64,000 bases of DNA, taken from NCBI RefSeq assembly GCF_964355755.1, contig NC_092676.1, positions 6,735,888 to 6,799,887 of the forward strand, given 5' to 3'. This document shows positions 1-64,000 of the stretch, piece after piece. The position numbers and the translations under genes are program-made. The stretch is from Antedon mediterranea (taxonomy: Eukaryota; Animalia; Echinodermata). The number at the start of each line of letters is the position of its first letter. Position 1 is the stretch's first letter. The notes under the pieces were generated by a model. The model was not told the origin of the DNA. It worked only from the letters and a program-made list of their open reading frames with translations, and searched no databases.

Positions 1-497
1 GTATTAAATCTGTTTTTTCTTTACGTAATATGAAAATTATAGAATTAGGCATACAAGGGAAGAGTGAAATAAGAGTGAAATTGTAATTTCACTCTTCCCT
101 GGACCTACTATATATGTATTCATATTGAAAGCAAAGCAAAAAAAAAATTATATTTTGTAATTAATTCAATTTTATTATATTTGTTTTTCAATATTCAATT
201 CATAGAATAAAAAATTAATAGCATTTTACAATTTGTGTGAAATAATTACCAACTTGTTGTACATGATAAGCAAAATATAAAACATAACAGGTAGGTCTAT
301 TACAATCTGATACTGTACTACATTAAAAATCTTTATTATTGAATTAAAATTAAATACAAAAGTTGAACAGTGATGGTTTATGAAATTGGGCTTAAAATCA
401 TTGAATTACAGTTGCAAATAAATAACAAAACTATATTTGAAGTTTTTGGAATATTACATTAAAAATAACATTATATATTTATTTTAAATGTTTACAG

Positions 498-667
498 CAG
501 GAAACGAGTGTTCTTTGTTAATAAACATTATGGTGGATGCTCTAATGATAAAGGATGGCTAGTTGTTATTGATGATACATCGCATGGATGTGAATGGGAA
601 CAAATTATTCCCACCCCAGCATTCTTATTCAGCTCTTCTGACGAGGCAGAGACATTGAATAGTGGCT
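498..667 (+). CDS. Internal exon of an uncharacterised gene entering from the left edge (RKRVFFVNKHYGGCSNDKGWLVVIDDTSHGCEWEQIIPTPAFLFSSSDEAETLNSG)
   Basis: tttacag acceptor, gtaagt donor at 668, open frame. The FF..YGGC..D.GWLVV...C.WE motif resembles, from memory, an unnamed domain of marine invertebrate proteins. Confidence 0.75.
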
Positions 668-865
668 GTAAGTAAAATAAAGATGTTCATGGCCTTTATT
701 GATTTCTTAATCAGTGTTTCACTTTACATCTCCCTGGTTTCACATAGCCTAATCAAACAAATATATGTGTGGTCTACTAAAAACAAGTTTAAAAATACAA
801 GGATATTTCAAGACACTTATTACTCTCAAATGTGAAAATAACGTCATATGGTTTCAGTGTGTGTG

Positions 866-1076
866 CTAGGTTACTAAGCAAAATTCATGAAAATAAACCA
901 ATACAAACTTACGTCTGATAAGTTTCGTAGATCTACTCAGTTGCTCTTGCAGTTGCTAGCCGCATGGTGACTGCGTTGGAGTACGTCTCGTCAATATATA
1001 ACAACACAGCAACTGTCGAAAGTCTCGAGAAGTAGATTAGTATTGGTCTGTTGTTTTATGAATCTGCCTTACCTAG
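866..1076. mobile_element. Degenerate MITE-like inverted repeat in the intron
   Basis: ctaggtt...attcatgaaaataaaccaatac pairs imperfectly with gtattggtctgttgttttatgaat...ttacctag. Confidence 0.35.
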
Positions 1077-1328
1077 AACAATACATATTACTCTCGTGTT
1101 CCATAGCTATATCGAGTATTCATATACAATCTGTAACTGTAATATTATGGATATAACACTTGAACACAAATTATATCAATGAAATGATTGTCATCTCTAT
1201 TAGCATACTACACAAGTGACGTAATATACAAGTGACGGTTGTGTAAATTATGAGGGAGGGTGAACTATATCCATATTTTTATATAGTTCAGCCATGATCA
1301 AATTATCTATTTTTTTTTGTATTTTCAG

Positions 1329-1378
1329 CTGTGAGTAATGAAGCTTACATTATGACTGTGCATGTCAAGTACGGCTAA
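1329..1378 (+). CDS. Terminal coding exon of the same gene (SVSNEAYIMTVHVKYG*)
   Basis: Polypyrimidine tract plus ttttcag acceptor; phase 1 matches the donor at 668; TAA at 1376-1378; AATAAA near 1680. Confidence 0.7.
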
Positions 1379-1838
1379 TAATATTAGAATTGCTCAGCAT
1401 CATGCATTTACAGAAGCACGAGACCCACGATTGCTGATTTCTACTGATGCACTTTTATCACACTGAACTTTTAACACTGACAATTTTTGAGAAGAAATTA
1501 AAAACTGTTTATATAACTGCATTATCGTGTTTATTAACAAAAACAATATACTTTTAATGAGTAAAGTTGATCAACAGTTTCTTTAAAAAAAAGCATTGTT
1601 TTTGTATTTAAGAGAGGACCACAAGGTTGAATAGGTTTTATTTTACCTGACTGTGCAGTTATGGATAAATATGTTATAAATAAATAAGTGTTTTGTACTC
1701 AATAGCAGATGAATATTATCTTAGTAATGAACTATTGTAAAGACCATCATTACAACTTCACATTGATAACGATATATCAGAAAATAAAAGTGAAACGTAC
1801 AACTGAATGGTGAAGCAATTCATGCCACTTTTGTTCAA

Positions 1839-1971
1839 AGTAAACAGATTCCGACCAGCTTACCCTCGTCTATTGCACTATACCAGTCTTCCGTCACTTT
1901 TGTAAGTGCAGTAGATGTTGAGTATGATGGTCGAAAACCTGATTGATTTATACATAACAGATTATTATCTG
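1839..1971 (-). mobile_element. LINE (CR1/L2-type) reverse transcriptase fragment
   Basis: Reverse strand translates as TDNNLLCINQSGFRPSYSTSTALTKVTEDWYSAIDEGKLVGICLL (QSGFR...ST.TAL motif). Confidence 0.8.
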
Positions 1972-2014
1972 TTTTGTTTGAGAGTTTGTTTAAGCTCTTG
2001 CTATGTTCTTATTT

Positions 2015-2469
2015 TGTAAGTACTAAGCTTAACTTGTATATGTATAAGCAACTGATTTACCATATGTTAACTATAATCATGCTTACAATTAATGAAACTT
2101 GCATTTACAATATTTATCTTAGTTTTGCTCGATCGGAAGTATAATAATCAGGAGTTGTTATCTTGTTATCACGAGTTGATGCTGTGTCATACGTTGGTGT
2201 TGTATAACTTGAGGTACTATTATATTGTGATTGTTCGTTGTTGGATTGGTGTTGTGAATTATTACATTATTACTTATTGTTATAATTGACTGTTAGATAC
2301 AGTGGTTGTTATTTGTTATTCATATTTTGCAGGGCTTGAATTCTTGTATTTGAAATGACTTAGGCCTATGTAATGATTTGACGCTGAAGTACAATATATA
2401 CGAAACTAATAAATCGGACTGAAGGAAAGAAACCAAGTGTATTCTCCTCTTTATTTGTTTGGAACCACA
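2015..2469 (+). mobile_element. Probable 5' LTR of the Gypsy element (left boundary uncertain)
   Basis: Ends in CA (gaaccaca) just before the PBS and has an internal AATAAA near 2409. No second LTR is available for comparison. Confidence 0.5.
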
Positions 2470-2476
2470 AAAAACT

Positions 2477-2492
2477 TGGCGCTGCGAGCAGG
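2477..2492 (+). promoter_or_regulatory. Primer binding site, tRNA-Ser type
   Basis: TGGCGCTGCGAGCAGG is complementary to a tRNA-Ser-like 3' end (CCUGCUCGCAGCGCCA) and lies upstream of gag. Confidence 0.75.
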
Positions 2493-2837
2493 GTACCAAT
2501 CAAGATTGAAGAGGACTTGTTACCGGAATCTAGGCTCTCAAGTTATGAATGCAGATAAGAAGATAAGAACATTGATACTTATGAACGTGTTGATTATAAT
2601 TTAACATTTGGGAGGTTGACCTTATAATTTAAATTGATAATTCTAATAATTGGTGTGACATACAATACTCTTGCTTGGAATTATAATCATTGAAAAGTTT
2701 GGATCTGTTAAAATATATTGTTGATATGTAATCTTTGATCAATTGTTTATATAGTACCTTATAGTTTAGTTTATGAATGATCGTTGTTCGTATATTCTCG
2801 ATTTAAACTCGTTATATCATCTGTGTATATTAATATG

Positions 2838-5800
2838 GCGAAAGCTGAGAAACCCGATACTGAGACCACAGGAATTAATAGTATGATTGCTGCGCTTACT
2901 GATGTGTTGAAAGGTGTGGGTGTTCAAAAAGTTCCTCCTCCTATTAAGTTGTCTAAATTTAGGGGTCGTCCAAAATCTCCTGGGGATGTTACGTTGCGGG
3001 AATGGCTCGAAGATTTTGAGACATATTGTACACATTATAATCTAGGTGGGGACGTAAAATATGATGCCCTAGTAAGTCACTTGGGGGGATCGGCTAAAGA
3101 CAAAGTACATTACCAAATGTCCATATTTGGTAAAGGCAAAACTGTTAAAAAGGCCATTCAAGTGTTACAGACTACCTTTTTCTGAAGATGAATCCTTATC
3201 GGCTTTAAATACTTTGTTTTATTCTCGTAATCAGTTGGATTATGAAAGTGTGGCCGAATATAGCTTGAAGTTAATGAACATTTATTCGCAATTATTGGAA
3301 GCTTCTTTCCCCAATGAGCAGAATGCTCTCAAACATTTACAGGACTCCACACTCAAACAGAGATTGGTAGAAGGGTCCACTCGTTAGGCGTGAAATGCGC
3401 AGAATTGAAATGGCATCTAGGGATAAATCTTTTATTGAAATGAGGGAGGAAGTTATTGAATTGTTTAAAGGCGAGACATCACGGGGTTATAAACCGAAAG
3501 TTCAGGGTGTAGATTTTCCAACAAATTCTTATTCAAACCAATCTGAAAATTGTGAAATTAAAAAGGAGTTAAAGGTTCTTAAACAACAGCTAGATCAACT
3601 TCAACAGAGTTTATGTAAGTTTTCCCAAAATACTACTAACAATTCTTTTAATAGAAGTGGGCCCCGTCGTTGTTTTAATTGTGGACAATTTGGTCATAAT
3701 AGAGAGAATTGTGAATTGCCTCCGGGTCTCTGCTGGGAATGTAAAAAGGTCGGTCACTTTGCTGCAAAATTTTCAATTAGAGTTAGGAAGCCAAAGGCCG
3801 AACCATCTACAGATAATCATAATCTAGGTTCTGTTCAAATCCCGGTTGTTTCTGTGGAAGATAAAATTAGTCCTCCTAATGATCTACGAGAGCCCTCGAA
3901 ATCCTCTTTGCTTTGCCGTTTAGTTGTCCAAAGTCCTTGTGCTGTTATAAAGTTTGATTCAGTTGAATTGGGTTCAGTTCTTGACACAGGAGCGGAAGCA
4001 TCTATCATTCCTTCTTCAATTTATCACAGAATTCTAAAATCTGAGCTGGGTGGTTTACATAGTGCAGACCAGTTATTTACCAATGTGATTGGCGTCTGTG
4101 GTGTTGAAGTTCCGATCGAGGGCTATGTTGAAGTTCCAATTGAAATATTAGGACACAATTTGTTGGGTAGTTTTCTCATTGTTTCTGATAGTGCATGTAA
4201 TAACAATGTTTCTTATCCAATTTTGACAGGATGTAATATTTTACGTTATATTCAAGATGATCCGAGAATTCTGGAAACCTTGGGTAAGGTAGTTGGTGCG
4301 AAAACAGCTTGTACTGGTAGGGCCGAGGTAGTCTTGAGAGTTAATGATGAGCTATCCTAAATTTTTGTTTCTTTAAAGCACTTTAATACAGCTGTTCCAG
4401 TGGCTTGTGATAAGTTACATGAAGTCAATGTGTGTTCAAGTGTGTTGATGGTAATTATCGGTCTCATAAACGTAGCATTGTTGCAGAATCTGAGTTGGTC
4501 TGTCCTCCGGGTTTACTATTGAAAGGCTAGAGATAAGGAGCGCAAAGTTTTGTTGCTGTTAAATAATTACAAACATGTTTTCTCTACAGGTCCCTATGAT
4601 GTTGGGAAGTGCGATCTGATACCTCACTCAATTTCATTAATTAGTAACAATGCACCAATTCCACTGTTTTACAAAAATATGATAAAAGCCTACATAAATT
4701 ATAACAGAATCTCTAAAAAAAACCTGAAACTTATAACGATATAATGAATGAGCAACTGTGGGGAAACCACTACGTTAAACTAAAAAAAAAATCGCTTTTC
4801 TACAAGCATTGGATTGACAGTGGCATTATCAGTATTAAAGACATTGTTAAAAAGAACACTTTTTTAACATCAAACGAAATACTGGTGAAACTACAATGTA
4901 AAACAAACTGGTTAAATGAGTATTTGTGCATTATTAAGGCAATACCAATTCAATGGAAACGTATTATTAAGGTAGATATTTTCAATTGTGATGATAATGA
5001 TGAATTAGTTGGGACCAAGTATGAGATTAATACTACCAAACTAATATACTCATGGTTTGTGAAAGAATATTTCATTATTCCAATGTCACAACTAAAATGG
5101 GAAGAGTACTTCAATGATAACAACATTGATTGGAAAACTTCTTGGTTACGGAAAGTATGTAAAATGAAAGATAAGAAACTAGCACAATTCAATTATAAGA
5201 TGTTACATAGAATACTGCCTACCAACAAACGGCTGTATCAGTGGAAAGTTAAGGAAACACAAACGTGTGACAAATGTGGAGAAATTGAAAATGAAAATCA
5301 TTTGTTTTTTAGTTGTAGATTTATTCAGAAATATTGGAGGAAAATGCTTAGTATCTTTGTAAGTTTAAATCACAATAATATGTCATTTAAACAATTAATA
5401 CTAGGAACGGGAGATAAGCTAATAGATTATATTTACACTTTTGCAGCATTTACTATTTATAGAATAAAAATGTTATCTGCACTAAATAAGCCAGTGGGTA
5501 AATCTTTATGGAATTCATTTAAAAGCAATATGTTATATAACATTGAATGTGAAACATATAACAATAAAGAAACAAGTATAGAAAAATGGGTAGCTTTAAG
5601 AAATAAGATTATGATAATATAAATTCTAATTTGATACGATTAACCGAAAAGGAATTACAGTGATACGGGTTACTGGTGGTACTGAGCTATTATTGTTTTT
5701 TTTTATCATGTATATAAATATATTGTATAATCCGGGTTGTAAAATGAAAACAAACAAATGAAAATGTGTGAACTATTTTAAAACGGGATAGATGATAATG

Positions 5801-7752
5801 ATGATCCTGTCAAGTGTATAACAAAATATAAGAAAATTAATGAAAAAAGGAGTAATACAGAATTCATATATGTAAAAATGTTACTTATGAACTGTAACGA
5901 CATTTACAAGTTAAATAATACGATTTTATGTAATATGAGATAATATGAATGTGAATAAAAGTGGTGTTTGCGCCACAAAAGAGAAAAAAAAAACAATGCA
6001 CCTATTAGATTGCCATATCGTAGAGTCCATCCTAATAACATTAAAGAAGTTAAAGCAATGTTACAAGAAATGCTAAATCAGGGTATTATTAGGCCTTCAA
6101 AAAGTGATTACGCCAGTCCCATTGTTTTGGTTCAGAAAAAGAATAATTATTTGAGTTTGTGCATAGATTATCGCAAATTGAATGGGCGTCCTATGAAAGA
6201 CTCATTTCCCTTACCTAGAATTGATGAGGTACTTGACGTTTTAACGGGTTCTCGTTGGTTTTCAACCCTTGATTTGGCACATTGTTTTTTTCAAATAATC
6301 ATGGCTGATGATTCTATTGGTAAAACAGCGTTCCGGGTGCCGTAGGGATTTTACGAGTTTTTGCGGATGCCACAGGGTCTTACTAATAGTTCAAGCACGT
6401 TCCAACGCGTAATGGAGTATGTACTGGGTGATTTGAATCTCTCTGAAGTTGTTTTATATCTTGATGATATTCTTATCTTTTCAGCCACATTTGATGAACA
6501 TTTGAATCGACTAGATCAGGTGTTTAGTAGGTTAGCGAGGTATGGGTTAAAGGTGAAAGGAAGAAAATGTGATTTGTTTAGGGAAGAAGTCGCTTATCTG
6601 GGTCATGTCATTTCGAGTAAAGGTGTTTCTGTTGATGTCCTTCCTTGGACTTGCCTCGTATTATCGGAGGTTCGTTCCGAATTTCGCTAAGATTCCATCG
6701 CCGCTCCATAATATTACCCATATGGCAGCATCTCGGGCGGGGAATGGTCGTGCTGGAGTCGGTAAAGACAAAACAAGTACATTTCATTGGGGTTTACCAC
6801 AACAAATTGCATTTGAAAGTCTAAAGAAAAGTTTAGTGACTCCACCTGTGTTAGCTTATCCTATTTTTGATAGAGAGTTCATTATTGATGTGGATGCTAG
6901 TGGTAATTGGATAGGGGCATGTTTGTCTCAGCGGGACGATAACCAGATTCTTCATCCTATTGCGTAAGCAAGTCGTGGATCAGAGAAAAGCTATGCTGGA
7001 CTATCTAGTTTCAAATTGGAATTATTGGGTTTAAAATGGGCCGTTGTTGATAAATTTGGTTCTTACATTCAGAGTTCTAAAGCTATAGTTTACCCCGATA
7101 ACAATCCTTTAGCATATTTGCAAACTGCTAAGTTAGGAGCGACTGAGTTAAGGTGGGTGGTGGGTTGCTCAGCTTGCGATGTTTAACATAGAAATAAAGT
7201 GTAAACCGGGTTCAAACAATAAGTGTGCGGATGCTTTAACCAGATATCCGTTCGAAGAAGAGAGTGTAAATATAGAAGCATTGGCGGCTGTTGCTTGTTG
7301 CTTGTTGGTACATGTTCGTACTGCTATTGTTGATATCCAAAATTCAGATAATTCAGTTTCAGTGGCAAAGTCCCTTTGGAAACTAAGTCTATTCCTTCTG
7401 TTTTACCAAGTTATACATTTCAGCAACTTACAGATATGCAGCAGAAAATGATGAGCTAGGTTAAGTTTGGAAACTATGGAATGGATGGTGTAGAGAAAAG
7501 GATGGGCGTCCAGAAGCGGAGTGTGTATCTGGTTGGTTGCGTGAGTGGTCCAATTATGTTGAATTTAATGGTGTTTTGTATCGGCAAGTAAAAGATCCTA
7601 TTGTTATTTCATTCAGATAATTACTAGTTCCACGTAATTTGCGTTCAACTTTAATTGAACTTTTTCATGATAAGTGGGCTCATCAGGGGGTTTATCGAAC
7701 TTTGTCCATGTTAAGACGGCGTTGTTATTGGCCGGGGATGAATAATGAAGTA
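2838..7752 (+). mobile_element. Decayed Ty3/Gypsy LTR retrotransposon (gag-PR-RT-RNaseH-integrase zinc finger), 3'-truncated
   Basis: Gag with CFNCGQFGHNRENC knuckle; protease VLDTGA; RT motifs YASPIVLV, CIDYRKLN, MPQGL and YLDD; RNase H DVDAS; integrase HDKWAHQG...CYWPGM. Many stops and frameshifts; integrase core and 3' LTR are absent. Confidence 0.95.
4657..5991 (+). mobile_element. 5'-truncated L1/Tx1-like LINE nested in Gypsy pol
   Basis: ORF 4744-5622 has an RT C-terminal zinc finger (CDKCGEIENENHLFFSC). AATAAA plus A-rich tail. Flanked by the duplicated target AACAATGCACC (4646-4656 and 5992-6002); Gypsy peptide NNAP resumes after it. Confidence 0.93.
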
Positions 7753-8063
7753 AGACTTTCCTACCGTAGCAATATTATATTAACTGTAAACATGATTTTG
7801 TCCAACACACCAATGCGAGATATATTCCAACCATCAATTTGAATACAGGAGCATCCCAATTTCAAACGAACCACTAAATAAACTGAACCTAACTCTCTAA
7901 AATAACGAGAGACGGTAAATACATACAATTCATGAGCAAGATGCTGTCTTCATTGTGATCGTCAACAACATATCTGCATTCTAAAGATTTTTAATGTCTC
8001 ACCAGAATTGCACGTTTTTAGTGACGATATAGAGGGCGCACTTTAGGTACTATAAACAGAGAG

Positions 8064-8641
8064 CCATATATAGAGAGAGTTACGGCATTGAATGGATTAG
8101 AAGCCGTGTTTGTGTCCAACTATTCCTATGTAGCGTGTGGAGTTGAGTCTTTTGTTTTGAAAATGTATAACGTTCAAAAGGCTTTAATTATCGAATTTAA
8201 TATCAAAACAATCAATTTGATTAAAGGTTTTTGTTAAAATAATAAAAAAAATTATAAAGTTACTGCGAACATGATTTAAAACAACAAAAATAGCAATTTC
8301 GGAACGGCTCTGGTTGTGCGCTCCATGCACGCTCTACGCGTGCGCGTTTAGTTTGTACAGCGATTCTCTATAGTAATGCATTGTTTTTACATTTTACAAA
8401 TCATGTTCGCAGTTAACTTTATGATTTCCTTATTATCTTAACAAAAACCTTAAACAAATTGATTGTTTGATATTAAATTCGATATTTAAAGCCTTGTGAA
8501 TGTTATATATTTTTTAAGCAAATGACTCGACTCCATACGCTAAATAGGCATAGTTGGACACAAACATGGCCGGCCTGCACACCACGTGAACTTCTAAAAT
8601 CCGTGAACGCGAAGTCTTAACTCTCTCTATATATCGCTATG
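8064..8641. mobile_element. MITE/foldback element with ~215-bp imperfect inverted arms
   Basis: atatatagagagagtta...gtgtccaactat...actgcgaacatgattt is mirrored by aaatcatgttcgcagt...atagttggacac...taactctctctatatat. Confidence 0.85.
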
Positions 8642-8764
8642 AATATAAACAAAATAAATTGAAACATTAATTATTTCACTGACGATAAAGAAGACGAACC
8701 TTAGATACTATAAACGAAATTAAATTGAAATAGTATTATTATTTATTTTCACCATTTTTTTTAG

Positions 8765-8861
8765 CTGGGGTACTTCATGGGGAATGGAAGGTTACTTTAA
8801 GATTGCCCGCAAGGATAACATGTGTGGAATTACCACTCTGGCAAGCTACCCAATAGTTTAA
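8765..8861 (+). CDS. Terminal exon of a papain-family (C1A, cathepsin L-like) cysteine protease; upstream exons not found in window
   Basis: T-rich acceptor ttttttag, then (S)[31 protein letters not shown], the canonical C1A C-terminus; AATAAA near 8875. Confidence 0.9.
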
Positions 8862-11630
8862 GTACAAGTGAGATAATAAAATGCGTTATGTTGAAGATTG
8901 TTATGATTAGATATTGAAGCAAGATGTTGATTTTAATCATGATGATAGGGTAATACTTTTACGATGATGTAGTAGTTTAGCAGATGAGTTTAATTATGAC
9001 TATATTGTTTGTATTCAAACTGTGGCACTTTGACTTAGTGGTTAAATTTAACTACGAATCTCAGCGTTATTTTGTTCAATGCAAATTTGTACCTGCGACA
9101 AGATTAAACCTAAAATAATATATTATGATTTTTTTTTTATTAATGTAATATCCTTAAGTAATCTTGAAATTGTGCATTTTATGTTTGCAGGACGCGCTTG
9201 ATGGTCTTACTAATATTAGTTATTAATATTTTTTAATGGTAGAAAATTTACTATTGATTTCCAGTACATTCTAAAGAAAATGATAATAATTAATATATAA
9301 ATTTAATAATAATATATAAATCTACTAATCAAAATTACTTCTATCATAAACTCAAAAAAGAGCTTACTATTTGTTTTTCTTTTCAGGCTGAACCTACACA
9401 GAACAGGAATTCGAAAATATTCTTTTTTTTTATATTATTTTTTTGATTATTAGTGTTATAGAAATACCTAAAAATATATGGTATAGTTTATAGTAATAAA
9501 CATTGCACTTATAATGATTTGAAAAAAACATAAAATACAATAACAATTTACATTATAAACAATATATATATTGTTAAAGTTACGCAATAAAAAGAAGCAT
9601 GAATTGAACAGTATCGTAATATCAGATATTGATTAAATTATATATTGGTACGGCAATTTTGTTGAGTTGTAAGTTGTCTTGTATCTGTTTTCATTTGTAT
9701 TTGTTTGGGAGCATTATGACAATGTCTTTGTGATTGGAGAAGTGATTTACAAAAATAAACAGAGTATCACGTCATTTGAAATTCCTAGAGTATCAGTATA
9801 AGACCTCTCTTGCATGTTTTCCAAAGAATAATTCTGACTTCTGTTTTCTGAATCCCCTCAAATGTGTCGCACTGCCGCGCGGCATTCAGGGACGACCGTC
9901 ACACCGCATTACTCCAGGTTGTACATAACAATAGACCATAACCATATCACAGACTGGAGTTCACCTTTGCTTCAGAAGACTAAGAAAAAAAAACATCGAG
10001 AGGCTCTATTACAAAACCCATTAACATGACTATAATATGTACTATCCCAACTTACATTTTTATTCAGATAATATTTCCCAAGGTTATCAGCAAAAATTAA
10101 AATATCACTAATTCTAAAAACAAATTATCATTAGTAGGAGCATAATTGGTTAATAATAAGAAAATGATTGGTCCCATTGTTCGTAACCTGTGGAATTTCA
10201 CAAGTAACTGTCTTTATTGATAACAATGTATTATGAAATCTATTATTGGGAGATCTTTCTGAAGGAAGCTGCAGAAGATGGGAATAATTGAATGCTTGGC
10301 CTCATATCAAATAACCTGATAACTAACACGTTATGATTATGGCTTAGTAATACTAATATAGAGTGTCAGTAAATTAACATAAAGAGGCCTACCGGGTTTA
10401 TAAACATTTCTAGCATATCGTTAAGACAATTTGTTGTCAGTGATCTACGCTATATTTTCAAATTGTTGAGCATCAATATTTTGAATATGCTGCTGCTACA
10501 AAACCTGCTCTTGTACACATTACAGTAGGAATGCCAATAATCTCGACTGTTTTAAATCTCTTTTAAAAGTCATTTTCACAATGTTGCATTTTATAAATGA
10601 ATACATTTTAATTGTCACTTTTTACTGTTTTATTAGTATAAATTTTAATCCTGTAATTGGTCATTTAAACTTTTAAGTATTTTATTGTCGTTTTTTGTAT
10701 CAATTGTGCGTTATTTGAACATATTTTAATGACATTTGCACAATACAAATGAACGGGATTGCCACCTTTGAGAAGGATAGTGAATTCACTTATGGTTATC
10801 CTTGGCAATTTGCCTAAAATGAGAATAAAAAAAACAAAAAAATGCATTATTGTATTGCATTACCCAGTTACTAATAACGGACTAAAAAACCGTTGCAAAA
10901 ATTGGTCTCACATCATTGGGATTAGTCGAATTTTGAATCTTGATTGGTTATTGGAACAATTGTTGCGGTTTTCCAGCTATTAGGAAATATTCCTTGTTTT
11001 AAGACTACGTTCATAATTATTGAAGGAGCAGTTCATAAGCAAATTATTTTATAGTCACCAACATTAAGTTCTTTAAAGGCTAGATATAGATCTTATTTAT
11101 TTTCATTAAACCCAATTTTTGTATCTCAGACCACAAAAGCAGGTATATTATTTTAACTGTATAATTATGTTTTTGAATAATAATAAAAATCAGATGTGTA
11201 TAGCTAAACCTAATTTAAAATAGTATTTCGTTGTTTTTCCAACACGAAAATTACACAACAGTAGGTTTGCAATCATGACAGAATGTTGAATACATTTTAC
11301 AATTACAGTGATTGTAATATTCAATACCAATACCTTCATATATAATGAAGTGTATTATGATATTATAATGTTATATGTTGTAGCATAATGTTAACTATAG
11401 TAGGTATTTCATTCATAACCATACATTACGGTACTGCAGCTCGCCATGATTCTTGACTGTAGTAAGTCACCGTACCGTTATCGTATACCGTTAGATTTAC
11501 CTTCCATTGGCGCAGCATTCTAATTTGAATGTAGTGGTAGACCTACAATCTTGGAAAGCAAATGCCCACGCACACTTGAATGTTCTTTTTTGTGTGTTAT
11601 ATATTGAAGTTGGTTTTCCATTCATAGTCA

Positions 11631-11740
11631 TTTTGTCTGTACGTAGACGCATTTGGTGTGAAATGAAAAGTGGAGTTTTGTCAGTATGTGTGTCAGTACG
11701 TAGGCGCATTTGGTGTGAAATGAAAGTAAAATTTTGTCGG
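11631..11740. repeat. Short tandem duplication (~55-bp unit, 2 copies)
   Basis: gtacgtag(a/g)cgcatttggtgtgaaatgaaa occurs twice. Confidence 0.8.
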
Positions 11741-12391
11741 TCTGCATCTCTGTAGGACAAAAAAAGTGTAGCCAATCATTTTAACTTTTTTTAATATTAA
11801 TTTTATTCGTAAAGTAGTAACAAAGTATAGAAGCAAACATATTATTATACTTAAAACAAACTAGTTATTCTTAACTGAAAGTTTAATTAAATGATACTAT
11901 GCACTACCTAATCGTGTTGTGCTACTTTTTCACGTGCAAATGTTACAGTCTAAAAAATTATCTAAGGCCTAAAGACCCAAAATTACGTATTGTACAATGC
12001 TTAATTACTTGTTTTTATAACACACTTTTTGTATTTTGTTTTATGCAAAATGTCTTTCGTATGAATATCTTTTCCCGCTAATCAACAAATACATTAGGAT
12101 ATCCTTACCCCTACACCATAATACACTACCTACTACATAACATTTGCTATTAATACGATAATACATGAAAAGCTATTCATACCAATAACCACCTAATAAT
12201 GGTCTTATTGTAGGACATAATACTATAATTCTTATTACACACTCGTGCAGTTGATATGCACACAATTAACAATACAATATTATTATAACACAAAGATTGT
12301 AAACAACAGCATAACATGGAACTTATAAACAATTATAAAATAACCAATAGCCAATATTTGAATATGAATAGAAAATAATATTTAATAATTA

Positions 12392-12680
12392 TATAAATTC
12401 CTGTCATTTGATTGGACGAATGTGGGTCACATGGCGTGCAATAGTACGCACTATTCAACGATCGTTAAATAGTACTTTTTGAAACATTTTTGTTTGTTAT
12501 TTAGATGTTATATAAAACAAATAATGAATGTTTTGTATTCGTGTAATGGTACAAATAATGGCACTTGGTGAATGATGAAAGGTTATATCAACTCGGCTTT
12601 GCCTCGTTGATATAACCTTTCATCATTCACCTCGTGCCATTATTTGTACCATTGCACTCATAAACATTCATTATTTGTAT
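12392..12680. mobile_element. Non-autonomous element ending in a ~165-bp hairpin
   Basis: acaaataatgaatg...atgaaaggttatatcaac pairs with gttgatataacctttcat...cattcattatttgt; flanked by a 17-bp direct repeat ATAATATTTAATAATTA (12375 and 12679). Confidence 0.8.
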
Positions 12681-12835
12681 AATATTTAATAATTACTTAT
12701 AAAAAGTATGAAATATTGGTTTTGTTTTAAATTTAAAATATTATGTAAGTATTCTTGTTGGCCGGCAATATTGATTGCTTACAAATATGGAATTGAGCAG
12801 TAATACTCCACTGTCTATACAGATATATGCATTTA

Positions 12836-12870
12836 TCAATCAATCAATCAATCAAATCTTTATTCATTCC
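12836..12870 (-). repeat. (TGAT)n tail preceded by AATAAA; 3' end of a retroposon
   Basis: Reverse strand reads ggaatgaataaagatttgattgattgattga. Confidence 0.55.
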
Positions 12871-13764
12871 ATATATAAAAAATGTACATGCAAAAATTAT
12901 TTTCCTTGACAAAAAAATATGGCAAAACATTCACAATTACATTATTCATTCATTTATACAGCAAACACTTGCTTATTATTATATTATTACAATATATGTA
13001 TAATTGCTTGAAAATCATAAACTTGTACAGTATTATAGTACACTGTAGGTAAACATAATTATACCGTAAATGGTAAATAAATAAACACCAAGATTTCTTG
13101 ATGCTTTAGCAAAATTACTGACGAATGAATATTGTTCATATTTTAGTTTTTTTAGAGTTGTGTACTGGACCTTATGAGAGTCATCATTCATTGTGTAATG
13201 AAGAGACTACAGAGTTATGTAAAGAAATAAAAGGTATTGTAAATGTCTTTGGTAACTGGGTGCCATATAAATGAGAATTTGTTGTGCGGTGGGTTGCAAT
13301 TGCTTGTCAGAGGGGGTGGGGTGCATTCCATCGCATACAAACCAATACATACTACCTGAAGTCTGCAGGAGAAAGGGTATTCCGAATCGTTTGTTTAGGC
13401 CTATACAGTCTTTGGCTATCCAACTTGCTTTATAAAAAGCTTGATTAAAAGGTATATTTCAATTAAGGTACAAATGAAATAAGACAAGAAAGTTGGGATT
13501 CGGTTTACAATTATTTCAATAAACCAAAGTATAACATTACACACAGTGAATGTATTTTTATGTCTCAGTATTAGAATGATTATCAGTTGTAATGAGAGAG
13601 TATGATTAACCTAGTACGTTATTACTGGTGTATATTTTAAATTATGATCCGGTATCTCATCTACTGTAGACATGCATAATCATGTTATTGTTTAACATAT
13701 TTTTTAGCATTAAGTGCATATGACGTTCTCAATACCAATCCATACTAAATCTTTTGTATAATTA

Positions 13765-14459
13765 TACAGTACTATGATTGTGTCATGTGTATCACGTGAT
13801 AGTTTACAATTATCAATAGCAAGTCTACGTAGCTTAGAGTTATTCAAAAGGGTATACAGAAAAGTTACATTAATGTCATTGATATCATTATTCGAAATTT
13901 AGTGCTCTTGCAAATTTACCTTATCTCCTGCATACACTCTAATCACTTCAATAATTATTTTACCTGTTTTAATCATCCAAGAAAAGTTTTAGAAGTTTTG
14001 GAGATTTATTCAAAAAGATACCCAGTAAAATACCATCGATGCCATTAAAATAATTATTACCTATATCAAGCTCTTGTAGTTCAAAGTAATCTCCTACATC
14101 ATAAGCTAATATAATATAATATATATGAAATATATTCATTTTCACACCTGATACATTTCAATTATGCAAAAAAAGTTTAAGCAGTTGAGGAGACTATACT
14201 CAAGATAGTACCCAGTAAAGTATCATCGATGTCACTGATATCATTATTACTAATATTTAGCTCCTGTAATTTAAACTTACCTCCTGTATGACAAGCTGTT
14301 AAAATAAGTGTAATAATTTTATCACCTGATAGTTTACAATCGTTCATGTGAAGTTTACGCAGTTGAGGTGACTTACGCAAGAAAGTACCCAGTAAAGTAC
14401 CATCGATGTCACTCAAATCATTATTCCAAATATATAGCTCTTGTAGATCAAAGTGATCA
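13765..14459 (-). pseudogene. Severed, decayed original 3' end of the NLR-A LRR array
   Basis: HFDLQELYIWNNDLSDIDGTLLGTFLRKSPQLRKLHMNDC continues the repeat register broken at 17379; frameshifts and in-frame stops follow (e.g. aat tga aat near 14160). Confidence 0.9.
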
Positions 14460-17379
14460 AAGGGGGATGTGTAGCATTGTACATACACTCAAATATATCA
14501 TATCAAATAAGAAATGACTTGTCTGCTATGATAAACGAGGGAGAGTGCATTATAATTGAATTAAAAAATAATGACAAATCAATTATATGTGGAATAATCT
14601 ACAGGCCCCCTAAAGCCCATATTCCAACATTTAATAATCAACTTAGTGAATTAATGCACATGATAAACAATAAAAATAAAAAGGCATACCTTATGGGTGA
14701 CTTTAACCTAGATCTACAAAAATATAACTGTGACAATAATGTTCAAACTCACGCAGACAACATGCTAACAGAATCTTTCATTCCACTAGTTAATAAACCC
14801 ACTCGAATCACAAAAGATACCGCAACAGTAATTGACAATATTTATACCAATTATCAGGAATTCCAAAATATTAACACAGGGATATTAGTTAACGACATAT
14901 CTGACCACTTTGCTGTTTTCTGCATGGATGATTCAGAAAATTATTCATTACCACGATCAGAAACATTTATAATAAAAAGAAGCTATACTGATCAACAAAA
15001 ACGGCAATTTAGACTTGAATTACAGGGCTATGATTGGCAATATGTAACTAGCATTGAAAATGCGAATGAATCATATAAACGTTTCTCAGATTCTTTAAAA
15101 ACAATGATAGATAAGCATTTCCCACTAAAAAGAGTTAGGTTAAAAGTAGATATAATTAAATCCCCGTGGATAACATATGGAATTCAAAAATCTCTTTGTA
15201 CCAAAAATAAATTATACATCAAATATAAACAGAAACCAACAGATATAAATAAATCTAAATAAAAGAAATATAAAAATAACTTAACATCAATAATAAGAGA
15301 AAGAAAAACTACTTATTACAAAAATGAATTTGAAAAGCACAAGAGTAATATAAAGAAAACATGGGGTGTCATAAACTCATTATTAGGTAGGAAGAAACAT
15401 CAAGACATGCCTCAAAAATTAAAATCAACTCCCATCAACTTAAGGACCCAACATCCATAGCCAATGCGTTTAACACATACTTTATAAATATAGGTGACCA
15501 AATGATAGGTGATGATAACCGTAATAGTAACACCGAATATAAAATACAACATGACATTTTGAATTCAATGTTTTTTAGAGCTGTATCCGAGTCCGATATC
15601 ATTAAATACATTAATGACTTAAATGTAAATAAGTCAAGTGGTTGTGATGACATTGGTACCATTTATATAAAAAATAACTCAGATATACTGGCTAAACCGT
15701 TATCTCATATAATCAATGTATCCCTTCAATCGGGTGTATTTCCTTGTCAACTAAAAATTGCTAAAACAATTCCTGTGTATAAAAAAGGAGCAAGGGAGAA
15801 CATAGAAAATTATAGACCGATATCGATATTACCATGTATATCTGATGTTACATGAATCTCAATATGGATTCAGGGCAGGCCATTCAACTAACCACGCCCT
15901 CCTACAAGTCCTTGATAAAATAACAACAGCCGTTGACAACAAGCAATTTATGATTGGCGTATTTTTGGATTTATCCAAGGCGTTCGATTCGATAGATCAT
16001 GAATTATTGCTCACAAAATTGCCCCTTTATGGAATAAGATGCGTGGTTCTTGATTGGTACCGAAGCTACCTTAGTGAAAGACAACAATTCGTACAAATTG
16101 GGAAGTGTCAGTCTGTAACCAAAATAATAAAACAAGGCGTTCCACAAGGGTCAATCCATGGACCCCTGCTGTTTTTGATTTTCATAAATGACATGTTTTC
16201 TGTAAGTAATGTCGTTGATTTAATAATGTTTGCAGATGATACGAATATGTTTTTACAACACAATGATATTGTCACTGCCTACAATAATGACAAATGAACT
16301 AAATAAAATTGAGAAATGGTGTAAAACTAATAGATTAACTATTAATACAACCAAGACTACGTTTATGATATTTAGTGGAAAGAATACCAACATTGACACA
16401 TCCCAATTTGTACTTTCAATAAATAGAGTTTCAATAGATAGAGTACCATATACAAAATTTCTCGGTGTCATCATTGATGAGAAACTGAACTTTAGACACC
16501 ATACTAATGCAGTTTCTTGTAAAGCATCCTCAATAATTGGTGCCATGTGTCATATAAAAAATTTAGTATCTACTGAAGTGTTACTTACCATATACAAGAC
16601 ACTTATATTACCAGTGTTGACATATGGTATTATTGTATGGGGTGCGGGAATCAAAGAAAATTTGGATCGCCTTATTGCTTCAGAAAAAAGCTCTTAGGAT
16701 CATTTGTAAGGTAGCCTTTCATCATCCCTCTTCTCAGCTCTTTGTGAAAACGGGCACATTTAATATATTTGATTTGTATAAAAACAGTGTTTTAAATTTT
16801 ATGTTCAAATACCAAAAAGGACAACTTCCAAAATGTTTTAATTCTTTATTCAGTTTATTTGATAATTATCATACATATAACACTCGAAATAAAGAAAATT
16901 ATTGTATAAAATTAAAATCAACTAATATGGGTCAGCAAAGTATAGCATATAGAGGACTTAAGCTATGGAATCAACTTATAAGAAATATAAGAGAGAGTGA
17001 AAATATATCAATATTTAAAAAACTATTACTAAATAAATGCATTAATAGTTATAAAGAAACAATATATCTCTGCGAAAACAACATTTGTAAAATATGTCTA
17101 ACTTTAACTTAATTAATTAAATTTTCGTATATATTCTGAGACTGTGATGTATATATATATTATATTATAGTACGTTGTATTTTCCTTCATTTATTTACTA
17201 CATGAAAACATTTTTGTAATATATTTGTAAATTTATATTTTAAGTTAGGGTGCCACAGATTAAAAGCTTCGCTTGCTTGTGGTTATCCTGTTTTTCACAC
17301 TTTATTGTACTTAATTTTATATTTATATTTTTATGAATGTTGTGTGAAAAATAAAAGAATCAATCAATCAATCAATCAA
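14460..17379 (+). mobile_element. L2/CR1-group LINE (endonuclease + RT), 5'-truncated and disabled, inserted antisense in NLR-A
   Basis: Endonuclease motifs IYRPP, MGDFNLD, PTRIT, SDHFAV; RT motifs QYGFR, FLDLSKAFD, GVPQGS, FADDT; 3' UTR stem-loop and (AATC)n tail; one stop at 15260 and about four frameshifts. Confidence 0.96.
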
Positions 17380-20300
17380 TCTCCTGCGTCATAAGCTGTT
17401 ATTATTGTATTCATTTTCTCACCTGATAAATTGCAATTATGCATAAAAAGTTTAAGCATTTTACGAGACTTACACAAGAAAGTACCTAGTAAAGTACCAT
17501 CGATGTCACTGAGATCATTATTGTCAATATATAGCTCTTGTAGTTCAAAGTGATCTCCTACATCATAGGCTGTGATAAGTGTATTCATTTTCTCACCTGA
17601 TAGTTTACAATCATTCATGTAAAGTTTACGCAGTTGAGGTGACTTACGCAAGAAAGTACCCAGTAAAGTATCATTGATGTCACTGAAATCATTATTCCAA
17701 ATATATAGCTCTTGTAGTTCAAAGTGATTTCCTACATCATATGCTGTGATAAGTGTATTCATTTTCTCACCTGATAGTTTACAATCATTCATGTGAAGTT
17801 TACGCAGTTGAGGTGACTTACCCAAGAAAGTACCCAGTAAAGTACCATTTATGTCACTGAAATCATTATTCCAAATACATAGCTCTTGTAGTTTTAAGTG
17901 ATCTCCTGTATCATAAGCTGTTATTATTGTATTCATTTTCTCACCTGATAGTTTACAATCATTCATGTAAAGTTCACGCAGTTGAGGTGACTTACGCAAG
18001 AAAGTGCCCAGTAAAGTACCATTTATGTCACTGAAATCATTACTCCCAATATATAGCTCTTGTAGTTCAAAATGATCTCCTGTGTCATAATCTGTTATTA
18101 TTGTATTCATTTTCTCACCTGATAAATTGCAATTATGCAAAACAAGTTTAAGCAATTGAGGAGACTTGCACAAGAAAGTACCTAGTATAGTGCCATCGAT
18201 ATCACTGAGATCATTATTGTTAATATATAGCTCTTGTAGGTCAAAGTGATCTCCTACATCATAGGCTGTGATAAGTGTATTCATTTTCTCACCTGATAGT
18301 TTACAATCATTCATGTGAAGTTTACGCAGTTGAGGTGACTTACGCAAAAAAGTACCCAGTAAAGTATCATTGATGTCACTGAAATCATTATTCCAAATAT
18401 ATAGCTCTTGTAGTTCAAAGTGAAACCCTACATCAATAGCTGTGATAACTCTATTCATTTTCTCACCTGATAATTTACAATCATTCATGTGAAGTTTACG
18501 CACTTGAGGTGACTTACGCAAGAAAGTACCTAGTAAAGTACCATCGATGTCACTGAGATCATTATTGTCAATATATAGCTCTTGTAGTTCAAAGTGATCT
18601 CCTGTATCATAAGCTGTTATAATAGTATTCGTTTTTTCACCCGATAAATTGCAATTACCTATGTCAAGAATAATCAACGTATGTGACTTACTCAAGAAAG
18701 TACCCAGTAAAGTATCATTGATGTCACTGAAATCATTATTCCAAATATATAGCTCTTGTAGTTCAAAGTGATTTCCTACATCATATGCTGTGATAAGTGT
18801 ATTCATTTTCTCACCTGATAGTTTACAATCATTCATGTGAAGTTTACGCAGTTGAGGTGACTTACCCAAGAAAGTACCCAGTAAAGTACCATCGATGTCA
18901 CTGAGATCATTATTGTCAATATATAGCTCTTGTAGTTCAAAGTGATCTCCTACATCATAGGCTGTGATAAGTGTATTCATTTTCTCACCTGATAGTTTAC
19001 AATCATTCATGTAAAGTTTACGCAGTTGAGGTGACTTACGCAAGAAAGTACCCAGTAAAGTATCATTGATGTCACTGAAATCATTATTCCAAATATATAG
19101 CTCTTGTAGTTCAAAGTGATTTCCTACATCATATGCTGTGATAAGTGTATTCATTTTCTCACCTGATAGTTTACAATCATTCATGTGAAGTTTACGCAGT
19201 TGAGGTGACTTACCCAAGAAAGTACCCAGTAAAGTACCATTTATGTCACTGAAATCATTATTCCAAATACATAGCTCTTGTAGTTTTAAGTGATCTCCTG
19301 TATCATAAGCTGTTATTATTGTATTCATTTTCTCACCTGATAGTTTACAATCATTCATGTAAAGTTCACGCAGTTGAGGTGACTTACGCAAGAAAGTGCC
19401 CAGTAAAGTACCATTTATGTCACTGAAATCATTACTCCCAATATATAGCTCTTGTAGTTCAAAATGATCTCCTGTGTCATAATCTGTTATTATTGTATTC
19501 ATTTTCTCACCTGATAAATTGCAATTATGCATAACAAGTTTAAGCAATTGAGGAGACTTGCACAAGAAAGTACCTAGTATAGTGCCATCGATATCACTGA
19601 GATCATTATTGTTAATATATAGCTCTTGTAGGTCAAAGTGATCTCCTACATCATAGGCTGTGATAAGTGTATTCATTTTCTCACCTGATAGTTTACAATC
19701 ATTCATGTGAAGTTTACGCAGTTGAGGTGACTTACCCAAGAAAGTACCCAGTAAAGTACCATTTATGTCACTAAAATCATTATTCCCAATATATAGCTCT
19801 TGTAGTTTTAAGTGATATCCTACTTCATAAGCTGTTATTATTGTATTCATTTTCCAACCTGATAAATTGCAATTTTGCAAAACAAGTTTAAACAATTGAG
19901 GAGACTTGCACAAGAAAGTACCTAGTATAGTGCCATCGATATCACTGAGATTAGTATTGTTAATATATAGTTCTTGTAGTTCAAATTGATCTCCTACATC
20001 ATAGGCTGTAATAACTCTATTCATTTTCTCACCTGATAATTTACAATCATTCATGTAAAGTTTACGCAGTTGAGGTGACTTACGCAAGAAAGTACCCAGT
20101 AAAGTACCATTTATGTCACTGAAATCATTATTCCAAATACATAGCTCTTGTAGTTTTAAGTGATCTCCTGTGTCATAAGCTGTTATTATTGTATTCATTT
20201 TCTCACCTGATGAATTGCAATTTTGCATAACAAGTTTAAGCAATTGAGTAGACTTGCACAAGAAAGTACCTAGTATAGTGCCATCGATATCACTGAGATC

Positions 20301-23300
20301 ATTATTGTTAATATATAGCTCTTGTAGTTCAAAGTGATCTCCTACATCATAGGCTGTGATAAGTGTATTCATTTTCTCACCTGATAGTTTACAATCATTC
20401 ATGTAAAGTTTACGCAGTTGAGGTGACTTACCCAATAAAGTACCCAGTAAAGTACCATTTATGTCACTGAAATTATTAGTCCAAATACATAGCTCTTGTA
20501 GTTTTAAGTGATCTCCTGTGTCATAAGCTGTTATTATTGTATTCATTTTCTCACCTGATAAATTGCAATTTTGCATAACAAGTTTAAGCAATTGAGTAGA
20601 CTTGCACAAGAAAGTACCTAGTATAGTGCCATCGATATCACTGAGATCATTATTGTTAATATATAGCTCTTGTAGTTCAAAGTGATCTCCTACATCATAG
20701 GCTGTGATAAGTGTATTCATTTTCTCACCTGATAGTTTACAATCATTCATGTAAAGTTTACGCACTTGAGGTGACTTACCCAAGAAAGTACCCAGTAAAG
20801 TACCATTTATGTCACTAAAATCATTATTCCCAATATATAGCTCTTGTAGTTTTAAGTGATATCCTACTTCATAAGCTGTTATTATTGTATTCATTTTCCA
20901 ACCTGATAAATTGCAATTTTGCAAAACAAGTTTAAACAATTGAGGAGACTTGCACAAGAAAGTACCTAGTATAGTGCCATCGATATCACTGAGATTAGTA
21001 TTGTTAATATATAGTTCTTGTAGTTCAAATTGATCTCCTACATCATAGGCTGTAATAACTCTATTCATTTTCTCACCTGATAATTTACAATCATTCATGT
21101 AAAGTTTACGCAGTTGAGGTGACTTACGCAAGAAAGTACCCAGTAAAGTACCATTTATGTCACTGAAATCATTATTCCAAATACATAGCTCTTGTAGTTT
21201 TAAGTGATCTCCTGTGTCATAAGCTGTTATTATTGTATTCATTTTCTCACCTGATAAATTGCAATTATGCATAACAAGTTTAAGCAATTGAGGAGACTTG
21301 CACAAGAAAGTACCTAGTATAGTGCCATCGATATCACTGAGATCATTATTGTTAATATATAGCTCTTGTAGGTCAAAGTGATCTCCTACATCATAGGCTG
21401 TGATAAGTGTATTCATTTTCTCACCTGATAGTTTACAATCATTCATGTGAAGTTTACGCAGTTGAGGTGACTTACCCAAGAAAGTACCCAGTAAAGTACC
21501 ATTTATGTCACTAAAATCATTATTCCCAATATATAGCTCTTGTAGTTTTAAGTGATATCCTACTTCATAAGCTGTTATTATTGTATTCATTTTCCAACCT
21601 GATAAATTGCAATTTTGCAAAACAAGTTTAAACAATTGAGGAGACTTGCACAAGAAAGTACCTAGTATAGTGCCATCGATATCACTGAGATTAGTATTGT
21701 TAATATATAGTTCTTGTAGTTCAAATTGATCTCCTACATCATAGGCTGTAATAACTCTATTCATTTTCTCACCTGATAATTTACAATCATTCATGTAAAG
21801 TTTACGCAGTTGAGGTGACTTATGCAAGAAAGTACCCAGTAAAGTACCATTTATGTCACTGAAATCATTATTCCAAATACATAGCTCTTGTAGTTTTAAG
21901 TGATCTCCTGTGTCATAAGCTGTTATTATTGTATTCATTTTCTCACCTGATAAATTGCAATTATGCATAACAAGTTTAAGCAATTGAGGAGACTTGCACA
22001 AGAAAGTACCTAGTATAGTGCCATCGATATCACTGAGATTAGTATTGTTAATATATAGTTCTTGTAGTTCAAATTGATCTCCTACATCATAGGCTGTGAT
22101 AACTGTACTCATTTTCTCACCTGATAGTTTACAATCATTCATGTGAAGTTTACGCAGTTGAGGTGACTTACCCAAGAAAGTACCCAGTAAAGTACCATTT
22201 ATGTTACTGAAATCATTATTCCAAATAGAGAGCTCTTGTAGTTTTAAGTGATCTCCTGCGTCATAAGCTGTTATTATTGTATTCATTTTCTCACCTGATA
22301 AATTGCAATTATGCATAACAAGTTCAATCAGTTTACGAGACTTACACAAGAAAGCACCCAGTAAAGTACAATCGATATTACCGAGATCATTATTGTTAAT
22401 ATATAGCTCTTGTAGTTCAAATTGATCTCCTACATCATAGGCTGTGATAACTGTACTCATTTTCTCACCTGATAGTTTACAATCATTCATGTGAAGTTTA
22501 CGCAGTTGAGGTGACTTACGCAAGAAAGTACCCAGTAAAGTACCATCGATGCTACTCAAATCATTATTCCAAATATATAGCTCTTGTAGTTCAACGTGAT
22601 CTCTTAAATCATAGGCTGTTATAATTATATTCATTTTCTCACCTGATAGTTTACAATCATTCATGTAAAGTCCACGCAGTTGAGAAGACTTACACAAGAA
22701 ATTACCTAGTAAATTACCATCAATGTCACTAAAATCATTATTACCAATATATAGCTCATGTAATTCGAACTTACCTCCTGTATCATAAGCTGTTATAATT
22801 ATATTCATTTTCTCACCTGATAGTTTACAATCATTCATGTAAAGTCCACGCAGTTGAGAAGACTTACACAAGAAATTACCTAGTAAATTACCATCAATGT
22901 CACTAAAATCATTATTACCAATATATAGCTCATGTAATTCGAACTTACCTCCTGTATCATAAGCTGTTATAATTGTATTCATTTTCTCACCTGACAGTTT
23001 ACACTTATCCATGTCAAGTGTACGCAATTTAGGACACTTACTCAAGAATGTACCTAGTAAAAAACCATCAATACTATTGAAATCATTGTCAAACATATAA
23101 AGATCCTGTAATTCTAACTTATCTCCTACATACCCACTCATCATTTCGTTCATTATTTCCCCTGATAATTTACTGGAAAAGATGCTAAGAGTATGCAGCT
23201 TACGAGACCAACCCAAAAAAATACCCAATAAAGTACCATCAATGTCACGGATATCATTTTTCCCAATATAAAGCTCTTGTAAATTTAACGTATCATTTGC

Positions 23301-23632
23301 ATACACTTTTATCATTTCATTCAGCGCGTGTCCTGATAGCTTACAATCATGCATGACAAGTTTACTAAGTTTAGAAGTTTTATGGAATAATGCACCCACC
23401 AAAGTACCGTCAATGTCACTGAAATTATTTTTTCTACTTTTAACATTTTGTATTTCTAACTCTCTTTTTCGATATTCTCTTCTCGTTTCATTAATTAACG
23501 CAACTGGTATTGTGTAAGCCTGTGATTTTATTGTATCTAGTTTAGGGAATTTACTCGAGGATGTAGCCAATGTAGTACTGTCGATTCCAGTGATATCACT
23601 ATTTTCTCGAACGTTAAGTATATTTAGCTTAG
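17376..23632 (-). CDS. NLR-A large exon, distal frame: ~2080 aa of RI-like LRRs
   Basis: Uninterrupted frame of LxxLxIxNNxLS / LxxLxMxDCxLS pairs. It begins at the frameshift near 23632 and ends at a TGA formed in the LINE tail. Confidence 0.88.
17380..23000 (-). repeat. Coding tandem array, 174-bp (58-aa) unit, about 32 copies, with higher-order blocks
   Basis: Unit spacing 174 bp; near-identical blocks at offsets 696, 1044, 1392 and 1740 bp (all multiples of 174). Confidence 0.95.
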
Positions 23633-26156
23633 GTTAGGTTACAGTATCCATTGAATGCAGTTGCTTGTATGCCACTGATATCATTGCCAATATTAAGCTC
23701 CCGTAATTGTAACTTATCACCTTCATACATTTTTATCAATTTGTTCAATAAATCACCCGATAGTTTGCATTCATGCATGTCAAGTATACTCAGATTAGGA
23801 CATTTACTCAAGAAAGTACCCATTAAAGTATCATCAATGCTACTGATATCATTATTAGCAATATTAATCACTTGTATTTCTGATTCATCTACTATAATAT
23901 ACTCTTTTATCATTTTGTTCATTATGGCACCTGTTAGGTTACAGTTATGCAGGTCAAGTTTAAGAAGCTTAGGAGACAATCTTAATAAAGTACCAAGTAA
24001 AGTGCCATCAACTTCATTGATGTCATTTTCCTCAATACAAAGCTCTTGTAATTGTGACTTACTTCCAGTATACTCGCTTATGATTTTATTCATTACATCG
24101 CCCGATAGTTTACAACCATGCATGTCAAGTCTAAGTAGGGTAGGCATCTTACTCAAGAAGGTACCAAATAAAGTACCATCAATGTTGCTGAGATTATTTT
24201 CAGCTATGATGAACATTAATATTTTTGGCGTATCTTTCTCACTACACTTACAGATACCATCGATTACTTTTCCTGATAGATTGCAATGACTCATCTCAAA
24301 TGAAATATAAAAGGGAGACAACCTCATTAAATAATGCAGTAATTTATAATCGATGTTTATGAGATTATTATTGCTTATATTGAGGTTGTTTATTATCAAC
24401 CCACCACCCATTACAGACCACTCTCTAATCATATCATTCATTACATCACCTGACAGATTGCAATTACGTATGTCCAGTGTAGGTGTAAAGAAATATGTTA
24501 TATGTGCAAGAATTTTTCCTCTGCTATCAATAGATAATGTATTACAGAATTTCTTTAAATCATGCTCAATAAGATTCATTTTACTGAGTTGCCATATACA
24601 ATGCATAAAATGCTCACCCACCCCTAAATTTGGATTGAAGTGCGCAATAAACATGTTTAATGAGTTTGATAAGGCTGTGTGTTGTAGGTTCATATTGTCC
24701 ATGTGATATGTAAGGTCCTTGTTCACATAATCATGATGTTCATCTGTTACACATTTAAAGTAAGTATGTATCAAAGGACGATACGTTGATACATCACAAG
24801 TAACCCAATGCTTTAAGAATTTACCTGCATTTATACCAAGAAATCCAACTGCAAAGCTATTTGCCATTGTTAAATATGGACACTTTGTTACTACATTCCA
24901 CTCAGTTTCATATTGTCTAACATATGCTGCGCACTCATTCGTCATACCTTCATTTTCACAGAGTTTGTATAAATAAAACCCTACTAGTGATTCTAGTATT
25001 AATTTATGCTTAGTAGAAAAGAAAACTTCACTTTTGCCTCGTGACCTCGATGCTTCTTCATTAATAAATCCTAGGTTAAGGGTCATCTTAACCATGTCCT
25101 TATTTTTATTAGCTTCCAAATCACTTTTTTTAATTGAAAGCTGATTTTTTTTCAAGGTATCATACATACACTTACCAAGAAAAATCATAGTATTTGCTAA
25201 TTTTTCTGGAATATTTTCAAATTTCAAAACACTTTCTTGGTTTTCATATTTCGCAATGTAATGATTTACATTGCAGCACAAAATTTCTTTGAAAAGGTCA
25301 GCATTATTAGAAGGAAGAATTTGTTTGTCTTCCCAAATAATACAAATTAAGAGAAGTAACAAAGGAGTTTTGCACAATTCATATGCTTCGAAATATTTAC
25401 GTTTATATTTAGGATTATCGTTTTTAACGTCTAATTGCTGCCTAAGAACATTCCCCAATTCAGGTTTTTCAAAAAACTCAAAATGGTTCTTAATATATTC
25501 CCCAATGCTATAATGGTTAAATCCCTTCACTCTTACATGTACATCGCATTTTTTGATAAATTCATCTATATTTTCTAATCGCGAGGTAAGTAGCACAACA
25601 CTCTTTCCTAACGTTTTCTTCTTAAACAGATTCAACAAGTTTTCCTTCTTACAACGTAATTCATCTAAACCATCTATTAAAAACACAGTTTTATGGGCAT
25701 GATTCATTATGAATTTTTTAATTGAGGATGAATCTTGTTGAAGATCTGTTGCCATGTTAAAATCTTCCATATCAAGTTGTTTTTCAATCAGATCAAATAT
25801 TGTGTTGCCTTCCTCTAGATCCCTTACATTAAATAAAAATACAATTTTACCTTCAAATGCGATTGGTTTCTTTTCAGTTGTTCTGTATGCTATGTACCTG
25901 AGTAGAGTTGTTTTGCCAATGCCAGCCTCGCCATCTATAAGAACTTTACATCCACTCGTGGATTCGATCGTGTTTAATAATGCTGGTAACGTCGTTGGAT
26001 GGCTGTCTCTCGTCTTATTGTTTTCTTTGAGAAGGTCCAACTCAGTGAAGATTTTGATGTCTACAATGTCTCTGCTATTCATTATTGATGGTGTGAATGC
26101 TTCGTTCTCCATTTGACATAGTTGTTTTTGTCTTGCAAGCAAGTAATTTTCTATTA
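23629..26156 (-). CDS. NLR-A large exon, proximal frame: NACHT NTPase, winged helix and first LRR block
   Basis: Walker A GEAGIGKTT, Walker B VFLIDGLDE, sensor-1 LLTSR, CKTPLLL, HKLILESLVG; phase-1 acceptor ttttataatag at 26157. Confidence 0.93.
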
Positions 26157-26310
26157 CTATTATAAAATATAAATATCTAAATCTATATATAAATTGACGT
26201 AAGGGCAAAATTCGGTAAATCGCGCGTTATTTCTAGAATGTTTACTCGATGGTATATAAAGTTGGTTCGTACTTTCGGTACTGATTTTAACCACCTGATG
26301 TAACCCTGTT

Positions 26311-27132
26311 TACTAATTAAATTGAGTTCGATAATTAGTTATTGACGATTAAAACGAATTTAGGTTCAACGATTTACCCCAAATAGGGGTGTTTTTCGAT
26401 CGTGGTATACACTGTCTAATGGATGTCCGTCTTGAAAAATACCCGCAGACAATAATACGAGGATGCTTCGCATTTTCCTATCTCCTCCTACGATAATTGT
26501 TTTTAATGGCTGACAACCGGTTGAACAGCTCGAGTACAGCATCATAATGTTGAAGACAGGCCGATTTTCTTAAAAAAAATACTATTTTGATAGATTTAAT
26601 ATACGTTTATACAAATGTATTGATTTGCGATGAATGGAACATTCCAATCTCTGTTCCACAAGTGTCTATTCCCTCAGGCGTCGTAAAGACAAGTACTGTA
26701 TACTCATAACAGAAATTTGATCCATTTTTTTTTTCAATCTGTGCTGCAGAGGTTGGATATAAATTTGTTTTAAACGGATAATGAGCTAGCGTTTTCACTC
26801 GCCGTATATTATGTACAAATCTTTATTATTGCAGTTAAACCACCCACATCATCATCCCTCACTGGCATGAGTAGTGTTGTAAAACCAGTAGAGGATAGGC
26901 CTACGGTACATCACATGCCCTAAACGCAGAACAACTTTGGTGGGTAGGGTAGGAACCAACTTAAGTATGAATTGGCTGTAAGAAACAATTGAAAACCATT
27001 CGGCCTACCAGGGAAGAGTTAATTAATTTAACTCTTCCTTGGGCCTACTACTAATTAAGTTGAGTTAGATAATTGAATATTTATTGACGATTAAATCGAA
27101 TTTATGATTTTCACCGAATAGAGGTGGTTTTC
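26311..27132. repeat. Pair of ~90-bp imperfect direct repeats (26311-26400 and 27049-27132) in the NLR-A intron
   Basis: actaattaa.ttgagtt.gataatt...ttattgacgattaaa.cgaattta occurs twice. Confidence 0.65.
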
Positions 27133-27636
27133 ACAAATTGTTTTACATTATATAAACATATACACGTCGTAGTGATGTATCGTTACATGTACTGTACTAT
27201 TTCAATCGACTAGGACGGTGATAGTTTCAACAAAGTATTACATCGCAATGTTTTACTGTGTTTAGTGGTATATTATTTGTAAAACATGAAAACAATTAAT
27301 ATTTCGTTACTAAATGGATAAAGAATATATTTAAAAATTGTTCCTCTTTGCACCCATCCTCTTCCCCATCCCACAACCCTAATGTTACATACAAAACACA
27401 AATTAAGTTTGTTTAAATTTGACTTAAACAATTGGTCCCATTTTGTGACAAGTTTCTCTTTCGGAAGTAATTCTCAGGGTGCTAATTTTAGTTGAGAACA
27501 TAAATCACAGTGTCTATTTATTCGTTCCTGTAAACGATATGTATTATTGTCCTGCGGTACGTACATTTGAAATCGCCAGTTTTTTAACGCTGAAATAATT
27601 ATGTATTCGAGAACCATCTGTGGGCACGACCTAGAT

Positions 27637-27669
27637 GGTACGCGAGCGAAGCGAGCGTACTAACTAGTT
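27637..27669 (+). mobile_element. Helitron/Helentron-like 3' terminus
   Basis: GC hairpin gtacgc-gagcgaagcga-gcgtac followed by CTAGT. Confidence 0.5.
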
Positions 27670-27945
27670 TGATTAATTATTCTTAGATATCTATAAATAA
27701 TGTATGTTATAAGTTTTTTTTATTGTACTATGGATGATTCCATAACCTGTTCAAATGGGTTTTTATTTATTCTATTTAGTATTCTATAAAAAAAAACATG
27801 TCTAATGATATTTCTTGAATTTCTGAAATTTGAAACAAACTTGTATTTGGCGGGAATACGTTTCCATTATATTAAAGCATTCTCTGTAACCTCAGACATG
27901 TTTATTATGTAATACTGTGTAAGTAACTAATTGCAGTGTACATAC

Positions 27946-27990
27946 CTTCATCATTATCCTGAGTAGATGACATTGAACTAACTGACATTT
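27946..27990 (-). CDS. NLR-A 45-nt linker exon (MSVSSMSSTQDNDE)
   Basis: ttttacag / gaag|gtatg, phase 1-1; homologous to 53638-53682. Confidence 0.8.
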
Positions 27991-28591
27991 CTGTAAAAAT
28001 AAAGAAATCACACTGATAAACATGTTATTTTATAGGTTCGACTACATTTATACAATTTTAAATAGAAATTACCGAACCGTATACATCTAAAGCAAAAACT
28101 AAGCAATTACATTATTGTCAAAATCTCAATTATAAACTCATAAATAAATATCTGATTTTAGAAAATGCCTCAGTTAATATTAATGAAAATTAGTAATTGT
28201 ATATGTTATTCAGTCTATTATATTATTTCTACTAGTTTTGTGTACGATTTGATAAGAGATCAATGTTTAAATACGAAAACATATGTTGTATGTTTTAATT
28301 TTATAACGGCATACAATGTGTAAGGCAAAATGTATATGTATAACCAAAAACAAACTTTTAAGTTCCAAACCTTATAATATATATAACCGATTTATTCAAA
28401 TTGTTTTTAAATGTATGTATAGGATCATCAAATAATGACATTTTGTTGAAAATGAAGCGTTCTAAGAAGAACGGGCACGAGTGCAACATAACAATACTAG
28501 TGTGTGAAATGAAAGGAAGTAAAGAAAGAAGAGTTACAGAGTATGATTTTGTGGAATGAAAGTTAATGGAAAAAGAAACCGAGGCCGGGAA

Positions 28592-29008
28592 GCATTGTTT
28601 TTTTTTCTATGAGGTTAAGGAAATCATGAATAATTCATTACCTTAATTATTTTCTATTATAAAGAATTGCAAGACAGCTGATCTACTTCCTAAATATACT
28701 ACACCTAACCCTCTATATAATCTCTCTCAACTATTGTATTAAAAAAAAATCATGTTCTTCATAGACCTCGAACCGATAGCTCCAGTGTTATTGGTTAAAG
28801 CAGGGAAGGGTTCTTCCCTGTAATTTAACTCTTCCCTGGTTAAAGCCTTTACCACTTGACCAAACATTTTAGTTGGCAAACACTGTTTACACAAGGTTTT
28901 CAATCTCTCTCCATGCTTATATAGCGCCCTCTATTGTCCTAGGTCATAATTAAGGTAATGAATTATTCATGATTTTTGCCTTAACCTCATACGAAAAAAA
29001 AGTAATGC
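28592..29008. mobile_element. MITE with ~60-bp TIRs and 9-bp TSD (Mutator-like)
   Basis: TIR gcattgtttt..tatgaggttaagg.aaatcatgaataattcattaccttaattat and its inverse; TSD GGCCGGGAA at 28583 and 29009; truncated counterpart at 56320-56585. Confidence 0.85.
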
Positions 29009-30207
29009 GGCCGGGAATAACATACACTAATACGGTAACAGAAAGGACAGCAATGAGATATGAGGAATACGCATTCCTCTTGATAGGCATATAATATTGA
29101 TTAACTCAAAATAATGTTGGAACCAGATGATAATGTCTGTTATTTTACAAATAAAGTGCAACTATTTGTCTTCCTCTGTTTGTTATAGTAGTTTGAGAAA
29201 ACATTATTAGGGACTTAAAAAGGTCATATTGCTCTATTGATGGTTGTGCATTTTAACTTAACTTGAACTTTATTATCGCAATACATTATATAAATAACTT
29301 GAAGTTGAACATAAAAAATCGCATATAGAAAATACAAAGCATAGCACTCAACACGTAATCAAAGATAAACAAGATACATAAAGAACAAATTAAATACACA
29401 CGCCGGGCTGTGCAGTATTTTACCAGTTCATGAAAACACAATGGTTTGTAATAAATGATTTTGATGTTTTAGTTTTACATAATGGTAAATAAATTTCGTT
29501 ACTGTGTGTTAGACAAGACGAAGTGGATTTTGCAAATTCAAAATCATTTTTAATAACCAATACTGCATGTTAATCTTCTTTTATGTTTATACTGCGTATG
29601 TTTTATTTTAAAACAGTATCGTAATTTTCAAACCGTACTATTTTTTTTTTCATACTTATTAGGAACTGTGCGTAAAATAAATATGAGTCTGAATTAAGTA
29701 ATAAACACTCTTAACTAATGTTATTTCTTTAATTGCGTAATTAAAATGAATGCAACATCACGGTTATTCAAATTATAATTCTATACTGGGAGCTACTTGT
29801 TTAGAACTTATTGCTTCACCTGCATCTTTTTCATGTTCATTATTATCATTTAGAAATTGTTTAATTATTTGTATATGAGTAATACTGGATGATTATTAAA
29901 ATTAAACTATATATTAAATAGACAGTAAAAGTTTAAAAAGTAAAAACCGACAAATTGAAAACCCTAAGTAATTAGAAAGTCATAAATTGTCATGGATTTT
30001 TTTCATTTTCAATTAAAAACTCAAAAAACTATTGTTACATATAATTTTTCACAATATCAATATAAAGAATACAGTATTTAAAAAGAAACTAACCATGTTT
30101 AATGAAAGTGATCTCAAACGGGTATATAGTCATTGAAATAAAAATCATCACTAAATCTATATCTTCATTAAAATAAAAAGTTAAAATCAAGGCAAAGAAA
30201 TACATAC

Positions 30208-30730
30208 TAAGTAGGCCGAGTTCTATCTGGGCTCGTTTTCCAAGAATATTTGCCAACTCATTTAACTCTTTTGGTAAAATTAATTCCTTCTCCAACTCAA
30301 ATATCACATCCCAGAGGCTTTTATATGGCTTTAGTCGATACTTTGATGTAACCTTCCGTGCCGCAGCAGGAGATCCAGATTGTCTCACAGCCCGAAAGAG
30401 TCGTTCTCGTTCTGGTTTCAACCTATTTTCACCAGTACATTTGATATTGTTATCTGCTATATACTGACGTACAAGATGTTCAGCATCTTTTGGGCCGGTT
30501 AATCTGGTAATCTCCAACAAAAGGTTGACATCAGTTGGTGTAATAACACCAGTGCCACCATTGCTATCGAGCTTGTTGAATAAATCATTTGCAATAGATT
30601 CTGTATCAGTAAGGTCTCCTAGTTGCAGATGATCACCTAGGCAAAATCTCAACAATTTGTAGTCTTCTCCTTCGTAATGCTTACCAAGTTTGGATTTCAA
30701 ATCTCTAAACTTACTCTCAAGGTCTGACAT
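30208..30730 (-). CDS. NLR-A first coding exon: tandem DED-like death-fold domains
   Basis: ATG at 30730 after an acceptor at 30751; DED-like pattern LLRFCLGD...DLFNKLD...ITPTDVNLLLEI followed by a second similar helical unit; donor a|gtatgt. Confidence 0.85.
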
Positions 30731-31230
30731 TTTTCAAAACATTTGTTTGTCTGCAAAAACAATTTAATTTAAACATGACGAATGTAATCAGGAATAGGTT
30801 TCATGTTGTATTTTTTATTTTTGCGGTTTATTGTGCGTTACTTATGTATGTCTAATTGTATTTTACCGTCATGAGCTGGCTACAGCACGTTAGAATTCTA
30901 TTAGAGGAATATAAAGGGGTTTGAACAAATTAATCTGAAAAAAGGCCTAAAGCATTTTTTTATAATTTCATGTATTTTTTAGAAGATCTGTTTTCATAGC
31001 TACAGTATAGGCCTAAACTTCTCTTTTATATATAGCTTTTACAGACCTCCTAAATTGCCCTTTCCAACATTCACAAATTGTGCAATGAATAAACACACAT
31101 TAGAACGTTATAAATGCAGTACTCAGTCATCAGTCACTGTGTCGAGACCACTACCTTGTGGTATTCCGATTTCAATGTTTCTTTTTTGTTGAATATTTTA
31201 CTATCAACTTGCGTTCTTTCACTAAGGTTT

Positions 31231-32063
31231 TTAGTCGCGTTGAAGCGACTCTATAGTTCACTATGTCGGTCGGTCGGTCTGTCTGTCTGTCGGTCTGTCT
31301 GTCGGTCTGTCTGTCGGTCTGTCTGTCGGTCTGTCTGTCTGTCGGTCCGGTATCACTATGCGTTTTATCGCTTTCTGACCTTATCTTGATATCAGTTTAA
31401 TCTAGCTAGGTCAATTTTTCACAGTATATTCCTTATGGCCAGGAATCAATGTGGTTATGTTTTCACGGTGCGCAATAAAAAATTACGCGGTCTACGCACG
31501 ATTTAACGAAATCACGTTTGTAATCATATCTTCACAACCATGAATCACAATTAAATAAAATTTGGTACTCATAAATTTCAGGGCAAAAATCCTCATATGG
31601 CAATACAATTACGTGCGTAGCGCATGTAACGCATGCGTACGCGCGCTTAACATTTTCAAAATTCATTTTCGATGAAATAAGAGTACATTTCAGGCAATTT
31701 TAAGCGTTTACAAAATTGCCATGAGTGCGCATATTTTTGCGCGCGCACTGCGCGTTAAATGTTGTTGCGCACTATTTTTGCCCGATTTCTGTTTTCTTGA
31801 CTTACTTTTCAACTCGAAATTACGTTATACGAGCACGTCGAAAGTGACAGGCTACGCACGTGTAAATTAAAAAAAAATAAATGTTTTTAAACATTTCAAC
31901 ATTTTTAAACATGTTCAGTAATTTCGGTCAGTATAGTTCACTATGTCGGTCGGTCGGTCTCTCTGTCTGTCTGTCTGTCGGTCTGTCGGTCTGTCTGTCG
32001 GTCTGTCTGTCGGTCCGGTATCACTATGCATTGTAGCACGCGACTTAATGGCTGTTGGCCTTG
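31231..32063 (+). mobile_element. Helentron-associated (HINE/DINE-1-like) element
   Basis: Subterminal inverted repeat agtcgcgt / acgcgact, two (GTCT/GTCG)n core repeats, 3' stem ggc..gcc-ttg; sits in a T run with no TSD; absent at the paralogous site near 59022. Confidence 0.85.
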
Positions 32064-32809
32064 TTTTTTAACAGTGTGATAAACTGTATCGACTCATTTG
32101 CAAATATCTAAAGAATTTGTTCCGATCGTTCTTCCTGATCATTTAGAGATGATTCAATTCATTCATCAATCAATGATTGTTGGGCGATCTTATCTAAATG
32201 CTTATTAGTCTATATTTATTAATATTAATATAAGCTGAATTGTTTAAATAATCCGCCAATTGATTCTGTATAGTCAATCTTTGTTTCTTGTTTTGTCTTA
32301 CTTATTGACCCCGTTATTGACCCCAAGAAGATGATGGATATGGTTATTATTTAGACCTGAACAATTATACGATTCACAAACAATTACACAACATTACATA
32401 GAAGTAGAGAAACTCCCAATATCCACACAAACTTGTTGTTCAAGAAAAATTATTTAAGAAAGTATTTCTCTGTTTGAAGACATCTCCCGCTCGGTACTTT
32501 GCACATTGGCAAATCAATGTCAGTTTGACCCCCGTCCCTCAAAATCATTCCGTGCACCTAAATCATATTCAAAACTTACCTTTGAATATCAGATATGACA
32601 AGCAAAATTAGCTCTTTGAAAGCAATTATAATCTTTATGATTGATAAGATTCTCTTTTATTTTATTTACTTTGTCAACGAATTACGGAGCTATTAAACAT
32701 AAAAAATACTAAAACATATTTCGTTTATGACAGATATAACCGCCTAAGATTATTTTATTGAAACTTATTCTAAACAAAATAGTTAAAACGACATATTTGA
32801 ACTCATGAA

Positions 32810-35800
32810 ACAGTTCCATTTCACTGATCAATCACATACGTCCGATCTCCCTTTTAGTCTAAGTTTTACTACTAGAACTAGTGAGCCCTGTTAGAAAATA
32901 AAAGGAAGAAAAATTATATTAATAGAAAACCCGACTGCTTCTGGTATACTAAACTTCTCACGCAAGGTACCTTATAATAGGTCTGTAAATCCTGTGGTGT
33001 GCTGCAATACAATTGATCTAGAACTTGCATGCTTACTTTTCAATATGAACAACAATGGAATGAAACGCCTGAGGTACAAATCAAATACCAGGCTTACTGT
33101 TATAGGTCCATGGTTATAGTAAAATCAACGATCGCCGATTCACAACATTAAACGACTATTATTCAGATACAGACATGCTTTTATTCTGAAATAGAATAAA
33201 AGTAACATATCTTGTTTACTAAAATTGCGATAATCATCAATATTAATCATTATAAACATTTCCCTTTTTCAAAAGCAGACCAGCATTAGCAGACATCACC
33301 TTTACGAATATGCGTCATCAAGTAAAATATCTTTGTTTTATGTTATCTCTTCGGAATTCCAACTTGTCAATATATTATGCGAAAGATGAGGACAAGTTTA
33401 GTTTTTTATAATAATTGTAGCGCGTGTACAAATATTTATCGTATGAAACTTATGGTAACATTGCTATTGCTATCAAATCTGACGTGAAAATACTACAAAT
33501 TCAACAAATGCGTAGAGAAAAAATATATAATTGTATAGGCCAGTATATAAAATGTATACACTTATACACCAGTAGCTCACTTTAAAGTACTCATGCGATA
33601 TATTAAAATATGCTCAGACCATTTCTTACTTCGTATAAACCACTAACGCGTTTAGTGTGAGGACGAATATTACAACCAAACAATGATGATAATAATAATT
33701 AGCTTGTAGTGTTTATTAGGTATTATTTTGTCGAAATTATTAAAGCAGTGCTTTCTCTAATAAAATTAATATTCACCAACGTTGATGACGTGTTAGGATG
33801 CGGTTGACAAAATAAATGACGTAGTATAGGGCCGTGTGCGAAGTTTTCAATAGCGTATGTCAATTTATGCATGCCGCCTTATTTTAGGGCTAGGATCTCA
33901 ATGAACAAATTGCGTAACTAAACATTTTCAATATTGAGTCTGAACTTGAGTCTTAACTTACTGTTACATAAATCATTTGTTAATGAATATAGTTTTTCTT
34001 TTTTCGTTTCACCTTAAAGCAATACGTGCAATTAATTTTTTTTTTTAGTAAATAGTTTTACGTTAGTATGTACTTCCCCGAAACCTTGAAATACCGGAAT
34101 GGTGTCCGGCGGGGTTTAGTTTTTTACCAACCCCGAAACCAGTTCTAGAAATATTGGAATGGTGTCCGGCTGGGTTTAGCTTTTTGCCAACCCCAAAACC
34201 AGTTCTAAAAGTACCGGGATGGACCGGTGTTTCACCATGTAGTTTAAGTTCTATTTATTTCATTTCAATGTAAATATTGTTTTATATATTTACAAATGAC
34301 AATGACTTTACGTTACTTACTCAATAATGTATGATACAATTAATTATAAATTAAATCAGTTAATTAAATTTAAAATATTATAGATTGATTTTATCTAATT
34401 TTATTAGAAAAAGTATTACATTTCAGGATGTTAGAAGCCACTAATTTATCAGACAAATTTCAAAAAACAGTATATTAGAATCTTAGGACACTAACCTCTC
34501 TCCGATGATGTAGAATAACACAAAGTATAGTTTCTCTGTAACGTTAGATTGCTAGCAGGGAAGAGTGAGGAAATGAGTCTCACTCTTCCCTGTTTTGGTG
34601 GTTGCGTAGCGTATGCACAATATAATTCGTAGTTGACATCAATGGTTTTCAGATCTCAAATGAGTCTGAACCCCTGATACTAAATACAAATACCCGTTAT
34701 GGCATTGTAATAATCACAATAATAGATTCAACCAATGAAATATAAGCAAACAAACAACAATAACAAGATTTTAAAAGACCTGGATATATTTAACAGATAT
34801 AATACAAAGAACGTCCAACAATAACACACAAAATATTGTTAACAAAAGGAACGTTAACAGATTTAGCAGGGCATATCGTTTCCTTTTATAGACACGTACC
34901 AGAATATTCCAGGGTTAACAAACTTTATCATAACTGAATAGTAGGGTTCTCTTCGCTGATTGTATGAAAAATGATAAATGATAAAAATGAGGCAGAAGGA
35001 AAAATATGTTTAAATAAATTAGTTAGTGTCACGTCTATGACCTACAGTAAGACCTAATACATGATTATTCTACTCGCATCAAACATACACTAATAGCAAG
35101 TGCCACATTCTGGTTCTTAATTCCTCCTTAAATCAATTTAGAACAGATTCAAACTTTTGAACAAAGACTAAGAATAAAATATATACTTAAAAAACGAAAA
35201 ATAAAAAGTCGAAGATTCCAATTGAGAACTTGTTGAACTACAAAAAGCCAATCTTTGTGTTTGTGGGCTTGTTATAGTTTTTCCTAAACTATACTTCTAA
35301 TAAGCTCTAATTGTGTAGAGTATCAGTTCTATTTCACTGATCAATACCTTAGATCACACAATCTAAGATATATAAACTGTATACAAACTGTATCTAAGTG
35401 TTACTACTAGAATATTGAAATTAGAGAAGCCTGCTAGAATACGGATGATTTTAAAAGAAATATTGACTTCTGACATGTTATTTGTATAATTGTATCATGT
35501 AAATCATGCATATCAAACTTCTCACGCAAGGTACCTTAGATAATAGGCCTGTAAATCCTGTGGTGCTGTAATACAATTGGTCTGGAACTTGCTCGCTTAC
35601 TTTGCAATATTAACAACAATAGCAGGAATGAAACGCTTGAGGTACAAATCAAATACCAGGGTCACTGTCAATAGTCCATGGTTATAGCAATAATCACAGA
35701 TTCACAATATTGAACGAATATTATTCAGATACAGACATTAATTTTTCTAATCAGAGTATTAGAGCAGAATAAAAGTAACATATCTTATTTACTAAAATTG

Positions 35801-35965
35801 CGATATATCATCATTATTATTCATTAGACAAGTTTCATTTTTTAAAGCAGACCAGCAGTAACAGAATCACTTTTACGAATATGCGTCAACTAGTAAAATA
35901 TCTATCTTTATGTTATCTTTTTGGAATTCCAACTTTGTCAATACATGCAAAAGATGAGGACAATT
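32810..35965. repeat. Local duplication: 32810-33395 resembles 35325-35965; a partial third copy lies near 37070-37165
   Basis: Shared aaacttctcacgcaaggtacctta, tgaggtacaaatcaaataccagg, aaagatgaggacaa. Confidence 0.85.
34076..34225. repeat. Minisatellite, ~60-bp unit, 2.5 copies
   Basis: ccccgaaacc...ggaatggtgtccggc.gggtttag.ttttt.ccaa repeated. Confidence 0.8.
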
Positions 35966-36029
35966 TTACATTTTTTAACATAAAACCATTTTTAAATAGA
36001 ATTTTGTTTTAACACATTATAGTCCTTGA

Positions 36030-36960
36030 TAATTCAATTCAATTCAATTCAAATCAACATTTATTTCTTCCACATAAAATAAGAACAAACATCCTTTTTT
36101 TTATTAAATGTTTAATCTTACTTTTTATTTATACTTGCTTGATTGATGAAAATAAATATGTAAATATCTTTTCTTTTTTTATTATTATTTTATTTTCTAT
36201 ATTTCATAAAACAGTATACATTACTTAACTTGGTTACATTACAAAGTAATACAAAATAATAATAAAGTAACATTTTCAAGTTACAAAACATATATATGGC
36301 TATTTTTATACATAAATATCAAAACGGATTCCATTTTAACAAAAAAAAAAGAATGATGCGAAATAAAAGTCTAGCTATTTTTAAAAACAATGTACTTTTC
36401 AATTTCTTTATACCTCTCATATACCGATTTGAAGTGATTTATGTGAGGTTTTTGTTCGTTAACTTTGCAGTTATAAATTTTGCAATCAGTATTAAGTTAT
36501 TAATTGCATGATTATTTCTATGATTTTCAATACCAAAACATATCCTTTCTTTATCTAGAATCACTTTTCTTTTAAACTGTTGTTCAATAATAACTTGTAT
36601 TTTCCTCCACATGACATCAATTATTTTGCATTCCACGAACATGTGTATTAAAGTTTGTTCTTTTTCTAAACAAAATTCACAAATTGGTGATTCAACAATT
36701 GATATCTTATGTAGAAAAGAGTTAGTATAAATGATACGGTGAATAAATTTATATTGAAAGTTTTTAAATTTCGTATTGATTGTGCATTTATGCAAAGTTG
36801 TGAATATCATATCCCATTGCAATTGTGTATTATCAAGTTCATTTTCCCATCTGGACTCGATTCTATCGGGCACTGTTGCATATTTTTTAACGAAATGAGA
36901 ATACAAGTGTTTACAGCTTTTTTTGGTTTTCATCAAATTATTTATTTTAGAATTTTCGAT
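36030..36960 (-). mobile_element. 3' fragment of an L1/Tx1-like LINE
   Basis: ORF 36439-36936 has FQYKFIHRIIYTN...CEFCLEKEQTLIHMFVEC, the same region as the 4744-5622 ORF. The left boundary is approximate; the (TTGAA)n run may belong to another element. Confidence 0.85.
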
Positions 36961-38499
36961 TATTAAATTTGATGGGTTTGTATCGGTGTTCTCAAATACC
37001 CAATATAACTCCTTTTAATGATTAAAACAAATTCAAACAAAAAATCCTAAAGCCTATAGCAATGTGTTTTGTGTTTGTGGGCCTCCTTTTATTATTGTTT
37101 CTCTCAACTATAATGAAATCTCACTTTTGCAAAGTATTAGTTCTATTTCACTGATCAATCACAGATATGGTGTATTGTCTGGCTGGGCTCTGTATGTTCA
37201 ATTGGTATGCCTTTTGAAATACAATTTATTCTTTCTGATTATGCTAGTATTGACTAAATAATCAAGAATTGGGTTGGAAACACAATTCTATTTTGAGAAC
37301 GGAGAGGGCGGGTTTTCGACCTCTTTGATCAAGCATCCTCTCTGTTAACACGATCACATTAAGTTGAAGACAATTTTCCTTATTTTCCATCACCGATTTC
37401 CATCCTAACACAGCAACATTTTTACAAGTAAGTTTTCTAACAATTCGGCACCTTATGCGATGCTACTCACACTTCCACGACTACAAATACTACAGCCCTT
37501 TCCTTTATGGAAAGTCTACCTATGTACTGTATGTGTGGTAACGTGAGTGTGTTTTAAGGTGTGTCCAGGCTACTGGTGTGATTCCAGTTTACACGAGGGC
37601 CAACTGTTCGGCCGCCATTGTGATTTAACACATGTTTTTTCCGACTTTATACGTATCACAGTTAGGCCGCAACTTATAACCGCTTAGACTTACTGTATAT
37701 TGGAATTTTCGTCAGTTGGAGCTCCGCCTTATCAATATCTATATATGCTTATTGTTTTCACATTAAAACATGTTGGCATTGTAGTATTTTCTTAAAGTAA
37801 TTCCAGGTGAGGAAAAGTCATTTTATACACATTTAATATTATAACCAATGTTTGTCCATTATTATTCAATGCATCAATCTGTTTTTAATACAGAAATACT
37901 CTGCTAAAGTATTACATACATAACGTATGTTAAAATAATGTAACCTTTAGGATGTTAAATGCAAGTTTGATGCTAGCCTTGTAATTGTTATCACTGATAC
38001 CGATTACACAGATGTCCAGTCAGGCAGCAACACAGAATTAAAGAGTGCTGTAGCCACTGCTAGATCAATCTCAGTTGCAATGGATACTAGCCACCAGTCA
38101 TTTTAGCTATACCATCAAGGTATTATTTATTTCTATCCCGATTTTCTGTTCATGGTGAGGAAACCCAGTTCCAACAAGTCAAACGAATTGTGTTTTATAT
38201 ATTCATCCATATGTACGTGTCCTGTGGTTTTAATAACACAACACAAGCCAGTTGACCAATCACCAGCTCACATTGCTTGTGATTGTTCAAATCAATTACG
38301 TTAAGCTAACTTCATTGCCTTTCGTGTCTAGTGGAAACCAAGCATAATGCAGTCTCCAATATAGTTTTGTTAAATAGCAGAAGAGTAGCAGTTTGTACCT
38401 TTATGTTTGTTCCTTAATTGCAATTATTTAAATGTTTTATATATTATAACGTTATATGTATTTGTTTTAATTTTTGGATAAATAAAGAACGAAGTTATA

Positions 38500-40772
38500 A
38501 ATCCTATTTATTATCACTGTGCGCTACTGCTACTAAAATGGGTATAATAGCGTACAGTGGTAAACTAATCATATTTATTATCACTGTGCGCTAGTGCTAC
38601 CAACATGGTATAGTAGCGCACAGTGTGGTAAACTAAATCCTATTTATTAACACTGTGCGTTAGTGCTACCAAATGGGTATAGTAGCGCACAGTGGTAAAC
38701 TAAATCCAATTTATTTTTACTGTGCGCCAGTGCTACCAAAATGGGTACAGTAGCGCACGATGGTAAACTAATCATATTATTTATTACCACTGTGCGCTAG
38801 TGCTACCAAATGGGTATAGTGTAGCGCACAGTGGTAAACAAAATTCTATTTAATATCATTGTGCGCTAGGGAGTGCTACCAAAATGGGTATAGTAGCGCA
38901 CAGTGGTAAACTAATCCTATTTATTATTATTACTATGTGCTAGTGCTACTAAATTGGTATAGTAGGGCACAGTGGTAAACTAATCCTATTTATTATTATT
39001 ACTATGTGCTAGTGCTACTAAATTGGTATAGTAGCGCACAGTGGTAAACTAATCCTATTTATTATTATTACTATGTGCTAGTGCTACTAAATTGGTATAG
39101 TAGGGCACAGTGGAAAAGTAAATCCTATATATTTCATTCATAATAACATTTATTTCTTATCTTTCAAAGTAAACAAAATAAAAATTTAAATATAAATAAT
39201 TAAGAGGCAAAACCCAGAAAGTAATAACATTTGATAATATTATCATTGTGCGGTACTGCTACCAAAATGGGTATAGTAGTAGCACGCAGTGCTAAAATAA
39301 ATCATATTTATTAACACTGTGCGCTACTGCTACTAAAATGGGTATAGTAGCGCACAGTGGTAAACTAATCATATTTATTATCACTGTGCGCTACTGCTAC
39401 CAAATGGGTATAGTAGCGCACAGTGGTAAACTAATCCTATTTATTATCACTGTGCGCCAGTGCTACAAAAATGGGTATAGTAGCGCACAGTGGTAAACTA
39501 ATCATATTTATTATCACTGTGCGCTACTGCTACCAAATGGGTATAGTAGCGCACAGTGGTAAACTAATCCTATTTATTATCACTGTGCGCCAGTGCTACC
39601 AAATGGGTATAGTAGCGCACAGTGGTAAACTAATCCTATTTATTATCACTGTGCGCCAGTGCTACAAAAATGGGTATAGTAGCGCACAGTGGTAAACTAA
39701 TCATATTTATTATCACTGTGCGCCAGTGCTACAAAAATGGGTATAGTAGCGCACAGTGGTAAACTAATCATATTTATTAACACTGTGCGCTAGTGCTACC
39801 AAATGGGTATAATAGCGCACAGTGGTAAACTAAATCCTAAATGTTATCACTGTGCGCTATTGCTATCAAAATGGGTATGGTAGCGCACAGTGCTAAACTA
39901 AATCCGACTTATTATCACTGTGCGCCAGTGCTAACAAAATGGGTATAGTAGCGCACAGTGGTAAATTATTCATATTTATTATCACTGTGCGCCAGTGCTA
40001 CAAAAATGGGTATAGTAGCGCACAGTGGTAAACTAATCATATTTATTATCACTGTGCGCCAGTGCTACAAAAATGGGTATAGTAGCGCACAGTGGTAAAC
40101 TAATCATATTTATTAACACTGTGCGCTAGTGCTACCAAATGGGTATAATAGCGCACAGTGGTAAACTAAATCCTAAATGTTATCACTGTGCGCTATTGCT
40201 ATCAAAATGGGTATGGTAGCGCACAGTGCTAAACTAAATCCGACTTATTATCACTGTGCGCCAGTGCTAACAAAATGGGTATAGTAGCGCACAGTGGTAA
40301 ATTATTCATATTTATTATCACTGTGCGCAAGTGCTACCAAAATTGGTATAGTAGCGCACAGTGGTAAACTAATCCTATTTATTAACACTTTGCGCTAGTG
40401 CTACCAAAATGGGTATAGAAGCATAGCCTACAGTGGTAAACTAATCATATTTATTAACACTGTGCGCTAGTGCTACCAAATGGGTTTAGAGCACACATTG
40501 GTAAACTAAATCCTATTTATTATCACTGTGCGTCCTGTGCTACCAATAAGGGCATAGGATCGCACAGTGGTAAACCAATCATATTTATTAACACTGTGCG
40601 CTAGTGCTACCAAATGGGTATAGAGCACACATTGGTAAACTAAATCCTATTTATTATCACTGTGCGTCCTGTGCTACCAATAAGGGCATAGGATCGCACA
40701 GTGGTAAACTTATCATATTTATTATCACTGTGCGTTAGTGCTACAAAAATGGGTATAGTAGTGCACAGTGGT
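38500..40772. repeat. Satellite, 66-67-bp palindromic unit, 30 or more copies, with an AT-rich interruption at about 39130-39240
   Basis: Unit ttatcactgtgcgctagtgctaccaaatgggtatagtagcgcacagtggtaaactaatcctattta; 336-bp higher-order repeat (39841 vs 40177). Confidence 0.97.
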
Positions 40773-41125
40773 AGATTGACGTCGTTCTGTTACTGTACCG
40801 TTATAGTATACGTTGTATTTACTTTTCAAAGCCTATTGTCACAGTATAGAAAACGTTCAGCTGACATGTATTGTAATAAGCGTATTGTGTATACTTTTAC
40901 GCTACGTCTGCAGTTTTCCGTGATTAGACGTCGTTCCGTTACTGTACCGTTACAGTATACGTTGTAGTTACTTTTCAACGCTTATCGTCAAAGTATAGGA
41001 GACGTTCAGCATGTATAAGCGTATTGTGTATGCTATTACGATACGCCTGTAGCTAGTTCACCCTGATTAGACGCTTATCGTCAAAGTAAAGAAAACGTTC
41101 AGCTGACAGCCATAAGCGTTTTGGA
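40773..41125. repeat. Tandem repeat, ~145-bp unit, about 2.4 copies
   Basis: gatt(a)gacgtcgttc.gttactgtaccgtta.agtatacgttgta...acgttcagc...taagcgt repeated. Confidence 0.8.
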
Positions 41126-41179
41126 GTACTGAAAACGCTCTTTGAATATTATATCTAATATCATCATCCTCATCACTAA

Positions 41180-41383
41180 AGCCTGTTTTCCTGTCGACGT
41201 TATTCGACGCTATCGTCGTTAGTCGTTAACAGTTCAACGACGATCGTTTGAAAACAATCAAGTTGAAATGATAACGATAGCGAGTACCTTTTTCTGTAAA
41301 TCGTTAACATTTCAATGATTACGTAGGAGATCGCCGATTATTGTTAACGATAGCGTCAAATAACGCCGACAGGAAAACAGGCT
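41180..41383. mobile_element. PIF/Harbinger-type MITE
   Basis: TIR agcctgttttcctgtcg.cgttatt.gacgctatcg and its inverse; TAA on both sides. Confidence 0.85.
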
Positions 41384-41389
41384 TAAAAT

Positions 41390-41638
41390 AATCATCATCG
41401 TTGATCGTTCATCGTAGTCATCGTCACCATCATCATCATAATCGTCGTCATCATCATCGTCGTCATCGTCATCGTTGATCGTTTATCGTAGTCATCGTCA
41501 TCATCATCATCGTCATCGTTGATCGTTTATCGTAGTCATCGTCATCATCATTATCATCATCATTGTTATCATCATCATCATCATCATCATTATCATCATC
41601 ATCATCATCATCATTATCATCATCATCGTCATCATCAT
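41390..41638. repeat. (CAT/CGT)n microsatellite
   Basis: Seen directly. Confidence 0.95.
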
Positions 41639-41664
41639 GGTATTGCTGTATCTGTGTTTACATA

Positions 41665-43549
41665 CAGTACAGATAAAAACTACTGCAACATTTGCCACGC
41701 GTAGGTAACGTAGTCTACGCGTGGCGGGTGCGTAGCGGTTGCGTGGCGTAGCATTCGTAGTGCGTAGGCTACGCGTAGCATTCGTAGCCTACGTTGTGAT
41801 CAACTGTGTGTGGGAATTCCCCAAACTCAACTGTGTACAAGTACATCGTCGACGGCTAAGCAGGCTACGAAAGGTTCGAATAAATAGAAATGATACGATT
41901 GTTTCGCCAATACAATAATATCATCATCATTATTAAACATACTTGAAATTCAAATTTTTCTAAAGAAAATAGCATTTAAAATTGCTCAAAGCCTAGGCTA
42001 GACGCGAAAAGTCTAATTAACTAGGCCTAGCCTAGGCTACTGCTGTACATTCACCATCGCCGGCCAGGCAGTAGTGTACAAAATGAATTGATGACGGGCC
42101 GTTATTATGACTACCTTCCATAGCAATAGTATTAGTAGTAGGCCTAAAATTGGAAGTTAATTTTTTATAAGTAATTAATACAGTACTCAGTATGTTTCAT
42201 TTGAACAAAAAATATCCAGGTTTGAAACTGTCGTAACTGTACATCAAACTCCATTATTAGCTATTGTAACAACCTGCAGCAGAGGATCGGTGGAGGGTCA
42301 AGTTACAGGTTGTTCAGAACATCGTCATCAGCAGAGAGGAGGAGGATCGGAGGACACATAACACATGGTATAATACCTCCATGCATAACATGTGCTTGCC
42401 TGATCTTGTTGTTTTGGTTTTTTTTTAGTCATGCGCGATAATAAATTAGATAGTATTTAAATAAATGTTATTTTAGTTATAAATAAAAATAAATTTTAGG
42501 GTTAGGAAATATGCAAGACTTTATTTAATAAAAGTTGAACTTCACTAAATTGAAGGTTAAAAGCAAAACATAAAAGTACAGTTCAGAGAGAGTATCCATC
42601 CGCGGATCATAAACACGTGGATATAAACACACTGGGCGAATGAATTACAAATGGAGTGATCCGTCTCGATTTCCGTTGGAACAAAAATAATATCGTATTT
42701 GTATTCTATTATTTTGACATTTACAGTATTTAAACAATTCATATTATCCCATACAGTAGTATTAAATAAGCGTAATATTTCATTTAAACGCAATTTTAAA
42801 ACGAAACATCGATCATTATTATAGCCTAGTATTAGTAAACAAACATAGTTCAGACTGTAGAGTGGTACTGCGCGATACACACACGTGGGTAAACAGCAGC
42901 TTCACGGCGAAAACTGTCGTATCAAGAAAATATCCTTCTGTCACCTAGCTAGGCTATACCACATTATTTCACATTTTCACGCCATGTACATCGTATTTAA
43001 CGCTTGTACACAGTATGGATTATCATACAGTACTACTACTAAGTAGGCCTATAAGTACTATAGGCGTACCACATATTTTAAAATTAAACTGTCGGTAGGT
43101 ACGCCGGTAACCCTACCTTTTTAGCAAGCTAGCTAGGCCTAGCCGGAGGCCATTTCACACAAACAGACGACGACCGCCGTCCGTCCGTACGTTGGCCGAT
43201 CGGTGATAGATGTACTACACTTGTTCTTCTTTCATAAAAATAAATGTCCCATTTTAACACAACCAACACACAGTAATTAATACTAATATTAATACATTTA
43301 TTATTACTTCACAGTAATTAACTCGCATTTTAAATTTGATGAAAACTAGTATTCAAATTCGTTAACTAATTCCGTGTGGTGCATGTAGCACAGTACACAA
43401 TAATCTGAACATTGGGATTTCCCCTCCTAGCTCTCCCTTCGCTAGCATGTTAGCTTGCGTAGATTACGCCATGCGAAACCTACGAAGTGGCCACGCGTAC
43501 GAAACGTAGTCTACGCGTCCAAATGTTGCAGTATTTATTATCTGTACTG
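41665..43549. mobile_element. 1.9-kb non-autonomous DNA transposon with TIRs and TA flanks
   Basis: cagtacagataa.aa.tactgcaacatttg..acgcgtag at both ends in inverted orientation; subterminal cgtag/ctacg repeats; no transposase ORF. Confidence 0.85.
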
Positions 43550-45007
43550 TACGTTTGGTTTCATTTGCTTTATCATAAACCACGACATGATTCGTATACA
43601 TTTAACAACATTGTGTGCAATCATTTCAATTTGTTTTTATTATCATTATTCAATCATAACTAATAATATAGTATTTACAAACAAACATTCTTAAAATTAA
43701 CAAACTATGCCAATTGGCCCTTCTTAACACGGCATAAATGTAAACTTATTATTAGCTACTATACTGCTACTACTAACTACTACTTATATATTGTACTAAA
43801 GGTGTGTTGTGCCACTTCGTTTCACGATAACTAAAATCTATTAATAAGTATAACATAGACCTATTTAAACCTTCTTAACAAGTACGTATTGAATTAATTG
43901 TTATACAAAGTTTTCTATACTGTGGATATTCGTACAAAAAAAACTACACTATAACATATTTGCCTCTAACTACATATTCCTGTATATTATACGATAACTT
44001 ACATTCTTACTAAAGCTTATTCTTACTAACACGCAAGTTGTAAGATATATTACTCTGATATCTGTGTGTGAAAAAAAAAAAACATGAAAAATTAATGAAA
44101 ACTTAGCGTAAATGTAGTAAAACGAGCACTGAAATATATAGTTTGCTAAAAAAAAATATTATTTCATGGAAATACTCTATACAAGTATTACTATTCAGCA
44201 TTCATTCTTATTGAATACAGGAAAATTAATTTCAAACGTATGCAGTTACATTATCACTTATTATAATATAGTTTAATATAATATATAGTTATATAATGTT
44301 ATAATTCCCAATAATATTATTGAACGTATTTAGGGCCTACACAATTACAATGTTTAGAACTATAATAAACTACAATATCTACTGTACCGTCAATAATTAA
44401 ATTGAGGGCGTAGTTTATGTTATTAACTCGAACGCGTTCATTCAATTAACCCCATGAAGCATTTGCAAGTTGTATTTTTAATTAAAGTAATAATCATTTA
44501 AAATGTTATTTCTGGTTCATAGTAACAAACAAAATGTATATAAAAAATGAATTAGAAATAGTTTTCTGGTTTCCTATAAGCCGTGCCTTAGTATTAGGCC
44601 TAATGCACAATCATGTGAGTATTGAAAGCAACAAAACATCTAAATATATTTAAATCTAACTCCACAACTTCACGCCACGCATTCATGTCATTATTTGTTT
44701 TATTATCAAATCAGTATTACTAGGCAATAGTATCGGAATGTTTGACAGGAAGTAAAATATGAGAATGCACATTGTTCAAAACGAAGTTGGCATGTTAAAT
44801 CACATACATTTTCTTTTTTTCTTTGTTTAGAATGTGTGATCAAGTAAAAGAAATATTAATCTAATGAGTAATTAATGTGCGTAATATGTAAGCCGAGCTG
44901 GTGTAAAAACTCCTCGAACCGCTCATTTACATTACCTATTTCATTGAATAGGTCACTTTTGTAATATATTCATGTAAATTTCAGTTAAATTAATGTTCTT
45001 TAACTCA

Positions 45008-48000
45008 TTAAACAAATCCGGGTCGAAAGTCTCTAATAGACACACACAGTTGTATAAAGCTCTCTAACTCATCTAATGACGAAATTCTCAACATGTCATT
45101 ACACGTGTCAATAAACCAAATAATCATATCTCTCTCATCATCACTGATATCATTCTTGTCAGTAAACAATTGCAAATATTTTGGTTTAGCTCTGATCAAT
45201 TCATTCATTACATCATCCGATAGTTGGCAATTGTTTATATCAAGCGTACGCAGTTTAGGAGAGTTATTCACTAAAACACACAGTAGAATTGCGTCAATGT
45301 CTCTGAAGTAGTTATTCCCAACATTAAGCTTATTTAATTGTAACTCGTCTTTTGCAAACTCTATAATAATTTCATTCATTGCATCACCTTGTAGTTTACA
45401 ATTATTCATGTTGAGTATGCGCAACTTAGAGGAGTTATACAAAGTAGTTCCAAGTAAAGTACTATCAATGTGACTAATATTATTATTTCCAATGTCAAGC
45501 ACTTGTAATCCGCTTGCATACATATTACTTACAACGTTACATGATAGATTACAATTATTCATGTTAAGTACACACAGCTTTTGTGACTTATATAATAAAG
45601 TACCAAATGAAGTACTGTCGATGTCACTAAGATTATTATTGTTAACATGAAGCTCTTGTAATTTTAAATCATCTGTTGTATATACTTTGATCATTTTATT
45701 CATAACGTCACCTGATATTTTACAATTATTTATGGCAAGTTTACGTAGATCTGGAAACTTAGTCAAGAATGTACCCAGTAATGAGCCATCAACGTCACTT
45801 ATTTCATTATTCGCAATGGACAACACTTTTAAGTCTGACTGATCTCTTGCATATGCACCCATCATTCTATTTATTACGTCACCTGATAGTTTGCAATTAT
45901 CCATGAAAAGATCACGCAATCTAGGAGACTTAGCTAAGAAATTACCCAACAATGTACCATCAACGTCACTTATATCATTATTCGCAATTGACAACACTTC
46001 TAATTCCGACTGATCCCTTACATACGCATTCATCATTGCATTCATTATGTCTCCCGATAGTTTGCAATCATACATGTGAAGATCACGCAACCTAGGAGAC
46101 TTACCTAAGAAAGTACCCAGTAATAAGCCATCAACGCCACTTATATCATTATTCGCAATGAACAACACTTTTAATTCCGACTGATCTCTTACATATGAAT
46201 CCATCATTGCATTCATTATGTCTCCCGATAGTTTGCAATCATACATGTGAAGATCACGCAACCTAGGAGACTTACCTATAAAATTACCCAGTAATGAGCC
46301 ATCAACGCCACTTATATCATTATTCCAAATGGACAACACTTCTAATTCTAACTGATCTCTTGTATACGCATCCATCATTTTATTCAACACGTCACCTGAT
46401 AGTTTGCAATCATGAATGCGAAGATCACGCAACCTAGGAGACTTACCTAAGAAAGTACCCAGTAATGAGCCATCAACGCCACTTATATCATTATTCCAAA
46501 TGGACAACACTTCTAATTCTAACTGATCTCTTGTATACGCATCCATCATTTTATTCAACACGTCACCTGATAGTTTGCAATCATGAATGCGAAGATAACG
46601 CAACCTAGGAGACTTACCTAAGAAAGTACCCAGTAATAAGCCATCAACGCCACTTAGAGCATTATTCCCAATGGACAACACTTCTAATTCCAACTGATCC
46701 CTTGCATACGCATCCATCATTTTATTCAACACGTCACCTGATAGTTTGCAATTATGAATGCGAACATCACGCAACCTAGGAGACTTACCTAAGAAAGTAC
46801 CCAGTAATGAGCCATCAACGCCACTTATATCATTATTCCCAATGGACAACACTTGTAATTCCGACTGATCTCTTACATACGCATTCATCATTGCATTCAT
46901 TATGTCTCCCGATAGTTTGCAATCCTGTATGCGAAGATCACGCAACCTAGGAGACTTACCTAAGAAAGTACCCAGTAATAAGCCATCAACGCCACTTATA
47001 TCATTATTCGCAATGAACAACACTTCTAATTCCGACTGATCTCTTACATACGCATCCATCATTGCATTCATTATGTCTCCCGATAGTTTGCAATCATACA
47101 TGTGAAGATCACGCAACCTAGGAGACTTACCTATAAAATTACCCAGTAATGAGCCATCAATGCCACTTATATCATTATTCCAAATGGACAACACTTCTAA
47201 TTCTAACTGATCTCTTGTATACGCATCCATCATTTTATTCAACACGTCACCTGATAGTTTGCAATCATAAATGCGAAGATCACGCAACCTAGGAGACTTA
47301 CCTAAGAAAGTACCCAGTAATAAGCCATCAACGCCACTTAGAGCATTATTCCCAATGGACAACACTTCTAATTCCAACTGATCCCTTGCATACGCATCCA
47401 TCATTTTATTCAACACGTCACCTGATAGTTTGCAATTATGAATGCGAACATCACGCAACCTAGGAGACTTACCTAAGAAAGTACCCAGTAATGAGCCATC
47501 AACGCCACTTATATCATTATTCCCAATGGACAACACTTGTAATTCCGACTGATCTCTTACATACGCATTCATCATTGCATTCATTATGTCTCCCGATAGT
47601 TTGCAATCCTGTATGCGAAGATTACGCAACCTAGGAGACTTACCTAAGAAAGTACCCAGTAATAAGCCATCAACGCCACTTATATCATTATTCGCAATGA
47701 ACAACACTTCTAATTCCGACTGATCTCTCACATACGCATCCATCATTGCATTCATTATGTCTCCCGATAGTTTGCAATCATACATGTGAAGATCACGCAA
47801 CCTAGGAGACTTACCTATAAAATTACCCAGTAATGAGCCATCAACGCCACTTATATCATTATTCCAAATGGACAACACTTCTAATTCTAACTGATCTCTT
47901 GTATACGCATCCATCATTTTATTCAACACGTCACCTGATAGTTTGCAATCATAAATGCGAAGATCACGCAACCTAGGAGACTTACCTAAGAAAGTACCCA

Positions 48001-51000
48001 GTAATGAGCCATCAACGCCACTTATATCATTATTCCAAATGGACAACACTTCTAATTCTAACTGATCTCTTGTATACGCATCCATCATTTTATTCAACAC
48101 GTCACCTGATAGTTTGCAATCATGAATGCGAAGATCACGCAACCTAGGAGACTTACCTAAGAAAGTACCCAGTAATAAGCCATCAACGCCACTTAGAGCA
48201 TTATTCCCAATGGACAACACTTCTAATTCCAACTGATCCCTTGCATACGCATCCATCATTTTATTCAACACGTCACCTGATAGTTTGCAATTATGAATGC
48301 GAACATCACGCAACCTAGGAGACTTACCTAAGAAAGTACCCAGTAATGAGCCATCAACGCCACTTATATCATTATTCCCAATGGACAACACTTGTAATTC
48401 CGACTGATCTCTTACATACGCATTCATCATTGCATTCATTACGTCACCTGATAGTTTGCAATCATACATGTGAAGATCACGCAACCTAGGAGACTTACCT
48501 ATAAAATTACCCAGTAATGAGCCATCAACGCCACTTATATCATTATTCCAAATGGACAACACTTCTAATTCTAACTGATCTCTTGCATACGCATCCATCA
48601 TTCCATCCATTACGTCACCTGATAGTTTGCAATCATACATGTAAAGATCACGCAACCTAGGAGACTTACCTAAGAAAGAACCCAGTAATGACCCATCAAC
48701 GCCACTTATATCATTATTCGCAATGGACAACACTTCTAATTCCGACTGATCCCTTACATACGCATTCATCATTGCATTCATTATGTCTCCCGATAGTTTG
48801 CAATCATACATGTGAAGATCACGCAAACTAGGAGACTTACCTAAGAAAGAACCCAGTAATGACCCATCAATGCCACTTATATCATTATTCGCAATAGACA
48901 ACACTTGTATTTCTGACTGATCTCTTGCATACGCATCCATCATTCCATCCATTACGTCACCTGATAGTTTACAATCAGTCATGTTAATTGTATGCAGCTT
49001 TTGAGATTTACTTAAGAACGTACCCAGTAATGAGCCATCAACGCCACTTATATCATTATTCGCAATGGACAACACTTCTAATTCCGACTGATCTCTTGCA
49101 TACGCATCCATCATTGCATTCATTACGTCACCTGATAGTTTGCAATCATGCATGCGAAGATCACGCAACCTAGGAGACTTACCTAAGAAAGAACCCAGTA
49201 ATGACCCATCAACGCCACTTATATCATTATTCGCAATAGACAACACTTGTATTTCTGACTGATCTCTTGCATACGCATCCATCATTCCATCCATTACGTC
49301 ACCTGATAGTTTACAATCAGTCATGTTAATTGTATGCAGCTTTTGAGATTTGCTTAAGAACGTACCCAGTAATGAGCCATCAACGCCACTTATATCATTA
49401 TTCGCAATGGACAACACTTCTAATTCCGACTGATCTCTTGCATACGCATCCATCATTGCATTCATTACGTCACCTGATAGTTTGCAATCATACATGTGAA
49501 GATCACGCAACATAGGAGACTTACCTAAGAAAGAACCCAGTAATGACCCATCAATGCCACTTATATCATTATTCGCAATAGACAACACTTGTATTTCCAA
49601 CTGATCCCTTGCATACGCATCCATCATTTTATTCAACACGTCACCTGATAGTTTGCAATCATGAATGCGGAGATCACGCAACCTAGGAGACTTACCTAAG
49701 AAAGTACCCAGTAATAAGCCATCAACGCCACTTAGAGCATTATTCCCAATGGACAACACTTGTAATTCCAACTGATCCCTTGCATACGCATCCATCATTT
49801 TATTCAACACGTCACCTGATAGTTTGCAATCATGCATGTAAAGTTTAGGCATGTTATAAGACTTCCTTAAGAAAGAACCCAGTAATGACCCATCAACGCC
49901 ACTTATATCATTATTTGCAATGGACAACACTTGTATTTCTGACTGATCTCTTGCATACGCATTCATCATTCCATCTATTACGTCACCTGATAGTTTACAA
50001 TCAGTCATGTCAAGTGTAAGCAGCTTTGGAGATTTACTTAAGAAAGTACCCAGTAATGAACCATCAATGCCACTTATATCATTTTTCCCAATGCACAACA
50101 CTTGTAATTCCAACTGATCTCTTGCATACGCATCCATCATTTTATTCATTACGTCACCTGATAGTTTACAATCATGCATGTGAAGATCACGCAATCTAGG
50201 AGATTTACTTAAGAAAGTACCCAGTAATGAGCCATCAACGCCACCTATATCATTATTCGCAATGGACAACACTTGTAATTCCAACTTATCTTCTGCATAC
50301 GCATCCATCATTGCATTCATTACGTCACCCGATAGTTTGCAATCATGCATGTGAAGATCACGCAACCTAGGAGACTTATTTAAGAAAGTACCCAATAATG
50401 TCCCATCAACGTCTCTGATATCATTATTCCCTATATAAATCTCTTGTAATTCAAACTCATCTCTTTTACACGCCTCAATCATTTCATTCATTACGTCGCT
50501 TGTTAATTTGCAATCTTGCATGACAAGTTTACTTAGTTGAGGAGACTTACGCACAAAACAACCCAATAAAGTACCATTGATGTTACTGATATCATTTTTC
50601 ATAATATCACTGTTTTGAAAGTGGGACTCTCTTTTTGCATACACTCTGCTCATTTCATTTATTACAGTATGATCCTTTATTTCGTTCATTTTTAACTCGG
50701 GAGATTTAATCAAGAAAGTACGCATTGTGGTACCTTCAATTTTTCTGATGCAATTTGCTTGCAATTGGTTCTCACCTGATAGATTGCCATCATGGAGATC
50801 ATATATACGCAGCTTAGGAGAGTTACTCCAGAAATTACCAAATGAAATATTATTAATGTCACTGATATCTTGATTCCCAATATTAAGCTCCCGTAATTGT
50901 AGCTCCTCATTTCTCTCATTCAATTTTATAATTAATTTATTCAGTACTTCTCCTGTTAGATTGCAATAATGCATGTCAAGTACACTCAGCTTCGGAGATT

Positions 51001-53262
51001 TACTTAAGAATGTACCCAGTAAAGTACCATCAATGCCACTGATATTGTTATTCCCAATATCAAGAACTTGTAATTCTGACTCATCTCTTATATACACTCT
51101 CATCATTTTATTCATTACGTCACCCGATAGTTTACAATCATGCATGCCAAGTTTTATTAGCGAATGCGCATTATTCAAGAAATGTCCCAGAAGTGCACCA
51201 TCAATTCCACTGATGTCATTTTTCTCAATACAAATCTCTTGTAACTCGCCTCCTGTATAGACGTTTATCATTTTATTCATTATGTCACCTGATAGTTTGC
51301 AATCATGCATGTCAACTGTTAGCAGCTGAGGAATTTTTCTTAAAAAATTACCTAGTGAAGTTCCATTCATGTCACTGAGATTGTTTTTAGCCATATTAAG
51401 CATAAATATCTTTATATCTTCTTGAATTCTAATGTCATTCATTACTTTACCCGATAAATTACAATCAATCATCTCAAATGAAAGGTAAAGATGGGCCGAC
51501 ATCATTAATTTATGCAGTAATTTGGCATCAATGTTATTAAGATTATTTTGGCTGATTATAATACGTTTTAATTCCAGCTTATCACCCATTTTATACCACT
51601 CATCAATCATACATTTTATTACATCACCTGACAGATTGCATTTATGTAAATCAAGTGTAGATGTCAAAAAAAATGCAATGTGTGCAAGAATATTGCCTTT
51701 GCTTTCAAATGATAATGTATTACAGAATGTTCTCAAATCAAGTTCATTAAGATTCATTCTACTGAGTTCCAATATACGATGTATAAAATGCTCACCATTT
51801 GAATTAGAATTCGGATTAAAATGGGCAATAACATATTTCAATGACTTTGATACATCTGTATGTTGATTTAATCCTGAACTAACCATGTGATGTTTTAATG
51901 CATCTTTCACTACAAGATGATGTTGATCTTTAACATATTTCAAGTAATTATGTATCAAAGGACGATATGTTGATAAATCATTTGTAAGCCAATGCTTTAA
52001 GAATTTACCTGCATCAGCACCAAGAAATCCAACTGCAAACCTGTTTGCCGTTGTTAAATATGGACACTTCCTTACTACATTCCACTCAATCTCATCACTA
52101 TCAAACAGTTTATATAAGTAAAATCCTACTAGAGATTCTTGTATTAACTTGTGCGTAGGCATGTACATTTCACCCTCAGAATTAGATCTTAAATTTGATG
52201 TTTTTTTGTTAACGAATCCTAGTTTAAGTGCTAGCTCAACCATGTCCTTATTTCCATTAGCTTCCAAATCACTTTTTTTAATTGAAAGTTGATTTTGTTT
52301 CAAGCTATGATACATACACTTCCCTAACAATATCATAGCATTTCCATATGTTTCTGGAATAGTTTCAAATGTATAAACTCTATCGAGGTGTTCATGCTTA
52401 GCATTATATTGCTTCAATATGCAGCAAAATATTTCTTTGAAAAGGTCCGCACTATTAGTAGGAAGATTTTGTTTGTCTTCCCAAATAATACAAATTGAGA
52501 GAAGTATCAAAGGATTTCGGCACAATGCATATGCCAAATTGTTTGTGTCAACCTCTAATTCTTGCCTAAGGTCATTTGCCAATCCAGGTTTATCAATATA
52601 CCTCTTAATGCTATCTTTATTAAATCCTTTAACTCTCGCATGCACGTTACACTTTCTAATAAATTCATCCATGTTTTCAGATCGCGATGTCAGTAGCACA
52701 ACACTCTTTCCTAACGTTTTCTTCTTAAACAGATCTAACAAGCATTTTTTCTTACAACGTAACTCATCTAAACCATCTAATAACAACACTATTTTATGGT
52801 CGTGTTTCATTACAAATTGTTTGATTGCGCTTGCATCTTGTTGAAGACCTGTCTCCATATTAAAATGTTCCATATCAAGTTGTTTTTCAATCAGATCAAA
52901 TATGGTGTTGCCTTCCTCTAGATCCCTTACATTTAACAAAAATAAAAGTTTACCTTCAAATGCGATTGGTTTCTCTTCAGTTGTTTTGTATGCCAAGTAC
53001 CTTAATAGAGTTGTTTTACCAATGCCAGCCTCGCCATCTATAAGAACTTTACATGAATGCGTGGACTCAATAGTGGTTAATAATGCTGGTAACGTCGTTG
53101 GATGGCTGTCTCTCGTCTTATTGATTTCTTTTAGGAGGTCCAATTCAGTGAAGATGTTGATGTCGATAGTGTCTCTGCTATTCATTATTGATGGAGTGAA
53201 TTCTTCGTTGTCAATCCTGCACAGTTTTTTTTGTCTTGCAAGTAAGTATTTTTCTATTATTC
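45008..53262 (-). CDS. NLR-B giant terminal exon (8255 nt): NACHT, winged helix, about 75 LRRs and a C-terminal cap
   Basis: GEAGIGKTT, VLLLDGLDE, LLTSR, CRNPLILL, HKLIQESLVG; intact frame; phase-1 acceptor ttcatag at 53263. Confidence 0.96.
45700..50480 (-). repeat. Coding tandem array, 171-bp (57-aa) unit, about 28 copies, with higher-order blocks
   Basis: The NNALSG variant occurs at 46651, 47335, 48190 and 49729 (offsets 4, 5 and 9 x 171); 342-bp duplication at 48988 vs 49330. Confidence 0.95.
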
Positions 53263-53637
53263 CTATGAATATAAATATTACCGTATTAAACGTGTGCTTA
53301 AAAGGCCCGTTATTCTTAGAATATATCTTCTGTTTTGATTGTTTTTTTATCTTTAACCTAATTTTCATCAATAATCATGTGCAAGGACACATTATTATAT
53401 ACTATGTTTTTTTCGTGTAATAGTTTTTTCTTATTTTTTGAATTTCTACTATATTGAACCATTTGAAATTTTGACCACAAGTTATAAACACCACGTAAAT
53501 TGGATGTGGTACCGGTCATACTGACCGAGTAGAAAGGAATATATTAATTAAAATAGCACTTTTAACTGTTGATGGAAAGAATGAAAAGAACTGACTGGTA
53601 AACACAACCTGTGTCTACATAAATTATTAGTATTTAC

Positions 53638-53682
53638 CTTCATTCTCATCTTGAATCAGTAACGTTGTACTAACTGAAGTAT
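53638..53682 (-). CDS. NLR-B linker exon 3 (DTSVSTTLLIQDENE)
   Basis: ttttacag / gaag|gtaaat, 45 nt, phase 1-1. Confidence 0.8.
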
Positions 53683-54589
53683 CTGTAAAAAAACAACTAA
53701 AATTATTTTAATTTGTTTTATTTATGGAGCAAGGGATTCGGCGCATCAAGCAAAACAATTATACCCATTTTCCCTGTTTTTCAACAGTTTAGGAAACAAG
53801 GAACCCCCAAAATAGACTTGACGGTTATAAAATAGATTAATACATTCATTCAACCATTTTTGTCCTACTTTCTGCTTGCTTTTGATATGGTCTGTTGGTG
53901 TATTTATTGATATGTTTTATCGGTTTCGTTTTTATAAAGAAACATAACCACATTTACTTCATTGCCGTATGCGACACCCCAATGTGTCGTTGATGCACTT
54001 TTCACTTTACATTGGCCTGTTGAATTAAACTGTTTTGAATATTTTGAGAGATCAACAGCACCTTCTACTAACATTACAGCTTGTCCCGCCGGGGTCATCC
54101 CTGGACAAGTCTAAGTGGAATTCATCCCAGGAATCTCAGGAACAATATATGATTTCAAGTTCATTTATTCTTTATAAGTTATTATATCTATCTAGTATCT
54201 ATTAGTTTATTGTTTGTCTGTTTCAATTAGTAGAATTGGAAATAGTACATGCTGTACTTTTGAAAAAAGGTCAGATACATTGCCGTATCGCGATGCCCAT
54301 CTATCATGTTTTTCCATGGGGTTCCGTCATTTTCGACAGAGTAAGTAGTCTTCGGATATATCTTTGTAAAAAATTACTTATTCTTTTAAAATACCGTGAT
54401 TTTAACATGTAGGTATACATGATATAAAATAGCACATACAATCACAAATCACATTCTTTATCAAACAAGGCAAAAATACGTACTGGCTTGGAATAACATT
54501 CGCAAGTTGTATCCAGTACAATAGGCCTATATGCCTTGCTTATATTAAAATCAATTATCAATTAAAATACATTTTCTAGATGAGATGAG

Positions 54590-54693
54590 TAGTAGTAATT
54601 AGTCTTGTTTATTTTTATTTCATTTATATGTAATTTTACTTTCTATGGACCAGAGATTCCGAAATAAAAGATTGAATGAATGAATGAATGAAT
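54590..54693 (+). mobile_element. Retroposon 3' end with AATAAA and (TGAA)n tail
   Basis: ctatggaccagagattccgaaataaaagattgaatgaatgaatgaatgaat. Confidence 0.55.
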
Positions 54694-54734
54694 AATGTTG
54701 TTTACTGATCACCATTAACAGATAATATACATAC

Positions 54735-54779
54735 CTTCATCAGACTCCTTTGGAGTTGTTGCTGGATTAACTGGAGTAT
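54735..54779 (-). CDS. NLR-B linker exon 2 (DTPVNPATTPKESDE)
   Basis: ttgtacag / gaag|gtatgt, 45 nt, phase 1-1; similar to the neighbouring mini-exon. Confidence 0.78.
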
Positions 54780-55351
54780 CTGTACAACCAAAAAATATTT
54801 TTCATTTTTAGACACGGTTATTTTAATATATTCCCTTGCCTAGGCCTATGTATGACAGGGGTTTTCTTCAAAAAGTGTAACATTCCTTGATTTGCCTATA
54901 GTAATATTGATTAACTTAAATTAATGTTAGAACCAGATGATACGTGTGTTATTTATTTTACAAATTAATAAAGTGCAACTATTTGCCTTCTTTTGTTTGG
55001 TTTAAATACAATATTATGTAGAAAACTTTAAAAAAAAATAATTTAGTTAATAACCTCGTATTGCACAATTTGTGCTGCTAAAGGTTTATAACAGACAAAG
55101 TTGAAAGGCTTTCAATAAGTAATTAATCAAAAGGTCTTGGATTTTTATGGATCCCATAGCATGGATGTTTATATTATTTTTAATTAAACTAAAATAACAT
55201 TTTGCTACATACATTTTTGTTTTTATTTTTACAAATAATTTCATTATAAAGAATGTTTAAAAAGAAATATTTTAAATGCTCTATTCACGAATTGAGTATA
55301 CTTGACTATGACATGCAAAAACTTTACTGTAGTCGACATTAAGATATATAC

Positions 55352-55399
55352 CTTTATTCGTTGCTTTACCTTCATTGGCTTCATGTTTTTTACTCTGAT
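55352..55399 (-). CDS. NLR-B candidate linker exon 1 (DQSKKHEANEGKATNK)
   Basis: ttttgatctag / aaag|gtatat, 48 nt, phase 1-1; an internal gaag|gtaaag donor would give 30 nt. Confidence 0.55.
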
Positions 55400-56835
55400 C
55401 TAGATCAAAAAATAAATAATGATTGATATTGTTTAATTAGTTGTAATGATTAATGCCTAATAGTAAATCAAAATTAATCAATTTTTAAGAACCGGCAAAT
55501 ATACATCCAATAAATTGAAATCATCAGACAATCATAAAGTGTATTGATTACTGGAAGTGATCCACATTGATCTCAACGTGTAACATTTATTATATTCAAT
55601 TAAAAATAAACATAATTAATATCTCCTTTCAAACATAAATGTCATAATGAAGATAACATAAACAAAGTTTTAAGGTGCGGCTCCACTCAGACTTCATCAG
55701 CCTATATGTTTAAGTATGTTTAATTGAAAATGATTACATAAAAAAAGCAGGGAAAATATGGCAATATTTTCCAAAAACTAATTTCTAAAAAAACGGCCAG
55801 AAAATAGTGTTTATTAATACATTACGTGCCTTTTCAGTAACTTAGGGGTTATTAGTTTAAAAAATCATTAATAAATATCTGATTTAAGAAAATGCCTCAG
55901 TTAATATTATTCAAAATTAGTAATTGTATATGTTATTCAGTCTATTATATTTAATTAGTTTTGTGTACGATTTGATTGGATTTGATTCCAAAGATAAGAG
56001 ATCAATGTTTAAATACGAAACCTTGTATGTTTTAAGTTTATAACGGCATACAATGTGTAACGCAAAATGTATTATATTTATAACCAAAAACATACTTTTC
56101 CAAACCTTATATATTTACAACCGATTTATTCAAATTGTAATTAAATTTATGTATAGGAGGATCATCAAATAATGACATTTTGTTGGAAATGAAGAGGTTT
56201 TAAGAAGAATGGGCACGAGTGGAGCACAAATACTGTATGAATGAAAGGAAGTAAAGAAAGAAGCGTTACAGAGGATAATTTTGTGGAATGAAAGTTAATA
56301 GGAAAAGAAGAGGTCGGGAAGAAATATTTTAGGCTATTACTATTATATTAGAAATCATGAATAATTCATTACCTTATTTATTTTCTATAAAATTGCAAGA
56401 TAGCTGATCTACTTCCTAAACGTAACCCTCTAAATAATCTCAACTATATTTAAAAAAAAACATGCTCTTGATAAACCTTGAACCGAAGGCTTCAGTGTTA
56501 TAGGTTAAAACCTTTACCACTAGACCAAACATTTTGGTTTGCAAACACTGTTTACACAAGGTATTTAATCTCTCTTCATGCTTTTAAATGAGTGAGCGGT
56601 TAAGGCAGTGGAACCGTAATAAAGAACCTAGTAGGCCTACATTTTTCGAGACGAGTATGGGGTTACCCCGGTGGTGTGTTAGTTTACACACTGTCGTGGG
56701 CAGACGTAATGTGTCTTCCTTTGTTTGTTTTTTTAGTACTGTAGTTTGAGAAAACATTATGTAGGAACTTTAAAAGCTCATATTGCTCTATTGTTGTTTG
56801 TGCTGCTAACATTTTAACTTATAGCAATTCAATGC

Positions 56836-57185
56836 GAGTCATATGGCCGAGCGGTTAAGGCAGGGGCGCCGTTTATCGTACCTAAAGAGCCAACAACAAC
56901 ATCGGCAAGGGTTCGAGGCCGACTCGCTCCTAGTTCTGGTGGTGGAACAAGTCTTCTCGGATAAGGACTATAAACCGTAGGTCCAGTGTACACAGTTATA
57001 ACCTGTGTGTACTTTAAAGAACCCAGTTCATTATTCGAAAAAGTGTAGGGGATTACCCCGGTGAACTGGTTCACACAATATCCTCTGTATCAGGGGGATT
57101 ACCACCTATCTGATAGGACAGTGATTAATTCACTATTGGTAATCCTTGGCCACATTGCCTAAAGACATAAAATAAAAAATAAAAT
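56836..57185 (+). mobile_element. tRNA-headed SINE with Deu/Nin-like core; a second fragment lies at 56589-56690
   Basis: A box TGGCCGAGCGG, B box GGTTCGAGGCC, core tcttctcggataaggactataaaccgtaggtcc...taaagaaccc...ttcgaaaa..gtagggg..accccggtg, A-rich tail; absent from the NLR-A intron. Confidence 0.88.
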
Positions 57186-57988
57186 TATAGAAATAAATTG
57201 AAGTTGAACTTAAAATATCGCATATAAAAAATACAAAGCATAGCTGTGCAGTATTTTACCAGTTTATGAAAACACAATGGTTTGTAATAAATGGTTTTGA
57301 TCTTTTAGGTTTACATAATGGTAAATAAATTTCGTTACTGTGTGTTAGACAAGACGAAGTGGATTTTGCAAATTCAAATCCTTTTTAATAACCAATACTG
57401 CATGTTAATCTTCTTTTATGTTTATACTGCGTATGTTTTATTTTAAAACATTATCGTTATTTTCAAACCGTACAATTTTGTTTTTCATATTTATGAGGAA
57501 CTGTGCGTAAAATAAATATGAGTCTGAATGAAATAATAAACACTCTTAGCTAATGTTATTTCTTTAATTGCGTAATTAAAATGAATGCAAATCACGGATA
57601 TTCAAATTATATTTCTATACTGGGAGATACTTGTTTGGAACTCATTGCTTCACCTGCATCTTTTTCATGTTCATTATTATCATTTAGAAATTGTTTAATT
57701 ATTTGTATATGAGTAATACTGGATGATTATTAAAATTAAACTATATATTAAATAGACAGAAGTTTAAAAAGTAAAAACCGACAAATTGAAAACCCTAAGT
57801 AATTAGAAAGTCATAAATTGTCATGGATTTATTTTCATTTTCAATTAAAACTCAAAAAACTATTGTTACATACAATTTTTCACAATATCAATATAAAGAA
57901 TACAGTATTTAAAAAGAAACTAACCATGTTTAATGAAAGTGATCTCAAACGTGACAGGTATATAGTCATTGAAATAATAAATACATAC

Positions 57989-58523
57989 CTGTACTAAGTA
58001 GGCCAAGTTCTTTTTGGGCTCGTTCTCCAAGAAGACGTGCAAACTCATTTAAATCTTTTGGTAAAATGTCATTCTTCTCCAACTCAAATATCACATCCCA
58101 GAGGCTTGTAAGTCTATACTTTGTCAGATCATAATTTGTAGTAACTCTCTTTAATGCAGCAGGAGATGCAGATTGTCTGACAGCCCTAAACAGTCGTTCT
58201 CGATCTGGTTTCAACTTATTTTCAGCAGTTTTTCTAATATTGTTTTCTTGTATATACTGCTTTACAAGATCTTCAGCATCTTTCGGACCTATTAACCTGG
58301 TAATCTCTAAAAGGAGATTGACGTCATTTGGTGTGATATAACCTTTTCCACTTTTGTTATCAAGCTTATTAAATAAAGCATGTGCAATAGAGTTCTCATT
58401 AGAAAGGTCTTCTAGTGGTAAATGATCACCTACGCAAAATCTCAACAATTTGTAGTCTTCGCCTTCATAATGCTTACCAAGTTTGGATTTCAACACTCTA
58501 AACTTGCTCTCAATGTCTGACAT
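57989..58523 (-). CDS. NLR-B first coding exon: tandem DED-like domains
   Basis: Paralog of 30208-30730; donor acag|gtatgt, phase 1. Confidence 0.87.
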
Positions 58524-60456
58524 TTTTCAAAACATGTGTTTGTCTGCAAAAACAATTTAATTTTAACATGACGAATGTAATCAGGAATATGTTTTATGTT
58601 GTATTTTTTTTATTTTTGCGGTTTATTGTGCACTACTTATGTCTGTCTAATTGTATTTTACCGTCATGAGCTGGCTACAGCATGTTAGAATTCTATTAGA
58701 GGAATATAAAGGAGTTTGTAACAAATTAATCTGCTAGTAAAGCATCTGTTTTAAAATTTCATGTATATTTTAGAAGATCTGTTTTTAGTATAGGCCTAAA
58801 CTACTCTTTTTTATATATAGCTTTAACACACCAGTCCTCCTAAAATGCCCTTTCCAACATTCACAAATGTTGCAATGCATAAACATACATTAGAATGTTA
58901 CAAATGCAGTACTCAGTCATCAGTCACTGTGCCGAGACCACTAGGCCTACGCTGTGGTATTCCGATTGCAATGTTTTTGTTGGATATTTTATCGTATCAT
59001 CAACCTGTGTTCTTTCACAAAGGTTTTTTTTTTTCAATAATAGAAGAGTGTGATCAACGGTATCGAAATAATTTGGAAATATCTAAAAAACATGTTCCGA
59101 TCATTTTTCCTGCTCACTTAGAGATTCAATCCATTCACCAATCACTGATCACTATCAATGATTGTTGGGCGATCTTATCTGCTTATTAGTCTATACTTAT
59201 TAATATTAATAATATAAGATGAATTGTTTAAATAATCCGCTAATTGATTCTACACAAAGAAGTCTCAGCTAGCATCTCAGTTCGTGCGCTTTTTTCTCAT
59301 ATGTCTTTATCATTTCAATATAATTACATTTTTGTCACAGAAAGATTCGAGAGTTGATCACTTTTTTGAAATTTGCTTTAGATACCTATGTTTTACATTA
59401 CACTTCTTGGCGAAATTAATGTTTATTGTTTCACATTTTCAGTGGAAAACCTTATAAGAGAAAATTTGCTTAAAGCAAAAGAACTGTTTAGCAGAATGAT
59501 CTGATGTTACTAACCTTATACTGTTGAAGACGATTAAGAAAAACCCAGGTATCCCAGGTATTCTCCTAACTTAAAATTTTGTTTAGACCAACCTCACCCT
59601 TAAAGTGAGATAAACCACGCTCTTCCCAGATTTGCCATCGCTTGATGTTGTGAATGAGTGGCGTAGTACTTGGCAGTTTTATCACCGTTCATTTCTTTGT
59701 ATCTAACCCGTGATTCTGTATACAAATATTCAGTCACTGCGCAATCGTAATAAACAAACCTAGTCAAAGCAAACAATTAATAGATAAAAAAAAACAATTA
59801 CTAGATTCCTGATAACTAAGACAGTCAACCCATAATAATATCTTCAACAATTAAACTCCTGTGTTTTTCAGAATACGAACACCAATTTTGCTACCGTTTA
59901 ATAGTCACATAGCAGGATACAATACATACACATACATACATACAGGAGCCAATTCGAATGAAATGAAAGCAGAATACGTAACAGATAAATAAAACAATAT
60001 ACTTATAATACTTATTCGCTCCGCAAGCCTTGTTTTTCAATTTTCAAGGAATCAAAACTATAAAACAAACCCAATCTCATTATTTTTTCGTGAAGTAAAC
60101 CAAAACAATTATACCACCTTAATGCCCATTTACGGTACCGATTGTCGATAATTACATATGCTCTTTCCTTCATGAAACAAACGAAATCGAACAAGTTTTC
60201 AACTTAGAATTATAGGATACCGTAACCATTTATGATTTCTTTAATGAAAATATTTTGTTTTAATTAATTGACTTCATGATATAGTAGAGTAAGAGTATTG
60301 TTCTAATTCATTACATAGGCACGAGAACAAAGGATTCTAAGGAAGGCACCCAAATGAACTATGTTATATTATTCATTCTTTTACGCTTTCTTGCAATTTA
60401 CTTTAGACAATTAAAAACCAACAAATATGTTCATTTCTGAACCATTCAGTATTCGA

Positions 60457-63400
60457 TCAATGTCACTTTGACTCCCATCTCCAAAATCGTTCTCGTGCAC
60501 ATTATCATTTTCGGCACTCAACCTTTGTATATACAAGCAGATACTACAAGCAAAATGGGCCATCTGAATACAATGGTGTTTGCTTTCTGATTGATAATAC
60601 TGTATTCTCTTTTATTTTGTGTGTTTATTACACGTCACCTTTGAATGAGTGTCGCACTGAAATCGCCACTGAATTGTCAAGCAAGTATAATGAGCTGCTG
60701 AACTAAACGTGAACATTTAGCGTGAATAACACTAATACATATTAACCACCTCTAATGTCATTTTATTGATAATTATATTTCTCTATCCAACAATGAAACT
60801 ACTTTCTTTCTGCAAAACAGACATTTTGATATATCCAAAACAGTTTATAGCTTCTGAAGTGTTGACAATTGACATATTTATATGTAAATTTAATTTGATG
60901 GTCACATTGTATGTTCAATTATCGTGTGTCTTTTTTTGTCTTTCGTGGGAATCGCCCACCTTTATTGCAATTTCTTCTCATTTTCATTAACATGACTTAA
61001 CAGGTGTTTATGAATAGACATCAATTTTCATTCTTACCCAGCGCTATTAGACTACACAACAATGAGTTCCAAAGATAAGTCATTAGGTCTTTTTGTATTT
61101 TATATTGCTTGATCAGATGTTAATTTCCATGTTGATCATGAATGTAAATATTATGTGTGTATTGTTTTGTTTGTGTTTTTTCTGCCAAGAAAACAATTAT
61201 CATTATACTATATGTATGAATGACTTAATAAATCAAATCTGAATCTGAAATCCAATAATCTATAAATGCTAGGCCTACACTTTATTGATATTTTGTTCCT
61301 GTCAATGCAATAATATAGGCCTAAGACCAAAAAAATGTGAAATCTTTGTTTTTTTTTTTTTTTTTTAAATGTTTTTATAGGTCGTCCTTATAGACCCCAA
61401 GAAGATAATATGGTTATATTCCGACCTAAACAATTATACAATTCACAACAAGGTCATATACATGGCTGCAGTCGAGTGCTCAAGATAGTGTTAACCGACC
61501 AACCGACCAACCGACCGACATAGTGAGCTGTATTATAAAAATTACACAACAATACATAGAAGTAGCCAATTCAACGTCGTCGGCACTCACAAACTGTACT
61601 GAAATCAAACAAACTAAACTAAGCGTGTTGGTTATAATAGATAATTTTAAGTTATTAAAACTATTAGCACTAATACTGATTTTCTTTTACATATAGGCCA
61701 TACGCCAACCGCCACCGCATAAGCTTACTTTATCTACAGCATGTTAGTTAAAATTCAGGATATATTCAGTTCAGTCTTGCAAAGTTGTCTCTCTGTTATC
61801 CATACCTTTTACTTTACTTTCAGAACAACTATCCACTTGATGCACAACATATTCGATCCAATCACTTTAAACTAACCCTAACATCCATTACAATTTTTGA
61901 AACTCTGGATATAAACCTACAAGAAGATACAGTAAGGCAAGCAATGTGGGCTCTCTGAATACAAAGGTGTATGCTTTCTGATATTATATTCTCTTATTAT
62001 GTTACGTGTTTATTCACACCTGAAATGGTGTCCCTCTAAAATTGTGAATTTACAAGCAGATTTAACGTATTACAAAACTATAGCGTGAAAATTGAACATT
62101 AATTAATCTATTAATGTATTATTTTGTTTATGAAATGAAATGAAATAAATGCATTATGTTTTTATATCTACATATATATCCATTTATATATCTACTATAA
62201 TAACCGTCTCAGCTTAATATTTTATCGAAATATGGTCATTATTTCTCCATTGAAATTTATATCAAAGATGTTACTCTAATATGACTTTATATTTTCTTTT
62301 CGGTTGCTTCTCTTCATCAGTTATTTGGTTTTTGTTATTAAACCCAGCAATCAGTAAATGATAGGCCTATATTGATATTCTGTTCATGTCAATGTTCAAA
62401 TTTAAGGTCATATAATGATAGTGAAACTCTTTTTTATATTAGGTCTTCGTTATAGACGCTAATAGTAGGGCCTAATATGTTTATATTTAGACCTAAGCAA
62501 TAATCCGATTAACAACAAATTACATTACATAGAAGTATGTCAATTCATTAAAACAAAATCTCTCACAAACTTGTGGATTGTCAGAAAATTCAATTAAAAA
62601 ATATTATGTTCCAAATGATCCCCACACGGTACTTTACAGTAAATTATCAAACTATCAATGTCACTTTGACTCTCACCCCCACAATTCGTTCGCGTGCACC
62701 TTATCATTTTCGAAACTTTACCTTTGAATATACAAGCAAAATAGGCCATCTGAATACAATGGTGTTTGCTTTCTGATTGATAATATTCTCTTTTATTTTG
62801 TGTGATGATTTCATTGTCGATTTGAGAGATCGTTTACTTTTGGTTGGGACGGCGGCACTCAAAACAGTGCTGAATTAAACGACCTAAACTAAGCGTGTTG
62901 GTTAAAAAGAGTAAATATTACTAACTTAATTTATCAAACCATGCCTACTAGGCCTACTTATTTTTGCAGTAAGTCAACCACCACCACATTACCACCACAA
63001 TTTCAGCAGCAACAGCTCTTTATAAGCTATAGTTATTGTTATTGAAACATGTTGAAATCCACAATATATTTTTGTCATGCAATAATATCAACATTATTTT
63101 GAATGATGCTTTTGCAACAGCGGCACAAAATATCGTTAGTACATCTTAATAATAACAATCTTTTAATGTCAATAGCAAAAATACAATTTAAAACAATGCA
63201 ATCAAATAACGAGAGGAAAATATAAGTAATTACAGTAAATAAAGTTTTGTGAATAGAAAATCGTAAAAACCATGCCTTTTTGATATTATCTTTTACAAAA
63301 ACTTGTCAAATAATGTTATAAGAAGAGTAAACTTTGGGTCATTAATAAAGTAATCATAGTTACCAAGTGTTAACGTTAATTTTAACCAGAAATTAAAAAG

Positions 63401-63790
63401 TTTTAAAGAATAGGTCCTATATATTTTACGATAGTTGTCAAGCATTTGAATCACACTAAAACCAAATACGGTGGGTGTAAGTGTGTATAAATCGTTACTG
63501 TATTGATTAGTTTTTCCGTTGTTCTTTCTGATCAATTATTCTGTTCCGCTAGAACATGGTGATCAAGGAAAGCAATTGACCAAAACAAATACATGATAGG
63601 ATGTCAAAATCAACATTTCCATTTCGTGCCAACTTGTCACAATGTCAAGTTGACCTCCGTCCCCAAAATGATTCCCGTGCACCATATCATCTTTGACACT
63701 TTACTTCTGAAAATACAATTAGCAGATATGACAAGCAAAATGGACAATTTGAATACAATGGTGTTTTCTGATCGATGAGATTTTCTTTAT
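60457..63790. repeat. Four diverged copies of a ~150-bp module upstream of NLR-B (60457, ~61857, 62655, 63640); one copy upstream of NLR-A (32514)
   Basis: tcaatgtcactttgac...cgtgcac...acctttg.atat...acaagcaaaat.g.cca..tgaatacaatggtgttt.ctttctgattgat. Confidence 0.85.
61447..61535 (-). mobile_element. Miniature HINE related to 31231-32063
   Basis: aacaaggtc...ggc..cagtcgagtgc and (accgacca)n-gacatagtga are reverse complements of the element's 3' end and core repeat. Confidence 0.6.
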
Positions 63791-64000
63791 CTTGTATATT
63801 TATGTATCCAATTGAAACAGGACAAATTTGTAATCATTTTTTTTGCGATGTATGCGTGAACATTAAACACAACTATTAGGATACAAATATTGTTTTCGAC
63901 TTTCGAATCAATTTCAATAAAAATAATTTACAATAATACAATACATTCGTTGCGAAATCGTAATAAATATACGTAGGCAAAACAAACAATTTATTAGATA

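Follow-up and report, generated by a model that had tools for sequence, protein, structure and literature searches.

Gene-specific homogenised leucine-rich repeat arrays in a tandem pair of crinoid DED-NACHT-LRR genes

Described repeat-bearing NLRs and the crinoid locus

The closest described counterparts of the genes analysed here are the fungal NLRs with high internal conservation (HIC; Podospora HET-E, HET-D and HET-R/NWD, and ANK/TPR forms), which combine a NACHT switch with a death-type effector and with repeats whose similarity inside one gene exceeds 80%, which are distinct between paralogs and which are hypervariable at few positions each; pseudogenised members occur beside transposons (PMC13449251; PMC4986451; PMC12222747). 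HET-D and HET-E, the best-studied receptors with such repeats, recognise a self protein in its different allelic forms (PMC12222747). Fungal HIC NLRs carry 10-12 WD40 repeats and have length polymorphism as their hallmark, and fungal NLRs have no LRRs. HIC NLRs have also been reported in animals, in a statement on a SMART survey (PMC13449251) and for a single sea-urchin LRR NLR (Hibino 2006, as cited in PMC12222747).

Two further groups are relevant for their LRRs and effectors. Vertebrate NLRP/NLRC proteins, like ribonuclease inhibitor (RI), carry RI-class pairs of N-type and C-type LRRs, encoded in NLRP3 by a 171-nt module (28+29 aa) with a separate exon for each pair; NLRC5, the longest human NLR, has 27 to 38 LRRs, and the effectors are PYD or CARD (PMC6642158; PMC11755879). 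The NACHT-LRR families of sponge clade C, Lottia, Capitella, Nematostella, sea urchin, amphioxus and Chiridota have death-fold effectors (DEATH, CARD, DED) and show lineage-specific expansion, with NACHT and LRRs on a single exon in sponge, Lottia, Capitella and Nematostella; giant or homogenised arrays go unreported for them in the text available of PMC3879445 and PMC8913654.

The window, that is, the whole 64,000-nt stretch of DNA analysed, carries on its minus strand two tandem paralogs, genes A and B, each with a DED exon, a NACHT and LRRs (Table 1), as an earlier note on this DNA had claimed. The introns that it took to be common to both genes can indeed be aligned, and are 89-95% identical in the aligned columns. 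The NACHT matched Pfam PF05729 in both genes (E about 1e-20), with Walker A and Walker B motifs in the translation. Pfam alone recovered just the first of the two DEDs proposed per gene, and this below its cut-off, and the DED exon had no real match when searched against PDB sequences; the tandem DED was instead borne out by its fold, the exon of gene B being modelled at an AF2 pLDDT of 93.7 and the AlphaFold model aligning with the caspase-8 tDED (Z 14.6, 155 aligned, rmsd 2.9). The DED exons of the two genes are 73% identical in amino acids (alignment A1). The splicing of DED to NACHT is a prediction from splice sites and the homologue P0002, for which, as a separate lead, the Atlas placed residues 92-175 with DED clusters at 0.82 only. 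A contig of run X8 (RNA by guess, ~92% alike) was rejected as splice support: its alignment ends at the predicted acceptor, 26156, as that of a DNA paralog would too. As predicted from the sequence, the pair has a bona fide animal NLR architecture of NACHT, LRRs and death-fold effector.

Table 1. Positions of the predicted features of the two genes in the window
Feature	Positions	Strand	Basis
Gene B DED exon: ATG, tandem DED (178 aa), phase-1 GT donor	57989..58523	-	sequence and AF2 fold
Gene B predicted linker exon 1, 48 nt, AG/GT	55352..55399	-	sequence; similar linker in P0001
Gene B predicted linker exon 2, 45 nt	54735..54779	-	AG/GT sites, frame kept
Gene B predicted linker exon 3, 45 nt	53638..53682	-	AG/GT sites, frame kept
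Gene B last exon: NACHT, helical domains, ~72-76 LRRs, C-terminal cap; 8,255 coding nt	45008..53262	-	
Gene B NACHT; Walker A GEAGIGKT, Walker B LLLDGLDE	52592..53047	-	Pfam PF05729, E 1.6e-20
Gene B N-terminal LRR units, non-homogenised, positionally conserved across paralogs	50330..51628	-	
Gene B homogenised array: 26 units x 171 nt (57 aa, N-type + C-type LRR)	45884..50329	-	
Gene B divergent final units and C-terminal cap	45008..45883	-	
Gene A tandem-DED exon, 174 codons and one base	30208..30730	-	81% nt identity to that of gene B
Gene A predicted linker exon, 45 nt	27946..27990	-	AG/GT sites, frame kept
Gene A last exon, open part: NACHT, helical domains, ~9 LRRs, premature stop	23629..26156	-	
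Gene A NACHT	about 25477-25944	-	Pfam, E 1.2e-20
Gene A one-base frameshift, array out of frame with NACHT	23633..23637	-	S1 contigs
Gene A homogenised array: 32 full 174-nt (58-aa) units and a partial unit	17379..22991	-	
LINE, 5'-truncated, frameshifted endonuclease/reverse transcriptase, inside LRR unit	14460..17378	+	Pfam Exo_endo_phos_2, E 2.8e-6
Gene A decayed 3' remnant: ~4 LRR units, two frame changes, three stops	13790..14459	-	

The two genes, both taken for intact giant receptors in the earlier note, differ in their state. Only gene B is intact: its last exon has the proposed length of more than 8 kb in one frame, all of its C-terminal LRRs are in frame with the NACHT, and its predicted protein has 2,975 aa; it is the candidate working receptor. 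The single long exon fails for gene A, in which the NACHT reading frame (26226-23629) and the array frame (23633-17376) differ, leaving only ~9 LRRs in frame with the NACHT. Contigs assembled from the reads of sample S1 carry the frameshift too (0 differences to the window over 23000-24448), and a contig of organism B has exactly one base fewer, at 23637. A small intron at this point was rejected, as the sole GT-AG there spans 16 nt and the organism B contig is one base shorter. Further downstream, the (CAAT)n tail of the 2.9-kb LINE provides the TGA of the array at 17376. Because the frameshift precedes the array and the LINE cuts off the decayed tail, gene A would yield a predicted 1,031-aa short receptor; in the sequenced individual the frameshift may leave it as a short form with 9 LRRs or as a copy that is dying. 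The C-terminal end was probably lost first, with the array evolving on while still open.

Homogenised arrays in the two genes and in crinoid homologues

Tandem Repeats Finder (TRF) delimited the array of gene A at 17379-23131 (period 174, 33.1 copies) and that of gene B at 45690-50522 (period 171, 28.3 copies), each with a score of about 7,000. Translation agreed with the units of 58 aa (A) and 57 aa (B) and the motifs quoted for them in the earlier note, and its estimate of 70-80 LRRs per gene matches the about 70-80 that we counted. The LRR pairs belong to the ribonuclease-inhibitor class, in that N-type beta-alpha repeats alternate with C-type ones, each 28-30 aa long, and the top 6 matches of the array in a PDB sequence search were ribonuclease inhibitors (E down to 1.8e-13). 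Both arrays are uninterrupted reading frames, unlike the vertebrate layout of one 171-nt exon per pair. Pfam matches to MUM1-like PWWP, DUF6835 and BetaGal in the arrays were discarded as summed repeat noise, and contig depths, which give no copy number, were not used for sizing the arrays.

Within a gene the units are on average 86% (A) and 89% (B) identical in nucleotides and 77-79% in amino acids, whereas units of array A and array B share 52% of their amino acids; comparing these two genes, no unit is common to both arrays, the highest cross-identity being 63% aa. The repeats of vertebrate NLRP/NLRC proteins are not known to be homogenised. A quick tree was built from 141 distinct units of 6 proteins, and in it the units grouped by gene: the array of A formed one group (support 98), apart from a single outlier on a long branch, and the array of B formed a second (94). 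Units 1, 2 and 4 of the flank, in contrast, grouped across the genes (98, 98 and 87); in the first flanking units descent follows position, whereas the arrays are homogenised within each gene. The tree and the identities do not distinguish the two different founder units first proposed from one diverged founder.

The arrays also bear the marks of copying and exchange. Each holds 24 distinct units, repeated in blocks of 2, 4, 6, 8 and 10 units in gene A (longest exact repeat, 652 bp) and of 4-5 units in gene B, and exact repeats of 341-652 bp point to recent, rapid copying. Identical unit pairs number 9 in A and 2 in B, mosaic units 3/32 in A and, counting clear cases, 8/26 in B, and a PHI-type test detected recombination in both arrays (p=0.0002). 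Blocks, mosaics, recombination test and tree together support the earlier proposal of intragenic duplication and recombination homogenising each array. Measured by mean identity rather than by T-REKS Psim, the arrays display the within-gene repeat similarity and the concerted evolution that characterise HIC repeats.

The closest homologues are crinoid, namely automatically annotated, uncharacterised gene models of Antedon mediterranea and Anneissia japonica (P0001-P0011 and P0041-P0084), whose NACHT regions are 59% (P0001, P0002) down to 37% identical to those of the window genes. Their arrays have unit sequences of their own, with unit lengths of 57-60 aa, and independent crinoid assemblies hold comparable arrays built of other units. 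P0001 has ~47 homogenised 57-aa units, which form no single group in the quick tree; its lone 58-aa unit was rejected as founder of the gene A array, with which it does not group. At least 10 homogenised units occur in 6 of the 55 homologues and fewer in the other 49, and LRR motif counts range from 0 to 109, one homologue having about 109 LRRs. Most members of the family therefore have short LRR domains, and great length is unnecessary to it. A search with the array regions gave 3 matches, all crinoid, among the best 7,989 candidates scored; such arrays may also occur elsewhere.

Relative to fungal HIC NLRs, the window genes share the NACHT switch, the death-type effector, repeats alike within a gene and distinct between paralogs, few hypervariable positions per repeat and a pseudogenised member beside a transposon, but are built of LRR pairs in 26-32 units (52-64 LRRs) with a tandem DED. 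With the animal HIC reports they have in common very similar LRRs in an animal, once an echinoderm, NLR; those reports comprise a survey statement and a single gene, while here the array is intronless and homogenised arrays recur in a crinoid family. The unit of gene B has the length of the NLRP3 module, without the exon per pair and with tandem DED in place of PYD or CARD, and the death-fold effector, lineage-specific expansion and single-exon NACHT and LRRs recall the invertebrate families, for which the text available reports no giant or homogenised arrays. The contrast with known systems drawn in the earlier note is overstated, as single-exon NACHT-LRR NLRs have been described (PMC3879445) and animal HIC NLRs reported (PMC13449251, PMC12222747). 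Our literature search returned no paper on crinoid NLR arrays, although the supplements or Fig. 8c of PMC13449251 may contain LRR examples from crinoids or other animals. Fungal HIC NLRs are established and animal ones have been reported; the giant, intronless, family-wide LRR form was not found in the literature searched.

Selection on the concave face and competing explanations

Scaffold positions of the units are under purifying selection (N/S ~0.55 in both genes, p=0.015 and 0.005), and amino-acid change gathers on the concave beta-strand, which took 25/65 of the non-synonymous steps in B (expected 18%, p=6e-5) and 23.5/80.5 in A (p=0.008). Concave entropy exceeded that of other polar positions in 12/12 arrays, those of both genes and of 10/10 crinoid homologues tested (Wilcoxon p=0.0002). 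Gene A had an N/S of 1.04 over all 10 concave positions (p=0.44) and gene B one of 1.60 (p=0.06); at four central positions, picked post hoc with the pattern of variation already visible, the ratio was 2.36 in B (p=0.011), 1.48 in A (p=0.16) and 1.85 pooled (p=0.007); these N/S values come from small counts and a spanning-tree method with no codon model. An excess over synonymous change, appearing only in B and only at the four post-hoc positions, weakly suggests selection beyond neutrality. The variable positions fall on beta-strands in the AF2 model, and the variable concave face would be the predicted ligand-binding face, a concentration of variation that recalls the fungal HIC NLRs.

We consider that the pair encodes tandem-DED/NACHT/LRR receptors whose two-repeat unit was amplified ~30-fold per gene by germ-line exchange, and which are likely intracellular sensors of non-self, with a probability of roughly 0.68. 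The arrays probably grew in the germ line as misaligned units underwent unequal exchange and conversion, and shuffling of units may create new specificities, as in the fungal HET-E/NWD receptors. Binding of a ligand would oligomerise the NACHT, and the tandem DEDs could then seed a death or inflammatory filament of FADD/caspase-8 type.

Runaway neutral expansion, in which an intronless tandem repeat lengthens by unequal exchange to no advantage, the majority of its repeats are superfluous and variation at concave positions reflects nothing but a lack of constraint, would account for a concave N/S near 1 in A, the broken state of that gene, LRR counts of 0 to 109 over the family and the recent copying of 341-652-bp repeats. 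We nevertheless think it unlikely, given the purifying selection on the scaffold, the greater concave variability in all 12 arrays, the post-hoc excess at the four central positions of B and the absence of stops and indels from 58/58 array units, as against five disruptions in the 0.7 kb past the LINE. Somewhat less probable again is a role of the receptors in guarding or typing molecules of self, in allorecognition or control of cell death, rather than in detecting microbes: HET-D and HET-E, which read a self protein, set the precedent (PMC12222747), and the tandem DED hints at cell death, but pathogen pressure predicts the same sequence pattern. This reading and that of non-self sensing part ways on the ligand only.

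Inflation or scrambling of the arrays by the assembly of similar repeats is very improbable. Short-read assemblies do drop or invent such repeats (PMC12222747), identical units exist, and the read-derived contig matches cover only the flanks of the arrays; yet each array has 24 distinct units with exact repeats never exceeding 652 bp, the reading frames remain open, the flanking contigs are identical to the window, and other crinoid assemblies contain comparable arrays of other units. Least credible is programmed somatic rearrangement giving each immune cell its own receptor: the in-frame interchangeable cassettes and variable predicted binding face recall lamprey VLRs, in which an incomplete germ-line gene and flanking donor cassettes are assembled cell by cell, but the window holds neither of these, just two genes and the remnant of gene A, gene B is complete, and germ-line exchange accounts for everything seen.

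Implications for crinoid receptors

With two to three times the LRRs of NLRC5, the window receptors raise a structural question, that of a multi-turn RI-type solenoid holding the NACHT off. AlphaFold modelled 40 LRRs as one continuous solenoid, for which Foldseek gave partial matches only (best query TM-score 0.31), uninformative on pitch; 70-plus curved repeats would require a superhelix.

Gene A illustrates birth and death in the family, through truncation by the LINE, probable continued turnover of the array and then a frameshift that is absent from the organism B counterpart. A wider proposal, possible but doubtful, is a family-wide crinoid receptor generator, in which the units of intronless arrays would be gained, lost and reshuffled so fast that the receptors differ from animal to animal and possibly from one immune cell to the next. 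Multi-turn sensors of 70-110 LRRs would each offer dozens of different binding patches and signal through a tandem DED of caspase-8 type, and a deuterostome would have an anticipatory repertoire in the manner of fungi. The locus is compact and accessible to PCR, and would allow repeat gain, loss and shuffling, and selection on the binding face, to be followed from one individual to another and compared between the germ line and immune cells. It bears on how invertebrate deuterostomes, which have no antibodies, achieve breadth of recognition.

Domain architecture and crinoid relatives

Two long coding regions lie on the minus strand of the window, both with tandem arrays; a NACHT domain precedes each array (Pfam PF05729, E ~1e-20), and an exon of ~175 codons lies 4-5 kb upstream of NACHT in both genes. 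Gene models were predicted by joining frame-keeping AG/GT sites, from sequence only, and gave five exons, 2,975 aa and 0 internal stops for gene B. Pfam reported a single weak DED in the first exon of each gene. An AlphaFold model of the gene B exon (36-sequence alignment, 11 helices, pLDDT 93.7) aligned to 155 residues of the tandem DED in caspase-8 (Z 14.6, rmsd 2.9), Foldseek returned the same top matches, and the DED-DED arrangement claimed in the earlier note is thus borne out.

Features in the window
Feature	Position	Strand	Basis or extent
Gene A	30730-13790	-	DED exon through decayed tail
Gene A array	17379-23131	-	tandem repeat, period 174
Gene B	58523-45008	-	DED exon to last exon
Gene B array	45690-50522	-	tandem repeat, period 171
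Minisatellite between genes A and B, 67-69-bp units, ~32 copies	38498-40773		tandem repeat search
Broken Gypsy-type retrotransposon (zinc knuckle, protease-like and RT-like pieces, several frames)	2781-6967		ORFs, Pfam
LINE fragment with zf-RVT, interrupting the Gypsy-type element	4717-5622		Pfam
LINE 3' fragment with zf-RVT domain	36439-37014		Pfam

The tandem-DED module also occurs on Roc-COR, NHL/RING, URGCP-GTPase, kinase and other NACHT proteins (18/60 relatives scanned), and appears to be a mobile one-exon effector on many immune-type proteins. The ~170-aa module (57989-58523) is also found on ubiquitin-like proteins. Across these various carriers it is present in up to four copies, and P0003, an Anneissia japonica gene model, has about five tandem DED-pair modules ahead of NACHT. 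In a comparison of 29392-31232 with 57229-59028, the DED exon of gene A is 81% identical in nucleotides to that of gene B, 73-79% in the middle (dS 0.37), whereas the surrounding non-coding DNA is more alike (91% upstream, 95% downstream), which suggests that conversion homogenised the flanks and spared the exon, or that the exon derived from another paralog. Every unit of the minisatellite, which is possibly transposon-derived, contains a 12-bp inverted repeat.

Crinoid gene models were the best homologues and made up 11 of the 40 matches in one search, with identities of 59% for two Antedon mediterranea proteins and 40-44% for the remaining crinoid ones, followed by coral and other proteins at 27-32%; all matches in a further search (44/44) were crinoid. 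The source is therefore probably a feather star close to Antedon. Among 55 homologues (33 A. mediterranea and 22 Anneissia japonica, some of them isoforms), LRR motifs number 0 to 109 per protein, and 6/55 carry homogenised arrays of at least 10 units with periods of 57-60 aa. P0008, from Anneissia japonica, has irregular LRR super-units of 113-133 aa with inserts.

Turnover of the LRR arrays

The array unit is an N-type LRR of 28 aa followed by a C-type LRR of 29 aa (B) or 30 aa (A). Both arrays are homogenised, with 32 full units in gene A (24 distinct, mean nucleotide identity 86%) and 26 in gene B (24 distinct, 89%), and both contain duplicated blocks, the order of unit types being AABCDEFGHIFGHIJIFGHIKFLMNOPIKFLQ in A (17 types) and ABCDEFGFHIJKDLMNKDMNKDLMOP in B (16 types). 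A two-parent mosaic is by far the better explanation for 3/32 units in A and 8/26 in B, and near sites are less incompatible than shuffled neighbours (PHI-type test, p = 0.0002 in each gene). Unit numbers are those of the window as assembled; that assembly error produced the arrays is nonetheless very improbable, as arrays with periods of 57-60 aa recur in the crinoid homologues.

Unit proteins are 77-79% identical inside each gene vs 52% from A to B. A quick tree built on 141 distinct units (genes A and B, P0001, P0002, P0009 and P0010) largely bore out the expectation that units cluster by gene: array units came together in one group each for gene A (98, apart from one long-branch outlier), gene B (94), P0002 (99) and P0010 (99), but P0001 units split over several. 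Flank units 1, 2 and 4 clustered by position across genes, and P0001 is 70% identical to gene B in the LRR flank but carries an array of its own (59%). These patterns are concerted evolution among the inner repeats. No non-array unit exceeded 60% identity to the gene A array, which fits separate founders for A and B as well as one founder that diverged. Third-position G+C is 0.36 in the gene B array (45884-50329) vs 0.29 in its NACHT region and 0.26 in the gene A array, perhaps through a founder effect or GC-biased conversion.

The six best matches in a PDB sequence search with the array were all ribonuclease inhibitors, and a single-sequence model of 20 gene B units folded as an unbroken beta-alpha solenoid (pLDDT 71.8, pTM 0.47), its strands lying at positions 20-24 and 48-52 of the unit. 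Given the RI horseshoe, a solenoid that curves through more than 70 repeats would have to climb as a superhelix.

Lesions in gene A

The earlier note described two giant array receptors; gene B is indeed open, but gene A is frameshifted before its array and has a LINE-cut tail. Its NACHT part is out of frame with the array, and its product would therefore stop after ~9 LRRs, at 1,031 aa, a size common among homologues. Because contigs from two runs of sample S1, a possible source of the window, cover 23000-24448 with 0 differences from the window, the frameshift is present in reads; an organism B contig, 96% alike, has one base fewer at 23637. Over the frameshift region (23449-23654), run X4 yielded a single contig at >=88%, with no second allele and a depth near that of single intronic contigs; gene A may lie on one haplotype only, although contig depth does not measure copy number.

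A LINE of 2,919 bp, fragmented into five ORF pieces, sits inside an LRR unit, and its tail provides the stop at 17376. Past it, LRR sequence restarts at 14459, with three stops and two frame changes in 0.7 kb; upstream there is a single disruption in 8.8 kb, and an exact repeat of 652 bp directly precedes the LINE. The tail was probably lost first; the array would have remained open, with duplication continuing, and the frameshift would be the latest event.

Concave-face variation and known receptors

Non-synonymous steps are biased towards the exposed x positions of LxxLxLxxN/C, the concave set (B 25/65, p = 6e-5; A 23.5/80.5, p = 0.008; 18% expected). Concave entropy exceeded that of other polar positions in 12/12 arrays (p = 0.0002; 10/12 individually <0.05), namely A, B and 10 chosen of the 55 homologues, with at least 4 distinct same-length units (P0004, P0007, P0008 and P0070 were among those left out). 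The sequences thus make a solid case that variation is concentrated on the predicted binding face. Relative to synonymous change, non-concave positions change at ~0.55. For the concave set the ratio is 1.60 for gene B (p = 0.06) and 1.04 for gene A (p = 0.44); for four central positions, chosen post hoc after variability had been inspected, gene B shows 2.36 (p = 0.011), gene A 1.48 (p = 0.16) and the two pooled 1.85 (p = 0.007). These ratios suggest positive selection at concave positions.

We read these genes, with a probability of about 0.68, as NLR receptors with an immune role: unequal exchange in the germ line would drive array turnover, the concave face would hold a ligand, and NACHT oligomerisation would seed a filament in which the DEDs join homologues of FADD or caspase-8. 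A self-typing ligand would be a variant of this reading. Neutral runaway expansion of the arrays is unlikely, and their somatic assembly highly improbable.

Fungal NLRs with high internal conservation (HIC), whose repeats are 80-100% alike with few hypervariable positions and for which unequal crossing over has been proposed for repeat gain and loss (PMC13449251; PMC4986451; PMC12222747), display the same syndrome as the two arrays. HIC NLRs are reported in animals too (PMC13449251, section 12), including a sea-urchin LRR NLR (Hibino 2006, as cited in PMC12222747); genes with NACHT and LRR on a single exon, and DED effectors, are known in invertebrates (PMC3879445; PMC8913654). The two-LRR exons of NLRP3 are of 171 nt (PMC6642158), as the earlier note stated for vertebrate NLRPs, and NLRC5 has 27-38 LRRs (PMC11755879). 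Literature searches found no paper on crinoid NLR arrays.

Of the pair, gene A is broken, and the putative allelic or somatic repertoire, expression and superhelix would make the case striking if true. The principle itself is already known; HIC-type evolution in this animal NLR family is real and well supported, and what is unusual in the crinoid genes is their intronless RI-type pairs, their size and their tandem DED.
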